Of a DNA stretch of 64,000 nucleotides, positions 1 through 64,000 are shown in pieces. The notes below the pieces were generated by a model. The model was not told where the DNA came from and made no database searches. It saw only the letters and a list, made by a program, of their open reading frames with translations. The translations under genes were made by a program, and so were the position numbers. Positions within the stretch are counted from its first letter, which is position 1, and each line of letters begins with the position of its first letter. The DNA lies in contig CAVWIK010000002.1 of assembly GCA_963755115.1 (NCBI GenBank), forward strand, positions 1,732,656 to 1,796,655, in the 5' to 3' direction. The DNA is from an uncultured Chloroflexia bacterium. Its GTDB lineage: Bacteria; Chloroflexota; Limnocylindria; Limnocylindrales; CSP1-4.

Positions 1-285
1 CTCAAGGCGAACGGCGTCTACGTCACGCTCGGCGGCACGTCGCTCCCGATCTTCGGGGCACTGATCGTGGGACCGGTCGTCTCGCTCGCCAGCCACAAGT
101 GGACGGGCCTGCTGCTCTGGTGGAAGCCGTTCAACGTCGACGATGTCGACACGCTCAAGCGACTGGTCGCGGCAGGCCAGGTCAGGCCGGTCATCGACCG
201 CCGGTTCCCCTTGACCGACGTCGTGGAGGCGCTCCGCTACGTGGCGGACGGCCACCCACGCGGCAAGGTCGTCATCACGGTCTGA
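1..285 (+). CDS. MDR-family zinc-binding/quinone oxidoreductase, C-terminal fragment (5' end outside window)
   Basis: Frame open from nt 1 to TGA 283-285. The C-terminus VRPVIDRRFPLTDVVEALRYVADGHPRGKVVITV parallels the C-terminus of the complete MDR paralog at 23122-24093. Confidence 0.75.
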   Translation, partial: LKANGVYVTLGGTSLPIFGALIVGPVVSLASHKWTGLLLWWKPFNVDDVDTLKRLVAAGQVRPVIDRRFPLTDVVEALRYVADGHPRGKVVITV

Positions 286-323
286 GTGGGCGCGACGCCG
301 GCGGCACTAGCGACGGCGGCAGC

Positions 324-758
324 CTAGCGGTGGATCGCGTCGACGGTGATCCGGCGGGCGTCGATCCGGCAGATCACGCGGGTCTCCCGGGCCGCCTGTT
401 CGATCGGGTAGATGCCGCCGTAGTAGGCCGCGTGCCGCGTGTACCTACGGGTCAGCGTGTCCAGGTGCTCGACGGCGCCGTCGGTGACGAGCTCAGCCGC
501 GCCCCGGATCTGGATGAACCGCCCGGTGTCGTCGGGGTCGACGACGAGCAGGCTGACCCTGGGGTCGGCCGCGACGTTGCGTCCCTTCTGTCGCTCCAAC
601 GTCGTGTTCACCCGGGCGCACTCGCCGTCGAAGTCGACCCACACCAGGCTCGACTCCGGCTGCCCGTCGCGGCCGATGGTCGTGAAGACCCCGCAGATCG
701 GTCGAGCCAGGAGGTCGAGGTGGTCGGCCGGGACGGTGGGCGCCGCCGTCGCGGCCAT
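324..758 (-). CDS. PPOX-class (pyridoxamine 5'-phosphate oxidase-like) probable F420-dependent enzyme
   Basis: 144-aa ORF with a split-barrel pattern: GRDGQPESSLVWVDFDG...RVNTTLERQKGRNVAADPRVSLLVVDPDD...FIQIRG. Tandem with a paralog at 768-1241. Confidence 0.8.
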   Translation of the reverse strand: MAATAAPTVPADHLDLLARPICGVFTTIGRDGQPESSLVWVDFDGECARVNTTLERQKGRNVAADPRVSLLVVDPDDTGRFIQIRGAAELVTDGAVEHLDTLTRRYTRHAAYYGGIYPIEQAARETRVICRIDARRITVDAIHR

Positions 759-767
759 GCGGCGCCG

Positions 768-1241
768 TCACGGTCGACCCTCGCTCGCCGTAGCATCGAC
801 GGCGACGACATGGGTCGGGCGGATCCGGCACAGGACCGGGATCTCCGTCTCGGCGAAGTGGGCCGGGATCGCGTCGCCGAAGTAGCGGATCGGCCGCCCG
901 GCGTACTTCGAGGCCAGTTCGTCAAGATGCCGCCCGGCGCCCTCCTCGGTCATCTCGACGACCGTGCCGCGCACCTCGAGGTAGCGGAGCGGCTGGCGCG
1001 GGTCGAAGCACAGGAGCGTGACCAGCGGGTTGCGCCGCATGTTCCGTTCCTTCTGGAAGCCGCGCATCGTGTTCACGCGCACGAAGGCGCCGTCGAGGTC
1101 GCACCAGACGACCGATGTCTGCGGCGTGCCGTCGGGCATCACCGTCGACAGGGCGGCGACCGGCGGACACTCGACGAGGTCGCGGTGCGAGCGCGGGATC
1201 TCGTCGGGCGCGTGGCCGCTGACCAGGCCGATGGTGCGCAT
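768..1241 (-). CDS. PPOX-class probable F420-dependent enzyme (tandem paralog)
   Basis: 157-aa ORF: PDGTPQTSVVWCDLDGAFVRVNTMRGFQKERNMRRNPLVTLLCFDPRQPLRYLEVRG. Same architecture as 324-758. Confidence 0.8.
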   Translation of the reverse strand: MRTIGLVSGHAPDEIPRSHRDLVECPPVAALSTVMPDGTPQTSVVWCDLDGAFVRVNTMRGFQKERNMRRNPLVTLLCFDPRQPLRYLEVRGTVVEMTEEGAGRHLDELASKYAGRPIRYFGDAIPAHFAETEIPVLCRIRPTHVVAVDATASEGRP

Positions 1242-1366
1242 CGTTCGGTCGCCTCCCGTCAGGGCGCGATGGACATCGAATTATCCGCACCATCGCTCGT
1301 GGCCCGCCAGTGCCAGAGCGCCCGATCCTTGCCCGGCCCATCCGTCCCGATGCGAGAATCCCGGCC

Positions 1367-2590
1367 ATGGAGCGCAACGCGGAGGCCCTGACCCTGAGCG
1401 CGGCGGAACTGGCCGACCTGGTCGGCGACCCCGTCGAACGGATCGACCAGCTCGCGTCCCGTGGGGTGCTCAAGCCGGATCAGGAGGGGCGGTACGACCC
1501 TGGCGAGGCGCACCGGATCCGCGTGATCGATGGTTTCGAGGCAGCCGGCGTCCCGCTCGACGTCCTCGTGCAAGCGCAGGAGGCCGGGCTCATCAGCGTC
1601 GAGTACTACGACGACCTCCACGCGTCGGCAGGGCGCCCGTCCCCGCGGACCTACGAGGCGTTCCGGACAGCGCTGGGGCCGCGAGCGGCCCTCCTCTCCT
1701 CGATGTTCAGGGCCTTCGGCATCGCCGAACCCGACCGGACGTCCCATCTTTCGCAGGAGGACGAGGCCGTCATCGAGGACTGGGCGACCCTGATCGACAC
1801 GACCGGTCAGACGGATCTCGCGCTGCGGGTCCTCCGCCAGTTCGGCGAGTCGACGCGGCGGGCGGCCGTGGCGGCCCTGGACACCTACGCCGAGGTCATC
1901 GAGCGGATGGGGCCGGGCTTCGCCGGCGTGCCGTCCCAGGAGGTCTATGACCACGTGTTCCTGCCATGGGCGAAGGCGGCTCGGACGCTGCCGGCGCTGG
2001 CCGAGTGGCTGTCGCGCCACCACATGAGCCGCGCGATCGACGACTACAGCATCAGCGCCACCGAGCAGATGCTGGCGGCCTCCGGGTACGTCGCGCAGCG
2101 GGCGACCACGGAGCCCGCCATCGCCTTCCTCGACCTCACGGGCTTCACGAAGCTGGCGATGACGAGCGGCGACGCGATCGCCGCCGATGTCGCCCTTCGG
2201 CTCGCGGAGCTCGCCTCAGAGGCCGCCACGGCGGCCGGCGGCCGGGTCGTCAAGCTGCTGGGCGACGGCGTGCTCATGTCCTTCCCGGCGGTCGTCGGGG
2301 CCGTGGAAGGCTCGCTCGTGCTGCTGGAGCGACTCGGCACGTCCGACCTGCCGCCGGGTCACGTCGGCGTCGCCCAGGGGCCGATCGTGGCACGCGACGG
2401 CGACATCTTCGGGCGGACCGTCAATCTCGCGGCGCGAATCTCCGACGTCGCACCGAGCGGCGAGCTGTACGTCCCGGCATCGATCGGCGATGAGCTCACG
2501 GACCGGTTCGCCGTCGAGCCCGTCGGCGCCAGGACGCTGCAGGGCGTCGGCGCCGTCGAACTCGCACGGATCTCGCGGGCGCGGGGCTGA
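1367..2590 (+). CDS. class III adenylate/guanylate cyclase with N-terminal helical regulatory domain (Rv1264-like layout)
   Basis: The C-terminal cyclase core is AFLDLTGFTKL...KLLGDGVLMSF...GRTVNLAARI. About 230 aa of helical N-terminal region precede it. I prefer ATG 1367 (MERNAEAL) to the upstream alternative start at 1310. Confidence 0.8.
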   Translation: MERNAEALTLSAAELADLVGDPVERIDQLASRGVLKPDQEGRYDPGEAHRIRVIDGFEAAGVPLDVLVQAQEAGLISVEYYDDLHASAGRPSPRTYEAFRTALGPRAALLSSMFRAFGIAEPDRTSHLSQEDEAVIEDWATLIDTTGQTDLALRVLRQFGESTRRAAVAALDTYAEVIERMGPGFAGVPSQEVYDHVFLPWAKAARTLPALAEWLSRHHMSRAIDDYSISATEQMLAASGYVAQRATTEPAIAFLDLTGFTKLAMTSGDAIAADVALRLAELASEAATAAGGRVVKLLGDGVLMSFPAVVGAVEGSLVLLERLGTSDLPPGHVGVAQGPIVARDGDIFGRTVNLAARISDVAPSGELYVPASIGDELTDRFAVEPVGARTLQGVGAVELARISRARG

Positions 2591-2591
2591 C

Positions 2592-3362
2592 CTACCCGCC
2601 GGTCAGGCGCATCAGCCCGAAGATGGCACCCTGCGGGTCGACCGCCATCGACATCCGTCCGCCTGGGAAGTCCAGCGGTGCGAGAATCTGCTGGCCGCCG
2701 GCCTCGACGGCCTTCGTGGTGGCAGCGTCGACGTCATCGACGCCGAAGTAGACGAGCCAGTAGTTCGGCATCGAGGCCGGTGCCAGCGAGCTCATCTCGG
2801 TCGCGCCGGCGATGCTCCGGCCGTCGACGTGGAACTCGGTGTACGGCATCTCGGGGCTGTCGCTCGTGTGCGGATCCCAGCCGAAGACATCGCGGTAGAA
2901 GGCGAGGGACTCGCCCACGTTCCGGGCGTTGAGCTCAGCCCATGCGAAGGCATTCGTGCCCTGGGTCTCGAACCCGCCCATGTTGGTCGGCTGCCAGGCC
3001 GAGATGGCCGCGCCGCCCGTGTCGGCGAAGACGGCCATGCGGCCCTGGTCACCGACGTCGAAGGCAGGCATGAGCACGGCGCCACCGGCCGACTGGACCT
3101 TCTGCGAGAGCGCATCGATGTCGTCGGTCCCGACATAGACCGCCCAGAAGGTCGGCTGGTCGGGCGACATGGTCGGGCCGATGCCGGCCACGTCCTTGCC
3201 ATCGAGCAGGGCCCGCGCGTAGCCGCCGTACTGCGGATCCGGGCTGACGTGGACGTCCCACCCGAACAGCTTCGAATAGAACTCGCGGGCGACGCCGGCG
3301 TCCTTCGCCCCGAGATCGATCCATGCGGGCTTGTTCGCGATCGCGGTCGCTGCGTTCGTCAT
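2592..3362 (-). CDS. two-domain VOC (glyoxalase/bleomycin-resistance fold) family protein
   Basis: Two repeats of the VOC pattern: AREFYSKLFGWD...GRMAVFADTGGA and SLAFYRDVFGWD...GRMSMAVDPQGA. Start is ATG at 3362 (MTNAATAI). Confidence 0.8.
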   Translation of the reverse strand: MTNAATAIANKPAWIDLGAKDAGVAREFYSKLFGWDVHVSPDPQYGGYARALLDGKDVAGIGPTMSPDQPTFWAVYVGTDDIDALSQKVQSAGGAVLMPAFDVGDQGRMAVFADTGGAAISAWQPTNMGGFETQGTNAFAWAELNARNVGESLAFYRDVFGWDPHTSDSPEMPYTEFHVDGRSIAGATEMSSLAPASMPNYWLVYFGVDDVDAATTKAVEAGGQQILAPLDFPGGRMSMAVDPQGAIFGLMRLTGG

Positions 3363-3513
3363 CGCTGCACCTCCACGTGCTGACGTCGCGCCGTCCCTCG
3401 ATGGGGCAGGGGAGGGCATTGTGCGCCTGCGCGACGACGCGTGGCCTTTCCGCCACGTTAGCGGAACGGTCGGGCACATCGCCGCGCCGACGTTCCGTCA
3501 CCATGGCGCTGCC

Positions 3514-4134
3514 ATGACCGATGACCGCGCCCGCCGACCGTCCGAGAGCAGCCGGGTCGAGGCGTTCAGCGACGGCGTGTTCTCGATCGCGATCACCCTC
3601 CTCGTGCTCGAGCTCGCGATCCCGACCGTGCAGGGCGGGTTCCAGGCGCAGCTCGCCGACGAGTGGGTGAGCTACATCGCGTATCTCGCCGCGTTCGGGA
3701 CGATCGGCGTCCTGTGGATGGGGCATCACACCGTCTTCTCGCGGATCCGCGCCATCGATCCCGGCCTGATGTGGCGGAACCTCGTCTTGCTGCTGACGGT
3801 CTCGGTCGTGCCGTTCCCGACCGCCGTCATCGCCAGCGCGTTTCGCGTCGGGAACGACCAGGACCAGGCGGTCGCCGTGGTCTCGTACGCCGTCGTCGGC
3901 ATGGCGTCGGGCGTCGCCTGGCTGCTCCTGTTCAGCTACCTGCGTGGCCACCCGAGACTCGTCGATCCGGCCACCGACATGCACTTCTTCCGGCTCACGG
4001 AGCCCCTCGTGACGCTCATCGGCTACGGGATCTCGGCGCTGATCGGCTGGTTCGTGAGCCCCGCTCTCGCGCTCCTGATCTTCCTCGTGTTCCCGGTCCT
4101 GTACGTGCTCCGGGTGCGAAGCGCGAATTGGTGA
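3514..4134 (+). CDS. TMEM175/DUF1211-family membrane protein (putative K+ channel)
   Basis: Signature RVEAFSDGVFSIAITLLVLEL followed by several hydrophobic helices. Start is ATG 3514. The stop overlaps the next gene's start as GTGA. Confidence 0.8.
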   Translation: MTDDRARRPSESSRVEAFSDGVFSIAITLLVLELAIPTVQGGFQAQLADEWVSYIAYLAAFGTIGVLWMGHHTVFSRIRAIDPGLMWRNLVLLLTVSVVPFPTAVIASAFRVGNDQDQAVAVVSYAVVGMASGVAWLLLFSYLRGHPRLVDPATDMHFFRLTEPLVTLIGYGISALIGWFVSPALALLIFLVFPVLYVLRVRSANW

Positions 4135-4931
4135 CGCCGTGGCTCGACGACACCGCACGTCGTCAGGTCGACGCGGTGGTTCGTCTCGTTCGCGACGTGC
4201 TTGGCGACGGCGCGGCGGCCGCGTACCTCTTCGGATCGGCGGTGCGCGGCGGGCTCCGTGCCGATAGCGACCTCGACATCCTGGTCCTGGCCACGCGCAC
4301 CACGACCGAGGACGAACGGCGCGCGCTGATCGAGGGCCTCCTGTCGATCTCGCGGACGCCCGACGACGCGCGCGGAAGACGCCATCTGGAGGTCACCATC
4401 GTCGTCCGCCCTGACGTCCAGCCCTGGCGCTACCCGCCGCCGCTCGAGTTCCAGTACGGCGACTGGTGGCGGCGCGAGTTCGAGGCCGGCGACCTTGCGC
4501 CATGGACCTCGCCGAACCCCGACCTCGCGGTGCTCCTCACCGCCGCGCGGGCCGAGAGCATCCCATTGTTCGGCCGGGCGGCCGCCGACCTGCTCGATGC
4601 GGTCCCTGGCGACGACCTTGCCCGGGCGCTTCGCGACGTCATCCCCGACCTCCTCAAGGACCTCGACGACGACACGCGGAACGTGCTTCTCACCCTCGCG
4701 CGCGTGTGGTTGACGCTCGAGACGGGGTCGATCGAGCCCAAGGACGTGGCGGCAGACTGGGCGCTGGCTAGCCTGCCCGCGGGCCGAGGCGACGCACTTC
4801 GGTCGGCTCGCGCCGCCTACCTCGGCGCAGCCGCCGATGCCTGGGATGACGCGGCCGCGATGGCGTCGGCCCGCGCGGACGCGGCGGCGATGGTCGAGAT
4901 CATCGAGCAAGGCCCTCGACGTACCGGCTGA
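4131..4931 (+). CDS. aadA: aminoglycoside nucleotidyltransferase, ANT(3'')/ANT(9) (AadA) family
   Basis: Full-length colinearity with AadA. Shared motifs are LFGSAVRGGLRADSDLDILV, VTIVV...PWRYP, NVLLTLARVW and IEPKDVAADWALASLPA. GTG start 4131 overlaps the upstream stop. Confidence 0.8.
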   Translation: MTPWLDDTARRQVDAVVRLVRDVLGDGAAAAYLFGSAVRGGLRADSDLDILVLATRTTTEDERRALIEGLLSISRTPDDARGRRHLEVTIVVRPDVQPWRYPPPLEFQYGDWWRREFEAGDLAPWTSPNPDLAVLLTAARAESIPLFGRAAADLLDAVPGDDLARALRDVIPDLLKDLDDDTRNVLLTLARVWLTLETGSIEPKDVAADWALASLPAGRGDALRSARAAYLGAAADAWDDAAAMASARADAAAMVEIIEQGPRRTG

Positions 4932-5775
4932 CAGTCGACCGCTCGAACGGCAGGAGGGCCGTCATCCTCGTGGTGTCGACCACGTCGCCACGGGCGAAGT
5001 CGAGCGAGAGCGCGGTGACGCTCTGGGTGTGCGGGTCGTCCGTGCCGGCCAGCTGCGCCTCGAGGGCGGCTTCGGGGACGTACTGGACCTCGAACCTCGC
5101 GCCCAGGACCGTCTCGAAGATGTGCAGCGCGTCGTTCGGGCTGAGCGCCTCCGGACCGCCGATCTCGATGACCTCGTTCCGCGCAGCCGGACTGGTCGCT
5201 GCAAGGGCCGCGGCCTGAGCGACGTCCGCGATGGTGATCCAGGTGATCCTGTTGTCGCCCGCACCGAAGATCGTGGCCCGCCGGTTCGGATAGTCGAAGC
5301 CGATCAGCGGGCTGAGCCAGTACTCCATGAAGAAGCTCGATCGAACGACGGTGTATCCCATGCCGCTCGCCTGCACACTGGCCTCGATCGTGCGCTTCGC
5401 CCGGTTCAGCGGGGAGTCGGTCGTCATGTTCCCCGACAGGGTGACGAAGACGAACCGATCGACCCCGGCGCCCGACGCGGCGGCGACCAGGTTGCGCTGG
5501 CCCTCCAGGTCGACGGTCGCGATGTAGCTCCCGACCCGGCTCGAGATCGAGCTGGCGCTCGAGATGACGGCATCGACGCCGGCGCACGCCGCGTCAAGGC
5601 TGGCGCGGTCCTGCAGGTCGCCGAAGACGAGTTCCGTGCCGAGGCCGCGGAGTCGATCGAGGCTTTCCGGGCTCGAGGTCTGCCGTGCGAGTGCCCGGAC
5701 GGGTTGGTCGCCCTTGGCGAGGCGTTGGCAGACCGCCATGCCGAGATGACCGGTTGCACCGACGACGAGGATCAT
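4900..5775 (-). CDS. NmrA-family / atypical SDR NAD(P)-binding protein
   Basis: Starts MILVVGATGHLG (Rossmann motif) with a GGAGGG Shine-Dalgarno upstream. Its ATG overlaps the stop of the LLM gene above it as ATGA. Confidence 0.8.
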   Translation of the reverse strand: MILVVGATGHLGMAVCQRLAKGDQPVRALARQTSSPESLDRLRGLGTELVFGDLQDRASLDAACAGVDAVISSASSISSRVGSYIATVDLEGQRNLVAAASGAGVDRFVFVTLSGNMTTDSPLNRAKRTIEASVQASGMGYTVVRSSFFMEYWLSPLIGFDYPNRRATIFGAGDNRITWITIADVAQAAALAATSPAARNEVIEIGGPEALSPNDALHIFETVLGARFEVQYVPEAALEAQLAGTDDPHTQSVTALSLDFARGDVVDTTRMTALLPFERSTVSRYVEGLAR

Positions 5776-6716
5776 GGATCCCTCCTGATCGAGCTCACCT
5801 GCGGGATGACGTCGGCCGCCACGCGCTCGACCTGCTCCAGCTCGTCGCCGACGGGCCAGAGCAGCAGGCGGTCCACGCCGGCCGACTGGTAGCGCCCAAG
5901 CAGGTCGACACATCGCGCCGGCGAGCCGATGGGCAGCCGCAGCACGACCTCCTCCTCTGAGCGGCGCAACATCTGGCTCAGTCGCGCCACGACGGCTCGC
6001 TCCTTCGCCACGTCGTCGGTGACATACGACCAGACCGTGGCCAGCGTCGAAGGGAACCTCGTCGGATCCCGTCCCTCCGCGTCGAGCAGCTCGTCGAGCG
6101 CGGCTCGGGTGGTCGTGTAGTCGTCGGGGGTGGTGTTGTAGCCGGAGGCGAGCCAGCCGTCACCCAGTCGTGCCACGCGGCGCATGCCCGCCGCCGACCC
6201 CCAGCTGCCGATCCAGATCGGCGGACCCTTGGGTCGGGCCGGACGCGGGGCGAGGGTGATCCCGGTGGTGTCGTAGCAGCGTCCGACGAACGGCGGGCCA
6301 CCTTCGTCCCAGACCGCCCGCATCGCGGCGACCGCCTCGTCGAAGCGGGCCCAGCGCTCAGCGAACGGGATCCCGACCAGGTCGTAGTCGGCCTGCGACG
6401 AGCCCGGACCAAGGCCAGCGTCAAGTCGGCCGCCCGAGAGCAGGTCCAGCGCGGCGAGGGATTTCGCGAGCGCGAACGGGCCACGCACCACCGGCAGCGA
6501 CACGCTGGTCATGAGCCGGACCGTCGGAGCCGAGGAGAGCACGGCGGCCAGGGCTGTCGGTCCGTCGAGCCACGGCCGCCCGTACACGATGTGGTCGTTC
6601 GCCGTGATCGTGCCGAGCCCGAGGCGTTCCGCCGCGGTGGCGAACGCGATCAGCCGGCCGAGCGATGCGCGCTCGCCATCCCACTCGATCTGCGGGAGGT
6701 GCACGCCGAACTCCAT
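5772..6716 (-). CDS. luciferase-like monooxygenase (LLM) class flavin/F420-dependent oxidoreductase
   Basis: 314 aa from MEFGVHLPQ. LLM pattern includes ITANDHIVY and LDLLSGGRLDAGLGPG. The longer 551-aa ORF is an upstream extension antisense to the neighbouring gene. Confidence 0.8.
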   Translation of the reverse strand: MEFGVHLPQIEWDGERASLGRLIAFATAAERLGLGTITANDHIVYGRPWLDGPTALAAVLSSAPTVRLMTSVSLPVVRGPFALAKSLAALDLLSGGRLDAGLGPGSSQADYDLVGIPFAERWARFDEAVAAMRAVWDEGGPPFVGRCYDTTGITLAPRPARPKGPPIWIGSWGSAAGMRRVARLGDGWLASGYNTTPDDYTTTRAALDELLDAEGRDPTRFPSTLATVWSYVTDDVAKERAVVARLSQMLRRSEEEVVLRLPIGSPARCVDLLGRYQSAGVDRLLLWPVGDELEQVERVAADVIPQVSSIRRDP

Positions 6717-6779
6717 GGTCGCAACGATACCCGCGGCTCGGGGGCGTATGGTGGGCGGCCTACGACAGGGGGGTGCCAG

Positions 6780-9700
6780 ATGACCGTTCTCTCGGGTCCC
6801 AATCGTTGGTGGCAGAACTGGTCGAAGACCCACGCGTACGTCGCGCAGAAGGCGTTCTTTCCGATCTCTGTCGACGAGATCGCCGAGGCGATCCTGGCCG
6901 CTGAAGCCGACCATCGGCCTGTCCGAGCCGTTGGTGGTGGATGGTCCTTCTCGGACGCCTCCCTGCCGGGCGCGGTGACGACGAACCGCCCGAACGTCTA
7001 CGCCGTCGAGGCCATGGCCGGGGCAGCACCACTCGCCGCCTCCTTCCCGACGGACGTGACCATGCCGTCGATCGCGAGCGTCATGAGCGCTCCACTGCTG
7101 GACCTCCCCGGATCCCTGGTGATGTACAACGAAACCCTGACGCCGCCCGCCGTCGATCCGCGCTGGGTCTACCTCGGGAATGGCACCGGCACGTGGCTCG
7201 TGAACGGGCAGGTGGTCGGTGGGGTCGGGCGGCCCGACTTCCTGGATTGGCTCGGCGCCGGCGGCGTGCGGCCCATCCGCCCACCGACGGGCGGCAAGCC
7301 CGTCGAGGAGACCGATCTTCCGGGCACGCTCGTCATGCACGACCTGGCCCACAACCCCATGAAGCCGAGCCGGGACTGGTTCTACAACGGTCACGGTCGG
7401 TGGTCGATCGGCGTCAACGGGGACCACACCCCTCCGGCGGAAGGCACGTTCCCGATCCTGTCCGGCGACGGCTGGCTCAGGCAGCCCGATGTCGTCTGGT
7501 CACCACGCGCATCGAACCCTAGCGACAGCCTGATGCTGGTGCTGGCGAGGGCACCGAACGGGATGGCGTCACCGGAGTCCGCCTACGTCATCGATACCCA
7601 CGCCCTCGCATCGAGCCTCCAGGTTCAGCTGCCCGACCTGCTGACCCCTTCCGCGACCGTGGCCATGAACGCCAGGAGTGGGCACAGTCCGCGGTACTTC
7701 TTCCACGTCGAGGCCGGGATCACGATCTCCGAACTCGGCGAGCTGCTCGCCCGTCAGTCGCCCCATCTGTCCCTCCAGGCGATCAGCGGGTCGCCGGGAG
7801 CGACGCTCGCGGGCGCCATCTCGACCGCGACCCACGGCGCCGAGTTCAATTGGCCGCTCCTCATCGACCGGGTCATGGCCGTCCACCTCGTCGGTCCCGG
7901 CGGGCTCCAGTGGTGGATCGAAGGCACCGAGCAGATCGCCGATCCCGACAAGCTCCTCGCCGCCTACCCGGGCCTCGCCCGCGAGCGGATCATCAGCGGC
8001 GCGACGCCGCGCTACGGGATCCCACCGAAGGACTGGCTGAAGGCCGTCGTCGTATCGATGGGCAGCATCGGAGTGCTGTACTCGGTCGTCCTCGAGGTCG
8101 TGCCCCAGTTCGGCGTCCACGAGGTCGTGGTCCAGCGCACCTGGAAGACCCTGGGCTTCCTGGGCAACCAGTTCCCGGCCTCGAACTTGCCGGCGCTGCT
8201 CCGCGATCCCATGACCGCGTCGACCGTGAGCAGCCGGATCGTGAAGCTGATGCAGAGCGGGAACCTCAACGGGACCGGCATCGTGCAGAGCGATGGACAA
8301 CGTGAGATCAACCAGTACGCGGACCTCGCCATCAATCCCAACATGCGCAAGGACGGCGACTTCGACACCTGGGTCGGCAATCGCGAGCTCACGGCGGCCC
8401 TCCCGATCGACCCGCAGCCACCGGCGTCGAATGAGATGGCCGAGATGATCAAGGGCATCCAGGGCGCGCTGAGTGCTCCTGACCTCGACCCGACCTGGTC
8501 GGGCATCTACGGGTTCGGGTCGCCCAACGATGTGCCGTGGAACCTGCTCGGCAGCGCGTTGACACACTCGGGCGTATTCGCGGGCGGGTCGACGGGCCTG
8601 GGCGCGAAGGTCGATCGCCTGACCAACGCCGCGGACATGATCGATGTCGGGCTCGACACGTTCCTCACCCCGATGGGGGCGCAGGCCCCGGGCTTCGACC
8701 TCGCCCAGCACGTCCTGTCCGGCCTGCTCGCAGGGCTCCTGGGGACCGCGAACAAGGCCAAGATCTCCGACAAGCGCGGCGTCAGCGTCGGTGCCCTCGG
8801 GTTCCCGGGGAGTGGCGTGATGGGGGCCGCCCTCGAGATCGCCCTGGCGCCGGCGGACGCGTTCGGCTTCATCCAGACGCAGATCCTCGACAAGGTCGAC
8901 CCGATGAAGCCGTTCCTCGGCTACATCTCGGTCCGGCTGTGCAGCCCGACCGAGACCCTGCTGGGGATGCAGCAATTCAGCGATGCCGCCCACAACTGCT
9001 CGGTCATGATCGAGGTCGTCGGCTTCGGCAACGACGACGGGCGAAAGTTCGTCGGCGACCTCCAGATGCGGACGGTCGACCTCATCCGCCTGTCGGGTCT
9101 CGAGGCGATGCTCCACTGGGGCCTCGAGAACGAGCAGTTTGACCGGTTCCACCTGCATGGCCTGATGGCGCTCCAGCGACCGGCCGGCTCGGGGATGAAC
9201 AAGCTCGACACGTTCAAGGCCGTACGGGCGCTGATCCGAGCCGAGTCGCCGACACCCAGCACTGTGTTCAACAACAACTTCACGACCCGGCTCGGCCTCG
9301 ACGCCGAGGTCGCCGACCAGCCGTTCGACTTCGGCCACTTCTCGCTCCACGGGACGCCAAGGACCGTGCATTTCCACTTCCCGAATGACGGCCCCGGTCC
9401 GGCGCGCATGGTCCCGCCGATGGCCGAGGGCGACTTCGGACCGGGCAACCTGACGATCGTGCCAGGTGTGACGCTCGCGAATCCGGGGCAGGAGGTCACC
9501 GTCGACGTCACGTTCACCCCCAACGAACCGGGTCCGCATCGAGGCACGCTCACGATCCTGACCAGCGTGCCGGGCGTCCCGAATGGCGTGAAGGTCAACC
9601 GGCTCTTCCTCAAGGCGGTCGTCGAGGTCTTCGAGATGGTCGTCCAGGACCCGCTCCCGCCCGCGGTCCTCGACCTCGGCGACGTGCCGGTCGGTGAGCA

Positions 9701-11231
9701 TCGGACGGCCGAGCTCGAGATCCACAGCAACAGCACCATGGACGCGACGTTGGACTCGTTCTCGCTGTCGGCGCCAGGGGCGGAGACGCAGGTCTCGGTC
9801 GAGACCGGGCCGATCTCGGCCGGCCAGACACGGAACTACGTGCTCACGTATCAGCCGGACACCGTCGGCGAATTGACCACGAACGTCACCCTGCATTTCA
9901 CCGATCGCCTCGGGCCGCCGCAGCACACCCAGGATGTCGTCGTCCCGATGCGGGCGGTGGGCACAGGTGTCCAGGCGGCGCTGTCGCCGGCGACGCTGGA
10001 GTTCGGGACCGTCGTGGTGGGCGAGTCGAGCGCGCCACAGCCCGTCCAGCTCACGAATGTCGGGCAGCAGCCGCTCGTCGTGACCGGCCTGCTCCTCGGC
10101 AACGACTTCCGGCTCGTCAGCCCGCAGCCGACATTGCTCGCTCCGGGTCAGTCCGAACAGCTCGAGATCGCGTTCCGGCCGGCGGGCGACGGCTCTCGTT
10201 CGAGCGACTTCTCGATCACGTCGAACAGCGCCCAGCCGCCCGTCCCGGTCGCCCTCCATGGCGAGGGGCTCGTACAGGCGCTGGTGCACGCCTCCCCGCC
10301 CGCGCTCTCGTTCGACCAGACCCCGGTCGGCAGCCGCAGCGGCGAGCAGCAGGTCACGGTCCGCAACGACGGGGTGATCCCGGTCGCTGTCCAGGCGATC
10401 GTCGTGCGCGGCGCGGACGCCGCGGCGTTCCTGATCACGAACATGAGTCGTAAGGTGCCGGTCACTCTCACCCCGGAGATGTCCGTCGACGTATCGCTCG
10501 GCTTCGGTCCGGCGCACGCGGGCACGAGTGAAGCGACGCTGGACGTCGACCACGATGGGCCGACGAGCCCGCTCCAGATCGCGCTCGCGGGTCGCGGTGT
10601 GAGCGCACGCGGCCTCGTCGCCGACACGACCGAGGCCGACTTTGGCGGCATCGACATCGCGACCTCGTCGAAGCCGACACGCATCACGTTCACGAACGTG
10701 GACGCGACGGCTACCGAGGTCGGCGGTATCGCGATCAACGGGCCGGATGCGGGCGACTTCGCGATCGTCGGCCGGCAGGCGTTCCCTGTCGAGGTGGACC
10801 CCCAGGCGACCTTCCGGGTGAGCGTCCGGGCCAAGCCGACCGCGATGGGGCCGCGGCAGGCCACGCTCAGCGTCAAGGCGAGCGCGCCCGCGACCGACGT
10901 CGCGCTGCGCGCCGTCGGCCTCGGCGTCAGTGCCGTCTGGTCGGCCGCCCTGCTCGACTTCGGGCCTTGGGCGGTCACTTCGACCTCGCAACGGCAGGAG
11001 GCCACGATCCAGAACACCGGCAACACGCCCCTGGTGGTCACCCTCGTCGACACGGTGGGGGACTACGACGTCCGCGACCTCGCGCCCACGACGAGCATCG
11101 CCCCCGGCCAGTGGAAGTATCTCTGGATCTGGTTCAAACCCACCGCGACCGGGCAACGGGACGGGGCGGTGCAGGTCCACGTGGACAACGGCGACGTCCT
11201 GTCGCTCCCGCTCACGGGCGTCGGGGTCTAG
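6780..11231 (+). CDS. 1483-aa FAD-linked oxidase (PCMH/ALO-type with large insertions) fused to six tandem Ig-like (ASH / choice-of-anchor-D-like) repeats
   Basis: The N-terminus carries VRAVGGGWSFSD, GATLAGAISTATHGAEF and a late MLHWGLEN motif. From about nt 9320 there are six ~90-aa repeats of the form LxFGxVxVG...NxGxxPLxV. No signal peptide at MTVLSGPNRWW. The ORF is uninterrupted. Confidence 0.75.
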   Translation: MTVLSGPNRWWQNWSKTHAYVAQKAFFPISVDEIAEAILAAEADHRPVRAVGGGWSFSDASLPGAVTTNRPNVYAVEAMAGAAPLAASFPTDVTMPSIASVMSAPLLDLPGSLVMYNETLTPPAVDPRWVYLGNGTGTWLVNGQVVGGVGRPDFLDWLGAGGVRPIRPPTGGKPVEETDLPGTLVMHDLAHNPMKPSRDWFYNGHGRWSIGVNGDHTPPAEGTFPILSGDGWLRQPDVVWSPRASNPSDSLMLVLARAPNGMASPESAYVIDTHALASSLQVQLPDLLTPSATVAMNARSGHSPRYFFHVEAGITISELGELLARQSPHLSLQAISGSPGATLAGAISTATHGAEFNWPLLIDRVMAVHLVGPGGLQWWIEGTEQIADPDKLLAAYPGLARERIISGATPRYGIPPKDWLKAVVVSMGSIGVLYSVVLEVVPQFGVHEVVVQRTWKTLGFLGNQFPASNLPALLRDPMTASTVSSRIVKLMQSGNLNGTGIVQSDGQREINQYADLAINPNMRKDGDFDTWVGNRELTAALPIDPQPPASNEMAEMIKGIQGALSAPDLDPTWSGIYGFGSPNDVPWNLLGSALTHSGVFAGGSTGLGAKVDRLTNAADMIDVGLDTFLTPMGAQAPGFDLAQHVLSGLLAGLLGTANKAKISDKRGVSVGALGFPGSGVMGAALEIALAPADAFGFIQTQILDKVDPMKPFLGYISVRLCSPTETLLGMQQFSDAAHNCSVMIEVVGFGNDDGRKFVGDLQMRTVDLIRLSGLEAMLHWGLENEQFDRFHLHGLMALQRPAGSGMNKLDTFKAVRALIRAESPTPSTVFNNNFTTRLGLDAEVADQPFDFGHFSLHGTPRTVHFHFPNDGPGPARMVPPMAEGDFGPGNLTIVPGVTLANPGQEVTVDVTFTPNEPGPHRGTLTILTSVPGVPNGVKVNRLFLKAVVEVFEMVVQDPLPPAVLDLGDVPVGEHRTAELEIHSNSTMDATLDSFSLSAPGAETQVSVETGPISAGQTRNYVLTYQPDTVGELTTNVTLHFTDRLGPPQHTQDVVVPMRAVGTGVQAALSPATLEFGTVVVGESSAPQPVQLTNVGQQPLVVTGLLLGNDFRLVSPQPTLLAPGQSEQLEIAFRPAGDGSRSSDFSITSNSAQPPVPVALHGEGLVQALVHASPPALSFDQTPVGSRSGEQQVTVRNDGVIPVAVQAIVVRGADAAAFLITNMSRKVPVTLTPEMSVDVSLGFGPAHAGTSEATLDVDHDGPTSPLQIALAGRGVSARGLVADTTEADFGGIDIATSSKPTRITFTNVDATATEVGGIAINGPDAGDFAIVGRQAFPVEVDPQATFRVSVRAKPTAMGPRQATLSVKASAPATDVALRAVGLGVSAVWSAALLDFGPWAVTSTSQRQEATIQNTGNTPLVVTLVDTVGDYDVRDLAPTTSIAPGQWKYLWIWFKPTATGQRDGAVQVHVDNGDVLSLPLTGVGV

Positions 11232-11321
11232 AGGCGGGCTGGTCGACCTACCGCGAGGCACGAGCCGGGTGTCGCCACCCTGACCTCGTGTGTCCATCGA
11301 GCGATTGCTATCCTGCCGCCG

Positions 11322-12569
11322 GTGCGCTCCCTGATCGCCCGGCCGACCGAGGCCATCGTCCCGACGCGGCTCGGCCGGAGCTTCCGGTGGCTCCTGTCGG
11401 CCGCGGTCATCAACAACGTCGGCGATGGCATCGTCCTCGCCGCCGGCCCGCTGCTGGTGGCCTCGCAGACGAGCGATCCATTCCTCGTGTCGATGGCGGT
11501 CCTGAGCGAGTACCTCCCGGCGCTGCTGTTCGGGGTTCTGGGCGGCGCCGCGGCGGACCGGTTCGACCGTCGCCGCATGGTCATCGTCGTGGACCTGGCC
11601 CGCGCCTTCGTCCTCGTCGTCCTCGTCGCCACGATCGTCAGCGGGACGGTGAGCATCGCTGTCGTGCTCATCACGCTGTTCGTCCTCGGCACGGCCGAGA
11701 CCTTCGCGGACTCCGCCAGCAGCACGCTCCTGCCGGGCATGGTGTCGCGAGACGACCTCGGCATCGCCAACGCGCGGATGCAGGGCGCCTTCCTCCTGAC
11801 GAACCAGCTTGTCGGCCCGCCGATCGGAGCCTTCCTCTTCGCGGTGGGGATGGGCCTCCCGTTCGCGACGAACGCCGTTTGCTTCGTGCTCGGCGCCGTG
11901 CTCGTGTCGCGCGTCGCCATCAGCGCGAGGAACGAGCTGCGCGAGCAAGCGAGCCTGCGTGCCGAGATGGGGGAGGGGATCCGCTGGCTCCTCGCGCATC
12001 CGCCGATGCGGACCCTCGCCCTGACGATCTTCACGTTCAACGTCACGTTCGGGGCGGCATGGTCCGTGCTCGTGCTCTACGCGAGCGAGCGGCTCGGCAT
12101 GGGGCCGGTGGGCTTCGGTCTCCTCACGACCGCGGTCGCCGTCGGGGGCGTGATCGGGATCGTCTCGTATGGCCGGCTGGAGCGGCGGTTCTCGCTCGGC
12201 GACATCATGCGAGTGGGTTTGCTCATCGAGACGGCCACCCATCTGTCGCTCGCCCTCACGACATCATCCGTGGTCGCACTGGGCACGCTCGTCGTGTTCG
12301 GGGCCCACGCGTTCGTATGGGGCACGACGTCGACGGTCGTGCGCCAGCGGGCCGTCCCGGACGAGCTCCTCGGCCGGGTCACTGGCGTCTACCGCGTCGC
12401 GATCGTCGGCGGCATCGTCATCGGCACGCCGATCGGCGGCCTGCTGGCCCGGAACTACGGGATCACGGCCCCATTCTGGTTCGGGTTCATCGGCTCCGCG
12501 CTGCTCGTCGCCGTCCTGTGGCGCCGCTTCGACCTCATCGTCCACGCTGGGCAGGGGACCGGTGGGTGA
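11322..12569 (+). CDS. MFS transporter (EntS/MFS_3-like)
   Basis: 415 aa with about 12 hydrophobic helices. Motif GGAAADRFDRRRMV lies in loop 2-3. GTG start. Confidence 0.8.
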   Translation: MRSLIARPTEAIVPTRLGRSFRWLLSAAVINNVGDGIVLAAGPLLVASQTSDPFLVSMAVLSEYLPALLFGVLGGAAADRFDRRRMVIVVDLARAFVLVVLVATIVSGTVSIAVVLITLFVLGTAETFADSASSTLLPGMVSRDDLGIANARMQGAFLLTNQLVGPPIGAFLFAVGMGLPFATNAVCFVLGAVLVSRVAISARNELREQASLRAEMGEGIRWLLAHPPMRTLALTIFTFNVTFGAAWSVLVLYASERLGMGPVGFGLLTTAVAVGGVIGIVSYGRLERRFSLGDIMRVGLLIETATHLSLALTTSSVVALGTLVVFGAHAFVWGTTSTVVRQRAVPDELLGRVTGVYRVAIVGGIVIGTPIGGLLARNYGITAPFWFGFIGSALLVAVLWRRFDLIVHAGQGTGG

Positions 12570-12739
12570 CGAGCTCGATGCCGCAGCCTCGCCCGGAGAT
12601 ATCGTTCGCGCCGATCCGTTCGGCCCCTGCAATTCGGTCTGTCCGACCCTTTCCCGGACCCGCCCGACCGGCTTCACTGGGCCAAAAGGGGCAACCTGAC
12701 CGCGGGTCGGCGTCGAAGGGCCGGCCAGGAGGCGCAGTG

Positions 12740-13318
12740 ATGACGAAGGTGCTTGTCGTCTATGGCAGTCGGCATGGCGGGACGCGTGGGATCGCCGAGC
12801 GGATCGGCGAGGTCTTGCAGGCCGAGGGGCTCGAAGCGACCGTGGCCGCAGCGGATCACGTCGCCGACGTGGAGTTCGCCGACGCGTTCGTCGTGGGCAG
12901 CGGCGTCTACATGGGGAGCTGGCTCAAGGAGCCGCTCGAGTTCATCCAGCGCAACGAGGCGACACTCGCGACCCGGCCGCTGTGGCTGTTCAGCAGTGGT
13001 CCGCTGCCGGGGTCCTCGGCCAAGAAGAGCAGCGGCGATTTGATCGAGGACGCCCTCGGCCCCAAGGATGGGCCCGGGAGCGGCGGCCGGAAGAAGGTCG
13101 AGCAGCTCAGCGCCGCGACGCACCCGCGCGATCACCACGTCTTCGTCGGCGCCTTCGACCCGACCGACCCGCCGAAGGCGATGGCCGAGCGGCTCGTCCG
13201 GATGATGCCGGCGGCCAAGGGGCTACTGCCGTCCGGCGACTTCCGCGAGTGGGACGCCATCGAGGCGTGGGCGCACGAGATCGCCGCGACGCTCACGAAG
13301 GGCGCCGTCCCGGTCTGA
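12740..13318 (+). CDS. flavodoxin-domain protein (HemG/Flavodoxin_5-like)
   Basis: Starts MTKVLVVYGSRHGGTRGIAERI with AGGAGG 8 nt upstream. The long 783-aa ORF in the same frame is an upstream extension. Confidence 0.75.
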   Translation: MTKVLVVYGSRHGGTRGIAERIGEVLQAEGLEATVAAADHVADVEFADAFVVGSGVYMGSWLKEPLEFIQRNEATLATRPLWLFSSGPLPGSSAKKSSGDLIEDALGPKDGPGSGGRKKVEQLSAATHPRDHHVFVGAFDPTDPPKAMAERLVRMMPAAKGLLPSGDFREWDAIEAWAHEIAATLTKGAVPV

Positions 13319-13384
13319 CCAGCAACCCCCCCGCGGGGCAGGGGAGCGTCCGCGCCAGCTTGGTCCACCCCGCCCGGCGGGCGC

Positions 13385-14516
13385 TCAGGGCCCGGTGAAT
13401 GTCGCGCTGAAACCGCAGCACTCGAAGGTCTGGACGTGCTCGCCCGACGTGTGGGCGATCGCGCACGTGTCGGAGTTGCGCATCGGTGTCGGCGTTGGCC
13501 GCGATGACCGCCACGCCGCCTTCGCCGCCGCGGATCCGGTCGCCGCTGACCGTGAACGACCCGTCCTGGAGGGCGATGCCGAAGTAGTCGTTGTCCCACA
13601 GGACGTTGTCTTTGATCCTGGCCGACGTATCGACGTAGATGCCCACCTGGTTGGCGAACAGCAGGTTGTCCGAGATGACGAGGTCGGACGCGCCGCCGCC
13701 GATCGCGGCCACCTGGAACTCGTTGAACCAATCCGGCCCGCAGCCGAGGTCGGGTGAGCCACAGGCATTGCCGCTCACGATGTTGCGCGAGATGGTCCCC
13801 GGCGTATCGAGGAGCTCGATCCCGCCGGTCGCCACGACCGTCGAACGGCCCTGTCCCGTGATGACGTTGTATCGGACGTCGACGCTCGAACCGTCCCCGC
13901 CGACGACGATGCCGTTCGATCCGAAGTCGCTGATCTCCGAGTGGTCGACGTCGACGCGGACCGAGCTGAAATCCACGGCCAGGATGCCGACGCCGCTGTG
14001 GGAGCAGTCGTCCAGGGGCGTGTTGCGGATGTGCACGACGCGGGCGAAGCTGAGGTCGAGCTGGCCCTCCTCGATCACGTTGATGCCCGCCCGCAGCTCG
14101 CCGTCGCCGCAATGACCGGCGCCGGGGCCGCTGATCGCGAGGTTGGACAGCCTGACGGCGGCGCCGCCGTGGATCTCGACGATGGCGGTGTCACCTTCGA
14201 CCCCCGTCGCGAGCGTGCCGGGCGCACGGACGACCGTCCTCCACGCGCCGGCCCCCACGATCGTCAGGTCCTTGTCGATCGAGAGCTGCTCCACGTACTT
14301 GCCCGGGCCGACCCGGATCGTGTCGCCCGGGTGGGCGGCATCGATGGCGGCCTGGATCGTCGGATAGGCCGAGGGGACGCGGATCACGCCCGGGTTGGCG
14401 CTCACGACCGCCGGCGCGGCCAGGACGATGCTCGCGAGCATGGACGCCCACAGCAGCGCTCCGGCGCGACGCGTTGGCCGACGACTGACGTTCGGGACTC
14501 GTCGAGACGCGCGCAT
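13385..14516 (-). pseudogene. secreted right-handed parallel beta-helix repeat protein, one frame break near 13480-13490
   Basis: Signal-like N-terminus MRASRRVPNVSRRPTRRAGALLWASMLASIVLAAPAVVSA, then beta-helix repeats. Downstream of ~13490 the high-GC3 frame switches and ends ...VQTFECCGFSATFTGP at 13385. The as-sequenced ORF runs on to 13293 in a low-GC3 frame. Confidence 0.65.
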
Positions 14517-14655
14517 CCTCAGCTCCTCCATCGCACGCACGGCCATGGGCTTCGAGCCACCGAGGCGGGGACGCTCGGGCACAGGGTGGGCGGCGGGCTC
14601 GACGGGCCGCGGATGGCCGGAGTATGCCCCGTGGGGCGCCGTCCGCGCTACAGCG

Positions 14656-14685
14656 TTGACTTATATAAGTCCTTCCTTCTAGACT
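14656..14685 (+). promoter_or_regulatory. putative promoter (TTGACT-18-TAGACT) with a 14-bp perfect palindrome GACTTATATAAGTC (14658-14671); likely ArsR operator
   Basis: The -10 box ends 6 nt before GTG 14692, so the transcript may be leaderless. The palindrome overlaps the -35 box and spacer. Confidence 0.5.
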
Positions 14686-14691
14686 GCGGAG

Positions 14692-15060
14692 GTGCACGCG
14701 TTCGACGTTCTCGGTGACCCGGTCCGACGGCGGATCCTCGAGCTGCTCGCCGAGGGGGAGCTTCCCTCCGGGGCGATCAGCACGACGGTGCAGGCCGAGT
14801 TCGGGATCTCGCAGCCGGCCGTCTCGCAGCATCTCAAGGTGCTACGCGAGAGCGGCTTCGCCACCGTCCGTCCCGAGGGCGCCCGGCGGCTGTACGCCGT
14901 CGACTCGGCGCCGCTCCACGAGGTCGACGCATGGCTCGACCCGTTCCGCCGTTTCTGGGGACAACGTCTCGACTCGCTCGCCACCGAGATCGCGCGTGGC
15001 AAGCGGGAACGGCGCCTCGGCGCCTCGAAGCCCGCCGCATCAAGGGAGGACCGTATCTGA
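14692..15060 (+). CDS. ArsR/SmtB-family transcriptional regulator
   Basis: Winged-helix pattern FDVLGDPVRRRILELL...ISQPAVSQHLKVLRESGF. The stop overlaps the ATG of the SRPBCC gene. Confidence 0.85.
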   Translation: MHAFDVLGDPVRRRILELLAEGELPSGAISTTVQAEFGISQPAVSQHLKVLRESGFATVRPEGARRLYAVDSAPLHEVDAWLDPFRRFWGQRLDSLATEIARGKRERRLGASKPAASREDRI

Positions 15061-15712
15061 TGGTCGACATCGTCCGCGAGATCGAGGCCGTCCAGCGCGA
15101 GGTCGGCAGTGGCCGGATCGCCGCGGGCGAAGGCCGGGCGGTCCGTCTCCGCCGCATCTACGACGCACCGATCGAGGACGTCTGGGACGCGCTGACGAGC
15201 CAGGAGCGGATCAGCCGCTGGTTCCTCCCGATCAGCGGCGAGCTCCACGTCGGCGGGCGGTACCAGCTGGAAGGCAATGCCGGCGGCGAGGTCCTCGTCT
15301 GCGACCCGCCGCACCGGTTCCGCGTGACGTGGGTCTACGGCGAGGTGACGAGCCCGGCCGACGTCTCCGAGCTGGAAGTGCGGCTGACGCCGGCGGGGGA
15401 GGGCAGACGACCGTCGAACTCGAGCACACCGCGATCGTCCCGGAGGACGCCTGGGCCATGTTCGGGCCGGGCGCGGTCGGCGTGGGCTGGGACGGTGGCC
15501 TGCTCGGGCTGTCGCTCCACCTGCAGGGCGTATCCATCGGCGATCCCGTGGCATGGCAGGTGTCGGCCGAGGGCCGCGACTTCAACACGCGGTGCAGCGA
15601 GGCCTGGGGAGCTGCGAACGAGGCGGCCGGCGCGGATCCGGCGGCGGCCGCGAGCGCCGTCGCGAACACCACCGCGTTCTACGCGCCGGACCCGGACGCT
15701 CCGCCATCCTGA
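15060..15712 (+). pseudogene. SRPBCC/AHSA1-family protein, one frame break in a G-run near 15394-15404
   Basis: Frame 1 reads MVDIVREIEAVQREV...ELEVRLTPAGEG. It continues in another frame as QTTVELEHTAIVPEDAWAMFGPGAVGVGWDGGL... Confidence 0.7.
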
Positions 15713-16398
15713 CCTGACGCGCCTGGGACGGCCCGGTCGAGGTCCCGGTCCTCCAGCTCCCACGCATGGTCCATGACGTGGTACGCGGTGCGCCGGATGA
15801 GGAACTGGATCGGCCAGGAGCGGGCCGGCTTGCCCTCGGCGTTGTAGGCGCGGATGGCGTCGAGATACTGCTCCCGATGCATCGCGAGGCCGTCCGTGGT
15901 GAGGACGACGTCGAGCGGGGTTCGGACCTCGATCTTCCGGGAGTTCTGCTCCGGCTCGGTCCCATAGACGTGGCGGACGATCTGGTCACGGCTGCGGCCG
16001 GCACTGCGGGATCCGGGCCGGAGCTCGTGCGAGACGCTCGCTGCCACGTCGTCGAAATACGCCCAGCACGCCCGGAGCAGGTCGAGCCGCCGCTCCAGCA
16101 CGGGCGGGGCCAGGACCTCGCGCTCGATCTGCGAGGGCACGTGGGCGATGCCCCAGAAATCCGTGGAGCTCGACCCGGGGACGCGTTCGACCACGTCAAC
16201 CTCGTGCGCCTTCGCGAACGCGCTCGCGAGGCCGGCCCGTTCGGCGACACCCGCGTACCGCGGGCGGTACGACGTCAGCTTGTCGAGCGCACCGTCCTCC
16301 GAGGTCCCCCAGCGGTCGAGGCCGGGCCAGTCCAGGGCACCCGCCACGACCCGGCGCTTCTTGCCGATCTCGAGCACGACCCGCAGCGTGTCGGTCAT
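15679..16398 (-). CDS. hypothetical protein with DinB-like C-terminal metal-binding helix bundle
   Basis: Starts MTDTLRVVLEIGKKRRVVAGALDWPGLDRWG. The C-terminus has YHVMDHAWELEDRDL. I recognise only the family type, not a function. Confidence 0.55.
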   Translation of the reverse strand: MTDTLRVVLEIGKKRRVVAGALDWPGLDRWGTSEDGALDKLTSYRPRYAGVAERAGLASAFAKAHEVDVVERVPGSSSTDFWGIAHVPSQIEREVLAPPVLERRLDLLRACWAYFDDVAASVSHELRPGSRSAGRSRDQIVRHVYGTEPEQNSRKIEVRTPLDVVLTTDGLAMHREQYLDAIRAYNAEGKPARSWPIQFLIRRTAYHVMDHAWELEDRDLDRAVPGASGQDGGASGSGA

Positions 16399-16478
16399 GC
16401 TGACAGGGTACGGCTCCTGGCTGGAAGCTGATGCAGCCCGGACCCGCGAAAGGAGACGCTCCATGCCGGCGCAGCGCC

Positions 16479-17582
16479 ATGACTGACCGCTTGCGTATCG
16501 GGATCGTCGGCTGCGGCGATGTCGCCCACCGGCACTACCTGCCTGGCCTTCGTTCGCGATCCGACGCGGTCCAGGTCACCGCGGTCGCCGACCCGAACCG
16601 CGAGGCGGCGCGCGCCCTCGCGACGGCCGCGGCGGACTGGTCACCGGGTGCCCGGACGTATCCGGGCGTCGAGGCCATGCTCGACGAGGAGACGCTCGAC
16701 GGGGTGTTCGACCTGGCACCCGCGACCCTGCACGGGACCGTCAACCAGGCGATCCTCGAGAGGGGCGTCGCCTGCTTCAGCGAGAAGCCGCTCGCGTCGA
16801 CGTTGGCGGATGCGGATGCCCTGCTCGAACTCGCCGCCCGCCGGCCGACGCTGTTCCTCGTCGCGCCGGGGTCCGCGGCCTCCGCTCGTGTCCGCTGGCT
16901 CAAGGACCTGGCCGACTCCGGCCGGCTCGGCGCGCCTACCCTCGCCGTCGCCCACCACGCGGATCCGGGGCCCGCGGCCTGGCGCGAATACACCGGCGAC
17001 CCCACGCCGTTCTACCGCGAGGGCGTCGGTCCCGTCTTCGACCACGGCGTCTACCGGCTGCACGAGATGACGAGCGTCCTCGGGCCCGTCCGTCGGGTGC
17101 AGGCGATGGGCTCGATCGCGATCCCGCACCGCCGGGTGCGTGGCGGCCCCCTCACCGGGCACACGATCGAGGTGACGACCCCCGACCACGTCCTGATCCA
17201 GCTCGAGTTCGTGAACGGTGCGCTCGGGCAGCTCCTCGCGAGCTTCGGCACGCCCGAGACCCTGATGCCGTGGCTCGAGCTCCACCTCACGCGCGGCACG
17301 GTGAGCTTCGGCGGCAAGTCGTGGGAGCCCGACGCCCCCGTGAGCGTCTACACGGACGACGAGACCGACGCCGCCACCGAAGGCTGGGCGCCCGCCGTCG
17401 ACGCGCCGCGCGACGCCTACGGCACCGTCGAGACGGGCGCGCGCCAGTTCGTCGCCTGCCTGCTGGGGGAGGAGCAGCCGATCCTGACCGCCGAGCATGC
17501 CCGCCACGTGCTCGACGTCATCCTCAAGGCCTATGCCTCGATCGACGATGGCCAGGCCCATGTCACCGAAACGACCTTCTGA
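16479..17582 (+). CDS. Gfo/Idh/MocA-family oxidoreductase
   Basis: Rossmann start MTDRLRIGIVGCGDVAHRHYLPGL, plus the EKPLA motif. Confidence 0.85.
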   Translation: MTDRLRIGIVGCGDVAHRHYLPGLRSRSDAVQVTAVADPNREAARALATAAADWSPGARTYPGVEAMLDEETLDGVFDLAPATLHGTVNQAILERGVACFSEKPLASTLADADALLELAARRPTLFLVAPGSAASARVRWLKDLADSGRLGAPTLAVAHHADPGPAAWREYTGDPTPFYREGVGPVFDHGVYRLHEMTSVLGPVRRVQAMGSIAIPHRRVRGGPLTGHTIEVTTPDHVLIQLEFVNGALGQLLASFGTPETLMPWLELHLTRGTVSFGGKSWEPDAPVSVYTDDETDAATEGWAPAVDAPRDAYGTVETGARQFVACLLGEEQPILTAEHARHVLDVILKAYASIDDGQAHVTETTF

Positions 17583-17584
17583 CC

Positions 17585-18508
17585 GTGCACGACAGCAGCC
17601 GACTCCGCCGCGTCGCCCTGATGGCGTCTGTGCTCGCGCTCGCCGCTGCGGGGTGCGCATCTCCGGCGACGCCCTCGGGATCGATCGTCCCGTCGGCTCA
17701 ACCGCCGACAGCCGCTCCGACTCTCGCCCCGACCTCGGCGCCGTCGAGCACGCCGACGCCGACGCCGACGAGCGCGAGCCCGACGCCCGCCGCCCTCCGG
17801 CTCCCGCCACCGAACGCCGCCTTCGACTACCAGCTCGGCGGCGCGTATCCGCCCCCGGCCGGCGTGACCGTGGTCTCGCGCGACCGCACCGAGAAGCCGG
17901 CGCCCGGGCTCTTCAACATCTGCTACGTGAACGGCTTCCAGATCCAGTCCGACGAGGTGGACTTCTGGAAGACGCAGCACCCGGACCTCATGCTCACGGA
18001 TGCCAAGGGCAAGATCGTCATCGATCCCGACTGGGACGAGATCATGCTCGACCCGAGGACGCCGGCCAAACGCTCGGCGCTCGCCGGCGTCATCGGCGAC
18101 TGGATCGCGGGATGCGCGGCCGACGGGTTCGATGCCGTCGAGATCGACAACCTCGACACGTTCACCCGCTCGCACGGGCTGATCACCGAGGACGATGCCG
18201 TCGCCCAGATGCGGCTCTTCGCCGACGTCGCGCACGCCAACGGCCTGGCCATCGCGCAGAAGAACTCGGCCGAGATCGTCGGCCGGCGCGCCGAGATGGG
18301 GACGGACTTCGCGGTCGCGGAGGAATGCGATCGATATTCGGAGTGCGACGTCTACACGGGCGCCTACGACGACCACGTGATCGTCATCGAGTACCGGCGG
18401 CGCGACTTCGCTGCCGGCTGCGCCGGATACCCGAGCCTGTCGATCGTCCTCCGCGACCTGGACCTGGTGACCCCATCGACGAAGGGGTACGTCTACGACG
18501 GCTGCTGA
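17585..18508 (+). CDS. lipoprotein, endo-alpha-1,4-polygalactosaminidase (GH114)-like
   Basis: Lipobox LALAAAGC followed by a P/T/S linker. Catalytic region includes ICYVNGFQ and FDAVEIDNLD. The start (GTG 17585 or ATG 17621) is uncertain. Confidence 0.7.
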   Translation: MHDSSRLRRVALMASVLALAAAGCASPATPSGSIVPSAQPPTAAPTLAPTSAPSSTPTPTPTSASPTPAALRLPPPNAAFDYQLGGAYPPPAGVTVVSRDRTEKPAPGLFNICYVNGFQIQSDEVDFWKTQHPDLMLTDAKGKIVIDPDWDEIMLDPRTPAKRSALAGVIGDWIAGCAADGFDAVEIDNLDTFTRSHGLITEDDAVAQMRLFADVAHANGLAIAQKNSAEIVGRRAEMGTDFAVAEECDRYSECDVYTGAYDDHVIVIEYRRRDFAAGCAGYPSLSIVLRDLDLVTPSTKGYVYDGC

Positions 18509-18518
18509 GCCAGGTTCG

Positions 18519-19569
18519 CTAGACCTTCTCCGCTACGAAGATCGTGAACCGGCTGAAGGTCGTCTCATCGGTCAGCCGAAGACCGGCTCGGGCGACCCTC
18601 GCCCGCACCTCGTGGGCCGTGTCGATCCGATTGCCCCACGTCGACTCGTACCACTGTGCGACCGTGGTGAACCGGCTCGGCATCGTTCGCATGCCCTCGT
18701 CCGTGTCGGGGTAGGCCTCGTCGAAGATCACGAGCGACCCGCCGGGTACGAGCGCGCGGGCCGCTGCGGAGAGGACGCCATCCTTGGCATCGGGCTCGAT
18801 CTCGTGGACGACGAGGAACGTCGTGATGACGTCGTACCGTTCGACATCGGTCAGTCCCTCGGGGCCGAGCAGCCGTGCGGCGCATCGGTCCGCCAGGCCG
18901 CGCCGTGCGATCCGGGCCGCTGCCAGCGCGACGGAGCGCGGCTCGATGTCGGCCCCGTCGACGCGACTCGCCGGGAACCGCTCCGCCAACTCGACGATCG
19001 CCCAGCCCGCCCCGCAGCCGAGGTCGAGCACTCGGGCCCCAGCCGACAGGCCCGCGTGGAGCACATCGAAGGCGAGGCAGCACCAGGTTGACGAAGATCC
19101 GGGGCAATGACCGCAGGCCGTCCGCGACCTCGGTGATGATCGCGTCGCTGTGGTCCTGGAATGCGAGGACCTGACCGCTGCGAAGGCGATCCGCCATCTC
19201 CGGGTAGTCCTCGCCACCGAGGAGCATGTGGACCCGTGCGGCTCGACCGAGGTAGAACGGCGAGTCGGGGTCGCCCAGGATGGCATCCATGTGCGGAGCC
19301 ATTCGCCACCCCTCGCCGTCACGCGACAGGATCTCGAACGCGAACGCCGTCCGGCACAGGACGTCCGTGTGGCCGGGGTCCGTCGCCGCGGCATCGGCCA
19401 GGGCCGAGGAACTGATCCCGGGCCGGCGGGTGATCGTCTCCCAGACCCCGAGTTCCCGGCCGATCTCGATCAGGTTGGTCAGGTGGTATCCCGCGATGAG
19501 GTCGTAGAGGCGTGACACCTGATCGGCAAGCGACGGGCCATCCGAGCCTCGCTCCGACGGCGAGGTCAC
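18519..19569 (-). pseudogene. class I SAM-dependent (O-)methyltransferase with N-terminal dimerisation/winged-helix region, one frame break near 19070-19085
   Basis: The N-terminal frame runs ...ITEVADGLRSLPRIFVNLV. The C-terminal frame carries ARVLDLGCGAGWAIVELAE...VVHEIEPD. Confidence 0.7.
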
Positions 19570-19578
19570 GTGACGCGC

Positions 19579-20139
19579 CTAGCCATCGGAGCCGGCCGTC
19601 CGCTCGCGTCGGCCTCGGCGGGCCAGGTCGACGGTCTCGGCGATGCGCTTCGCGCGCGTCTCGGGTCGCTTCGCGGCATCGATCCAGCGCACGAAGTTCT
19701 TGCGATAGAACGACGGCAACGAGTCGAAGAACCGCGCCGCCACCGGCTCGATGGCGAACGCGGCGGCGACGTCGGCACCCGAAGTGGTCGACTGCGGACC
19801 CTCCGGGGCCATCACGACGTCCACCTCATCGCCGGGTTGAAAGCCCGGACTCCGGCACCAGGCCGGGCCGAGCTGCAAGGACCAGGCACCGCCGGTCGAG
19901 GTCAGCGCCCCGCGGAACCGCTGACCACCCACGGTGCCGTGCACGTGGTACTGGTCACGCTCGCCCCAGGCGACCACAGGGTCGAACGGGATCGCCACCG
20001 CGAAGCCACCCTGTGGGCGGCCCAGGGCGGCGACCCGGAAGGTGCGGGTCCGGTCTGACCGGTGGACATGGTCGGCACGGTACCGTGGCGTCCTGCGACA
20101 TTGCAACGGTGAGCCTACGGGAGACACGGATGCGCCCAC
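19579..20139 (-). CDS. DUF1905 + YdeI/OmpD-associated family protein
   Basis: Contains FRVAALGRPQGGFAVAIPFDP...GDEVDVVM and a C-terminal FYRKNFVRWIDAAKRPETRAKRI. The start codon is uncertain (GTG 20139 or TTG 20106). Confidence 0.65.
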   Translation of the reverse strand: MGASVSPVGSPLQCRRTPRYRADHVHRSDRTRTFRVAALGRPQGGFAVAIPFDPVVAWGERDQYHVHGTVGGQRFRGALTSTGGAWSLQLGPAWCRSPGFQPGDEVDVVMAPEGPQSTTSGADVAAAFAIEPVAARFFDSLPSFYRKNFVRWIDAAKRPETRAKRIAETVDLARRGRRERTAGSDG

Positions 20140-20184
20140 TCGGGATGTGCCGAGTGGGCGCGCTTTGATCGCTGGGCTGCGAGG

Positions 20185-21057
20185 TCAGTCCGCGAGGACC
20201 TCGCGCAGCTTCGCGGCGAAGCCGTCGGGATCGCCGGGCATGCCGTACTCGTTCCCGAGGAAGCCGCCATGGCCGCTCGGGAAGCTCACCGGCTCCGTGC
20301 CGAGGCGCTCGGCGGCGGCGATCGCGCTGCGGTACGCCATCTGACCCTTCGACTCAACGCCGGCGGCCATGACGATCCGGGTGGAGGCCGCCCGAAGGGC
20401 GTCGAAATCCGGCTCGTAGTGCGTGCACGAGATGATGTTCTGACCGAGAAGCGGATCGGTCCGTGTGCCGTCGTCCTGGGTCGGCAGACCGAACATGGCC
20501 GGATCGGGGGCCGGCTGCGCGGCGAAGTCCAGGGTCATCGGTTCCGTGTAACCCACGACGACGATGAACTGCGCCATGCCCGGACCGAAGCCGCTGCGCA
20601 TGTACGTGTCATGCACCGCCTCGGTGACCGCCATCGCGCCCTCGCGATCGGGCAGGATCGACGCGAGCGGCGGCTCGTGCGCGACGAGCGTCCGGACCTG
20701 CTCCGGGTGCTTCGCGACGAGCGCGAGCGCGTTCACCGCGCCGCCGCTGCTGGCGAAGAGGTCGACCGGGCCCGCGTCGAGCGCGGCGATGATCCGGTGC
20801 AGGTCGTCGGCGTGCTGCTCCGGCGTGGACTGGCTGGCCGGGTCGGCCTTCGTGCTCCGCTCGACGCCGCGCGGGTCGTAGGTCACCACGGTGCGATCGG
20901 TGAAATGCCCGGCCAGCGTCGGGAACCCACTCGCGCCCATCGGCGATCCGATCATGAGCAGCACCGGGGCAGGGGAGTCGGCCTTCCGGATGTCGTAGGT
21001 CAGGACGGCACCGGGAGCGTCCAGGGTCTGCGTGGTCGGCTCGGTCATCGTGGTCAT
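20185..21057 (-). CDS. alpha/beta hydrolase
   Basis: Starts MTTMTEPTTQTLDAPGAVLTYDI with GAGGAGG upstream. Contains VLLMIGSPMGASGF and the nucleophile-elbow-like LFASSGGA. Confidence 0.8.
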   Translation of the reverse strand: MTTMTEPTTQTLDAPGAVLTYDIRKADSPAPVLLMIGSPMGASGFPTLAGHFTDRTVVTYDPRGVERSTKADPASQSTPEQHADDLHRIIAALDAGPVDLFASSGGAVNALALVAKHPEQVRTLVAHEPPLASILPDREGAMAVTEAVHDTYMRSGFGPGMAQFIVVVGYTEPMTLDFAAQPAPDPAMFGLPTQDDGTRTDPLLGQNIISCTHYEPDFDALRAASTRIVMAAGVESKGQMAYRSAIAAAERLGTEPVSFPSGHGGFLGNEYGMPGDPDGFAAKLREVLAD

Positions 21058-21097
21058 CGTGGTCCTCCTCGCTCTTTGCGCACATAGTCGAGTGGTC

Positions 21098-21370
21098 CTC
21101 CCCTTCACCGGCGTCCCTTCCCGCGCTCCCCCCCCCCCCCTTCCCCCCGCCCGATCCCCCAACCCCCGTACCGGCCCTCCCCTCCCTCCCCCCTCCCGCG
21201 CCCCCCCAACCCCCCAATTCTTCCACGGCTTTTAAAAAAAAGGCTTTCCCCCCCGCCCCCAAAAAAAGTATACCGCCCCGGGGTCCCCCCGCGCGCCCCC
21301 CCTAAAATATGTCTCTCTGGGCCCCCCCGCCCCCCCCCCACCCCAACCCCCCCCCCCCGGGGCCCCCCCC
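21098..21370. repeat. low-complexity C-rich (plus strand) / G-rich (minus strand) homopolymer tract
   Basis: C runs of 14 nt (21127-21140), 10, 12 and 8 nt are interrupted by an A8 run (21234-21241), an A7 run (21261-21267) and taaaatatgtctctct. The tract fills the whole intergenic space between 21057 and 21372. Confidence 0.9.
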
Positions 21371-21371
21371 G

Positions 21372-21878
21372 TCAGGCGGTCCGGACCGGGTCCTCGGCGA
21401 GGATGGCATCGATCTGGCCGACCGCCTGGGTCAGGCCTTCCTCCATGCCCATGGCCAGGACCTGCTCCATCGCCGCGGTGCTCGGGAAGTGGCTCTCGAT
21501 CTGCATCCGCGTGCGGCCGGCGTCGATCGGCTCGATCGTCACGCGCCCCTCGTTGCGCGGGAAGGACTCGTTCGGCGTGCCGTCGTCGTTCGCGAACCCG
21601 TCGAGGAACACGAGCCGGCGCGGCGGATCGGCCTCGAGGATGTCCCAGAAGCCGCGCGGCTGGTCGCCGCTTGGCCCGGTCATGTGGTATTCGACGTGGC
21701 TGCCGGGCGCCAGGTCGTGGACCGTGAAGGTCGCGGGGTAGGTCGGCGGGCCCCACCAGCGCTCGAGCTTGCGCGGATCGGCCCAGAGGTCCCACACGCG
21801 CTCCGGCGTGGCGTCGAACTCGGCGGTCAGGACCATGGTCAGGGCGTCGGGGTCCTTGTGGACAGCGGTGACAGTCAT
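21372..21878 (-). CDS. SRPBCC/AHSA1-family protein
   Basis: MTVTAVHKDPDALTMVLTAEFDATPERVWDLWADPRKLERWWGPP. The ATG overlaps the ArsR stop as ATGA. Confidence 0.85.
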   Translation of the reverse strand: MTVTAVHKDPDALTMVLTAEFDATPERVWDLWADPRKLERWWGPPTYPATFTVHDLAPGSHVEYHMTGPSGDQPRGFWDILEADPPRRLVFLDGFANDDGTPNESFPRNEGRVTIEPIDAGRTRMQIESHFPSTAAMEQVLAMGMEEGLTQAVGQIDAILAEDPVRTA

Positions 21879-22210
21879 GCGATGGTCTCCTCCGTGCTGG
21901 TGATGAGGTCCGTCATGCGGTCGATGCGGCCGCGCCACAGGGCCTCGTACTGGTCGAGCAGACCGCGCGCCAGGCGAAGCCCCTCGATGTTCGTGCGCAC
22001 GACCTTGCGGCGGCCGGTGCGCTCCTTGGTGACCAGGCCGGCCCGCTCGAGCACCGCGACGTGCTTCTGCACGGCCGCGAAGCTCATGGGGTAGTGCCCG
22101 GCCAGCTCAGCGACGCCCTCGTTGCCGTCCAGCGCGCGCAGGACGATGTCACGCCGGGTGGCATCCCCAAGGGCGGCGAAGATCTGGTCGGCGTTGAAGA
22201 CGAGCTGCAT
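21875..22210 (-). CDS. ArsR/SmtB-family transcriptional regulator
   Basis: MQLVFNADQIFAALGDATRRDIVLRAL...MSFAAVQKHVAVLERAGLV. I chose start 22210 because the promoter and palindrome abut it. Confidence 0.85.
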   Translation of the reverse strand: MQLVFNADQIFAALGDATRRDIVLRALDGNEGVAELAGHYPMSFAAVQKHVAVLERAGLVTKERTGRRKVVRTNIEGLRLARGLLDQYEALWRGRIDRMTDLITSTEETIA

Positions 22211-22246
22211 TGATACAACCATACGGTTGTATCAGAGTGCTGTCAA
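22211..22246 (-). promoter_or_regulatory. sigma-A-type promoter TTGACA-17-TATGGT with a perfect 10-4-10 palindrome TGATACAACC-ATAC-GGTTGTATCA (22211-22234); leaderless ArsR operator
   Basis: On the minus strand the sequence reads cTTGACAgcactctgatacaaccgTATGGTtgtatcaATG. The -10 box ends 7 nt before the ATG, and the palindrome covers the spacer and -10 box. Confidence 0.7.
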
Positions 22247-22306
22247 GCCTCGGTTGCCAGGCCGAACTTGGGCCCCCGGCGCGGCGTCGTCGAATGGGAC
22301 GAGGGA

Positions 22307-22972
22307 TCAGGCGCCTTCGTCGGCCCGACCGGCCAGATAGCCACCGAACGCCGTCACCCACAGGACCGTCGGATACACGATCCAGCGCTCGATGCCGCCG
22401 ATCCCGAGGCTGCCCATCGGGTTGGCGTCTCCGAGGAAGAGGTAGAGCGCGAGCGTCGCCAGCGCGACCGTGCCCAGGACCACCGACACCAGGCGGAAGC
22501 CGCCGGTCGCGATCCGCGAGCCCGAGATGGCCGCCACGCCGCCCGCGACGAACGTCACCATCGCGAAGATCGCATGCGGCGCCCCGGTGTTGCCGGGGAA
22601 CAGGCCGACACCGAGTGCCCCGATGCCGAGGACGGTCAGCGGCAGGGTGACCGATCGGCGACCGAATGCCCGTTGGACGAAGACCGACGCCACGAGTACG
22701 AGGCCACCGATCACCATCATGGAGACGTCGAAGATCGTCGCCGACGGCTGGTAGATGAGGCTGTCGGGTGGTCGTGTGCCGCCCAGGTCGCTGATCTCGT
22801 TGGCCCCGGTGGTGAACGTGGCCGGGTAGAGCGCCTCGGCGGTGATGATCCCCATCAGGATCAACGATCCGGCGATGAACAGCAGCGTCCCGGCGATCCG
22901 TGCGCTCGTGGCCCACGCGATGGCGGTGGTCACCCGTCCGAAGGATCGCCCGACCGCAGATCCGGTCCTCAT
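22307..22972 (-). CDS. DUF998-family integral membrane protein
   Basis: Six hydrophobic helices and an EISDLGG motif. GGGAGG lies 6 nt upstream of ATG 22972. Confidence 0.65.
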   Translation of the reverse strand: MRTGSAVGRSFGRVTTAIAWATSARIAGTLLFIAGSLILMGIITAEALYPATFTTGANEISDLGGTRPPDSLIYQPSATIFDVSMMVIGGLVLVASVFVQRAFGRRSVTLPLTVLGIGALGVGLFPGNTGAPHAIFAMVTFVAGGVAAISGSRIATGGFRLVSVVLGTVALATLALYLFLGDANPMGSLGIGGIERWIVYPTVLWVTAFGGYLAGRADEGA

Positions 22973-23121
22973 CGTGAGCCTCCCGAACACCAGCGTCCGC
23001 TCAAGCGCGTCGGCCGTCTGACTATCGAACGGGGTCACGCCCGGGCTCAAGGGTCACTGGAACCGTTTCGACGGGGCCATTGCACCCGACAGGGTCGCGG
23101 GCCGAACCTGGGATCGGTGGT

Positions 23122-24093
23122 TCAGGCCGGGTCGGCGGGATCCGCGGCGATCACGAGCACGACATTGCCCGCCTTGTGCCAGCCCTCCACGTACCGGTGC
23201 GCCTCGACGACCTGGTCCATCGGGTAGCGCCGATCGATGACGGCGCGGAACTCGCCGGCCTCGATGAGCTGCTTGAGCAGCAGCACGTCCTGCTTGCGCC
23301 GCGTGCCGATCCCGACGCGGAACCGCTTGCCGGTGAATCGGGCCACCACGAACATGACGAAGATCTCGAAGCCATCCGTGGCGACGTAGATCCCGCCCGG
23401 CCTCAGCGCGTGCCGGCCCTTGCGGAATGAGTACTTGCCGACCGCGTCGATGATCGCGTCATAGGTCTGGCCGTTCTTCGTGAAGTCCTGCTTCCGGTAG
23501 TCGATGACCTCGTCGGCGCCGAGCGAACGGACGAGCTCGACGTGGTCCGTCCCGCACACCGCGGTGACGTTGGCACCGAAGTGCTTGGCGAGCTGCACGG
23601 CCGCGGTGCCGAGCGAGCCGGATGCCCCGTAGATGACGATCCGGCGTCCCTCCTGGACCTCGGCCTTGCGCAGCGTCCCGAGCGCCTGGTCGGCCCCGTC
23701 GGCGACGGCGGCGGCCTCCTCGAAGCTCATCGAGGCCGGCTTGAGCGCCAGCGCCGCACGCTCGGACGCGCAGATGTACTCCGCGTGCGCGCCGAAAAAG
23801 CGCGAGGGGCGGCCGAAGACCGCGTCGCCGACCTGGAACTCGCGCACGGCCGCGCCGACGGCGACGACCTCGCCGGCGAGCTCCACGCCGAGCGTTCGCG
23901 ACCGCGGCCGGCGGAACCCGAAGATGAACCGCCAGAGGAACGGGCTCGGCCGACGCAGGTGGGTGTCGGACTGCGAGACCGTGCTGGCTCGCACCCGGAT
24001 GAGCATCTCGTCGTCCTTCGGAACGGGTCGCTCGACCTCCTCGATCCGGAGGACCTCCGGAGGCCCGTAGCGGTCCTGGACGACGGCCTTCAT
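23122..24093 (-). CDS. MDR-family NAD(P)-dependent alcohol dehydrogenase/quinone reductase
   Basis: Starts MKAVVQDRYGPPEVLRIEEVERPVP and has the IYGASGSLGTAAVQLAK Rossmann motif. Paralog of the fragment at 1-285. Confidence 0.85.
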   Translation of the reverse strand: MKAVVQDRYGPPEVLRIEEVERPVPKDDEMLIRVRASTVSQSDTHLRRPSPFLWRFIFGFRRPRSRTLGVELAGEVVAVGAAVREFQVGDAVFGRPSRFFGAHAEYICASERAALALKPASMSFEEAAAVADGADQALGTLRKAEVQEGRRIVIYGASGSLGTAAVQLAKHFGANVTAVCGTDHVELVRSLGADEVIDYRKQDFTKNGQTYDAIIDAVGKYSFRKGRHALRPGGIYVATDGFEIFVMFVVARFTGKRFRVGIGTRRKQDVLLLKQLIEAGEFRAVIDRRYPMDQVVEAHRYVEGWHKAGNVVLVIAADPADPA

Positions 24094-24136
24094 CCCCGCA
24101 CAGTAGCGCGTCGCCGCACGCGGCAAGATACGAGCG

Positions 24137-25114
24137 ATGGCCAAAGCCGTTGCGCCGCCTGCCTTCATCGCGCCGATGCTCGCCACGCTCACCGGCGCGC
24201 CGTTCGACGACCCCGACTGGCTCTTCGAGGTCAAGTGGGACGGCTTCCGCGTCGAGGCGATCGTCGACGGCGGCAGCGCCCGGCTCTGGACGCGCGGCGA
24301 GCAGGACGCGTCGCGCTACTTCGGGCCGTTCCTCGATCCGCCGACCTGGATCGACGCCCGTCGGGCGATCGTCGACGGCGAGGTCATCGCGCTCGACGAG
24401 CGCGGCGAGCCCGACTTCGCCCTGCTCCAGGCCCGGATCAAGGGGAGGGGAACGGCCGCCGAGCCGACGCCGTTCGTCTACGAGGTCTTCGACCTGCTCC
24501 ACCTCGACGGCCGATCGCTCCTCGACGAGCCGCTCGAGGAACGCCGCCGGCTCCTCGGCGACGTCCTCCGACCCGATCCGCGCGTCCGCCTCAGCGAGCA
24601 CATCGAGGCCGACGGGATCGCGTTCTTCGAAGCCGCCCGCGTGCGAGGCCTCGAAGGGATCATGGCCAAGGACCGCCACTCGATGTACGTGCCGGGCAAA
24701 CGCACGGACCGCTGGCTGAAGGTGAAGATCCGCCCCGAGCAGGAGCTCGTCGTCGGCGGCTGGGTCACGGGCAGCGGCAAGGCGGTCGAGCTAGGCGCCC
24801 TGCTCGTCGGGGTCTACGAGGATGGGGCGCTGCGGTACGCGGGAAAGATCGGCGCCGGCTTCACGAACGACAACCGGGCCGAGCTGCTGGCGGCTGTGGC
24901 CCCGCTCGCGTCCGCCGAGCCGCCGTTCGCGACCCCGCCCCCGCGCGCGGCCGCCCGCGGTGCCCAGTGGCTTCGGCCCGAGCTCGTCATCCGCGCCGAG
25001 TTTGCCGGCTGGACCGGCGACGGGCTCGTCCGGCAGGCCGCCTACAAGGGCCTGGAGCTCGAGAAGGATCCGCGACGGGTCATCCGCGAGCGGCCGAAGT
25101 CGGCGCCTCGCTGA
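24137..25114 (+). CDS. ligD: ATP-dependent DNA ligase, stand-alone LigD-type ligase domain
   Basis: PMLATL...WLFEVKWDGFRV carries the adenylation motif I (KxDG). EGIMAKD and WLKVK are also present. No Ku, polymerase or phosphoesterase domain is in the window. Confidence 0.8.
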   Translation: MAKAVAPPAFIAPMLATLTGAPFDDPDWLFEVKWDGFRVEAIVDGGSARLWTRGEQDASRYFGPFLDPPTWIDARRAIVDGEVIALDERGEPDFALLQARIKGRGTAAEPTPFVYEVFDLLHLDGRSLLDEPLEERRRLLGDVLRPDPRVRLSEHIEADGIAFFEAARVRGLEGIMAKDRHSMYVPGKRTDRWLKVKIRPEQELVVGGWVTGSGKAVELGALLVGVYEDGALRYAGKIGAGFTNDNRAELLAAVAPLASAEPPFATPPPRAAARGAQWLRPELVIRAEFAGWTGDGLVRQAAYKGLELEKDPRRVIRERPKSAPR

Positions 25115-25126
25115 GGACTCGAAGGG

Positions 25127-25417
25127 TCAGGAACCCATCCTGTACGAGCCGACGAGGGTGATCTCGGACGCGGCCGGAGGCTCGTCGCAGCGGCCCTCGA
25201 TCTCGGCGGTGAACGCCTTGAACGCCGCCACCTCGTTGAGGATCCGACCCGGCTGGTCGGTTTCGAACACGACGTGCATGAAGCTGACCCCGTCGGGAAG
25301 CCTGAAGGTGGCGTAGTGGAGGCCGTCTGGCTGCTCGCGAGCGAGCTGCTCGTAGACGGCCCTGACGAGACGCTCGTTCTCGTCGGCGCGGTCCGGTCGA
25401 ACCTTGTATCGAACCAT
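25127..25417 (-). CDS. small ABM-like (ferredoxin-fold) hypothetical protein
   Basis: 96 aa from MVRYKVRPDRADENERLVRAVYEQL. Only fold-level similarity. Confidence 0.5.
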   Translation of the reverse strand: MVRYKVRPDRADENERLVRAVYEQLAREQPDGLHYATFRLPDGVSFMHVVFETDQPGRILNEVAAFKAFTAEIEGRCDEPPAASEITLVGSYRMGS

Positions 25418-25485
25418 CGAGCTGCCCATGCCAGGCCCCCGTATCGGCACCGGTGTGGTGCGCCGCTGAGTTGGATCCTCCATGC

Positions 25486-25509
25486 AACGGTAACGCAACG
25501 GTTACCGTT
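25486..25509. other. 9-bp inverted repeat AACGGTAAC-n6-GTTACCGTT
   Basis: A perfect inverted repeat in the 112-nt spacer between the minus-strand genes 25530-25982 and 25127-25417. No T-tract follows it on either strand. Confidence 0.4.
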
Positions 25510-25529
25510 AGGCAAGGCGGCGCGGAGGG

Positions 25530-25982
25530 TCACCCGCCGCCGAGCCGATGCCGCGCCCGTTGTGCGGCGAGCCGGTCATGGGCCTCGGTCAGCAAGGGCA
25601 GCACCACGTCCTGGAACGTCGCGTCGCTCGGGTTGAGGATCGAGATCCAGAGCTGCTTCGCGTAGACGGGGTGGGGGAGGACCCGGTCGAAGGCGGCGTA
25701 GTCCGGCTCGGCGACCGAGCCGACCAGTCGCTCGAAGGTGGCGCGACCGACCCCGATGTTCAGGCGGAAGACGCCGGGCCGCGCCGACAGGTTCGAGGGG
25801 GCGCCCTCGTCGTGCTCGCCGGTGGTGACGATCGTCGCGAAGTTCGGGAAGTGCTTCTCGGGGTCGAGCGAGAAGAACGTGGCGCCCATGGCCGCGACGG
25901 CATCCGTCTCGGGCCAGGTCTCGAGGATCGTCCGCGTGATCGCCTCCGGGTCAGGCCCGGTCGGCAGGGTCTCGATGGTCAT
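25530..25982 (-). CDS. hypothetical cytosolic protein (DUF6194-like)
   Basis: MTIETLPTGPDPEAITRTILETWPETDAV...FFSLDPEKHFPNFATIVT...PGVFRLNIGV. Confidence 0.55.
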   Translation of the reverse strand: MTIETLPTGPDPEAITRTILETWPETDAVAAMGATFFSLDPEKHFPNFATIVTTGEHDEGAPSNLSARPGVFRLNIGVGRATFERLVGSVAEPDYAAFDRVLPHPVYAKQLWISILNPSDATFQDVVLPLLTEAHDRLAAQRARHRLGGG

Positions 25983-26036
25983 GCCCCGAGCATAGATTCT
26001 GCATGTCAAGCGCCGCCCTAGCCCGGCTGTTGCGGC

Positions 26037-26561
26037 CTACCCGGACGGCGTCGGTGCCTCGGGCGGCGGCAGGTCGCCACACGGCGGGATGAGCGCGCCC
26101 GAGGGCGGCGTAGCCTCGAACCGCGTCCCATCGGGCATGACCGTGACCCATTTCGGGAGGTCCGCGGTCCGGATGTCGCCGCGCGACCAGAGGATGGCGA
26201 CGTCGAAGTTCCCCGGCATGTCATGCGGGTCGGCGGTCCAGGCTGCCAGCGCGGAGTCGAAGGATCCGCTCGGGTCATAGGCGAGACCGATCCGCCAGTC
26301 GTCCCCGGTCGGGATCTCGTGCCCGACCGTGAGATCGAGCAGGCCGCCGCAGGGGCGGATCGCCGTCTCGAAGGGCGTGTCATCGCCGCGCGCATCGACG
26401 GACACGACGACCGCCTGGTTCGCGCGGTTCTCGAGGTGGAGCACCCGCGTGGGGTCGATCGTGGGCCCCGGCGTGGCGCAGGCCGCGACGGCCACGATCA
26501 GCGCGAGCCCGGCACCGAGGCCGAGCGAGCGACGGGTCCGGGCCGACGATCGGCAGCGCAT
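26037..26561 (-). CDS. putative lipoprotein, unknown function
   Basis: Signal peptide plus lipobox GLALIVAVAAC. No recognisable domain. Confidence 0.55.
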   Translation of the reverse strand: MRCRSSARTRRSLGLGAGLALIVAVAACATPGPTIDPTRVLHLENRANQAVVVSVDARGDDTPFETAIRPCGGLLDLTVGHEIPTGDDWRIGLAYDPSGSFDSALAAWTADPHDMPGNFDVAILWSRGDIRTADLPKWVTVMPDGTRFEATPPSGALIPPCGDLPPPEAPTPSG

Positions 26562-26651
26562 GACCGGACCGTGGCCCGGCGGCCGGCCGCTGTCAAGGGA
26601 CGGCGTGACCGAGGAGGCAGCCCAGGGTGGCGGCCCCGCCGGCCCGGAGCC

Positions 26652-27395
26652 TTAGCTCACCCGTACGCAGATGCCCGGAGGCTCGGGGGTGTCGTGGCCG
26701 TAGCCCGGCTGGTACGCCCAGGTCCAGTCGTAGAGATCCGACAGGTCCTTGGCGGTGCCGAGGACGCCCACGTAGATGCTGCCGCAGGTGGCGCGAACAT
26801 TGGCGACGCCGTGCTCGTTGCGGAAGCAGCCGCTTCGTGCCGGGCTCAGGACCGAGTTCTCCCAGTTGAAGACGCCGGGATCGTCGTAGTTCCCGATGCC
26901 GTCGCCGGGGATCCACGCCCCCTCGCCAGGGACGTCGCTGGAGCAGTCGCCCGCGTTGACGTCGACGCCGTACGAGGCGAGACGGGTCTCGAAGGCGTAC
27001 GCCGCCTCGTTTTCCGACGCGAACTCGTAGACCCCGACGCTCGCCACGAGCGGATCGTCGGCACGGCACTCGACGCCGCGGATCGCGCCGTCGGGCAGGT
27101 CGGTCCGGCGGGGCGCGCAGTCGACCGCCGCGTCACGGCGCAACCCGTTGACCAGCGCCCGCTCCGCAGCGGTCATGGCGGAAGACGGGCGGGCGGTCGG
27201 TGCGGGCCTGGCAGGCGGCGAAGGCGTGACGGCGGGGGAGGGCCGTGGCGTGGTGGTCGGTGCCGGCGAGGCCGTCGCGTCCGGCGTGGCTGCCGGGGAG
27301 GGGGTCGCGGACGGGGCCGGTATGCCCGGCTGCGATGTCGCGCAGGCGGCGACGAGCACGAGCATGGCCGGCAGGAAGGCGAAGCGACGCATCAA
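26652..27395 (-). CDS. putative lipoprotein with Pro/Thr/Ala-rich linker, unknown function
   Basis: Starts MMRRFAFLPAMLVLVAAC, followed by a ~60-aa P/T/A/S linker and a Cys-containing globular domain. Confidence 0.55.
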   Translation of the reverse strand: MMRRFAFLPAMLVLVAACATSQPGIPAPSATPSPAATPDATASPAPTTTPRPSPAVTPSPPARPAPTARPSSAMTAAERALVNGLRRDAAVDCAPRRTDLPDGAIRGVECRADDPLVASVGVYEFASENEAAYAFETRLASYGVDVNAGDCSSDVPGEGAWIPGDGIGNYDDPGVFNWENSVLSPARSGCFRNEHGVANVRATCGSIYVGVLGTAKDLSDLYDWTWAYQPGYGHDTPEPPGICVRVS

Positions 27396-27578
27396 CGGGG
27401 TTTCCTCTGAGGTGTGGACGAAGGATCAGGACGCCACGCTCAGGGTGCGTATCTGGTCCCGCGACGTCGCCCCACACGCGTCCGTGTCGCGGCATGGACG
27501 ATCGTCCATCGGCCGCTCGGCGTCGGGTGGGCCGGGGCCGCCTCATCCCCGGGTCGTGGTCGCAGTTCCACCCTGGGC

Positions 27579-28827
27579 ATGATGTGCGCCCGCGTCCGGG
27601 CCCCTACGCTTCCGGACGTGACGACACGCCTCCGCGCGCGGCAATCCGTGATCCCGTGGCTCGTCGACGCCACGATCGCTCTGGGTCTGGCGGCGCTGTC
27701 CCTGCTCGCCGTCGCGAGCGGCTCGGCCGACGCCGGTCAGAGCGACCCCCTCAGCATCGCGTTCCTCCTGCTCGAGACCCTGCCGCTCATCGTCCGCCGC
27801 CGCTGGCCGATCCCGGTGCTCGTCGTGACCCTCGCCGCCACCGCCATCCACGCATCCCTGGTCCAGGGGCAGGTGGTCAACGAGAGCCTCGGGGCGCTCG
27901 TGGCGCTCTTCACCGTCGCCGAGCGCTACCCCCGGCGCGTCGCGATCGTCGCGGCGTTGGTCGTCGCAGCGACGTTCCTGGCCGTCATCGTGGGCAAGGC
28001 CGGGACGCAGGTGGCGATCGCCGGGACCATCCAGACGATGCTGTCCGTCGGCATCGTGCTCGCGCTCGGGGACTGGGCCCGGACGCGACGCCAGTACGCC
28101 GCGGCGATCGAGGAGAACGCGAGGCTCCAGGAGTCGGAACGCGAGGAGCGATCGCGCCGGGCCGTCGAGGAGGAGCGCGAGCGGATCGCCCGTGAGCTGC
28201 ACGACATCGTGACGCACCATGTGAGCGTGATCGTCATCCAGGCCGGGGCCGGCTTGACCGCGCTCGACCGGCGACCGGAGCGCGCCCGCACGGCGCTCGA
28301 GGCCATCGATCGGACGAGCCGCGAGGCCCTGACCGACATGCGGCGCATGCTCGGGATCCTGGGCGACGCGCCGGGGACCCCAGGCGCGTCGACCGGGGCT
28401 GATGAAGCGCGGGCGCCCATGCCTCGCCTCGATGGACTGGGCGAGCTCATCGAGGCGGTCCGGGCCGCCGGCCTCCCGGTCGAACTGTCCCTCGACGGCG
28501 TCCGCCGCCCGCTCGACGCCGGCGTCGAGCTGTCCGCCTATCGGATCGTCCAGGAGGCCCTGACCAACGCGCTCAAGCACGCTCGTGGCGCCCGAGCCCG
28601 GGTCCGACTCGCCTACGAACCCCGGGCGATCGAGATCGAGGTGACCGACCAGGGTGGGGGAGGTGGGCGCGACCTCGGGGAGGCCGCCAGCGGCGGCCGT
28701 GGCCTGATCGGGATGCGCGAGCGCGTGGCCCTCTACGGCGGTGCACTTCGAGGCCGGCCCGACGCCGACCGGCTTCCGGGTCCATGCCCGCCTGCCGATC
28801 GACCCTGAGCCGGCGGTCAGCGCATGA
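27579..28827 (+). pseudogene. sensor histidine kinase (DesK/LiaS, HisKA_3 type), frame break near 28738-28748
   Basis: Four to five TM helices, the H-box ERERIARELHDIVTHH and HATPase motifs. The last 25 aa read correctly only in another frame (...FEAGPTPTGFRVHARLPIDPEPAVSA). That frame stops at 28825-28827 and overlaps the regulator's ATG. Confidence 0.75.
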
Positions 28828-29524
28828 GCGGCGCGATCCGGGTGATCCTGGTCGACGACCAGGCGCTCGTGCGGACCGGCTTCCGGATGATCCTCGAGGA
28901 CGAGCCCGGCATCGAGGTGGTCGGGGAGGCCGGCGACGGCAAGGCGGTGTCGAGGCCGCGGAGCGGCTCCACCCCGACGTCGTGGTGATGGACATCCGGA
29001 TGCCGGTCCTCGACGGCATCGAGGCGACGCGCAGGATCGTCCGCGACGAGGCCGCCCCGAACGCGCGGGTCCTCATCCTGACCACGTTCGATGCCGACGA
29101 GAACGTCGTCGAGGCCCTGCGTGCCGGGGCCAGCGGGTTCCTGCTCAAGGACGTGACCCCGGCCGACTTCGTCGTCGCGATCAAGACGATCGCCGATGGC
29201 GACGCGCTCCTGGCCCCGGCAGTCACGCGGCGCCTGCTCGACCGGTATGCGGACCGCCTGCCGCCCGTCAACGACGAGCGCAACGCGGCGCTCCGCGACC
29301 TGACCGAGCGCGAGGTCGAGGTCCTCAAGCTCGTCGGGCGCGGTCTCTCGAACCGCGAGATCGCCGACCGGCTCGTCCTGGCCGAACCCACGGTCAAGAC
29401 GCACGTCTCGCACGTGTTCGACAAGCTCGAGCTGCGCGACCGGGCGCAGGCGGTCGTGCTCGCCTACGAGGCGGGGCTCATCCGACCCGGCTCGGTACCA
29501 GACCCGACCGATACCACGGGATGA
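28824..29524 (+). pseudogene. NarL/LuxR-family response regulator, frame break near 28945-28952
   Basis: MSGAIRVILVDDQALVRTGFRMILEDEPGIEVVGEAGDGKA is in one frame. EAAERLHPDVVVMDIRMP...LTEREVEVLKLVGRGLSNREIA is in the 28784 ORF frame. Confidence 0.75.
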
Positions 29525-29654
29525 GCTGACCGCCCGGAACCGACCCCTGCGGCGTCCGGACTTCGAGACCCTGGACCGACGACGGCGACGAGCTCGAAGG
29601 CGAACCTGATGTCACCGCGAACGGCCCGTTCGCACGACACAGGAGATCACCACG

Positions 29655-30614
29655 ATGACCCTCGACTCGGCCATCTCGATGGCCGGCCTCACCAAGCACT
29701 ATCCGGGCGTGGCGGCATTGACCGACCTCAGCCTGGACGTCCCGGCAGGTTCCATCTACGGCTTCCTCGGGCCCAACGGCGCCGGGAAGTCGACCACCAT
29801 CAAGATGCTGGCCGGGCTCACCCGACCCACCAGCGGCAGCGCGTCGGTCGCGGGGATCCCCGTGGTCGCCGGGCCGGGCTACCGACGCGAGGTCGGCTAC
29901 CTCGCCCAGGAGCCCCGCTTCTACGACTGGATGACCGGTCGCGAGACGCTCGGCTTCGTCGCCTCCCTGTATCCGGCCACGGACCGTGCGGATGCGGCCA
30001 AGGTCGCCGCCGTGCTCGCCCGGGTCGGCCTCGCCGACGCGGCGGACCGGCGGACCTCCACCTACTCCGGCGGGATGCGGCAGCGGCTCGGCATCGCCCA
30101 GGCGCTCATCGGCTCGCCGGCCGTCCTCCTCCTCGACGAGCCCGTCAGCGCCCTCGACCCGATCGGCCGCCACGAGGTCCTCGACCTGATGCGCGAGCTC
30201 CGGGGCGAGGTCACGGTGTTCTACTCGACCCACATCCTCGACGACGTCGAGCGCGTCAGCGACCACGTCGCGATCCTCGATGGCGGGCGGCTCGTCCGCT
30301 CCGCCCCGACCGCCGAGCTCCTCGCGAGCTTCGACCAGGACCAGCTCCGCGTCGTGATCGGCGGCGCCGATGACGCGACCGCTGTCGCGATGGCATCGAT
30401 CCCCGGCGTCACCTCGGTCGAACCGGCCGAGCGCACCGCCGATCTCCGCAGCTACGTCGTCCGGATCGCGCCGGGCGCCACCGCCACCGTCCAGGCCGCG
30501 ATCACCCGGTTCGCCGCCGACCACGGGCAGACCGTCACCGAGAACCACGTCGTCCGCCTCGGGCTGGAAGACGTCTTCCTTCGCCTCGTCAACACCAAGG
30601 AGCGTGCAGCATGA
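29655..30614 (+). CDS. ABC transporter ATP-binding protein
   Basis: Walker A GPNGAGKST, signature YSGGMRQR and Walker B LLLDEP. Confidence 0.9.
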   Translation: MTLDSAISMAGLTKHYPGVAALTDLSLDVPAGSIYGFLGPNGAGKSTTIKMLAGLTRPTSGSASVAGIPVVAGPGYRREVGYLAQEPRFYDWMTGRETLGFVASLYPATDRADAAKVAAVLARVGLADAADRRTSTYSGGMRQRLGIAQALIGSPAVLLLDEPVSALDPIGRHEVLDLMRELRGEVTVFYSTHILDDVERVSDHVAILDGGRLVRSAPTAELLASFDQDQLRVVIGGADDATAVAMASIPGVTSVEPAERTADLRSYVVRIAPGATATVQAAITRFAADHGQTVTENHVVRLGLEDVFLRLVNTKERAA

Positions 30615-31423
30615 CCGCCTCGATCTCTCTTCCCGCCCGGACATCCCGGATCCCCGCCGACCGGCTCGCCGGCTTCGGACCCCTGTTCCGCAAGGAGCTG
30701 CTCGAATGGGCGCACAGCAAGCGCCCGTGGGTCATCGTCGCGGTCACGACCGCCTTCATGACCCTGACCGCGGCGAACGCGGCGATCAACACCTGGATCA
30801 TCGCCAACATCCCGGACGCGACGACATCGGCGGGAGCGATCTCGCTCGATCCGATGACGAACTTCCTGGGGGCGGTCTCGTCCCAGATCTTCGTCATGGT
30901 TGCGATCTTCGCGGCCATGAGCCTGCTCGTCGCCGAGCGCGAGCGGGGGACCCTCTCCTGGGTCGCGTCCAAGCCGGTCTCGCGCGGGGCGATCTGGCTG
31001 TCCAAGTGGGCCGCCGCCGCGATCGTCGTCTCGATCTTCGCGGGCATCATCCCGATGGCGGCGACCTTCGGCCTGGTGGCCGTGCTCTACGGCTCGGCCG
31101 GCGTCGCGACGTTCGCGTTCGCGGCGGTCGGGGTCGTGGCCGCGATCGCGTTCATGATCGCCGTCGTCCTCGCGGTCTCGACGGTCATCCCGAACCAGGC
31201 CGCCGTCGCGGCGATCGGGTTCGCCGTCTTCTTCCTGCCGCAGATCCTGGTGAGCCTGGTGCCGGTCGACATCTCGCCGTTCCTGCCGACCTCGATCATG
31301 GGCTGGGCGATGGGCCTGGCGATCGGGGCCGACGCGGGCGTCATCACCCCGATCGTCTGGGCCGCGTCGATCATCGGGCTGGCGGGGTTCGCCTCGTGGC
31401 GGATGGAGCGCATCGAGTTCTAG
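30611..31423 (+). CDS. ABC-2 type transporter permease
   Basis: ATGA overlap with the ATPase gene. Six hydrophobic helices. Confidence 0.8.
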   Translation: MTASISLPARTSRIPADRLAGFGPLFRKELLEWAHSKRPWVIVAVTTAFMTLTAANAAINTWIIANIPDATTSAGAISLDPMTNFLGAVSSQIFVMVAIFAAMSLLVAERERGTLSWVASKPVSRGAIWLSKWAAAAIVVSIFAGIIPMAATFGLVAVLYGSAGVATFAFAAVGVVAAIAFMIAVVLAVSTVIPNQAAVAAIGFAVFFLPQILVSLVPVDISPFLPTSIMGWAMGLAIGADAGVITPIVWAASIIGLAGFASWRMERIEF

Positions 31424-31500
31424 TCGCGGGGCTCACGGCCTCCTCGGATCGCACGGCGCCCGGTCGACTCGTTCGGCCGGGCGCTTCGCGTTCGTCGAGC

Positions 31501-32475
31501 TCAGTGGGCAGGGACGGGTCGGACCAGCCGCAGGAGCTCGCCGACCGTGGCGATCTGTTCCGGGGTGCGATAGATCGCGTTGTTGAAGGTGAACCCGGTG
31601 AACCCGGCATCGATGTACTGCCCGAGGGCGTCGACGACCTGCTCGGGCGTGCCGGCGACCACGTGCGCGCGACGCTCCGGCGGCAGGTATTCGACGAACG
31701 CCTTGGCGTCGGCCTCGCTGGGCATCACGATGACCGGCGCCCCGATGGTCCGCTCGATCGTCGAGGGGTCCCGGCCGATCTCCTCGCAGTAGCGGACGAG
31801 CAGCTCGTCCTTGTGGCGCAGCGCATCGAGGCCGAGCGCGAACCAGTGCGTCAGGTCCGCGTACTTGGCGGCGATGCGGAGCGTCCGCTGCTCACCGCCG
31901 CCGCCCACGAGGATGGGCGGGCCGCCAGCCTGGATCGGTCGCGGGCTGTTGAGGGCTTCATGGATGCGGTAGTGCCGGCCCTGGAAGCTCGGTCGCTCCT
32001 CGGTGAACATGAGCTTCGCGATCGTCAGCGCCTCCTCGAGGCGATCCATCCGCTCCTTCACCGGCGGGAAGTCGATCCCGTAGCCGATGTGCTCCTCCTC
32101 GTTCCAGGCGGCGCCGATGCCCAGGAAGGCCCGACCGCAGGACAGCACGTCCAGCGTCGTGACCTGCTTGGCGAGCATCGCCGGGTTGCGATAGGTGACC
32201 CCGGTCACGAGCGTTCCGAGGCGGACCGTCGCGGTCTCGCGGGCCAGTGCCGAGAGGACCGACCACCCCTCGAGCATCGGTTCGGCGGTCGAGCCCATGC
32301 CCGGGATCTGGTAGAGGTGGTCCATCACGGTGACGAGCTCGAAGCCGGCCGTCTCGGCGGCCTTGGCCTGCTCGACGACGCGATCGAAGAGTTGATCCGG
32401 CGGGACGTCCGGGTGGCTATAGCTGGGGAGGTGGAGACCGAACCAGGGGTGGCGCGAGGCCGTCGCAGTCGTCAT
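31501..32475 (-). CDS. LLM-class F420-dependent oxidoreductase (Rv1855c-like)
   Basis: 324 aa. Contains FGLHLPSY, VMDHLYQIPG and FLGIGAAWNEEEH. Confidence 0.8.
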   Translation of the reverse strand: MTTATASRHPWFGLHLPSYSHPDVPPDQLFDRVVEQAKAAETAGFELVTVMDHLYQIPGMGSTAEPMLEGWSVLSALARETATVRLGTLVTGVTYRNPAMLAKQVTTLDVLSCGRAFLGIGAAWNEEEHIGYGIDFPPVKERMDRLEEALTIAKLMFTEERPSFQGRHYRIHEALNSPRPIQAGGPPILVGGGGEQRTLRIAAKYADLTHWFALGLDALRHKDELLVRYCEEIGRDPSTIERTIGAPVIVMPSEADAKAFVEYLPPERRAHVVAGTPEQVVDALGQYIDAGFTGFTFNNAIYRTPEQIATVGELLRLVRPVPAH

Positions 32476-32530
32476 CGCGGAATCATGCTCCGATCGGCCG
32501 GATGACGCGCGGCCGGGGCCCGTGGCTCGG

Positions 32531-33647
32531 CTACGGGGGCGCGAGCAGGGGCCGGTAGTGGGCGCGGAACGTCGCGTGACCGGCCACGCCCATGACGGCG
32601 CGGCGCAGGGCCGGATGCATGTACCGGAGCCGGTCGCGGCGACGGGTCATGTGCTGGACGTGCGCAACCCGCGCCGTCCGGCGCTGCACGTAGGCCGACA
32701 GGGCCTGAGCGACATCGCCGCCCGAGGAGGAGAGGCAGTCGGCCAGGACGAGCGTGTCCTCGATCGCGAGCGAGGCGCCCTCCGCCATATTGGGCGCCGT
32801 CGCGTGCGCCGCATCGCCGATGAGGACCACCCGGCCCTTCGTCCAGGCCGGCGGCGACACCTCCTCGAACGGCGAGAACCACAGCTCGTCCGACGATCGA
32901 AGGCGACCGAGCAGCGACGGGACCGGCTCCGGGTAGCCATCGAACAAGCGCTTGAACGCCTCGAGGTCGCCGCCTGTCGGGTCCGTACCGTCCACCGAGC
33001 GGATGTCGCCGACGCCATAGACCCGGTCGCCGCCGATGCCGAGGGCCAGGAACCCACGGTCGCGACCGAGCCACGCGTTCCAGCCGTCGATGCCGGGGTG
33101 GCCGTCGACCACGAACCGCCAGCCCACCTGGCCGGCCAGGCGCGCATCCGGCCCGCCGAACACCGGTCTGGCGCGTGTTGGAGTGGACCCCATCCGCCCC
33201 GATCACGAGGTCGTAGGTCGAGGACGACCCGTCATCGAAGGCGACGCGGACGGCGTCGGGGCCGTCGTCGAGGGACGTGACGGTCACGCCGAACCTGATC
33301 GGCACGCCGGCCGCCCCGTCCGCCAGGATCCGATGCAGCGCTTCGCGATGGAGCGCGATCGGCGGCGCGACGTCCCGCCAGAGCCCGGCCTCGTCGAAGT
33401 CGATGAGCCGGCGACCCCGGTCGTCGGAGAGCCGCCGCCGTCCGACGATCGCGCCCTGATCGGCGACGGCTTCCGCCAGTCCGAGCCGACCCAGCGCGGC
33501 CATCCCGTTCCCGGGCAGGTAGATCCCGGCCCCGACGATCCTTGCGGTCGTCGTGCGCTCCACGATCTCGCAGTCGAGCCCGGCCTGCCGGCCCGCGCGA
33601 GCCATCGCCAACCCACCGATACCGCCGCCGACGATCAGGATCCGCAT
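32531..33647 (-). pseudogene. FAD-dependent monooxygenase (UbiH/PHBH-type), frame break near 33165-33185
   Basis: MRILIVGGGIGGLAMA...LVIGADGVHS is in one frame. ...RVVLIGDAAHATAPNMAEGASLAIED is in ORF 32531-33193. Confidence 0.75.
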
Positions 33648-33696
33648 CGCCGGCCGATGCTACCCGCCGGCCGTCACGGCGGCGCCGTTGCGGCGA

Positions 33697-34164
33697 TCAG
33701 CGTGGGTGGAGCTCGAAGACCGCTCGGCCCTCGGCTGCTTCGAGCGGATGGTCGAGATCGGTTCCGTCGATGGTGCGGACGAACCACATCCCGAACCGCA
33801 TGTCATGCGCGACCGGCCCGAGGACATCGCGGAAGAAATCCACCCGCTGCGGCCGGTCCAGCTCCGTGACGGCGACGTCCTCGCTCCGGCCCCGAACCGT
33901 GATGGTCGCGCGGCCGGCGGCCCGAAGGTTGCGGACCCAGTTGACATCGCCCCATGGGGACCAGACCCAACGCCTGCCGGCGACGTAGATGATCGCCACG
34001 GGCGTGGAGCGGGGAAGACCGGTCTTCCGGCCGGGAACCGTGAGGAGCCCGTTGGGGCCCAGCGGGACACCGGCGGCCAGCAGCCGGCTGGCGACCGGGT
34101 TGAGGAACGTGACCCAGCGGGGAGCGCCGGACGCGCCGGGCGCACTGACGACCTGTTCGTTCAT
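33697..34164 (-). CDS. nitroreductase-family deazaflavin (F420H2)-dependent oxidoreductase (DDN-like)
   Basis: LLTVPGRKTGLPRSTPVAIIYVAGRRWVWSPWGDVNWVRNLRAAGRATI. Confidence 0.75.
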   Translation of the reverse strand: MNEQVVSAPGASGAPRWVTFLNPVASRLLAAGVPLGPNGLLTVPGRKTGLPRSTPVAIIYVAGRRWVWSPWGDVNWVRNLRAAGRATITVRGRSEDVAVTELDRPQRVDFFRDVLGPVAHDMRFGMWFVRTIDGTDLDHPLEAAEGRAVFELHPR

Positions 34165-34255
34165 CGGGTGACTCCTTCTAGCGTCGATCCATTCCTGGCG
34201 TCACACAGGGGACCCGCAAGAAGGCCAGGACGTGACCGCGGCCGATCGAGCGTGC

Positions 34256-35141
34256 TCAGCTCGCGACGAAGGTGAGGTCCAGCTGGGCCAGCCGGTCCGG
34301 GTCCGCGAGGATGTCGATCGCGACGATGCGGCCGCCCTTGACCGTCAGGGCCAGGACGGCGAACGGACGCCCGTCGGGCGACCACGCGATGCCGCCCGGG
34401 GTGCCGTTGACCAGCACCCGCGACGCCGAGTCGGCGAATCGACGGAAGGTCATCGCCTGCTCGGCGACGGCCTGGGAGCCGTGGACCAGCGACATCAGGG
34501 CCGGACGCGCGAGCCCGCCGTCGGACCGCAGCACGACCTCCGGGTCGAGGATGGCCAGGAGGCGCTCGAAGTCGCCGGCACGCGCCGCCGCCAGGAAGGC
34601 GTTGACGACCGCCCACTGGCCGTCGAGATCGACATCCGGCACGGGCGCACCCTGGACGCGCCGACGGGCACGGCTCGCGAGCTGTCTCGCCGCGGTGGGC
34701 GTGCGACCGACGATCGGCGCGATCTCGTCGAACGGCATGGCGAAGACGTCGTGCAGCACGAAGGCGATGCGCTCGGCGGGCGAGAGCGAATCGAGGACGA
34801 CGAGCATCGCGAGTCCGATCGAGTCGCCCAGCAGGGCCTCCTGCTCGGGATCGACGCCGCCCTGCGGGCTCAGGATGGGATCCGGGAGGTGGGTCTCCAG
34901 CGACGATTCGCGACGCGTGCGGCGCGATCGCAGCATGTTGAGGCAGACGCGTCCGACGACCGTCGTCAGCCAGGCCCGCAGGTTCTCGACGTCGCTCGTG
35001 TCGGTTCGGCTCAGGCGGATCCAGGCCTCCTGGACGGCGTCATCCGCCTCGGTCAGCGGAGCCGAGCATCCGGAAGGCCACCCCGCGCAGGTGGGCGCGG
35101 TCGGCCTCGAAGCGTTCTGCGAGCCAGTCCTGGTCGGTCAT
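34256..35141 (-). pseudogene. ECF sigma factor of the SigJ type (sigma-70 r2/r4 plus SnoaL-like C-terminal domain), frame break near 35054-35062
   Basis: ATG 35141 gives MTDQDWLAERFEADRAHLRGVAFRMLGS. The frame then shifts to LTEADDAVQEAWIRLSRTD...NLRAWLTTVVGRVCLNMLRSRR, which continues as ORF 34256-34936. Confidence 0.75.
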
Positions 35142-35229
35142 GCGTTCACGTTCCTGCGGATCGGTCCGGTGCTGGCTTGACCCGCGAGCGAGCCCTGATG
35201 TGACCGGCTCGTCGGCCTAGAGTGGCGGC

Positions 35230-36003
35230 ATGTTGATCATCGTGCCGCCGTCGGAGTCGAAACGGCCGCCCCCGGATCGCGGCAGCCCGGTCGACCTGCG
35301 CGACCTGTCGTTCCCGGAACTGACCGGCGCGAGGACGCGTGTGCTCGACGCCCTCATCGCCACGAGCGCACGCGCCGACGCATTCGACCGGCTCCAGGTC
35401 CGCCCGTCGAAGGCGGCCGAGGTCGCGCGTAACACGAGGCTGCGCGAGCTGCCGACGCTGCCCGTGCTCGAGGTCTATTCCGGGCCGCTCCACGAGGGGT
35501 TGGGTGCCGCATCGCTCTCGGCGGCCGCGACGGAGCGTGCCGGTCGGAGCCTCGTCATCGCATCCGCGCTGTGGGGCTTGCTCCGGCCAGCGGATCGCAT
35601 CCCGCCGTACCGCCTCCACGTCTGTTCGCGGCTGGCCGACATCGACGGGCTCAAGGCGTTCTGGCGGAGGGCCCTGCGTGATGTCTTCACCGAGACCGCC
35701 GGTCCAGACGGGCTCGTGATCGATCTGCGGTCGCCGAACTACCAGGCGATCGGCATGCCCGGCGGCGCCGGCAACCGAACGGTCACGGTGCGAGTCGCTC
35801 AGGCCGTCGGCGGCCGGCGCATCGGCGACGTCGTCGCGAAGCGTATCCGCGGTCAGGCGGCGCGCCACGTCCTCGAGTCCGGTGCGGATCCCGACGACCC
35901 CGACGCGCTCGCGGAGCTCCTCGCCGAGCGCTGGCCGGTCCGACTCGACGTCCCGGCCCGGCCCGGGCTGACGTCGACGCTGACCCTGACGGCGAGCGAC
36001 TAG
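35230..36003 (+). CDS. yaaA: YaaA-family peroxide stress protein (UPF0246/DUF328)
   Basis: Starts MLIIVPPSESKR and contains VYSGPLHEGL, ASALWGLLRPADRIPPYRL and WRRAL. TAGAGT lies 6 nt upstream of the ATG, so the transcript may be leaderless. Confidence 0.85.
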   Translation: MLIIVPPSESKRPPPDRGSPVDLRDLSFPELTGARTRVLDALIATSARADAFDRLQVRPSKAAEVARNTRLRELPTLPVLEVYSGPLHEGLGAASLSAAATERAGRSLVIASALWGLLRPADRIPPYRLHVCSRLADIDGLKAFWRRALRDVFTETAGPDGLVIDLRSPNYQAIGMPGGAGNRTVTVRVAQAVGGRRIGDVVAKRIRGQAARHVLESGADPDDPDALAELLAERWPVRLDVPARPGLTSTLTLTASD

Positions 36004-36635
36004 CTCCGGTTGAGCAGGTCCTCGAACGGCACGGGATCGGTGAAGGCGTCGCGGGGCGCCGAGGACGGCTGGCTGGCCATCGCCACCGCGAGCTCCGTGG
36101 CGGCCCGCTCGATCCGCTCGACGAGGCTGCCGTCGGTCGCGACCGCGCCCTGGCCCCAGTCCTCGGTCGCCGCGTAGACGCCGGTCGGGACGACCGCCGC
36201 CCGCAGGTACGCGAACAGCGGGCGGATCGCATGCTCGATCGCGAGCGAGTGCCGCGGCGTGCCGCCGGTCGCGGCGATCAGCACGGGCTTGGCCCGGAAC
36301 CCGTCGCGATCGAGGCTGTCGAAGAACAGCTTGAACAGCCCGTTGTACGAGCCGCTGAAGATCGGCGAGACCGCGATGACCCCGTCCGCCGCGAGGACGG
36401 CATCCAGTGCCGCCTGGAGCGACGGGGAGGGGAAGCCCGTCAGCATCTGGTTGGCCAGATCGACGGCGTGGTCCCGCAGCTCGATGACCTCGAGGCGCGG
36501 TTCGACGCCGGCCTCGCGGAGGTGGCGCTCGACGGCGGCCGCCAGCCGATCGCCGAGCAGCCGGCTCGACGACGGCACGGCCAGCCCGGCCGTCACGACG
36601 ACGAGCGACCGGGTCGCAGGGGCGGGGGCGGTCAT
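36000..36635 (-). CDS. NAD(P)H-dependent FMN reductase (CE1759-like partner of the adjacent LLM)
   Basis: MTAPAPATRSLVVVTAGLAVPSSSRLLGDRL...SPIFSGSYNGLFKLFFD. As sequenced it is in frame with the upstream LLM, with no stop between them. Confidence 0.75.
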   Translation of the reverse strand: MTAPAPATRSLVVVTAGLAVPSSSRLLGDRLAAAVERHLREAGVEPRLEVIELRDHAVDLANQMLTGFPSPSLQAALDAVLAADGVIAVSPIFSGSYNGLFKLFFDSLDRDGFRAKPVLIAATGGTPRHSLAIEHAIRPLFAYLRAAVVPTGVYAATEDWGQGAVATDGSLVERIERAATELAVAMASQPSSAPRDAFTDPVPFEDLLNRS

Positions 36636-37770
36636 GCCGGCGTCTGCCGTCAGCGCGGCCGGAGCATCGGCGTCGGCGTCGGCGTCGGCCTCGGCCGCGA
36701 GCCTGGCCGCGACCCGCGGGTGGAGCGGCGGCCCCGCGGGCACGTCCGCGGGACGCAGGGCCTCGAACTCCCGGCGCAGGACCGGCACGACCTCGGAGCC
36801 GAGGATGTCCATCTGCTCGAGCACCGTCTTGAGCGGGAGCCCCGCGTGGTCGGCCAGGAAGAGCTGGCGCTGGTAGTCGCCGGCGAACTCGCGGAAGCCC
36901 AGCGTCCGGTCGATGACCTGCTGCGGGCTGCCGATCGTCATCGGCGTCTGGGCCATGTAGTCCTCGAGCGACATCGCGCCGCCGTAGACCGGGGCGTGGT
37001 CGAAGTAGGGCCGGAACTCGCGGATCGCGTCCTGGCTGTTCTTGCGCATGAACACGTGCCCGCCCGAGACCGACGATCGCCTGGTTCGCCGGGCCGTGGC
37101 CGTAGTGCTCGAACCGGCGCCGGTAGAGCTCGACCATCCGCTGGACGTGGCTGCTCGGCCAGAAGATGTTGTTGTGGAAGAAGCCGTCGCCGTAGTACGC
37201 GGCCTGCTCGGCGATCTCCGGGCTGCGGATGGAGCCATGCCAGACGAACGGCGGCACGCCGTCGAGCGGGCGCGGCGTGGCGGTGAACCCGGTCAGCGGC
37301 GTCCGGAACTGGCCTTCCCAGTCGACGACGTCCTCGCGCCACAGGCGGCGCAGCAGGTCGTAGTTCTCGACGGCGAGCGGGATCGCGTTGCGCAGGTCCT
37401 GGCCGAACCACGGATAGACCGGCCCCATGTTCCCGCGGCCCATCATCAGGTCGACCCGGCCGTCGGCCAGGTGCTGGAGCATCGCGTAGTCCTCGGCGAT
37501 CTTGACCGGGTCGTTGGTCGTGATCAGCGTCGTCGCGGTCGAGAGCTGCAGGCGCTCGGTCTTGGCGGCGATGTAGCCGAGCAGGGTGGTGGGGGAGGAG
37601 GGGACGAACGGCACGTTGTGGTGCTCGCCGGTGGCGAAGACGTCGAGGCCGATCTCCTCGGCCTTGAGCGCGACCGTGACCATGATCCGGATCCGCTCTT
37701 CCTCGCTGACCGTGTGCCCGGTGGTCGGGTCGGGCGTGACGTCGCCCACCGTGAATACGCCGAATTGCAT
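36636..37770 (-). pseudogene. FMN-dependent luciferase-like monooxygenase (CE1758-like), frame break in a G-run near 37058-37066, read-through into the FMN reductase
   Basis: MQFGVFTVGDVTPDPTTG...NQAIVGLG is in one frame. GHVFMRKNSQDAIREF...LAAEADADADADAPAALTADAG is in the frame of ORF 36000-37238. Confidence 0.7.
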
Positions 37771-37929
37771 TGGTGTCTCGTGTTCCTTGACGGCTACCGT
37801 CGTCCCGGCGACCACGATCCGTGGCCGCATCGTCTGCCAGTATAGACGACAGATGGTTGCGTACGCAACTACCTACCTCGGAACCAGCCCAACCGGAAGC
37901 GAGGGGACCGACTCGGGTAGGCTTTGGGC

Positions 37930-38286
37930 ATGCCACACGTCATCGATTACATCGAATTCGCCGTCGACGACCTCGAGCAGTCGAAGGCCTTCTACGCGAA
38001 GGCGCTCGGCTGGGCATTCAACGATTACGGCCCCGACTACGCGGGCGTCAAGGACCCTGGCGATCCGGAGCATGAGTTCGCCGGGCTGTCGCCGCACACG
38101 CCGCCATCGCGTGGCGAGGGCGTGCTGGCCCTGATCCGCACCGACGACGCCGACGCCGCCCTGGCGAGCGTGCTCGACGCCGGTGGCCGGGTCCGGGTGG
38201 CGATGCATGACTATCCGGGCGGGCGGCGGTTCACGTTCGCGGATCCGTCGGGCAACGTGCTCGGGGTGTACGAGCCGTCCGAGTAG
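37930..38286 (+). CDS. VOC (glyoxalase-fold) family protein
   Basis: MPHVIDYIEFAVDDLEQSKAFYAKALGW...GRRFTFADPSGNVLGVYE. Confidence 0.8.
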   Translation: MPHVIDYIEFAVDDLEQSKAFYAKALGWAFNDYGPDYAGVKDPGDPEHEFAGLSPHTPPSRGEGVLALIRTDDADAALASVLDAGGRVRVAMHDYPGGRRFTFADPSGNVLGVYEPSE

Positions 38287-38313
38287 GGGACGGGCCACGG
38301 GCCTAGTCCCGCG

Positions 38314-39111
38314 TCAACCCCGGCGGGCGCGGACCGCCCAGGCGCGAGCCTCGAGGTGGATCGAGCCATCCGGCTCCGCGGCGATGGATCGGCGGAGCTG
38401 CTCCCGGATCGCGTCGCGATGCGCGTCCTGCAGCGTGGAAACATACCCCGGGGCCCCACCGGTACCGCCGAGGAAGGGGAGCCACAGGTCGTCGAAGTCG
38501 GCGAAGACCGTCGGGATCGCGATCGAACGCCCCTCGACGGCGACGAATCCGGCCGCTCGAACGGACTCCTCGAGCTGCCCGGCGGCCGTGATGCCCTGCT
38601 GCGCGCCCTGATCCAGCGTGGCCGCGGCGGGATCGACGGCGATGGCCGCGTCCCAGAACTGGCGGATGAACCCCATGCCACGGGCGTAATCCCAGACGTA
38701 GGTGCCCACCACGCCTCCCGGCGCGAGCACGCGCCGCCATTCGGCGAGCGCCGCACCGACGTCGGGGACGAAGTTCAAGACGAGGCCAGCGACGACGACG
38801 TCGGCCGTGCCATCGGGTAACCCGGTGTCCGCCGCGGATCCCAGCCGGAACGCCGCACGCGGATCCGTGAGTTCCGCCGAGGCGCGGGCGATGAACGCTT
38901 CCACCGGATCGACGCCGATGACCGAGGCCGGGGCAGATCGGTTCAGGATCGCCTGGGTCAGGGCACCCGTCCCGCATCCGACGTCGAGCCAACGCTGCCC
39001 GGGCGGCACCTCGAGCCAAGCCACGAACAGGTCGGCGACTCGCCGGCTCCAGCGTCCGATGTAGCGCTCGTAGGCGTCGCTCCCGGCCGATCGATCGTAG
39101 CCCGCTGGCAA
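38314..39111 (-). CDS. class I SAM-dependent methyltransferase
   Basis: Motif I WLDVGCGTGALT plus VVAGLVLNFVPD. The start is uncertain (TTG 39111 proposed). It is in frame with the long 907-aa read-through ORF. Confidence 0.7.
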   Translation of the reverse strand: MPAGYDRSAGSDAYERYIGRWSRRVADLFVAWLEVPPGQRWLDVGCGTGALTQAILNRSAPASVIGVDPVEAFIARASAELTDPRAAFRLGSAADTGLPDGTADVVVAGLVLNFVPDVGAALAEWRRVLAPGGVVGTYVWDYARGMGFIRQFWDAAIAVDPAAATLDQGAQQGITAAGQLEESVRAAGFVAVEGRSIAIPTVFADFDDLWLPFLGGTGGAPGYVSTLQDAHRDAIREQLRRSIAAEPDGSIHLEARAWAVRARRG

Positions 39112-39155
39112 TCGCGTCTCCCGTCTCAGTCGGAGGACTCCGGGTCCCCGAAGTC

Positions 39156-39795
39156 CTACCCGGATCGTGGGCGCAGCAGGCCACGTTCGTACGCCACCGC
39201 CACGGCCGCGGCCCGGTCGCCGACGTCGAGCTTGGCGTAGATGTGGAGGAGGTGGGTCTTGACCGTCGCCTCGGAGATGAAAAGGCGGGTCGCGGCCCCG
39301 CGATTGGTCTCGCCCTGGGCGATGAGCGTCAGGACCTCCAGCTCGCGCTCGCTCAGCTGTTCCTGGGCGGGACTGCGCAGGTCGGTGACGAGGCGGGTCA
39401 CCACCGATGGCGCGAGGACCGCCTCGCCGCGGGCCGCCGCGCGGATGGCTCGCAGCAGCTCCGGCCGTGGCGTGTCCTTGAGCAGGTAGCCCGTCGCGCC
39501 GGCCCCGAGCGCGGGGAGCACGTCCCGGTCGCTGTCGTACGTCGTCAGCACGAGCACCCGGGCCGCCGACCCGCGCTGCGCCAGGGTCTGGATCGCCTCG
39601 AGGCCGCCGACGCCGGGCATCCGCAGGTCCATCAGGACGACGTCCGGGCGCGAGCGTGTCCACGAGCGCGAGCGCCTCGGCGCCGTCGCCGGCCTCGCCC
39701 ACGACCTCGAAGTCCGGCTCCGCGGTCAGCATGCCCCGGAGCCCGTCGCGGACGATGGGGTGATCGTCCGCGATCAGCACGCGGATGGGGCTCAC
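39156..39795 (-). pseudogene. NarL/LuxR-family response regulator, frame break near 39643-39648
   Basis: GTG 39795 gives VSPIRVLIADDHPIVRDGLRGML...LVDTLAP. The frame then shifts to DVVLMDLRMPGVGGLEAI...LSERELEVLTLIAQGETN (ORF 39156-39632). Confidence 0.75.
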
Positions 39796-41037
39796 GGTGT
39801 CGTCGCCGCGGACGGATCGATCGCGATGGCGGGGACGCGGGCGGAGATCGCCGTCCCGTGGCCCGGCTCCGATTCGATGGCGAGCGAGCCCGCCACCCGG
39901 GCCACGCGCTGGCGCATGCCGTGGAGGCCGAACCCGGCGCCCGACGCGTCGGCGGGGCGCCCGACGTCGAACCCGACCCCGTCGTCGTGCACGTCGAGGG
40001 CGACCTCGTCGCCCATGTACGAGAGCGTGATGCGGGCGCGGCCCGCCTGGGCGTGCTTGGCGACGTTCGCGAGCGCCTCCTGGGCCGTCCGCAGCAGGGT
40101 GACCTCGATCTCCGGGTCGAGCGTGATGGCGTCGCCGGTGACCGTGACCTCGGCCGGGACCGCCGTCCGTTCGGACCACTCGCGCGCGACCTCGCGGAGC
40201 GCATCGGGGAGCGTCGCGGCCTCGAGCGGCGCGGGCAGCGCGCCCTCCACGGACCGGCGCGCCTCGCTCAGGCTCTCGCGGGCCAGCTTCTCGGCGTTCG
40301 CGAGGTGCCGGTCGTGCTCGTCGGGTCGGTCGTGTCGCGTGGCGGGCCGCCTCGAGCTGGGTGATGACGCCGGTGAGGCCCTGGGCGATGGTGTCGTGGA
40401 TCTCGGCCGCCATCCGCTGGCGCTCCTCCAGCACCCCGGCCTCCCGCGCCTGCGCCAGCAGCTGGGCATGGAGGCCCTGGTTCTCGGCCAGCGCCTGCTC
40501 GAGTCGCGTGACCGTCTCCCGACGCGCCTCGTTCTGCTCGGCGACCCGCTCGCTGTAGAACGTGCCGGCGCTGATGACCGCGGTCTGCACCACGATGATC
40601 ACGAACCAGAACGTCCATCCTGTGGCCGTCACCGGGAGTCCCGCGAGCAGCGAGTTCACGAGGATGGAGGTCACCGCGATGGCCGCGACGGCCACCGCGA
40701 ACGGGCGGAGCACGGTGGCGTAGAAGAAGCCACTGATCATGAAGATGAAGAAGAGCGGCTGCCGGAGCATCAGGATCGAGGCGAGGATCACCACGCCGAT
40801 CCAGAACACCAGCAGCCGGGCCTGGTGGTCCCGGCGGGGGAGCGGCAGCCGCGTGTATCCGACGTAGATCCACGCGGCCGCCACGAGCGCGATGGCCAGC
40901 GTCGTCAGCCGCCAGGCCGGGTCCGGATCGCCCAGCACGACGCCGAGGATCGTCCCGGCCGCCAGGAGCGCGTACCCGCCGATGCTGAGCATCGCGTCGG
41001 AGAGCCCGTCCCACGATCGATCCCGGAAGACTCGCAT
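39792..41037 (-). pseudogene. sensor histidine kinase (HisKA_3 type), frame break near 40325-40345
   Basis: N-terminal TM helices and the H-box ERQRMAAEIHDTIAQGL are in the 41037 frame. The HATPase part (...LLRTAQEALANVAKHA...GFGLHGMRQR) is in ORF 39792-40469. Confidence 0.75.
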
Positions 41038-41081
41038 CGCCGCACGCTACTCCAAGCCGGCCCGTCCGCGCACCCGCCCGC

Positions 41082-41816
41082 TCACTCCCAGCGGAACGCG
41101 CGCGCCGCGAGCGCGCCACCGACGACGGTGAGGATGGCCATGACGACCAGGGGCGCGAGCTGCGGGCCGTTGCCCACCCACGCGTCCTGCAGGCCCGCGA
41201 CACCAGGCGGGGTGTACTCGCCGATGCGGACCAGGATGTCGGGCAGGGCAGCGCGCGGGACGTAGACGCCGCCCAGGAACATCACCGCGAAGAACATCGG
41301 GATCGCCACGGCCGTCGCCACGCGGGCGGACGGCGCGACGGCCGCGAGGACCAGGCCGACGACGAACAACGAGGACGTGCCCAGCGCGACCGCGGCGACG
41401 TAGCCGACGGGGTCGTGCGGGAGCGGGACATCGAAGACGACGCGGGCCACGACCATCAACAGGACGAGCGCGATGAGCGCCGTGACGAGGTACGTGACGA
41501 GCTGCGCGAACAGGAGGCGCATCGGGTCGGCCGGCGTGGTCGACAGCCGCCGCAGGACGCCCTTCTCGCGATAGGTCGCGAGCCGGATGGGGAGCGTCTG
41601 GATGCCCAGGGTCCCCACGGTGATGACCACGAGCGACGGGACGAAGACGTCGATGAAGCGCAGGCCGCCGAGGCCAGCGTCCGGTCCTGCCGTCGAGAAG
41701 ATCGTCCCGAAGATCAGGAGGATGGCGGTGGGGAGGGCGATCGCCGCCAGCCACGAGACGGGCTCGCGGAACAGCAGCTTCGCCTCGGTGCGGATGAGCG
41801 CGAGCGTTTCGTTCAT
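41082..41816 (-). CDS. ABC-2 type transporter permease
   Basis: 244 aa with six hydrophobic helices. ATGA overlap with the upstream ATPase gene. Confidence 0.8.
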   Translation of the reverse strand: MNETLALIRTEAKLLFREPVSWLAAIALPTAILLIFGTIFSTAGPDAGLGGLRFIDVFVPSLVVITVGTLGIQTLPIRLATYREKGVLRRLSTTPADPMRLLFAQLVTYLVTALIALVLLMVVARVVFDVPLPHDPVGYVAAVALGTSSLFVVGLVLAAVAPSARVATAVAIPMFFAVMFLGGVYVPRAALPDILVRIGEYTPPGVAGLQDAWVGNGPQLAPLVVMAILTVVGGALAARAFRWE

Positions 41817-42740
41817 GACAGCTCTCCTGAAGGTGCGGCCGCCGGGCGGCCAGTGAGGGCGATGAAGGCGTCGTCGAGGGTGGCCTGGTCGATGCGCAGG
41901 TCCCTCGCCACGATCCCGTTGCGGGCCAGGACCGCAGTCACGGCGGCCAGCAGGTCGCCACGGCCGGTCACCACGACCGTCGGCCCGGACCGCTCGATGC
42001 GGCGGACCTCGGGCAGGCCGGCGAGCAGCCCGTCGTCGAGCTCGACCGACGGCCGGAAGCGGACGCGCTGCTCGGGGTCGGCTCGGGCGACGATGCCGGC
42101 CGGCGTGTCGATCGCGACGACCTGGCCGTCGCGGATCACGGCGACCCGATCGGCGAGGTGCTCGGCCTCCTCCATGAGGTGGGTCACGAGCAGGACGGTC
42201 ACGCCCTGGTCACGCATCGACTCGATGACGCGCCACGTCTCGCGGCGCGCGTGCGGGTCGAGGCCCGTCGAGAGCTCGTCGAGGATGGCGACCCGCGGCC
42301 GCCCGACGAGCGCGAGGGCGATCGAGAGCCGCTGCTTCTGACCGCCCGACAGGTTGCGGTACGCGGTGTCGCGACGGTCGGCGAGGTCGAGGTCGTCGAG
42401 CAGGCGGTTGGTGTCGGCCGGCGCGGCGTAGAACGACGCGAACAGCTCGAGCGCCTCGCGCGGCGTCATCCGCTCGGGGAGCTCGCTCTCCTGGAGCTGC
42501 ACCCCCACGAGGCGTCCGCAGCCGATCGCGGTCGTCGCGCGGGTCGTACCCGAGGACGCGGATCGTGCCGCCGTCCGGCGTCCGGAGACCGGCGATCGAC
42601 TCGACGGTGGTCGTCTTGCCGGCGCCGTTGGGTCCCAGGATCCCGAAGATCTCGCCTTCCTCGACGGTGAACGAGACGCCGTCCACGACGAGGCGGCTGC
42701 CGTAGCGCTTCTGGAGGTCGGTGACTTCGATGACGTTCAT
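41813..42740 (-). pseudogene. ABC transporter ATP-binding protein, frame break near 42505-42530
   Basis: [14 protein letters not shown]...[13 protein letters not shown] is in one frame. [33 protein letters not shown] is in ORF 41813-42508. Confidence 0.75.
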
Positions 42741-42916
42741 GCGGCGTGGCCTCCGATGTCGATCCGGTCGGTCCGGCGCCACGGATCGCCGGGCAGGTTC
42801 ACCCGGTAGAGGGGGAGCGACCCGGCACGGATAGTCCGAAGATCGGCCGCACGCGGATCGCTGTTGGTCGTGGTGACGCGCTTGGCGTCGGTGAGGCTGT
42901 CCATGCCCTGCAGCAT
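42737..42916 (-). CDS. small hypothetical ORF translationally coupled to the ABC ATPase
   Basis: 59-aa [62 protein letters not shown]. High third-position G+C by my count. Its stop overlaps ATG 42740 as ATGA. No recognised domain. Confidence 0.35.
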
Positions 42917-43101
42917 CGGTCGCCGCGGGCCCCGCCCACATCGGACGATGCGCCAGTCTTGCGACCGCACTCGGTGGAGCGGCGTATCAACCGTTCGGTG
43001 GATGCCTGGGACGACCGGCTATGTCGCGCGCGAGCGCGTCGCTTTGTCACTCGTGGCGGATCGAACGACCCCTCCCTGACCAGCTTGGGGCGACCCTGAT
43101 C

Positions 43102-44088
43102 TCAGAGGCTTCCCGAGAAGGAACCGAACGTCAGCGTCCCGAGCGTCACGGGTTGCGGTGCTGCCGTCCCGCTCGGTCGTGGCGTCTCGATCGACAGGCG
43201 AAGACCCGCCACGATGTCCTTGAGGGCCGTCGTGAGAAAGCCGTTCACGGTCGGGTCGGCATCGGCCACACTCCCCGCCATCGCCGCGGCCACCACAGCG
43301 TTCGCCACGCTCGAGTCGACGCCGTCGGTTGCGGCAGCGATCATGACCAAGGCGCAGGCGATGGCCAGGACCAACTGCAGCTCCGCCGCCACCTTTTCCC
43401 CCTTGATCTTGGCCTCGGCAGCGCGGATCGCTTTGCCTGCCGCGGCTTGCGTCTCGTCGCTGAGCTTCGGCTTGGTCGAGATGGTCAGATCGACCCGTGG
43501 GCCGACGGTCGACTGGACGCCGATGGCGATCGGCGTGCCGGCGGGGATCGATGCGGTACCCGTCTTGACGGTTCCGGACACCTTGACCGTGAACACCCCG
43601 CGGATGACGTCGCCGTCGAACACGAGCCCGCCTACGAGCTGTCCTGATGGCACACCTGGCTCGCGTACGAGTCGGGCCCCTGGCGGGGCGGCCGGGAGCG
43701 ACACTGTGCCGTCGTAGCCGGCGATGCCCGAGATCGTCGCGTCGAACGTCGTCGCCGTGGCAGGGCCCGCGAGATGCCCACCCTTCGCATCGCTGAGGTC
43801 GAGTCTGCCGTCCTGCGATGTCCCGGAGAACCACCGCGATCCTGCGGCCGGGTCACACAGATAGGCGACCGCCTCCCCAGCCTTCGTGCCGACGAAGAGG
43901 ACCCCATCGGTGCCGACACGACTGACATAGCGGGCGTCGAACACGCCATCACCCTCGAGCGCCAGCCGGCTCATCAGCGATGCCTGCCCCGCGCTCGGTG
44001 GCGCACTGGCACCCTGACCCGAGCAGGCGGCGAGGATCGCGCTCAGCAGCAGGGCAACGAGAGTCGGGATCCGCCGTTCCGTTGTCAC
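43102..44088 (-). CDS. putative lipoprotein, unknown function
   Basis: Starts [22 protein letters not shown] (lipobox). One hydrophobic segment lies near the C-terminal third. No recognisable domain. Confidence 0.55.
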
Positions 44089-44240
44089 GCATCGACACTC
44101 CTCAGCGACGTCGACAGCCTTGCGCGGGCAGTGTCGGGCAGGGTACCTGCGCGGCGATCGCGAAACCTGTCACATGAACGGGAACTGGCACGAGGTCGGT
44201 CCTGACCGACACGACCGGTCCGATCGGCTAGGCTCCCGGC

Positions 44241-45631
44241 ATGTCCGCGACACCCAGTCAACGTCGACGAGCTCCGGCGCTCGTTCGCCGGCGAGATCGT
44301 CATGCCCGACGCCAGCGGGTACGACGACGCCCGGCGCGTCTGGAACGCGGTGTATCGACCGCCGGCCGGCCCTGATCGTCCGGCCGACGAGCGTCCCGGA
44401 CGTCGCCACGGCCATCCGGTTCGGCCGGGACCGTGACCTCGAGATCGCCGTGCGCGGCGGCGGTCACAGCGCGGTCGGGCATTCGACGACCGACGGCGGC
44501 CTGGTCATCGACATGGGGCGGATGAACGAGGTCAGCGTGGACGCCGCGCGGCGGCTCGCCCGCTGTGGCGGCGGGGCGCTGCTGGGCCAGCTCGACGTCG
44601 CGGCGCCAGGAGCACGGTCTCGTCTGCCCGGTGGGGGTCGTCGGGCATACCGGCGTCGCCGGGCTGACGCTCGGTGGCGGCGTCGGGCGGCTCCAGCGAC
44701 GGTTCGGGCTGACGATCGACAGCCTGCGCGCGGTCGAGCTGGTGACCGCCGACGGACGCACCGTGCGCGCGAGCGCAGACGAGGAGCCTGAGCTCTTCTG
44801 GGGCCTCCGCGGGGCGGGCGCGAACTTCGGCGTCGCGACGAGCCTCGAGCTCGAGCTGCATCCGTTCGCGGGGACGCTCCACCGCGGCGTCCATATCCAC
44901 CCGGCGACCGACATCCATGAGCTCTGGCCGGTCTTCCGCGAGTTCGTGGCGACCGCGCCGGACACGATCGCTGCGATCTTCACCGTCGCCCGCACCGACA
45001 CGGCGGAGGACTACCCCGGCGCGGTCGTCGGGGCGCCGATCGTCGTCATCTCGTACAACGACAGTGGGGCAGGGGAGGACGTCGAGCGCGACATCGCGCC
45101 CCTGCTTCGAGGGCCCGAAGCCGGTCTCGATGACCGCCACGAGCGAGCCGTACCTCAGCGTCCAGGGTTCGAGCGACCTCGCGCTCGCCTGGGGCTCGCG
45201 GAGCGCGATCCTCGGCGGCTACGTCGCGGACTGCTCGCCGGCGGTGCTCGACGCGTTCGTCGCCCATGTGGAGCACGTCCCGGGCGACAGCAGCATCTCG
45301 GTGACCGCGCTCGGTGGCGCGATCGGCCGCGTCCCGGACGACGCGCGGCGTTCACCGGCCGGTCGGCGCCGTTCGACGTGAGCCCCGACTCGGCCTGGTC
45401 AGACCCCGCCCTCGACGAGGAGAACGCGGCGTGGGTGCGCCGGCGATGGCCATCGTCGAGCCCGACCTGCTGCCGGGCCGCTACATCAACGAGCTCTCGG
45501 ACGCCGGGCCGGAGGTGACGCAGGCGGCCTACGGCGATGCCAAGCTCGAACGCCTGCGCGCGCTCAAGCGAGCCTGGGACCCGACGAACGTCTTCCGCCT
45601 GAACCACAACGTCGAGCCGTCCATCACCTAG
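44241..45631 (+). pseudogene. FAD-binding oxidoreductase with BBE (berberine-bridge-like) C-terminal domain, about 5-6 frame breaks
   Basis: Homology runs across three frames. The segments in order are [56 protein letters not shown]...[44 protein letters not shown]..., AFTGRSAPFDV and YINELSD...LKRAWDPTNVFRLNHNVEP. Confidence 0.7.
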
Positions 45632-45665
45632 GCCGACGAACGGCGGGTGCGGCCGCTGCGCAGGC

Positions 45666-46268
45666 TCAGACGGCCGGTCCGAAGATGGCGCGGCCGTTCG
45701 GTCGGAAGGTCTGGACCATCACCCCGCTCGAGGTCGACCACGAGTCGACCAGCTTGAGGTCGTGCGTCTCGCCGTGCTCCGGGAAGAGCCGCATGCCGTC
45801 GCCCACGATGACCGGGGTGATGCGGAGGGTGAGCTCGTCCACCAGGTCGCGCTCGAGCAGCCAGCGGAGCAGCACGCCGCTGCCGTGGACCTGGAGCTCG
45901 CGGCCGGGCGCCGCCTTGAGCTCGCGGATCGCCGCCTCCACGTCACCGTCGAGGACGTGGGTGTTCTGCCACGTCGGATCCTTGAGCGTGGTCGAGGGCA
46001 CGTACTTGGGCAGGACGTTGATGGTGTGGCCGAACCCATCGTCATCGTGGTTCGGCCAGTACGGCTCCCAGATCTCCCAGGTCTTGCGACCGAGGAGCAG
46101 CGCATCGGCGCGCCCGAACAGCTCGGTCAGGAACGGGCCCATCTGCTCGTCGGCGTGCGACGCCGTCCAGCCGCCGCGCTCGAACCCGCCGCGTCGGTCC
46201 TCGTCGGGGCCGCCGGGCCCCTGGTACACGCCATCCAGGGTCAGCATCATCGATGCGATCAGTTTCAT
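45666..46268 (-). CDS. dihydrofolate reductase-family (RibD C-terminal domain) protein
   Basis: Starts MKLIASMMLTLDGVYQGP and contains LLLGRKTWE and LQVHGSGVLLRWLLERDLVDELTLRITPVIVGDG. Intact. Confidence 0.8.
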   Translation of the reverse strand: MKLIASMMLTLDGVYQGPGGPDEDRRGGFERGGWTASHADEQMGPFLTELFGRADALLLGRKTWEIWEPYWPNHDDDGFGHTINVLPKYVPSTTLKDPTWQNTHVLDGDVEAAIRELKAAPGRELQVHGSGVLLRWLLERDLVDELTLRITPVIVGDGMRLFPEHGETHDLKLVDSWSTSSGVMVQTFRPNGRAIFGPAV

Positions 46269-46295
46269 GGGCGTTGCTCCCTCATTCGATGCTCG

Positions 46296-46673
46296 TCATG
46301 CATGGAGACGACCGCCGGGCCATGGACTCGACACCGACAGGAGCGGCCTGAACGTCCGGACCGGGCTGTCGGCAAGGCCCGCCGCGAGGGCCGCATTCGG
46401 CTCCCCGAGGACCTCGCCCTCGACGGTACCCGTCTTGAGGACCGGCCCCGTGATCTCGGCCATATGGGCGCCGTGCTCGATGAGCGCATCGGAGTCCCGG
46501 TACCGCTCGATGACGATGGCCTCGGACCGATCGTCGTTGACGTAGACGTCGTACTGGAGCGTGCCGGTGTCCTTGGCTCGGACGACCTCCATGGCCTGCT
46601 CCGACAGGCGTTCGAACTCCTCGAACCCGCCCTCGTGGAACGTGAACCGGGCGATCCCCAGGATCTTACCCAT
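46296..46673 (-). CDS. ABM (antibiotic-biosynthesis-monooxygenase-like) domain protein
   Basis: Contains GIARFTFHEGGFEEFERLSEQ and VIERYRDSDALIEHGAH. The C-terminal ~20 aa are uncertain. Confidence 0.6.
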   Translation of the reverse strand: MGKILGIARFTFHEGGFEEFERLSEQAMEVVRAKDTGTLQYDVYVNDDRSEAIVIERYRDSDALIEHGAHMAEITGPVLKTGTVEGEVLGEPNAALAAGLADSPVRTFRPLLSVSSPWPGGRLHA

Positions 46674-46722
46674 GCCTGCAGCCTCCAGACATTCGTGGCG
46701 ATGGTTCTCTGCACGCTCCCGC

Positions 46723-47245
46723 TCACGCCGAGAAGCGCCACTTCGTGGCTCCGTGCGGCTCCGTCGGTCGCGACGCCGAAGACGGTGTCGAACCCCATCC
46801 GGTAGACCCGCCAGGGCGGCGGCCCGGCGCTCGGCGCGCTGTACGGGGCCGTCAGGGCATCGCCGTCGACCTCCACCGGCCAGCCGTCGTCGTGGTATCG
46901 CTTCGCGACGACGCCGAGGGCCGTCCGATCCGTCACCCGAGTGACGTCGCCCTCGAACACCAGATCGATGCCGTCGAGCGAGACCGAGAGGCTCGCTGCC
47001 GGGTTCTCGGCCAGATTCCTGGACTTGCGGGTGCCAGGTCCGCTCGTGAAGTACAGCTCGCCGTCATGCCAGAGCGCACCCACGCCGGCGGCGTGCGGGA
47101 CGCCATAGGGCGTCGCCGTGGCCAGGAACCACGTGTCCATCGCCTTGCCGGTCGCATCGAGCACGGATTGCGCCCGCGACCAGGGCAGCGGCTCGTGCCC
47201 GTATCGGTCGAGGTTGGTCGTCTCGACGGGTCGTCTCTCGGTCAT
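46723..47245 (-). pseudogene. pyridoxamine 5'-phosphate oxidase-family protein, frame break near 46765-46775
   Basis: MTERRPVETTNLDRYGHEPLPWS...FLATATPYGVPHAAGVGALWHDGELYFTSGP. The family-typical ending TEPHGATKWRFSA-stop appears only after a +1 shift. The as-sequenced ORF instead reads through to 46265. Confidence 0.7.
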
Positions 47246-47364
47246 GGTGGTGCCACCTCCCCAAAGCGGAGGGATGACAGCGGGGACGGTGTCGCCCGAC
47301 CCCGGAGCCCTGGATGCGGAGCCTTCCAACCCGTATCAGGCGTCCGCCGAGGCCGGGAGCGAGG

Positions 47365-47780
47365 TCAGTCGAGCGGCGTCAGCCGGGCGATCGGGATGAT
47401 CCGGTCGGTCTTCGAGGGGTATTCGGCGAACTGCGGATGTTCCGCCACGTGCCCGGCCCACAGGGCGTCGCGGTCGGCTCCTTCCGCGACCGTCGCGCGG
47501 GCCTGGAACTTCCGGCCGTCGGCTTCGACCGTCACGATCGGGTTGGCGCGAGGTTCGTGAACCATGCCGGATCCTCAGGTTCACCGCTCTTCGACCCGAC
47601 GACGACGTAGGCCTCCCCGTCGCGAGAGAAGCTGACGACGGCCTCTCTCGGTTCGCCGCTCTTCGCCCCGGTCGTCGTGAGGACCATCACGGGGCGCCCT
47701 TCGAAGAAGCCGCTCGTCGGGCGGCCGTTGGCGCGGATGTCGGCGATCAGGTTCTTCGTCCAGTCGGCGTAGTCGGTCAT
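47365..47780 (-). pseudogene. nitroreductase-family deazaflavin-dependent oxidoreductase (DDN-like), frame break near 47546-47553
   Basis: MTDYADWTKNLIADIR...VLTTTGAKSGEPREAVVSFSRDGEAYVVVGSKSGEPEDPAWF is ORF 47532-47834. It joins to ANPIVTVEADGRKFQARATV...IIPIARLTPLD (ORF 47365-47565). Confidence 0.7.
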
Positions 47781-47857
47781 CTCGGGATCCTCGGGTTCAA
47801 CGGCGCGCTGCGGTTGCGTACGCAACCATCCCACAGAATGGCGGTCTGCGCCCGGAT

Positions 47858-48821
47858 CTACGGACCGGCCAGCTGCTCCACGAGCGGGCGCGATGGCGTC
47901 GGAGCCCGGGCTCGTCGAACCAGCCGACCATGTACGAGTTGATGCCCCAGCGCTGGCGGGTTCGGACGAGCTTGTCGACCAGGTCGGGGACCGTGCCGAT
48001 CAGCGAGTAGGGCGACTCGAGGACGTCCCGGGGCCGATCGGCGACGCCCGTCCGGGTCGCTGAGCTCGCGGGCCACCTCGGCGGCCACCTTGAGCTGGCG
48101 TGTCGGTGATCGTGATGTCGCCGACCAGGTCGGAGGACGCTGAGGTCGAGCTGCCCCCGAAGGGCGGTCGCCGGCCTCGTCCCGGACCCAACCGACCCGG
48201 ACGTCGGTCCGCGCCTCTGGAAGGCATCGAGGATCATCGCCCCGTCCTGGCGCAGGTCGAGCCCGACGATGTCGGCTTCCCGGGCCGCCAGCCGGACGAC
48301 ACGCTCGCGCGTCCCGCCGATGAGGAACGGCGGATGTGGCCGCTGGACCGGCTTCGGGCAAGCCGTCCATCCGCGGTGATCGTGTAGTACCCGCCCGAGA
48401 AGCTGAACGGGCCGTCTCGCGAACAGCCCGCGCAGGACCGCGACGGCCTCGGTCATCCGGTCGATCCTGAACCGGCCGGGTCGAACGGGAGTCCGGGCGC
48501 CGCGGTACTCCGGCTCGTGCCAGCCCGCCCCGATGCCCACCTCCGTGCGGCCGCCGCTGAGGATGTCGAGGCTGGCCAGCTCCTGGGCCAGGACGGCCGG
48601 GTGGCGCAGGTCGTTGTTGAACACGAGCGGGCAGGAGCCGGAGTCGCTCGGTCGCCATCGCCACGGCCGTGAGCAAGGGGGATAGGGGAGTGCTGCCGCC
48701 CGAGGTGGTCGTGGACGCACACGTGGCTGCACCCGATCCCCTCGGCCCACCGGGCGCGCTCGACAAGCGTCGGCGCGTCGACGGGATCGCGGGACCCGAT
48801 CATGAACCGGAACGGCCTCAC
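47858..48821 (-). pseudogene. LLM-class F420-dependent oxidoreductase, at least 5 frame breaks
   Basis: The segments are spread over all three minus frames. In order they are VRPFRFMIGSRDPVDAPTLVERARWAEGIGCSHVCVHDHL, LLTAVAMATERLR, PLVFNNDLRHPAVLAQELASLDILSGGRTEVGIGAGWHEPEY, KPVQRPHPPFLIGG, SPYSLIGTVPDLVDKL and PLVEQLAGP-stop. Confidence 0.6.
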
Positions 48822-49204
48822 GCCGGCATGATGCGCCGGAGCCACAACGTATGGTACTCGACCCCTCCCTCCGCAAGCCCGAGATCAGCCCCTCGCTAGA
48901 CTGGCCGCGTGTCGAGTCGTTGTTGGGCAGTCGTATCCGGCGCGGACGTCGCTCGACGGCGAAGTCAATCGTCCTCGTGCTCGAGGAAGATGGCTTCGAG
49001 GTGGCTTCTCCGTCACCGTGTACGACGCCGATGGGCGTTCCACAACCGAGACGGCCTGTTATGCCGCGCGGTCGCATGCCATCGACGGGGCCGCAGCTGA
49101 GCACGCTCCGGCCGATGTCGGTCCTTGGAGCCAGCTGCCCGATGACGTCCGAGACGCAGTGACCTACGCCACAAGGCAACGTCGTCGTTTCAGGTAGGCG
49201 ACTC

Positions 49205-49433
49205 GTGCGACAGTCCAAGTTCGCGCGTCGCTTGAAGGCCAATGTGAAACGTCTCCGTGACAGCATGTGTCTATCCCGCCGGCTTTGTTAGGAATGATGG
49301 GATCTCCGCCACGCCCCGGTTCCGTCCGTGACGGCGGTTTCGCGGCTCGTTCGTCCCTCGGAGGACAGATAGACCGTAGAGCTGTCGCGTGTAGGCATCC
49401 GTAACAGACCAGCTGGTTCAGGCCATCGAAGGG
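49205..49433 (+). pseudogene. remnant of an XRE-family helix-turn-helix gene (multiple stops and frame breaks)
   Basis: GTG 49205 gives VRQSKFARRLKANVKRLRDSM.LS, which is typical of an XRE N-terminus. Continuations such as GISATP and TVELSR.GI are only recoverable by frame hopping. Lower-GC region. Confidence 0.35.
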
Positions 49434-49561
49434 TTGGCCGTCGCGTTCCGAACTGTCTTGTCTCGACCCGAGCTTGGACGACTTGGAGTTACCGCGAGGA
49501 ATGTCGACACGATCCAACTGAGCCAAACCGATGGATTGCGTCCAGCCCCTCGACACGGAGC

Positions 49562-50697
49562 ATGCATCCCCGACTCCGGTCCGCCTTGGAAGAGTCGGCC
49601 GAATGGTCGTCGGCCGTGGATGCGCTGAAGGCTGACCCCGCCACGTGTCGCGTAACGGACCAACTCGTCGGTGATGACCAGGGCTCGATGCTTCTCCAGT
49701 CCGTGGCCCTGCTTGATCAGTCTCTCACCGTGCGGTTTGCACCACGAGGTGGAAGGCGTCGAGTCGAGCGCCTCGCAGCCAGTTGGCGTGCGCATTACAG
49801 CGGCGCGCACGTCACGGTCGCTACCAATTCCTTGTTACATGGTCTGGATCCGTGTCGACCAATCAAGCTATCTCCACACGTGACTCTGCGGCGAATGAGC
49901 GACGCCGAAGTCTCAGAGGCTCTGTCCCTCGTGGCAATTTCTCAGCAGCCTCGATTTGTTGGCGTTGCTTTTCTGGATCGTCCAGCCACAATCGCAATCA
50001 CCCAACGAGTGCCGCGACGTATCGTCGTTGACGTTCACGAGCCCGTAGCAGCGCAGAGACACTTTGAGAAGGTCGACCAAACGGTCGAGGCGACGGTAAC
50101 CGCCCTCCGGCTTGTCGGACTTTCGTCGTTTCGTGTGTTTTCACGGATTCGCCAAATGGGGTTCGTGGGTGTCGTGTGGTCGTGAACACCGTTTCAGTAC
50201 CCGATGGGCGTCATGATCGGATTGAGCAATTCGAACCGTCGAACTCTGAGCGTCCGATTCCCCTCAGGTCATGCGTGCCTTTGATGTCGAGGACAACGTT
50301 CTCATCGCTCTCCGTCGATTTAATCAGTCGCATGAGCCACGACACGAGCATGACCGCTTCCTGGACCTGTGGATCGCCATGGAGGCACTGTTCTCGGCGG
50401 ACGCCAACGCGGATGTCACCTATCGCCTGTCGGTCAACGCCGCGAACTATGTGAGGTTGCCGTGTATCGAGCGTTTGGCCATGTTCGACTGGGTTCGTAA
50501 GTGCTATGAGGCACGTAGCCGATTGGTCCACGGGGGAAGCCGAATGTCCGTCGTCTTCGTCTCGACTCTCGGGTGACCCTGTTGAGAGCCTCAACCAGAT
50601 AGCCGACGACCTGACCTCAGTAGTTGCTTCAGCCCGCAAACGTCGCCTCTCCGAAGGACGGACGCCTGAGTGTGTCGCCTATTCAGTTCGACGATGA
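49562..50697 (+). pseudogene. HEPN-motif protein (Apea/MAE_28990-like C-terminal domain) with an unknown ~200-aa N-terminal domain, about 3 frame breaks
   Basis: ORFs 49562-50185, 50176-50454, 50271-50576 and 50506-50697 chain together. The C-terminal part reads FLDLWIAMEALF...YRLSVNAANY...YEARSRLVHGG, which contains the R-x4-H HEPN motif. The last break is in the G-run cacggggga. Confidence 0.45.
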
Positions 50698-51036
50698 TGG
50701 CCCCGTTTGCTGTGTACGCTCGCACGGATCGGTACAAGCGAGTTGCCTGGCGTCGTCAGTGAAGCCGCATGAAATCGGTCACGCGAAGTCCCAGAACTGT
50801 GGGAACCGCAATCGACGACCTCTTCCAGGGAATTGCAGGACCTGTTCAGTCGTCGCAAAATCTGCCCGGCCGAATCAGCGCGCGATAGTCCTGCCGCGCA
50901 ACGTATGATGCGCGTCCCGCGTCACAGTCCCGCCGGCCGAGTCGGCCGTGCGCGTGACAGATTCGCGTCTACGAGCGAAGATGTCGAACCTGTCAGGGAC
51001 GAAGCCCGGCGCTGGCCCAGCGCGCATGAGCATCCA

Positions 51037-53155
51037 ATGACCGACCTGCCCAACTCCACACCCGACGGCGAGACGCCTGCCGGCGACCCCGAGCTCGCGG
51101 CGCTCGTCCGGAGCGACGCACCGCCGCCCGCCGGCGACCCCGAGCTCGCGGCGCTCGTCCGACCCGACGCGGGACCCACCGCCGGCGATATCACGCCCGA
51201 GGCCGGACCGGATGCCACCGAGCCCGTCGTCGATGTCGCCGCAGCAGCGGCGGTCTCGAGCTCGCCCGATCCCGCCGAGCCGGCCCCGGTGGACGAGACC
51301 GTGCCGGTCCTGGTCCCCGTGGCCGCCGTGACCGCCTTCGAGCCGCCGGCACGGCCGCGGCGCCGACGGTCGCTCGCCCTCCGCTTCGGCGTCTCGTTCC
51401 TCCTCGCCTTCCTGCTCGCCTTCGGCGTCGGCGCCGGCGTCCTGTACGCATGGGGACAGCAGTACCAGGGCCGGGTCCTGCCCGGCGTCCGCGTCGGGAA
51501 CACGGAACTCGGCGGGCTCAGCCGCGAGGAGGCGGAGGCGCAGATCGCGAACGCCTACGGATCGCTCGGTACCGGGCAGATCACGCTCACCGGCCCGGAC
51601 GGCCAGGTGACGGCCATCAGCTACGCCGACGTCGGGCGCGGCCCCGACACCTCAGCGCTGATCGACGCGGCGATCGCCGCGGGCCACCAGGGCGAGCCCC
51701 TCGCGGACCTCATCGGCGCACCCCAGACCGCGATCCACGGCGTGACCATCGACCCCGCCGTCGCCTACGACCGCGACAAGCTGGCCGCCGCCGTCAAGAC
51801 CCTCGCCATGACGACCGACCAGACCCCCACCGACGCCTTCGTGTCGACCGCCGAAGGGGGGACACACAGCGTCTCCCCAGCGAAGGACGGTCGCGCCGTC
51901 GACCAGGCGGCCCTGGTGGCCGCGCTCGACCAGCAGCTCGCGGCGCTCGGCACGCCGGCGTCGATCGCGATGTCCGTGCCGATGGTGACGTTGGCACCCG
52001 CCGTCGCGACCACCTCGGCCGAGGAGGCGAAGGCGGCCGCGGATCGGATGGCCGCCGACGTGGTGGTCTCCCGCGGCAAGCACAGCTGGACGGTCGCCGG
52101 CAAGAAGCCTCGCGCGGCTGATCTCGTTCTCGACCGCGGCCGACGGGAGCATCACCCCGGTCCTGGATGAGTCGGGCCTCGACCCGATCGTCAAGAAGCT
52201 GGCCAAGCAGGTCAACCAGAAGGTGAAGGACGCGGGCCTCAAGCGGATCGGCGGCCGCATCGTCGCCACCGGGACCAGCCGCGAGGGCCGCACGCTCATC
52301 GCAGACGGCATGAAGGCCGCGCTCATCAGCGAGATCGGTGCCCGCCAGGCGGGCGCGGCGGCATCGCCGGTCGCGGCCGTCGTCAAGGCCGTGGACCCGA
52401 AGCTGACCACGGCGGACGCCAAGGCGTTCGCCCCGAAGATGCGGGTCATCAGCAAGTACAGCGTCTTCTACTTGGTCATCGTCAACAACCACTGGGGCGG
52501 GAACATCGAGGCGCCGGCCACGAAGATCAACGGCACGGTCGTGCCGCCAGGCGGGAAGTTCGACTTCTGGAAAGTCGTCGGCGACCTGCACAAAGCCCCC
52601 GGCGAGGGCCGGGCAACGCGATCGAGGGCGGGAAGATCACCGTCACCGGCGCGTTCGGCGGCGGCATCTGCACCACGTCCACGACGCTGTTCAACGCGGC
52701 GTTCCGTGCAGGCATGGTGCCGGTCGCCCGACAGAACCACAACGAGTTCATCCCCGGTATCCGCCGGGCCTCGATGCCACCGTGTGGATCGTCGGCAAGG
52801 CCAAGCAGACCATGAGCTTCAGGAACGACACCAAGTATCCGATCCTGATCCACGGATCATCACCCACGCCGGCAGCAAGCGATGGCTCACGTTCAAGATC
52901 TGGAGCGTCCCGAACCACCGGAACTCCAAGATCAGCAACCTGTCCATCCAGCACGGCCCGCGCGCGAGGAACACGATCGTGAGGGATTCGAGCAAGCCGG
53001 TGGGGTACCGGTTCTTCAACAACGCCCCGGCGGACGGCGCCAAGGTCGCGGTCACCGTGTCGATCTACGACCACGGCAAGCTCCACTGGCGGAAGCGGTA
53101 CTTCTCGAACTACCCAGCGGTGAACGGCGTCACCGTCATCGGCACGAGGCGCTGA
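51037..53155 (+). pseudogene. VanW-family protein with N-terminal TM anchor, at least 4 frame breaks
   Basis: MTDLPNST... is followed by the TM helix LRFGVSFLLAFLLAFGVGAGVLYAW. The VanW core GGGICTTSTTLFNAAFRAGM...ARQNHNEFIP / RYPPGLDATVWIV is recovered by frame hopping at about 52108, 52605, 52755 and 52855. Confidence 0.65.
51079..51180 (+). repeat. 51-bp tandem duplication inside the VanW N-terminal region
   Basis: Copy 1 (51079-51129) and copy 2 (51130-51180) share an identical first 32 nt, gccggcgaccccgagctcgcggcgctcgtccg. The encoded peptides are AGDPELAALVRSDAPPP and AGDPELAALVRPDAGPT. Confidence 0.85.
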
Positions 53156-53185
53156 CGCCGGCCTAGTCTGCCTCGCGGGCCGCGA

Positions 53186-53746
53186 TCAGGCCTCGTCCTC
53201 GGGCGCCTCCATCCGCTCGAGGAGCGCCATCGTCGTCTGCCAGTTGCGGATCGTCATCGACTTGTAGGCCGGCGTCCCCACGATCTTGCCGAGGCGGCTC
53301 TTGGTCCGTTGGGCGCTCAGTCGCTGCGAGTAGATCACGCCGGTTCCCGGCCACACCTCGTCGACGCCGGGCCGCGGGTCGAAGACCTTCATCGCCGTCT
53401 TCGCGTCGATATCGATGAGGAAGACCGCGTCGCTGTGGTACGTCTCCGGATGGTCGCCGAAGCCCTTCGGCCGCTTCCGAACGACGGCGCGGAGCTGGGC
53501 CAGCGTCAGGACCAGCACCGCGATCAGCTCGCTGTCGAGCTTGAACGTCTTGGGCAGCGCGTCCTCGAGCTCGCGCTTGATCGCGGCCGCGGACTGATCG
53601 GAGCTCAGGATCACGTTGCCGCTGGCGATGTACGTGGAGACCTTCGTGTGGCCGTGCGACTCGAGGAGGTCGCGCAGGGCCGCCATCGGCACCTTGTTCT
53701 TGCCGCCGACATTGATCCCGCGCAGGAGGACGAGGTATCGGGTCAT
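53186..53746 (-). CDS. DUF1697-domain protein
   Basis: MTRYLVLLRGINVGGKNKVPMAALRDLLE signature. Intact, 186 aa. Confidence 0.8.
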   Translation of the reverse strand: MTRYLVLLRGINVGGKNKVPMAALRDLLESHGHTKVSTYIASGNVILSSDQSAAAIKRELEDALPKTFKLDSELIAVLVLTLAQLRAVVRKRPKGFGDHPETYHSDAVFLIDIDAKTAMKVFDPRPGVDEVWPGTGVIYSQRLSAQRTKSRLGKIVGTPAYKSMTIRNWQTTMALLERMEAPEDEA

Positions 53747-53900
53747 GGGCGGGAGGATGCCACGACGTCGAGTCTGGATGTTCGCGCAGGCGATCGAACG
53801 TGTCATGGCGTCGCGGATGCCGCCAGCGATCCGCGGGACAATACGCCCCGACGCTTCGCCGTCGGCGTCGAATCGGATCCAGAGGAGGCAAGGAGGCATC

Positions 53901-54563
53901 GTGAAGCTGCTCCTCACGTCCGGGGGCGTGACGAACACGAGCATCGGCGACGCCCTGGTCGACCTGCTGGGCAAGCCGATCGAGGACGCCACGGCGTTGT
54001 GCATCCCAACGGCACAGTGGGGCCACCCGATGTGCGACCCGACGACGGCGCGGGGCTTCGTCACCGGCCTGCCCCGTGGGGTGGTATGAGCTCGATGGCG
54101 TGGAAGTCGCTGGGCCTCCTCGAGCTGACGGCACTGCCCACGATCGGCGCGGAGCGCTGGGTTCCCTGGGTCAGGGAGGCGGACGTCCTGCTCGTGGACG
54201 GCGGCGACGCCACGTACCTGTGCCACTGGATGCGCGAGTCCGGGCTCGCGGACCTCCTGCCGTCGCTGCCCGACACGACCTGGGTGGGGGTGAGTGCCGG
54301 GAGCATGGTGATGACGCCGCGGATCGGCGACTTCTTCGTGGAGTGGCCCTCGGCGCCGGACGACCGGACCCTGGGGATCGTGGATTTCGCGATCTTCCCG
54401 CACCTGGACGTCTTCCCGACGAACACTCTCGCCGACCGCCGAGCGCTGGGCGGCCGACATCGGGAATCCGGGGTACGTGATGGACGACCAAACCGCGATC
54501 CGGGTCGTCGACGGCAGCGTCGACGTCGTTTCCGAGGGGACCTGGAAGCTGCTCGGGGCGTAG
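53901..54563 (+). pseudogene. peptidase S51 / type-1 glutamine-amidotransferase-like (peptidase E family), 2 frame breaks (~54075, ~54440)
   Basis: AGGAGG precedes GTG 53901. The segments are VKLLLTSGGVTNTSIGDALVDLLGKPIEDATALCIPTA, then LLVDGGDATYLCHWMRESGL...WVGVSAGSMVM, then IGNPGYVMDDQTAIRVVDGSVDVVSEGTWKLLGA-stop. Confidence 0.65.
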
Positions 54564-54779
54564 CGGCGCCAGCAGTTCGCCCGCTGTGTCCGGTCGCGAG
54601 ATCGCCGACCAGGCCTTCCTCGCCACGAAGACCGTGAGCCACGTGCTCGAGCGCTTCTATCAGAGCTTGCGATCCATTCCCGGGCCGAGCTCGGCGCCCG
54701 GATGGGGAGGGGGGCCAGCGCGACAGATCGGGGTAACCACCCCTTTCGTCGTGGGGGCCTCGCCGATAGCGTGCCGCGC

Positions 54780-55082
54780 ATGGACCGTCAGAGCGTCGCG
54801 CCACCTCGGAGGCAGACCTTCCTCCTCGAGCGCTACTGGCCAGGCGTCGACGAAGCCGTCGTTCGCACGGTGGTCTCAAGCCTCGAAAACGCCGCGCGCG
54901 AGATGACGGCCGAGGGCACCCCGGTGCACCACGTCGGCTCGGTCCTGATGCCCGTCGACCAGGTCGTGTTCTCGCTGGTCGAGGCGGTCGACGAACAAGC
55001 GGCGCGCCGGTTGAACGAGCGCGCCGACGCACCCCTCGATCGGATCGCGACCGCGATCGCGCTCGGCCTGCCCGACTGTTGA
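54780..55082 (+). CDS. small DUF4242-like protein
   Basis: MDRQSVAPPRRQTFLLERYWPGVDEAVV...HHVGSVLMPVDQVVFSLVEAVDEQAARRLNERADAPLDRI. Layout resembles the SCO4226/DUF4242 family. Confidence 0.5.
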   Translation: MDRQSVAPPRRQTFLLERYWPGVDEAVVRTVVSSLENAAREMTAEGTPVHHVGSVLMPVDQVVFSLVEAVDEQAARRLNERADAPLDRIATAIALGLPDC

Positions 55083-55093
55083 AGGGAGATCCC

Positions 55094-55754
55094 GTGAACC
55101 GTCTCCGTGCTGTCCTGGTGTCCCTGGCTCTCGTCCTCGTCGCATGTGACGCCACGACGGGCGGCACCTCCTCCGGCCCGTCGGAGGCCGCCGGGGGCGT
55201 CGCTGCGCCGGTCGCCGTCTCCAGCCTGACCGCGACCGACACACCCGAGACGACCGCGCCGACGAGCGCGCCGAGCCCCACTCCGAGCCAGAGCGACGTG
55301 CCCGTCGTCGGGGCGTCGGCCAGCCCCGGCCCGTCAGCAAGCCCCGCCTCGATCGACCCGTGCACCCTGCTGACCGCCGCCGAAGCCTCGAAGATCATCG
55401 GCATCAAGGTGAGCGCCGGCGTCAGCGAATTCGCTGATCCGGATCGGGTCTGTACGTTCAAGGGGCGGCCTGACCGAGGTGAAGGTGTTCCTGCGCCGCC
55501 GGCCGCCGGACGCCAGACCGCGCCAAGGCTACTGGGATGCGGAACGCGCCGAGGTGCCGGCCGACATCCCCGTGAAGGACCTGACGGAGTTCGATCGATC
55601 GGCCTACGGGACCGGGTGCCTCCGTCGGACTGCCCATCAGCGCGCTGTTCGTCCTCGACGGCAGGTACTTCTTCGAGGTCTACTGCGGGTACCCGGCCTG
55701 CTCACAGAAGGCCAGCCTGGGCGCTGCGGACCACATCGCCGGCCGTCTCCCTGA
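55094..55754 (+). pseudogene. putative lipoprotein (DUF3558-like layout), at least 2 frame breaks; 3' end uncertain
   Basis: GTG 55094 gives VNRLRAVLVSLALVLVAC (lipobox), a P/S/T linker and IDPCTLLTAAEASKIIG...DRVCTFKG. It continues as GLTEVKVFL...YWDAERAEVPADIPVKDLTEFDRSAYGTG in ORF 55479-55754. Confidence 0.45.
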
Positions 55755-55777
55755 CCGACCCGCGGCAGTCCGCCCCG

Positions 55778-56288
55778 TTATCCCTTCTTCGCTCTCGGTC
55801 CGCCGAACCCCGGGATCGCCGTAGCCTGCTGCATCCACGACGCCAGCTGGCGCTCGTCGATGTCGTCCAGGGAGGCGAGGTCCACGCCGCGCGTCGCCTT
55901 GCCCATCCCGATCGGCGTCACCGGCGGTTCAGGCTGGAGCGAGGTGCCGCGCCCGAACGCGAGCTTGACATGGCCCTCGAAGCCGCCGCACGAGAAGCAC
56001 CAGCCGTCGCCGACGCCATAGAACGCCATGCCCCACTTCACGGCGCGCTGGAGGTCCGGCAGCGTCTCGGCCGCCAGGGCGTCCACGCGCTCGGCGATGG
56101 AGCGTTGCGGCTGCGGCAGGCTGGCTGATGTAGGCGAAGACCGGCTTGTCGCCGACCGCGGCCTTCGCGGGGCTTGCCCTGCCAGTCATGGCGGCCGGCA
56201 GCGTGGTCAGGACGTCGCCTTGCGCGGCCGTCTTAACGGCCTGGCCGGCACCGGCCTTCGGCCCTTGTTCGTCGTCAGGCGACGTCAT
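55778..56288 (-). pseudogene. DUF1801 (YdhG-like) domain protein, frame break near 56120-56130
   Basis: The N-terminal part MTSPDDEQGPKAG...KPVFAYISQ is ORF 55929-56303. It joins to VDALAAETLPDLQRAVKWGMAFYGVGDGWCFSCGGFEGHVKLAF (ORF 55778-56086). Confidence 0.6.
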
Positions 56289-56451
56289 CAATTGATTCCT
56301 CACGACATGTGCTGGGGTGGAGACGGCGTTCGAACGGGTCTGTCACGACGCCCATGGTCCCACACCGGCTCCTCCTGCTCCTGCATTGGCGAGTTCCAGG
56401 CACTGTCGGGAGCAGCATCAGGTGGGTCGCAATCCAGCACACTTCGATGCG

Positions 56452-56943
56452 ATGGAGCCACGCATCGGCATCGCGCACATCGAGGTCACCGCGGCCGACG
56501 GAACGTTCGCAATCGGCCGGGAGGTCTTTCCGGACTTCGACCGGTACGCCCGACTCGGCGTCCACATCCAGTCGGATCAGGTCCGGATCGCGACGCCGCC
56601 ACCGAGCTACGTGGAGGCTGCGTTGACCGCACTGGCGGACGCCTGCCGGGAGCTCGGCGTCCCGCATGCCGACATCGCCTTCGTCGACACGGTTGTCTCG
56701 CCGCCGCGTATTGGGCTTCGCTACGGCTTCAAGGGCGCGTACACCACAGACCGGCCCGAGGTCATCTGGATCTTCGCGAACTGGACGAGTCAGGACGAGC
56801 TGCGGACGGTGGTGCGCCATGAGGCGGCGCATCTCGCGTTCGCGCGCACCCACACGGCCGAGGAGTCGGCCGGCCACACGGGACCCTCTGAAGACTTCGC
56901 GCTGGCCTTCGAGAACGCTTCCTCGGCGCCTCGACCGGAGTAG
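56452..56943 (+). CDS. hypothetical protein with HExxH motif (putative zinc metallopeptidase-like)
   Basis: Starts MEPRIGIAHIEV and contains VVRHEAAHLAF. No family recognised. Locally lower G+C. The start is uncertain (alternative 56317). Confidence 0.4.
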   Translation: MEPRIGIAHIEVTAADGTFAIGREVFPDFDRYARLGVHIQSDQVRIATPPPSYVEAALTALADACRELGVPHADIAFVDTVVSPPRIGLRYGFKGAYTTDRPEVIWIFANWTSQDELRTVVRHEAAHLAFARTHTAEESAGHTGPSEDFALAFENASSAPRPE

Positions 56944-56964
56944 GCCCAAGGATACGAGGTGGCG

Positions 56965-57979
56965 TCAGACGTGTGGCGCGACACCCTCGGCGAGTTGCTG
57001 CATCACCTCGACCTGCGCCTCGTATTCGAGCATCGGCAGGTGGCTGCGCGCCACGAACTCGACCGGACCGGCGCCTGACGCCTGACCTCGAGCAGCGCCT
57101 CGACGAGCTCGTCGGGCGTGCCGGCGTGCGCGGTCCGGCGCGCCAGGAGCTTCTCGTCCTCGCCTTCGAACGGGGGAGGGGAGGCCGGCGGGAGCGACCG
57201 CGTCGCCGAGGCCTCCATGTCCGAGTATTTCCAGTTCAGCGCCCAGACGGCATCGCGGTAGCGGGCGAGCGCATCGGCGCGAGACGCGCCGGGCAGCAGG
57301 ATCGAGTAGTGGACGAACCGGAACGTCGAGGGGATCGCGACCGGCCTGCTCGAGCTCATCGAGCACCCAGCCGACCTGCTCCGAACTCGTCCGCCGGCGC
57401 ATTCGAGAAGATGCCATCCGCGAGGCGAGCCGCGCGGCGGAGGGCCGGCTCGGCGCCCCCGCCGATAAGGATCGGGATCCGGGTCGATGGCGTGGGACGC
57501 ACCGCGAGGGTCGGGAGCTGGTGCACGGAGCCCTCGAACGTGAACGGCTCACCGCTCCATGCCTGCGGGAGGATCCGGAGGGTCTCCTCCATCGCCGCGC
57601 CGCGACGCCGCATGTCGGCGCCGAGCCCGGCGTACTCGACCTCCGACCACCCGAGCCCGAGTCCGAGCGCGAGCCGCCCGTGGCTCAGGAGCTGGACCGT
57701 CGCCGCGTCCTCCGCCAGGCGCAGCGGGTGATGCATCGGCGCGAGGACGACGCCGGTGCCGATCTCGATCCGTGACGTCGCCTGAGCGAGGGCTGCGCTG
57801 ACCACGAGGAGCGAGGGCATGTAGCCGTCGTCGACGAAGTGATGCTCCGTCGTCCAGACCGAGCTGAAGCCGAGCCGCTCAGCCTGGACAGCCAGGCGCA
57901 CCGTGTCGTCATACGCACGCGTCCAGTCCGTCTCGCCAGGCCGAAGCTGGGCGCTGAGGAGTCCGAAGCCGAGGGTCAT
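56965..57979 (-). pseudogene. LLM-class flavin/F420-dependent oxidoreductase, about 3 frame breaks
   Basis: [11 protein letters not shown]...[13 protein letters not shown]...[14 protein letters not shown] is ORF 57356-57979. It continues through ORF 57003-57359 (FRFVHYSILLPG...) and ORF 56965-57552 (...PVEFVARSHLPMLEYEAQVEVMQQLAEGVAPHV). Confidence 0.65.
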
Positions 57980-58036
57980 GCCGGAGAGGCTACCTCAGTC
58001 ACCCGGCTCAGCGGCGGACGGGCGCGCTTTTCGCCC

Positions 58037-59003
58037 CTACGGCTTCGGGTGGTCGACCAGGAAGTCCATCACGGCATCTGGAAACGCCTCCGAGACGCAG
58101 GGACGTGGCCGCCGTCGGGTCGTCCAGAGCTGGACGGCCGCGCCTGACTCGCAGCCTGACCATTCCCGACCGACGACTCGGCCGGATCGTCCCCGTCTGC
58201 TCGGTCCGCGTCAACATCGACCTTGTCGGTCAGCGTGGACGATGTCCCGTCGCACCCGTTGTATGTCGCCCATGTCTCGGCCGTCGTTTCTGCACCGGGG
58301 TAGGTGACTGCGATCGTGCCACCTTCATAGAGAATGGTGTCGTCGGCCGTCCGTGGATCTGCGACGACGGAACGGGCTCGCTCGGGGCGCAGTCCGTCGG
58401 GTCCGCATAGGTTGCGCCGGCCAGGCTGACAATGGCCGCGACAGGTCGGCCTGTTCGCAGGCCATCCGATACGACATGAAGCCGCCGTTGGAGTGCCCGA
58501 CGAAAGCGATCCGCTTCGGGTCGATGGCAAGCTCCGCCTGGGTCTCGTCGATGACGTCCGTGAGGTAGGCCACGTCGTCGACGTCGGCCCCAGAGAAATT
58601 GCAGCAGGCATCGGTGGCGTTCCAGAACCGGTTGCCGTCCTTGTCCAACGTCCCATCGGGATAGGCGTAGACGAAACCTCGTGCTTCGGCCGCGGGACCC
58701 AGGTTCAAGTACGTCTCGATCCTCGCCTGAACTGGTGAAGCCATGCAGCAGGATCAGCAACGGGGCGGGCTGGTGTGCGTCGTACGAAGCCGGGATGTGA
58801 ACGGTGACGGGTCGGTCGCCACCGACGACGAGGTCCGCCTGGGGAGTGGCGATCTCGGCCGGCTTGGACGGCGATCGTGGTGCCGTCGTCGGCGAGGGGG
58901 CCAATGACCCGCCCGCGCAGGCTCCGGCGATCAGGCTGACGATGGCCGTGAACGCGAGCCGGCGGAGCGCGTGCCTCGGAGCCGGGTCCTGCGGCCTACC
59001 CAT
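58037..59003 (-). pseudogene. secreted PHB-depolymerase-family esterase (LpqC-like), at least 4 frame breaks
   Basis: GAGGAGG precedes ATG 59003, followed by the lipobox-like LIAGAC. Segments PLLILLHGFTSSG, FVYAYPDG...FWNATDACC, IAFVGHSNGGFMSY, VAAIVSLAG and ILYEGGTIAVTYPG...FLVDHPKP-stop are spread over three frames. Confidence 0.65.
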
Positions 59004-59493
59004 CGACTCGAGCCTCCTCGCTCACCTGCGCTCGACGACCGCTGCCCGAGACGATAGCGCGAGCGCGCAGACGCACTTGGGCGCGGGCGCGAGCTCCGGG
59101 CCTCGAGGCAGCACGAGGCTTTGCGCCGACCGTCGAGTTCCGGGGTCGGTATCGGGGTGGATGGGCGTATCGATCCGGCTCCTGCAGTCGGCCGAGCTCG
59201 ACGTCGCGTTCGGCGGCGCCGACTGGCGAGGCAGGGGAGGGGATGGCGACATCGAGCGCGAGGGTCATATGGTTCAGGCTCAGCGTCCATCGGTCCTGTG
59301 CTTCCCTCTGGGTGCAGCGGGAGGCGCCGCGGCCACGCTAGACCCGAGCTTCGACATACGGGATGTATTTCGAAGCGCCTGCAAGTCTCGCATCGCTATC
59401 CGGCGCTCGTTCGTGAAGCCTTGACGATCGTCAGCGACAGGTTGAAGTAACCTCGTTCTCTGAAACGGCATGTTTCCTACCAGGAGGCGAGCA

Positions 59494-59760
59494 ATGGTCG
59501 ACGAAGTCCCACTCTTAGCAATCAGATCGGTTTCCGTGTCAGGGACTACCGTGGGCCACACGAGGATTACGGCGACGGAGCCGGAGAGACCTCAGACGAC
59601 CAACGCGACTCGGAGATCCGCGTTGTCGCTGGAGAGGGAACGCCGGTACTCGCACAGGGGTCGATGCCAGTCCGTGGCAAAGCACTGGGTCACCCCTCCT
59701 CACAAGGCAGACCCCGGAGACAACCGACGACCCCGGAGATCGATGACGGCCTGGGGCTAT
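59494..59760 (+). other. candidate precursor-peptide coding region upstream of the ATP-grasp ligase (reading frame unresolved)
   Basis: Frame 1: CAGGAGG, 6 nt, then ATG 59494 (MVDEVPLLAIRSVSVSGTTVGH..., 99 aa, runs to 59793). Frame 0: open from 59451 with an internal ATG at 59664 (MPVRGKALGHPSSQGRPRRQPTTPEIDDGLGL). Its TGA at 59758-59760 overlaps ATG 59759 of the ligase. Confidence 0.35.
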
Positions 59761-60687
59761 GAAACATCCGACAGTCGTGGTCGTTTCGTATGACGAGGAT
59801 GAGCACGGAACCTACTTAATTCGCCTGCTGCAGGAACGCGGCGTTGACGCAATTCGTGTCTCCTATGACGACGCCGTGCGCGCCCGCTGACCTGGGATAC
59901 ACTTAGTTCAGGAATTGGATTCGGTGGTCTCGACGGATCCAATGTCGCGGGGATCTGGCGACGGGCAGGAACGCTGACCATCGGCGGCGTGAAGCCTGAA
60001 TACGCGACGTTTGCAATGAGTGAGTGGAAAGACGCGTTCGAAGGCGCCCTGGCGGCGGCGCCCGTTGCATGGCTGTCGACTCTGGGAGCGATGCGCCACG
60101 CGGAGCTAAAGCTAGTTCAGCTCGCCTCCGCGCAGCGACTCGGGATTCCGTATCCACGGACTCTCGTGACCAATGACCCGCCCGCTGCCCGCCGCTTTGC
60201 AACTGCTCATGCGACGGTCGTCAAGCCGATCAGATATGGCCTTGTGTCTCTTGAGCCTCCGCGCATGGCGTGGACCCGCGACATCTTGCCCGATGAACTC
60301 ACCGCAATCGACGGTCCACCAATCATGCTTCAAGAGCGGGTTTCGGTCGATTATCACTTGCGAGTAGTCACTGTTGGCTCGATCGCCTTCCCATCCAAGC
60401 TCAGAACCGATGCCTTGGATTGGCGTTCGGATGAGGCCAATCACGACCGCTTCCGTTCGTCGATGGAGTCGAGAGACCGCGCCACTGCCGAGGCCGCGTG
60501 CAAGTTGGCGTCGACTCTGAACCTCGGTTTCTCAGCGCAGGATTGGGTTGTGGATCGCGATGGCAGTGAGTACTTTCTCGATCTGAATCCGAATGGGCAA
60601 TGGATGTTCCTCGACCCAGCATGGGAAGGAGCAATCGGAATCGCGATGGCGGCCAAGCTGGAGGCGTTGACGACATGCCGGGCATAG
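59759..60687 (+). pseudogene. MdnC/MvdD-type ATP-grasp peptide maturase (graspetide ligase family), one frame break between 59848 and 59888
   Basis: It is colinear with MdnC as I recall it. MKHPTVVVVSYDEDEHGTYLIRLLQERGVDAIRVSYDD is in one frame. AGIWRR...HAELKLVQLASAQRLGIPYPRTLVTNDPPAARRF...LQERVSVDYHLRVVTVG...LDWRSDE...FSAQDWVVDRDGSEYFLDLNPNGQWMFLD is in ORF 59989-60687. Confidence 0.7.
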
Positions 60688-61326
60688 CTCGTCGAATTGC
60701 GGCATACCTACTTAACGACGCCGCAACTGCTGAGGCCCTTGATCCAGTTCCGTTAGGAAATCCGCCGCAGTGGCTCGTTGATGCGACTGGAGACCAAGAC
60801 CGCGCGACATACGCGGTGGAGGTCTCAACCAAGAGCGTCGAACTCGCCGATGCTGCCGTCGACGGGTTGCAGGCGAAAGCATCGAGTCACCTCACGTTTC
60901 TGCTGGCGCTGGTCCCGTTCGCCCTGGCTGCAACAGCGCTAAGCCTCCCTCCGTCCTCGTCGCCAAGCCTCGGCCGGATGACAGCGTTTCTGATTTTCTG
61001 CGTGGCAGACGCGTCGCTGCTAGTTGGGGTGGTCTTGGCTTCGCTGGCGGGGGGACTGGTTCTCCGAGGGGGTATCAGCCTCGACCGACTCGGAAACCTC
61101 GCCGACGAGATGGCCACTGATTCACCTAGAGATCCAATCGCCGCATTGAAGGCCGCCCAGGCTGAAGCGCTTCGTTACGCCGCCCTAAATTCGTACTCTG
61201 CGGGCGTCCGCGTCGGCAGCGATCTTTTACGCGGCTAAACGATTCACGTTCATCGCGCTTCTGCTCGCAACAATCGCGGTGATCGTTCTAGTTCTGGCCG
61301 GCGGTGGGCTAGACGTGTTTCGCTAG
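60675..61326 (+). pseudogene. hypothetical 3-TM membrane protein, frame break near 61228-61236
   Basis: ATG 60675 overlaps the ligase 3' end by 13 nt. The protein has a ~90-aa soluble N-terminus and two TM helices (LTFLLALVPFALAATALSL and FLIFCVADASLLVGVVLASLAGGLVL). A third TM helix (FTFIALLLATIAVIVLVLAGG) appears after a +1 shift, ending at TAG 61324-61326. Confidence 0.45.
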
Positions 61327-61500
61327 GCCAGACATAACTCACCTTATCGGAAGTAGTCTGTAGCCTCGGATGTAGCGTCCCGACCGAGTTTGCAGATCGC
61401 GCCACCGCCTTCGGGGTGTCGGAGCGCCTGGTGAAGCAGGCCGGTGGACCGTGGTCTCGCCGGATGTCGGAGAGCTGCCGACAGCTACACGGCGCCACGC

Positions 61501-61549
61501 TTGCACTCCTCCGATCGGTGTGGTACAACACTGAACCACATGGTTCAGT
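61501..61549 (+). promoter_or_regulatory. putative promoter (TTGCAC-17-TACAAC) and 9-2-9 palindrome ACTGAACCA-CA-TGGTTCAGT (61530-61549) centred on the ArsR start codon
   Basis: The perfect inverted repeat contains ATG 61540. It shares the AACC-n-GGTT core with the operator at 22211-22234. Confidence 0.5.
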
Positions 61550-61905
61550 ATGTCAGGGCCCGCTTCGATGCCTCGTTCGCTGCGCTCTCGGACGCCACAC
61601 GACGTGGTGTTCTGGAGCAGCTCGGCCGTGGGGACGCTTCGATCACGGAGCTTGCCGAGATGCATCACATGACGCTCACCGGCATGAAGAAGCATGTCGG
61701 CGTCCTGGAGCAGGCAGGGCTCGTCGCGACTGAGAAGGTCGGGCGGGTGCGGACCTGCACCCTCGGCCCGCGCCGGCTGGAGGAAGAGGCGGCGTGGATC
61801 GAGAGGTACCGCCAGCTCTGGGACGCACGCTTCGACGAGCTGGACAAGGTTGTCGAGGAACTGCAACGGAGGGAGAACGTCGATGGACGCAACAAGAGCG
61901 AGTGA
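61540..61905 (+). CDS. ArsR/SmtB-family transcriptional regulator
   Basis: MVQYVRARFDASFAALSDATRRGVLEQLGRGDASITELAEMHHMTLTGMKKHVGVLEQAGLV. Confidence 0.85.
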   Translation: MVQYVRARFDASFAALSDATRRGVLEQLGRGDASITELAEMHHMTLTGMKKHVGVLEQAGLVATEKVGRVRTCTLGPRRLEEEAAWIERYRQLWDARFDELDKVVEELQRRENVDGRNKSE

Positions 61906-62386
61906 GCTTGCCCCCATGAAGGACCGCACGACGGTGGAGCGGACGTCCGAGCGTGAGCTCGTCGTCACGCGAACGTTCAACGGCCCGGCGCGCCTGGTGT
62001 TCGAGGCGTGGACCAAGCCCGAGCTGTTCAGGCAGTGGTGGGTGCCGAAGTCGATGGGCATGTCCCTGCGTTCCTGTGAGATGGATGTTCGTGTCGGGGG
62101 CAAGTACCGTCTCGAGTTCGAACCCGATGCTGTGGCGTTCTTCGGCACGTACCAGGAAGTGACACCGCACTCGCGCCTCGTCTGGACCAACGAGGAAAGT
62201 GACGAGAGTTCCGTCACGACGGTGACCTTCGAGGACAGAGGCGGCAAGACGTTGCTGGTCATGCACGAGCTGTATCCCTCGAAGGAAGCGCTCGACGCTG
62301 CCGGCACCGGGGCGGCTGATGCGATGGGAGAGTCATTCGCGCAACTGGACGACCTGCTCACCACCCTGAGCGTGGACGGTCACTGA
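61883..62386 (+). CDS. SRPBCC/AHSA1-family protein
   Basis: Contains ELVVTRTFNGPARLVFEAWTKPELFRQWW and GKYRLEF. The start is ATG 61883 or ATG 61916. Confidence 0.8.
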   Translation: MDATRASELAPMKDRTTVERTSERELVVTRTFNGPARLVFEAWTKPELFRQWWVPKSMGMSLRSCEMDVRVGGKYRLEFEPDAVAFFGTYQEVTPHSRLVWTNEESDESSVTTVTFEDRGGKTLLVMHELYPSKEALDAAGTGAADAMGESFAQLDDLLTTLSVDGH

Positions 62387-62430
62387 CGTCGTCGATGTCG
62401 CGACGCGCCCGGTGAGGAAAGGACGTGGGG

Positions 62431-62961
62431 ATGGCCAAGTTGGTGTTCGGAATGAACCAGTCCCTGGACGGCTACGTCGACCATACGGCGTTTGCGCCAG
62501 GTCCCGCGCTCTTCCGCCACTTCATCGAGGAGGCTCAGGCGCAGGCGGGCAGTGTGTACGGGCGCCGCATGTACGAGGTCATGCGGTACTGGGACGACGA
62601 TGATCCCGGATGGGGTACCGACGAACGCGCCTTCGCGGCGGCGTGGCGGAACGCGCCCAAATGGGTCGCCTCGCGCTCGTTGACGTCGGTCGGTCCCAAC
62701 GCCACGCTCGTTGGCGATGACCTCGAGGGCGTGATCCGCGAGCTGAAGGCCGAGCGCGACGGAGAGATCGAAGTCGCCGGCCCGGCTCTGGCCCAAAGCC
62801 TCACCGAACTTGGCCTGATCGACGAGTATCGGATCTACCTGCACCCGGTCGTGCTCGGCACCGGCAAGCCATATTTCGCCGGACCTCGGCCACCGCTCCG
62901 ACTCATGACGAGTGATCGGATCGATGAGGACGTGATCAGGTTGACGTACGTTCCTGCCTGA
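62431..62961 (+). CDS. dihydrofolate reductase-family (RibD C-terminal domain) protein
   Basis: Starts MAKLVFGMNQSLDGYV and contains EIEVAGPALAQSLTELGLIDEYRIYLHPVVLGTGKPYF. GAGGAAAGGA lies upstream. Paralog of 45666-46268. Confidence 0.8.
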   Translation: MAKLVFGMNQSLDGYVDHTAFAPGPALFRHFIEEAQAQAGSVYGRRMYEVMRYWDDDDPGWGTDERAFAAAWRNAPKWVASRSLTSVGPNATLVGDDLEGVIRELKAERDGEIEVAGPALAQSLTELGLIDEYRIYLHPVVLGTGKPYFAGPRPPLRLMTSDRIDEDVIRLTYVPA

Positions 62962-63215
62962 CCGGACGTTTCCGGCCCGCGTGTCGCGACACGTGGGTCG
63001 TTTGCGAAACTGCAATGCGTTCCCGCCCGAGATGTCGCCTTGGCGCGATGCAGACCGGCCCGAAAGGCGACTAGCATCGGAGCGAACCCAGACGCCTGAC
63101 GAGGATCCCAGCTGAGCCAAGAGACAACGTCGCCGCCGAGGAGGGCTCGCGGCGCGTCAGAGACGGCCATCCCGACGACATCGACGCCGTCGATCGGCGC
63201 GCGCCCGCGACCGAG

Positions 63216-64000
63216 ACGAGCCTCGATGGCGGCGTCGGTCGGCGCCATCCGGCGCGTGGACCCGTTCCGTGGCATCCATCCGCTGCTCTTCGGCGCGTAT
63301 CCGATCTTGTTCCTCTGGTCGCAGAACGTCGATGAGGTCGGCCCGGCCGACGTCGGGGACGCCTTCCGCCGCGCGGTCCCGATCCTGCTCGTGGCCACCG
63401 CGCTGCTCTGGGCGGTCTTCCGGGACCGGCGGCGCGGGGCGCTGATCGTGACCCCGGTGGCGCTCGGCTTCCTGCTCTTCGGCCAGTTCGCTCGTCTCCA
63501 CGTCCCGGCCCAGCTCGAGACGGCGGTCTGGGTCGGACTGGTGGTCATCGCGCTCGTCGCCGCGATCACGCTCAGCCAGAAGTGGCTGGCGCGGGTCGAT
63601 ACCGCGCTCCTGCGCATCGCCGCCATCCTGGTCGCGGTCACCCTCGTCTCGATCGTGCCGACGGAGGTGGAGGGGGTCCTGGGCGCCAAGACCGTCCCCG
63701 CCACCGGAGGCGGCCTGCCGACGGTCACGGCGGCGCCCAAGCGCGACGTGTACTGGCTGATCTTCGACCGGTACGGCTCCGACCGCTCGCTGCAGCTCCA
63801 GTACGGGGTCGCCAACCCGCTGACGCCGTGGCTGCGCGACCACGGCTTCGATGTCCTGGCCGACAGCCATGCCGATTACGTCGGCACGGCCCAGTCGATC
63901 GCGACGACGATGAACATGACCCCGCTGGACAAGCTCCTCCCGTACGTCACGAAGACGAGCCCGAACTACTCGCCGATCTACATGGCCATCCAGTCCTCGC
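63216..64000 (+). CDS. membrane-anchored sulfatase / alkaline-phosphatase-superfamily (LTA-synthase-like) protein, 3' end outside window
   Basis: Not in the ORF track because it has no stop in the window. ATG 63216 gives MAASVGAIRRVDPFRGIHPLLFGAYPILFLWSQN..., 4-5 TM helices, then KRDVYWLIFDRYGSDRSL. Confidence 0.6.

Follow-up and report, generated by a model that had tools for sequence, protein, structure and literature searches.

Single-base frame breaks running through adjacent genes are known both from genomes in decay and from long-read assemblies. In the pseudogene-rich regions of Mycobacterium leprae, Rickettsia and recent host-restricted symbionts, adjacent genes are frameshifted, some genes among them remain intact, and the location is accessory. 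Real decay is marked by nonsense mutations and truncations, by a rise in dN/dS, by deletions that exceed insertions in size and, often, by IS elements; bacterial pseudogenes show a deletion bias and carry roughly 10 substitutions per indel, and pseudogenes make up a few percent of the genes of soil bacteria. Consensus errors in Nanopore-only assemblies made with Flye --meta and Medaka at low coverage are likewise single-base indels, which split gene calls in genes that are conserved. Classic descriptions of Nanopore error stress long homopolymers, and low-complexity, homopolymer-rich 'junk' is also met in long-read contigs. The accuracy of Nanopore-only assemblies is coverage-dependent, and Nanopore bins below about 40x coverage require short-read polishing (PMC9262707).

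The DNA analyzed here (the window, 64 kb) comes from a high-GC Chloroflexota (Limnocylindrales-like) whose closest public relatives are Microflora Danica (MFD) MAGs. It resembles the pseudogene-rich regions in having adjacent frameshifted genes with some intact genes among them in an accessory location, but none of the listed marks of real decay was seen in the window. It resembles low-coverage Nanopore-only assemblies in that conserved genes are split by single-base indels, and a clustered, insertion-biased pattern of breaks is common to the MFD MAGs and the window.

Distribution of frame breaks in the window

At ~70% GC, plain ORF lists were useless, and GC3-periodicity Viterbi segmentation was used instead. 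A first blastx junction scan was dropped because antisense ORFs and frameshifts within the references themselves made it too noisy. Breaks were finally located using our own frameshift-aware protein-to-DNA aligner, an event being kept if all or nearly all spanning references agreed, together with the continuity of Pfam and PDB matches. The frame switches at 4117, 5795, 15031, 21879, 30603, 32531, 39816, 41854 and 46674 were ordinary gene boundaries rather than breaks, and the events at 54705, 54755, 55432 and 55466 were judged unreliable, as they probably lie in untranslated sequence upstream of start codons. The intact DUF1697 gene served as an anchor for retrieving related loci, and 79 of these were gathered for comparison.

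The window does contain frame breaks, and they are distributed very unevenly. About 48 were located, of which 1-13.3 kb holds none, 13.3-43.5 kb holds 11 and 43.5-59 kb holds 37 (chi-square 65.5, p = 6e-15 for heterogeneity among blocks), i.e., grades of 0, 0.36 and 2-13 breaks per kb. At the rate of the middle block, the first 13.3 kb would escape any break with a probability of 0.008. These counts agree with a preliminary description of the sequence, in which no break was reported in 1-13.3 kb, about one per gene in 13.3-43 kb and at least ~30 in 44-61 kb. It was also argued there that uniform error would not spare a 4.45-kb ORF in the first block, and that argument is correct.

1..13300: clean block, 0 breaks; two PNPOx genes, a cyclase-like gene, glyoxalase, TMEM175, an AadA-like gene, NmrA, an LLM gene, a 1546-aa Ig-repeat protein and an MFS transporter

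The segmentation showed no within-gene frame switch in this block. Each gene occupies one open frame with complete Pfam domains, and the 1546-aa ORF at 6591-11231 is a single, unbroken frame.

13301..43500: sparse-break block, 11 single breaks, 0.36 per kb
~13480: beta-helix protein, 1 break (frame-plot evidence only)
~15402: SRPBCC/AHSA1, 1 break
~19077: O-methyltransferase, 1 break (PDB chain 5f8c aligns over the junction)
~28745: histidine kinase, 1 break
~28949: response regulator, 1 break
33161: FAD monooxygenase, 1 break (frameshift-aware orthologue alignment)
35054: sigma factor, 1 break (frameshift-aware orthologue alignment)
~37071: LLM gene, 1 break
~39646: response regulator, 1 break
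40332: histidine kinase, 1 break (frameshift-aware orthologue alignment)
42509: ABC ATPase, 1 break (frameshift-aware orthologue alignment)

In this block there is one break per gene, in the same genes as had been listed previously, and Pfam domains are contiguous across the frame switches. The block also holds a low-complexity segment.

21069..21394, + strand: homopolymer-rich segment of ~325 nt, with runs of C13, C12, C10, A8 and others

The genes flanking this segment lie only 12-22 nt apart in three related loci (L046, L014 and L033), and a comparable homopolymer cluster was found in 0 of the 79. With its long C and A runs and no counterpart in relatives, it resembles the junk of long-read contigs and probably is such sequence, which would place assembly noise within the sparse block as well; a genuine C-rich spacer peculiar to this lineage is conceivable.

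The dense block (43.5-59 kb) comprises the following genes.

44257..45628, + strand: BBE/FAD-binding oxidase, 5 breaks at 44359 (+1), 44609 (+1), ~45117 (+1), 45347 (-1) and 45445 (-1)
45666..46268, - strand: RibD_C gene, intact, one ORF in which the Pfam RibD_C domain is complete
47368..47781, - strand: F420H2-dependent quinone reductase, 1 break at 47548 (-1)
47862..48825, - strand: LLM / F420-dependent oxidoreductase (LLM at 47858), 13 breaks, ten of them +1, at 47894, 48052, 48092, 48126, 48160, 48215, 48355, ~48368, 48414, 48469, 48492, 48631 and 48677
51038..53149, + strand: VanW/PG_binding_4, 4 breaks at 52105 (+1), 52605 (-1), 52754 (-1) and 52852 (-1)
53186..53746, - strand: DUF1697 gene, intact, Pfam 1-137 of 137, relatives 71-96% identical
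53892..54557, + strand: peptidase S51, 2 breaks at 54070 (-1) and 54440 (+1)
55374-55752, + strand: small gene, break at 55617 firm, 55432 and 55466 tentative (a single reference for all three)
55803-56231, - strand: small gene, 1 break at ~56120-56123 (+1)
56965..57979, - strand: LLM / F420-dependent oxidoreductase (LLM at 56965), breaks at 57067 (-1), 57330 (+1) and 57379 (2-nt deletion)
58040..59021, - strand: esterase-like gene with a GHSNGG motif, breaks at 58103, 58166, 58348 and 58443 (all -1) and 58709 (+1)

The hottest spot of the window is the LLM gene at 47.86-48.83 kb, with 13 breaks within ~0.8 kb. For eleven of these, 38-40 of 40 independent full-length references agreed, and for the other two 28/40; the corrected gene is essentially full length against the same references (residues 2-316 of 318), with 82% identity and no in-frame stop. 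The LLM at 56965 was corrected with the agreement of 40/40 independent 338-aa proteins and then aligned over 0-338 of 338 at 91% identity, again with no stops. Support was complete for all five breaks of the BBE oxidase (8/8 homologous ORFs), which regained Pfam FAD_binding_4 (1-139 of 139) and the BBE domain after stitching, and for the quinone reductase (8/8 homologues), in which the Pfam domain crosses the junction. It was also complete for VanW (9/9), the exact indels being visible in a 17-sequence nucleotide alignment; for the S51 peptidase (7/7), which after correction aligned to positions 0-222 of a 223-aa reference; and for the gene at 55803 (8/8), in which the inserted G can be seen in the nucleotide alignment. 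The esterase breaks were backed by 5-6 of 6 homologues. Previous counts by gene were close to these for the BBE oxidase (~5-6, now 5), the LLM at 56965 (~3, now 3) and VanW (at least 4, now 4), and the minima given for the LLM at 47858 (at least 5) and the esterase (at least 4) are raised to 13 and 5.

The genes at 45666-46268 and 53186-53746, previously reported as intact, are both single unbroken genes with complete Pfam domains. The RibD_C gene showed no private frame-breaking indel in a 26-sequence nucleotide alignment, and private indels were absent from the window's copy of the DUF1697 gene in a nucleotide alignment. At 2 breaks per kb, the chance that a gene of ~600 nt escapes is ~0.3, and these spared small neighbours are therefore uninformative about selection.

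In the remainder of the region, 48831..51000 showed no codon periodicity and no counterpart in related loci, and a six-frame Pfam search of 48.7-51.0 kb was empty; it is either non-coding, lineage-specific DNA or coding sequence damaged beyond reading. A Pfam search of the ORFs at 59.7-61.2 kb and 56440-56916 gave no match; by eye, the ORF at 59989-60687 might be guessed to be ATP-grasp-like, and Pfam gave no match for it.

Sequencing technology and an error-like spectrum

The MFD MAGs were assembled with Flye --meta and one round of Medaka, without short-read polishing (PMC12313526). When 24 Nanopore-only MFD loci were passed through the same pipeline (the sample leaving aside the remaining 39 Nanopore loci), they gave 120 supported breaks in 156 kb, or 0.77 per kb. 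Sixteen loci from short-read MAGs of the same clade gave 4 breaks in 51 kb, or 0.078 per kb (p = 1e-10), a contrast that is partly confounded with phylogeny and in which short-read contigs may under-represent variable regions. The breaks of the Nanopore relatives are tightly clustered (8 in 0.7 kb in L006, 13 in 2 kb in L010 and 12 in 1.3 kb in L018) and biased toward insertions (98 to 22). The window has the same error-like spectrum, with 30 insertions and 18 deletions, a tally that enters at least one 2-nt deletion as +1.

The earlier remark that G/C runs hold many of the breaks was not confirmed. Homopolymers near the breaks (longest run within 6 nt) had a mean length of 2.60 nt, compared with 2.44 nt in the background (p = 0.14), and in nucleotide alignments the indels fall at single bases or 2-3-nt runs. 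They are therefore unlike the classical homopolymer-type error of Nanopore or 454 data, which affects runs of about 5 nt or more. The window further differs from classic Nanopore error in that density shifts sharply within one contig. Together, the non-homopolymer sites and the sharp change in density argue for a local cause (read depth, strain mixing or missing polish) rather than a systematic limit of basecalling.

The best explanation for these observations, to which we would give a probability of about 0.88, is that the frame breaks arose as errors in the consensus of a long-read metagenome assembly (most likely a Nanopore-only one) and are not mutations in the organism. The long-read origin of the window is itself suggested by its relatives and by the pattern of error. 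Errors would be concentrated where the local consensus was poor: consensus accuracy in Flye/Medaka metagenome assemblies tracks local read depth and strain homogeneity, and a stretch covered by few reads (a strain-specific accessory segment, for example) or left unpolished retains indel rates near those of raw reads. Well-covered stretches are clean, and the three grades of 0, 0.36 and 2-13 breaks per kb could arise in this way. The breaks lie outside long homopolymers and so differ from what textbooks describe as residual error at good Nanopore coverage; this explanation needs the additional assumption that depth was locally very low, strains were mixed or polishing was missing; any of these may have been the local cause.

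Real mutations as an alternative

Locally poor coverage or polishing and real decay of an accessory region were the two options put forward in the preliminary description. The first is favored; full-length genes, the absence of nonsense codons and the link to technology tell against the second. As a full account, in which genes at 44-59 kb and some at 13-43 kb were recently inactivated by real single-base indels after relaxed selection, decay is improbable. It would fit the location of the dense block in a region of variable gene content (46.3-50.9 kb and 53.8-55.8 kb, for instance, are absent from L049) and the somewhat lower GC there. Other MAGs also carry orthologues with several breaks each (BBE in L010 and L018, VanW in L023), but those copies likewise come from Nanopore-only assemblies, and such breaks are lacking in the short-read MAGs of the clade.

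The condition of the broken genes also speaks against decay. The orthologue comparison and the dN/dS check that had been proposed were both carried out: the orthologues are single-frame, and the frame-corrected genes are full length and align end to end with intact homologues. No nonsense codon was found inside the corrected genes, despite 37 frameshifts in the dense block. Measured against the nearest orthologue, dN/dS was 0.05-0.33 for broken genes and 0.10-0.45 for intact genes, i.e., not raised and in keeping with ordinary purifying selection, in a comparison with limited power for very recent events. At ~10 substitutions per indel, a gene with as many indels as the LLM at 47858 (13) should have gained over 10% of additional neutral divergence, yet total dN in this gene is just 0.106. 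Insertions are the more frequent class, whereas pseudogenes tend toward deletions, and the indels lie away from the homopolymers and repeats where real indels concentrate.

Private changes give a similar picture. Differences from conserved homologues were dominated by indels of 1-2 nt, with no corresponding rise in substitutions. In columns otherwise invariant, private frame-breaking indels stood to private substitutions as 4 to 9 in VanW, 3 to 7 in LLM and 1 to 2 in the gene at 55803, an indel-to-substitution ratio of ~0.4 for VanW and LLM. Counted over columns invariant in all other sequences, private substitutions numbered 9 in VanW (median 21.5) and 7 in LLM (against 3), and those of the window were not elevated relative to other sequences in the same columns. 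A same-species copy of two broken genes was sought in independent assemblies, with none at or above 95%; the best matches had 92% and 80% amino acid identity.

A mixed cause, in which most breaks are consensus errors and a minority, such as the isolated ones at 13-43 kb, are genuine pseudogenizing mutations, is very unlikely. Single breaks per gene at a density of 0.36 per kb fit either cause, and some pseudogenes are to be expected in a soil bacterium. Against this, 9/11 of the sparse-block breaks are +1 insertions, which resembles the spectrum seen both in the dense block and among the Nanopore relatives, all 11 of the genes concerned are otherwise full length with complete domains, and the probable junk insertion at 21.1 kb indicates assembly noise in this block too.

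Were the indels real, they would amount to an unusual burst inactivating an accessory island: a very recent, indel-prone and insertion-biased event (through error-prone repair synthesis, for example) in a soil Limnocylindrales population, disabling more than 15 neighboring genes before substitutions accumulated, with similar independent bursts in related populations. The evidence is against such a burst, which we regard as hardly credible. Programmed frame changes (ribosomal frameshifting, transcriptional slippage or phase-variable contingency loci) share the single-base shift and nothing more specific, and are effectively refuted by orthologues that are all single-frame. The sites lack homopolymer or repeat enrichment, their positions are not conserved, and as many as 13 shifts, some forward and some backward, in a single gene fit no known recoding mechanism.

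Consequences for long-read genomes

Since the breaks resemble local consensus errors of a Nanopore-type assembly, they are best treated as a problem of sequence quality rather than as biology of the organism. Windows of this kind inflate pseudogene counts, fragment genes and reduce coding density, and comparative or selection analyses of long-read MAGs can be misled by them. Assemblies of this kind can have highly localized error, here between 0 and 13 frameshifts per kb over 64 kb and independent of homopolymers; genome-wide quality scores and homopolymer-aware fixes will therefore miss it. The proteins themselves are recoverable by homologue-guided frame correction.

Distribution of frame breaks along the window

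The window has a GC content of about 70% with a strong third-position GC bias, which made raw ORF lists uninterpretable; codon-position GC segmentation was therefore used. Gene frames were assigned with a Viterbi model that has seven states, works on codon-position GC and forbids in-frame stops, and runs of neighbouring same-strand segments were joined and translated for the Pfam scan. Related loci were gathered with the intact DUF1697 gene (53186-53746) as the query, keeping one genome per species, and 79 were found (71-96% amino acid identity). The window was aligned to the coding-frame ORFs of these loci and to 80 proteins of full length that two database searches had yielded, using our own local protein-versus-DNA aligner, which permits +1 and -1 frameshifts. 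A break was accepted only if all or nearly all references across the site agreed; an event that appeared against just one of many references was treated as a defect of that reference and excluded.

The non-uniform break density claimed in the preliminary description was correct and, if anything, understated. As it had stated, 1-13.3 kb contains no break: each gene there, among them a 1546-aa ORF, occupies a single open frame and has complete domains. Eleven breaks, one per gene, were found at 13.3-43.5 kb in the genes it had named, and 37 at 43.5-59 kb. Per kb, the three blocks carry 0, 0.36 and 2.4 breaks, and the density peaks at 12.6 (heterogeneity chi-square 65.5, p = 6e-15). If the middle-block rate applied to the first 13.3 kb, finding no break there would have a probability of 0.008. 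Two side observations need correction. The intact small neighbouring genes (603 and 561 nt) are uninformative, as their probability of being spared at the local rate is about 0.3, and breaks were not enriched in G/C or other homopolymer runs (mean longest run within 6 nt 2.60 vs 2.44 at random positions, p = 0.14). In nucleotide alignments with 16-25 orthologues the indels hit single non-repeated bases or runs of 2-3, and one was a 2-nt deletion.

At 13.3-43.5 kb, a Pfam domain was continuous over the frame switch in seven cases (AHSA1, HATPase_c, Response_reg twice, Bac_luciferase, HisKA_3 and ABC_tran). Sigma70_r2 bridges the sigma-factor break, one of four backed by orthologue alignments (the others are at 33161, 40332 and 42509). 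The halves of FAD_binding_3 in the FAD monooxygenase lie in different frames, and a single PDB chain (5f8c) spans the O-methyltransferase junction in an alignment of residues 10-264. The break near 13480, in the beta-helix gene, was called from the frame plot and sequence character only.

Breaks at 43.5-59 kb, with the references supporting them
BBE oxidase: 5 breaks; 8/8 references
Quinone reductase: 1 break
LLM (F420-dependent oxidoreductase) at 47858 (47862-48825, minus strand): 13 breaks in ~0.8 kb; 40 references
VanW: 4 breaks; 9/9 references
S51 peptidase: 2 breaks; 7/7 references
Gene at 55.4 kb: 1-3 breaks
Gene at 55803: 1 break; 8/8 references
LLM at 56965 (56965-57979, minus strand): 3 breaks; 40/40 references
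Esterase: 5 breaks; 5-6 of 6 references

Two protein architectures were also observed. The intact 1546-aa protein (6591-11231) combines several Ig-like ASH/HYDIN/Cep192-type repeats with a partial FAD_binding_4 match (residues 368-439), which is unusual. At 36001-37841, a luciferase-like monooxygenase and an NADPH-dependent FMN reductase (FMN_red) share a frame across an Ala/Asp-rich linker; this could be a two-component monooxygenase in fused form or a pair of neighbouring genes.

Condition of the frame-corrected genes

The broken genes are in perfect condition once the frame is corrected. As the preliminary description had proposed, orthologues were compared; the homologues read through in one frame, and the breaks were located against them. 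The corrected LLM at 56965 covered all 338 residues of 40/40 independent proteins with 91% identity; most of these proteins came from JGI and ENA assemblies. The corrected LLM at 47858 covered residues 2-316 of the 318 of its references at 82% identity, despite 13 frameshifts. No corrected gene contained an in-gene nonsense codon. The dN/dS comparison, also proposed as a check for decay, gave no sign of it: values against the nearest orthologue were 0.05-0.33 for broken and 0.10-0.45 for intact genes.

At columns invariant elsewhere, private substitutions were not elevated (VanW 9, median 21.5 in others; LLM 7 vs 3), and there were four private frame-breaking indels in VanW and three in the LLM. 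The resulting indel-to-substitution ratio of ~0.4 in the window far exceeds that of real bacterial sequence evolution, in which there are roughly ten substitutions per indel. At that rate, if the 13 indels of the LLM at 47858 were real, they would entail a neutral divergence greater than the whole dN of the gene (0.106). The window breaks comprise 30 insertions and 18 deletions; bacterial pseudogenes show a deletion bias.

Related loci and atypical segments

Nearly all of the 79 loci are from MAGs named 'uncultured Chloroflexia bacterium MFD...bin', and the remainder from a few short-read MAGs that carry Limnocylindrales or Chloroflexota labels. The genomes named MFD belong to the Microflora Danica long-read catalogue, which is Nanopore-only and was assembled with Flye --meta --nano-hq and a single Medaka round (PMC12313526). 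In the same pipeline, 24 Nanopore-only MFD loci totalling 156 kb gave 120 breaks with full support (0.77 per kb; 98 insertions vs 22 deletions), whereas 16 loci from short-read MAGs of this clade, 51 kb in all, gave 4 (0.08 per kb; p = 1e-10). The MFD breaks form tight clusters, five of which hold 8-13 breaks per 0.7-2.5 kb; other MFD loci have 0-1. The multiply broken BBE and VanW orthologues are all in Nanopore assemblies, and intact BBE homologues are present in at least eight other loci.

Dense frameshift clusters in Nanopore relatives (handles denote related loci)
L018, 12940-14225: 12 breaks in 1.3 kb, in the BBE oxidase orthologue
L010, 5836-7816: 13 breaks in 2 kb, in the BBE oxidase orthologue
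L023, 4780-6372: 13 breaks, in the VanW orthologue
L006, 15764-16426: 8 breaks in 0.7 kb
L014, 10820-13314: 13 breaks

Gene content near the DUF1697 anchor differs among relatives (window 38-59 kb vs L049, L018, L002 and L011), as does block order at 38-46 kb; L049, for example, lacks the equivalents of 46.3-50.9 kb and 53.8-55.8 kb. The chromosomal region at 38-59 kb in the window is accessory and rearranging.

At 21069-21394, a 325-nt intergenic segment made up of long C and A homopolymers (C13, C12, C10, C8, A8, A7 and others) contains 14 of the 19 window homopolymers of at least 6 nt. In three related loci (L046, L014 and L033) just 12-22 nt separate the genes that flank it, and no similar stretch was found in any of the 79. 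It is probably long-read noise taken into the consensus, though it might instead be a genuine C-rich spacer particular to this lineage. For the ~2.2 kb at 48831-51000, codon periodicity was absent, a six-frame Pfam scan gave no match, and none of the 79 loci has an equivalent; about 90 aa on the plus strand, near 50.2-50.5 kb, look protein-like. Errors may have made a coding sequence here unreadable, or the DNA may be non-coding or lineage-specific. Finally, 59000-61600 has lower GC (0.62-0.65). The apparent N-terminus (MKHPTVVVVSYDEDEHG...) of its ORF at 59989-60687 (plus strand) sits in another frame, which suggests at least one further break. Neither this ORF nor a 212-aa ORF at 60600-61238 had a Pfam match; the ORF at 59989-60687 may be ATP-grasp-like, an impression by eye only.

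Origin of the breaks

Several independent lines, among them the homopolymer segment at 21069-21394, agree in favouring an artefact over real decay, and the comparison with relatives is decisive. Of the two causes offered in the preliminary description, the evidence supports locally poor coverage or polishing, as the genes are sound after correction, the changes are dominated by indels and the breaks follow the Nanopore assemblies of relatives. Nanopore consensus accuracy is depth-dependent, and bins below ~40x need short-read polishing for HiFi-like quality (PMC9262707). A contig of a soil MAG may cross segments carried by few reads, for which strain-specific accessory DNA, collapsed diverged strains and stretches that the polisher left as draft are candidates. 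The dense block lies in a part with variable gene content among relatives, which fits a strain-specific, low-depth reading. At ~1.3% indels, the LLM at 47858 comes close to raw-read error, as would be expected of a consensus from one or two reads. We infer low depth, strain collapse or missing polish, on a long-read platform.

Recent, genuine decay of an accessory region, the other cause offered, is very improbable. The absence of nonsense codons, the dN/dS values and the private substitutions give it no support; it would take a sudden run of indels that favour insertion, lie outside repeats and come with no substitutions, and among relatives this would have to recur only in Nanopore assemblies. 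It keeps a small probability because a search for independent data from the window's population found none, the best protein matches being 92% and 80% identical. A mixture, in which a few isolated breaks at 13-43 kb are real, is about equally improbable. Programmed frameshifting and phase variation are ruled out, since their motifs are absent at the sites and the orthologues are in a single frame. The clustered breaks are not a biological feature of this bacterium, and the value of their pattern is as a quality flag for the sequence.

What the first reader, a model, noticed from the sequence alone, without database searches (positions are those of the whole stretch)
59451..61326. Lower-GC three-gene module: MdnC/MvdD-type ATP-grasp peptide ligase with a short upstream ORF and a downstream 3-TM protein (candidate graspetide-like RiPP locus)
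- The 309-aa reconstruction at 59759-60687 is colinear from end to end with microviridin-type ATP-grasp maturases. The matching blocks are the N-terminal beta-alpha unit, WRR, K-L-x-Q-L-x-x-A-x-x-LG-x-x-x-P-x-T-L-x-(T/S)-N, the DWR motif and the L(D/E)(L/I)NP-x-G-(Q/E)-(W/F) ending.
- It sits in a ~2 kb patch of visibly lower G+C (55 % in the 60-nt line 60361-60420, against ~70 % in the flanks).
- It is tightly packed with two unannotatable partners. A short ORF ends in an ATGA-type overlap with the ligase start. A membrane protein's ATG overlaps the ligase stop region.
- No protease, methyltransferase or ABC exporter typical of described graspetide clusters is adjacent. If the locus is functional, that arrangement would be an unusual minimal or novel architecture.
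- Caveat: both larger genes carry one frame break each as sequenced.
Basis: partly seen in the sequence, partly recalled or inferred. Interest (0 to 1): 0.75.

Follow-up and report, generated by a model that had tools for sequence, protein, structure and literature searches.

The report
Graspetide peptide-cyclising gene trio, frameshifted copy
This is a copy, with four reading-frame breaks, of a rare but conserved three-gene unit (a small repeat-containing precursor peptide, an ATP-grasp enzyme predicted to cross-link it into rings, and a dedicated membrane protein); it belongs to the known graspetide class of ribosomal peptide natural products and is not a new kind of system.

Summary
- **Ligase.** The repaired 309-aa ATP-grasp protein (59759-60687) matches ribosomal-peptide maturase models end to end. 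TIGR04187 gives 151 bits and RimK 15 bits. It carries the Arg213-equivalent and the D-W-R loop of graspetide cyclases.
- **Conserved trio.** Fifteen other loci from MAGs and metagenomes (Actinomycetota and Chloroflexota where named) have the same layout. All 15 keep the ligase with a private ~220-aa 3-TM protein right behind it. In the 12 with enough upstream sequence, an 63-125-aa ORF carries 2-3 (four in L165) tandem units: P-h-L ... G-x-T-x-h-T-x3-4-E-T-(T/S)-D-(D/E).
- **Precursor in the window.** It lies at 59494-59746 and needs two frame corrections.
- **Frame breaks.** The module has four, not two. Similar breaks occur in at least five unrelated genes of the window. An indel-noisy assembly is therefore more likely than decay of this locus alone.
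- **Architecture.** [quoted passage not shown] is already described for the plesiocin and thuringinin clusters, so the minimal layout is not novel.
- **What is new.** This appears to be an unnumbered graspetide family with its own core motif and its own membrane-partner family, usually next to defence or mobile genes.
- **Interest.** Moderate.

The parts
59482..59487 (+). AGGAGG ribosome-binding site, 6 nt before the precursor ATG
   Evidence: Read directly from the sequence. It supports ATG 59494 as the start, rather than ATG 59470.
59494..59746 (+). Precursor peptide gene (about 83 aa after repair): MVDEVPLLAIRSVSVSGTTVGHTRITATEP(x)ETSDDQRDSEIRVVAGEGTPVLAQGSMPVRGKALGHPLLTRQTPETTDDPGDR*. It has two tandem leader-plus-core units and is read in three frames as sequenced.
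   Evidence: The three-frame translation matches the precursors of L001, L004 and L005. The two best tblastn hits of the L001 precursor in the whole window are 59503-59619 and 59687-59734, in different frames, E 1.6e-4 each.
59509..59600 (+). Repeat unit 1: P-L-L leader-like motif (59509-59517), G-H-T-R-I-T (T at 59560) and E-T-S-D-D (59586-59600). The frame break lies between 59578 and 59586.
   Evidence: The break can be repaired either by removing GA from GAGAGA or by adding one base in CCGG. Which is right cannot be decided.
59643..59731 (+). Repeat unit 2: P-V-L motif (59643-59651), V-R-G-K-A-L-G-H, then L-L-T-R-Q-T-P-E-T-T-D-D (E-T-T-D-D = 59717-59731). The frame break is at the C-run 59693-59696 (one C missing).
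   Evidence: After repair it is colinear with the L001 unit VDGEVRGYSVLTRAAPETTDD.
59759..60687 (+). ATP-grasp peptide macrocyclase (309 aa after repair). The frame break is at the C-run 59883-59885 (one base missing, between ...DDAVRA and PLTWDT...).
   Evidence: - NCBIfam TIGR04187: 151 bits, aa 5-301 against profile positions 1-311 of 312.
- PDB profile hits: AMdnB, MdnB, 9bou, MdnC, CdnC, PsnB.
- R202 and D221-W222-R223 align with PsnB Arg213 and the DFR loop.
- All 34 family-invariant residues are kept.
60675..61326 (+). 3-TM partner protein (216 aa after repair). Its ATG overlaps the ligase stop. The frame break is at the T-run 61225-61228 (one extra T); after repair ...SDLYAAKRFTF... 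matches L004 ...QDLYEARRMTV....
   Evidence: -.
- A local HMM finds this family only directly behind close-family ligases.
- The exhaustive search finds 55 representative clusters among 1.84 billion proteins.
- Hydropathy is; the AF2 model is all-helical, pLDDT 78.6.
59100..61400 (.). Low-G+C patch (57-62 %) that holds the module. G+C stays at 62-67 % up to about 63000.

Best explanation
The module is a graspetide (omega-ester peptide) biosynthetic trio acquired by horizontal transfer.

**Proposed mechanism**
- The small gene encodes a precursor made of two tandem cassettes. Each has a P-h-L leader-like recognition motif followed by a core G-x-(T/S)-x-h-T-x3-4-E-T-(T/S)-D-(D/E).
- The ATP-grasp enzyme binds the leader-like motif and phosphorylates Asp/Glu side-chain carboxylates. 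The conserved Arg (R202) presents the acid to ATP, and the D-W-R loop holds the nucleotide.
- Thr/Ser hydroxyls attack the acyl-phosphate, giving side-chain-to-side-chain macrolactones. Probably two or more form per cassette.
- The product would be a multi-ring peptide of the kind that, in all characterised graspetides, inhibits proteases.
- The 3-TM protein is translationally coupled to the ligase and found only with it. It most likely exports the product, anchors or scaffolds the ligase at the membrane, or gives self-protection.

**Shown here**
- Family membership of the ligase.
- Conservation of the trio.
- The repeat motif.

**Inferred**
- The chemistry, the ring number and the membrane protein's role.

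**State of the copy**
- The four frame breaks in the window's copy are more likely assembly indel errors at short homopolymers than real inactivation.
For: **Ligase**
- TIGR04187 151 bits end to end, MvdC 88, MvdD 84, RimK 15.
- Every PDB sequence hit with E below 0.001 is a graspetide cyclase.
- R202 aligns with PsnB Arg213 and DWR with PsnB DFR(233-235) (roles from 10.1101/2021.03.09.434688).
- WRR aligns with the W-x-RR of AMdnB.

**Trio**
- The ligase-plus-3-TM pair is present in all 15 distinct other loci: L001, L004-L010, L085, L086, L088, L165-L168.
- The upstream repeat ORF is present in the 12 of them that have enough upstream sequence.
- None of about 150 more distant ATP-grasp loci has the TM family or an ORF with two or more E[TS][TS]D[DE] motifs.

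**Precursor**
- 25 units in 11 precursors share invariant E, T and D, and most have a P-h-L motif 25-30 residues upstream.
- That motif matches the general graspetide leader motif Phhx(1,2)h / PFFARFL (PMC8939145).

**Other**
- Stop/start overlap of the ligase and TM genes occurs in the window and in most homologues.
- Low G+C, and flanks that differ in every genome, indicate mobility.
- Frame breaks occur in five unrelated genes of the window. The window ligase keeps every family-invariant residue and has no stop other than the one caused by the shift.
Against: - No curated model is passed. TIGR04187 needs 350 bits. Pfam finds nothing for any of the three proteins, and NCBIfam finds nothing for the precursor or the TM protein.
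- No modified peptide has been observed for any member of this family.
- There is no leader protease or recognised transporter in the conserved unit, so release and export are unexplained.
- The first T/S of the core is Pro in the window's second unit.
- The TM protein has no structural or sequence relative of known function.
- The persistent defence-island setting also fits a non-natural-product role.
- If the frame breaks are real, this copy makes nothing.
Confidence: 0.7

Rival explanations
1. The trio is a conflict or anti-phage (or toxin-antitoxin-like) module rather than a secreted natural product. The 3-TM protein would be a membrane-disrupting effector. The ligase-cross-linked peptide would act inside the cell as its regulator, or as a protease inhibitor or decoy aimed at an invader.
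For: - Neighbours of the trio in other genomes are mostly defence or mobile genes:
  - AbiEii + PhdYeFM + relaxase (L001)
  - NERD + DUF4062 + PIN (L004)
  - DUF87 (L005)
  - caspase domain (L006)
  - integrase + Gp49/HTH (L007)
  - Mrr-ResIII helicase (L009)
  - ThsB_TIR (L166)
  - ADDT/aGPT-Pplase3 (L165)

- The TM partner is strictly coupled to the ligase, is small, has no transporter signature and occurs nowhere else.
- No protease or exporter is conserved.
- The literature links RiPPs, including graspetides, to phage interactions (PMC11118758, PMC11626197).
Against: - PADLOC finds nothing for any of the three proteins.
- Small horizontally moving gene clusters of any function gather in the same variable islands.
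- Membrane proteins of unknown function are already routine in the plesiocin and thuringinin clusters.
- No member was found in phage or plasmid records.
- There is no experimental hint.
Confidence: 0.12
2. In this genome the module is a dead relic: the four frame breaks are real and the trio is a decaying horizontally acquired pseudogene cluster. This concerns the state of this copy, not the nature of the family.
For: - Four frame breaks lie in 1.9 kb, including two in an 83-codon gene.
- The neighbouring esterase and LLM oxidoreductase are also broken three times each.
- A 1546-codon ORF elsewhere in the window (6591-11231) has no break. Errors are therefore not evenly spread.
Against: - Breaks also hit a response regulator, a histidine kinase and an ABC ATPase 17-22 kb away. 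That would need genome-wide decay.
- At least three of the four module breaks are single-base length changes in C or T runs of 3-4. That is typical of long-read consensus errors, and the source contig is 2.34 Mb.
- There are no in-frame stops or lost invariant residues in the ligase.
Confidence: 0.25
3. The ATP-grasp enzyme is a RimK/GshB-type ligase of primary metabolism (adding amino acids to a protein or a small molecule), and the small ORF is not its substrate.
For: - Some database sources label homologues 'glutathione synthase/RimK-type ligase-like ATP-grasp enzyme'.
- There are weak RimK-family hits of 15-25 bits.
Against: - RimK scores ten times lower than the RiPP maturase models, and far below its 143-bit cut-off.
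- No RimK or GshB structure is among the PDB hits.
- The repeat-bearing small ORF is strictly conserved directly upstream.
Confidence: 0.03

Closest known systems
Plesiocin (group 2) and thuringinin (group 3) graspetide clusters
   Same: - A single ATP-grasp cyclase.
- A precursor with several repeated Thr / acid-rich cores.
- An adjacent membrane protein of unknown function.
- No dedicated protease, methyltransferase or ABC exporter.
(10.1101/2021.05.19.444834 Fig. 1 legend; PMC8939145 cluster 13 and cluster 18.)
   Different: - The core motif differs: plesiocin is TTxxxxEE, here it is T-x3-4-E-T-(T/S)-D-(D/E).
- The ligase is only distantly related to PsnB (72 bits by profile).
- Here most cassettes carry their own P-h-L leader-like motif, instead of one N-terminal leader.
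Actinobacterial SAV_5884/TgmB-type ATP-grasp ribosomal peptide maturases (NCBIfam TIGR04187; graspimiditide-type clusters)
   Same: - Best-scoring curated model, aligned end to end.
- About 30-36 % identity to annotated Streptomyces maturases.
   Different: - Scores are 151-170 bits against a 350-bit cut-off.
- No PIMT-type O-methyltransferase is nearby.
- The precursor matches no NCBIfam model.
- A private 3-TM partner replaces it.
Microviridin cyclases MdnB/MdnC and the multi-core AMdnB system
   Same: - Best solved-structure relatives: AMdnB 8e-47, MdnB 4e-44.
- Shared W-RR, (H/E)LRV and DWR motifs.
- P-F-L-type leader motif like PFFARFL.
- AMdnB also processes several cores in one precursor (PMC5934393).
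   Different: - One ligase, not two.
- No conserved Lys for a lactam.
- The microviridin core TxKxPSD is absent (motif recalled from general knowledge).
- No acetyltransferase or ABC transporter.
Uncharacterised 'PETYDD-LLPS' trios of Acidimicrobiia, sponge-associated Poriferisodalis and Micromonosporaceae (L011, L014, L016 and others)
   Same: - The same three-gene order.
- 2-3 repeated cores ending E-T-Y-D-D.
- A 3-TM partner of the same topology, remotely homologous to the window's (hhalign 91.9 %, E 7e-7).
   Different: - The ligase is 31-41 % identical, in most of these loci only over the C-terminal two-thirds.
- The repeats have no P-h-L motif of their own.
- The TM partner is not detected by a plain HMM.

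Membership tests
Graspetide (ATP-grasp RiPP) macrocyclases, broad class | Full-length similarity to known graspetide cyclases that clearly exceeds similarity to RimK/GshB-type ATP-grasp enzymes | tested here: met
   TIGR04187 151 bits, MvdC 88, MvdD 84, RimK 15. All six PDB hits with E below 0.001 are graspetide cyclases.
Graspetide (ATP-grasp RiPP) macrocyclases, broad class | Conserved active-site Arg (PsnB Arg213) and the D(F/W)R nucleotide loop | tested here: met
   Window R202 (HLRVVTV) aligns with PsnB chain R233, which is native R213. D221-W222-R223 aligns with D-F-R. Both are invariant in 17 family members.
Graspetide (ATP-grasp RiPP) macrocyclases, broad class | Second conserved Arg (PsnB Arg72 region) | tested here: inconclusive
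   WRR (aa 67-69) is invariant in the family and aligns with W-x-RR of AMdnB and 9bou. The stretch was not aligned to PsnB itself.
Graspetide (ATP-grasp RiPP) macrocyclases, broad class | Adjacent small precursor gene with a P-h-h-x-h leader motif and a core rich in Thr/Ser donors and Asp/Glu acceptors | tested here: met
   12 other loci plus the window. 25 units were aligned. Motif definition from PMC8939145.
Graspetide (ATP-grasp RiPP) macrocyclases, broad class | ATP-dependent loss of water (-18 Da per ring) on the precursor | not testable with these tools
   Needs co-expression and mass spectrometry.
TIGR04187 GRASP_SAV_5884 subfamily | Score at or above the curated cut-off (350 bits) | tested here: not met
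   151 bits for the window, 160-170 bits for intact homologues.
Microviridin MvdC/MvdD (TIGR04185/TIGR04184) | Curated cut-offs of 425 and 475 bits; two paralogous ligases in the cluster | tested here: not met
   88 and 84 bits. There is a single ligase in every locus.
Plesiocin-type (group 2) graspetides | Core motif TTxxxxEE | tested here: not met
   None of the 25 aligned units ends in the Glu-Glu pair of TTxxxxEE; all end E-T-x-D-(D/E).
RimK family alpha-L-glutamate ligases (TIGR00768) | Curated cut-off of 143.4 bits | tested here: not met
   15.3 bits.
Known anti-phage defence systems (PADLOC-DB 2.0) | Any of the three proteins matches a defence-system model | tested here: not met
   No hit at E up to 1.
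Thuringinin/plesiocin-locus membrane proteins (Makarova clusters 18 and 40) | Sequence homology of the 3-TM partner to those proteins | not tested
   Those sequences are not in the held supplements, and there is no Pfam model for either family.

The most novel reading that the evidence does not exclude
The strictly coupled 3-TM protein is not an exporter but an essential partner or effector. Either the ligase works only as a membrane complex with it (partner-protein-dependent graspetide synthesis, first described in 2026 for soluble partners), or the trio is a new peptide-based defence module in which a cross-linked multi-ring peptide controls a membrane effector.
Probability: 0.15. Interest if true: 0.7.

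Novelty: new member of a known kind. Interest (0 to 1): 0.38.

Why it matters
- It adds a small, apparently unnumbered family to the graspetides. The family has 22 ligase relatives above about 40 % identity and 55 membrane-partner clusters among 1.84 billion representatives. Where the source organism is named, it comes from uncultured Actinomycetota and Chloroflexota.
- The family has its own core motif, E-T-(T/S)-D-(D/E), a cassette-like precursor in which most cores bring their own leader-like motif, and a private membrane partner.
- This gives natural-product chemists a compact three-gene target for new ring topologies and probable protease inhibitors.
- The strict ligase-membrane-protein coupling could help explain what the unexplained membrane proteins of plesiocin- and thuringinin-type clusters do.
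- For the genome scan, the practical lesson is that this window carries frequent single-base frame breaks. 'Pseudogene' calls in it should not be trusted without the reads.

Tried and rejected
- Pfam on the three repaired window proteins: no hits. On 44 members of the TM family, no Pfam family was shared by more than two members.
- PADLOC: no hits.
- NCBIfam on intact precursors and TM proteins: nothing meaningful.
- IMG/VR scan with the L001 ligase: nothing.
- Phage and plasmid tblastn: only 27-30 % identical canonical maturases.
- AlphaFold2 model of the TM protein (pLDDT 78.6) followed by Foldseek against PDB: only generic helical bundles, best E 0.16.
- Looking up the window's own contig through P0063: not on record and no name, so the organism remains unknown.
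- tRNA genes, flanking direct or inverted repeats, promoter or terminator consensus around the module: nothing useful.
- Searching the supplements of Makarova 2022 and Carter 2026 for ETTDD, ETSDD, ETTDE and ETYDD precursors: no family member found. The Carter spreadsheet is truncated in the held copy, so absence is not proven.
- A fourth conserved gene: the 260-aa protein is seen only in L001 and L005 and was rejected as part of the unit.
- The upstream alpha/beta-hydrolase (58069-59003) as a candidate leader protease: it lies on the other strand, is not conserved next to homologues and sits mostly outside the low-G+C patch, so it was rejected.
Full report
**1. What is in the sequence**

The region 59451-61326 is a low-G+C patch. 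It is 60.3 % G+C against 69.7 % for the window. The sd of equal-sized windows is 2.7 %, and the module ranks 12th lowest of 1243.

The ATP-grasp gene starts at ATG 59759 and runs 43 codons to a TGA. It continues without a stop in the next frame to TAG 60685-60687. The junction lies at the C-run 59883-59885, where one base appears to be missing.

The downstream gene starts at ATG 60675, overlapping the ligase stop. It breaks at the T-run 61225-61228 and ends at TAG 61324-61326. Removing one T gives ...SDLYAAKRFTFIALLL..., colinear with ...QDLYEARRMTVIAVLL... of a homologue. It has three hydrophobic segments.

**2. The ligase is a graspetide-type cyclase**

- NCBIfam places it end to end on TIGR04187, 'ATP-grasp ribosomal peptide maturase': 151 bits, aa 5-301 on profile positions 1-311 of 312.
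- MvdC scores 88 bits, MvdD 84 bits and RimK only 15 bits. Intact homologues behave the same way.
- All scores are below the curated cut-offs, so it belongs to none of the named subfamilies.
- A family profile finds only graspetide cyclases among solved structures: AMdnB 8e-47, MdnB, 9bou, MdnC, CdnC, PsnB.
- In the pairwise alignment to PsnB, window R202 falls on Arg213, which presents the ring-forming acid to ATP. D221-W222-R223 falls on the DFR loop (roles from bioRxiv 10.1101/2021.03.09.434688).
- These residues and WRR are invariant in 17 family members, the window copy included.

**3. The trio is conserved**

- The ligase has a small circle of relatives at 40-57 % identity, nearly all from metagenomes. 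There is then a gap down to ordinary 'ATP-grasp ribosomal peptide maturases' at about 32 %.
- Fifteen distinct other loci carry the ligase directly followed by the 3-TM protein: L001, L004-L010, L085, L086, L088 and L165-L168. They come from Actinomycetota, Chloroflexia and Limnocylindrales MAGs and from unbinned contigs.
- In the 12 loci that have enough upstream sequence, a 63-125-aa ORF lies directly upstream. The 3-TM gene is directly downstream, often with overlapping stop and start.
- A local HMM of the membrane protein hits only these loci among 164 fetched ATP-grasp loci.
- An ORF with two or more E[TS][TS]D[DE] motifs occurs only immediately upstream of these ligases.
- An exhaustive profile search of 1.84 billion representative proteins finds just 55 clusters of the membrane protein, essentially all stand-alone and 190-260 aa.
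- Four of the most distant ones were looked up. Each again sits behind a ligase of this family.

**4. The precursor**

- The small ORFs hold 2-3 tandem units (four E-T-x-D-type motifs in L165).
- The 25 aligned units read P-h-L, about 8-10 residues, (V)-x-G, x3, G-x-(T/S)-x-h-T, x3-4, E-T-(T/S)-D-(D/E). E, T and D are invariant.
- The P-h-L element corresponds to the general graspetide leader motif Phhx(1,2)h, PFFARFL in microviridins (PMC8939145). Most cassettes therefore seem to carry their own recognition element.
- In the window the same peptide is readable only across three frames. It begins at ATG 59494, six nt after AGGAGG.
  - One break lies between 59578 and 59586.
  - A second lies at the C-run 59693-59696.
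  - The stop is TGA 59744-59746.
- The two best tblastn hits of the L001 precursor anywhere in the window fall exactly here, in two frames.

**5. Are the frame breaks real?**

- The module has four breaks in 1.9 kb, but the window has many more.
  - The LLM oxidoreductase and the esterase just upstream are each broken three times. Pfam sees only positions 16-220 of 314 of Bac_luciferase in one frame.
  - A response regulator, a histidine kinase and an ABC ATPase at 39.6-42.6 kb each continue recognisably in another frame.
- At least three of the four module breaks are one-base length changes in runs of 3-4 C or T.
- The ligase has lost no invariant residue and has no other stop.
- The source contig is 2.34 Mb, which suggests a long-read assembly.
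- I judge assembly indel noise about three times as likely as genuine inactivation. Only the reads can settle it.

**6. How it most likely works**

- By analogy with characterised graspetide systems, the ligase binds the P-h-L element and phosphorylates Asp/Glu side chains of the E-T-T-D-D end. It then couples them to the upstream and internal Thr/Ser hydroxyls, giving macrolactones in each cassette.
- No Lys is conserved, so lactams are unlikely.
- Ring number and connectivity cannot be predicted.
- The membrane partner has no Pfam, NCBIfam or PADLOC match and no structural relative.
  - Its model is a helical hairpin whose long cytoplasmic helices run into the TM segments.
  - The nearly invariant residues (a Lys before TM1, a Glu in the cytoplasmic helix, an Arg before TM3) do not suggest a protease.
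  - Export, membrane scaffolding or immunity are the ordinary guesses.

**7. Comparison with what is known**

- The layout 'multi-core precursor + one ATP-grasp + membrane protein of unknown function' is the published layout of the plesiocin and thuringinin clusters (10.1101/2021.05.19.444834; PMC8939145, clusters 13 and 18).
- In my own set, 56 of 138 related ligases are followed directly by an ORF with at least two hydrophobic (predicted TM) segments.
- A neighbouring clade in Acidimicrobiia and Micromonosporaceae has PETYDD-LLPS repeats and a remotely homologous 3-TM partner (hhalign 91.9 %, E 7e-7).
- The architecture is therefore not novel.
- I could not find the E-T-(T/S)-D-(D/E) precursors in the supplements of the two large surveys. 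None of the representative precursors I could read for new groups 25-43 (nine of the nineteen) resembles them. With numbered groups requiring 20 or more members, this rare family is probably unnumbered. The held spreadsheet is truncated, so this is not proven.

**8. Setting**

The trio's neighbours differ in every genome and are mostly defence or mobile genes:
- AbiEii/PhdYeFM/relaxase
- NERD/DUF4062/PIN
- DUF87
- a caspase-domain protein
- integrase with Gp49/HTH
- an Mrr-ResIII helicase
- ThsB_TIR
- ADDT/aGPT-Pplase3

This fits a small mobile cassette. It also leaves open a conflict-related role, which I rate at roughly 0.12-0.15.

**9. Verdict**

- The identification as a graspetide-like locus is right and is now backed by synteny and motif evidence.
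- The claim of an unusual architecture is not supported.
- The small-ORF coordinates needed correction.
- The frame breaks are probably artefacts of a noisy assembly.
- It is a new member (a likely new group) of a known kind. Interest is moderate.

Noticed in passing
window 39612-39684, 40272-40365, 42473-42563, 57022-57427, 58306-58763: Single proteins continue recognisably in another reading frame: a response regulator, a histidine kinase, an ABC ATPase, an LLM-class oxidoreductase (three breaks) and a PHB-depolymerase-like esterase (three breaks). The window as a whole seems to carry about one indel-type frame break per 0.5-2 kb.
   Followed up: partly
window ~48400-50900: A second low-G+C patch (minimum 59.7 % around 49001-50900) holds only short ORFs. 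ORF 50271-50576 ends ...YEARSRLVHGG, which recalls a HEPN-type Rx4H motif. It may be another decayed or mis-assembled acquired element.
   Followed up: no
L001 4830-5612 (+) and L005 3955-4737 (-): A 260-aa protein with no Pfam match lies just upstream of the trio in two otherwise unrelated loci (25 % identity, E 2e-7; shared NLRxxLDxLxYxL and DKHR motifs). It is absent from the other loci and from the window.
   Followed up: partly
L011, L013, L014, L016, L019, L021, L062, L096, L105, L112, L121, L149: A neighbouring clade (Acidimicrobiia, sponge-associated Poriferisodalis, Micromonosporaceae) has the same three-gene order. Its precursor repeats read GT-x-x-T-x-x-PETYDD-xx-LLPS. Its 3-TM partner is remotely homologous to the window's (hhalign 91.9 %, E 7e-7).
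   Followed up: partly
L165 296-751, L166 1176-1876, L006 4134-5554, L009 3557-7021: Trios sit directly beside conflict-system genes: ADDT/aGPT-Pplase3, ThsB-type TIR with DUF7701, a caspase-domain protein next to a 176-aa protein with no Pfam hit that looks SLOG-like by eye, and an Mrr-ResIII helicase with seven HA domains.
   Followed up: partly
window 61544-62961: Downstream of the module, three short genes appear intact in a region of 62-67 % G+C: an ArsR-type regulator, an SRPBCC/AHSA1-like protein and a RibD_C-like reductase. They were identified by eye from the translations, not by a search. They may belong to the same acquired segment.
   Followed up: no
L007 6001-6930: In this Actinomycetota MAG the ligase is listed only as a 212-aa C-terminal ORF, although tblastn matches from 6001. 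The N-terminal part may be in another frame there too.
   Followed up: no
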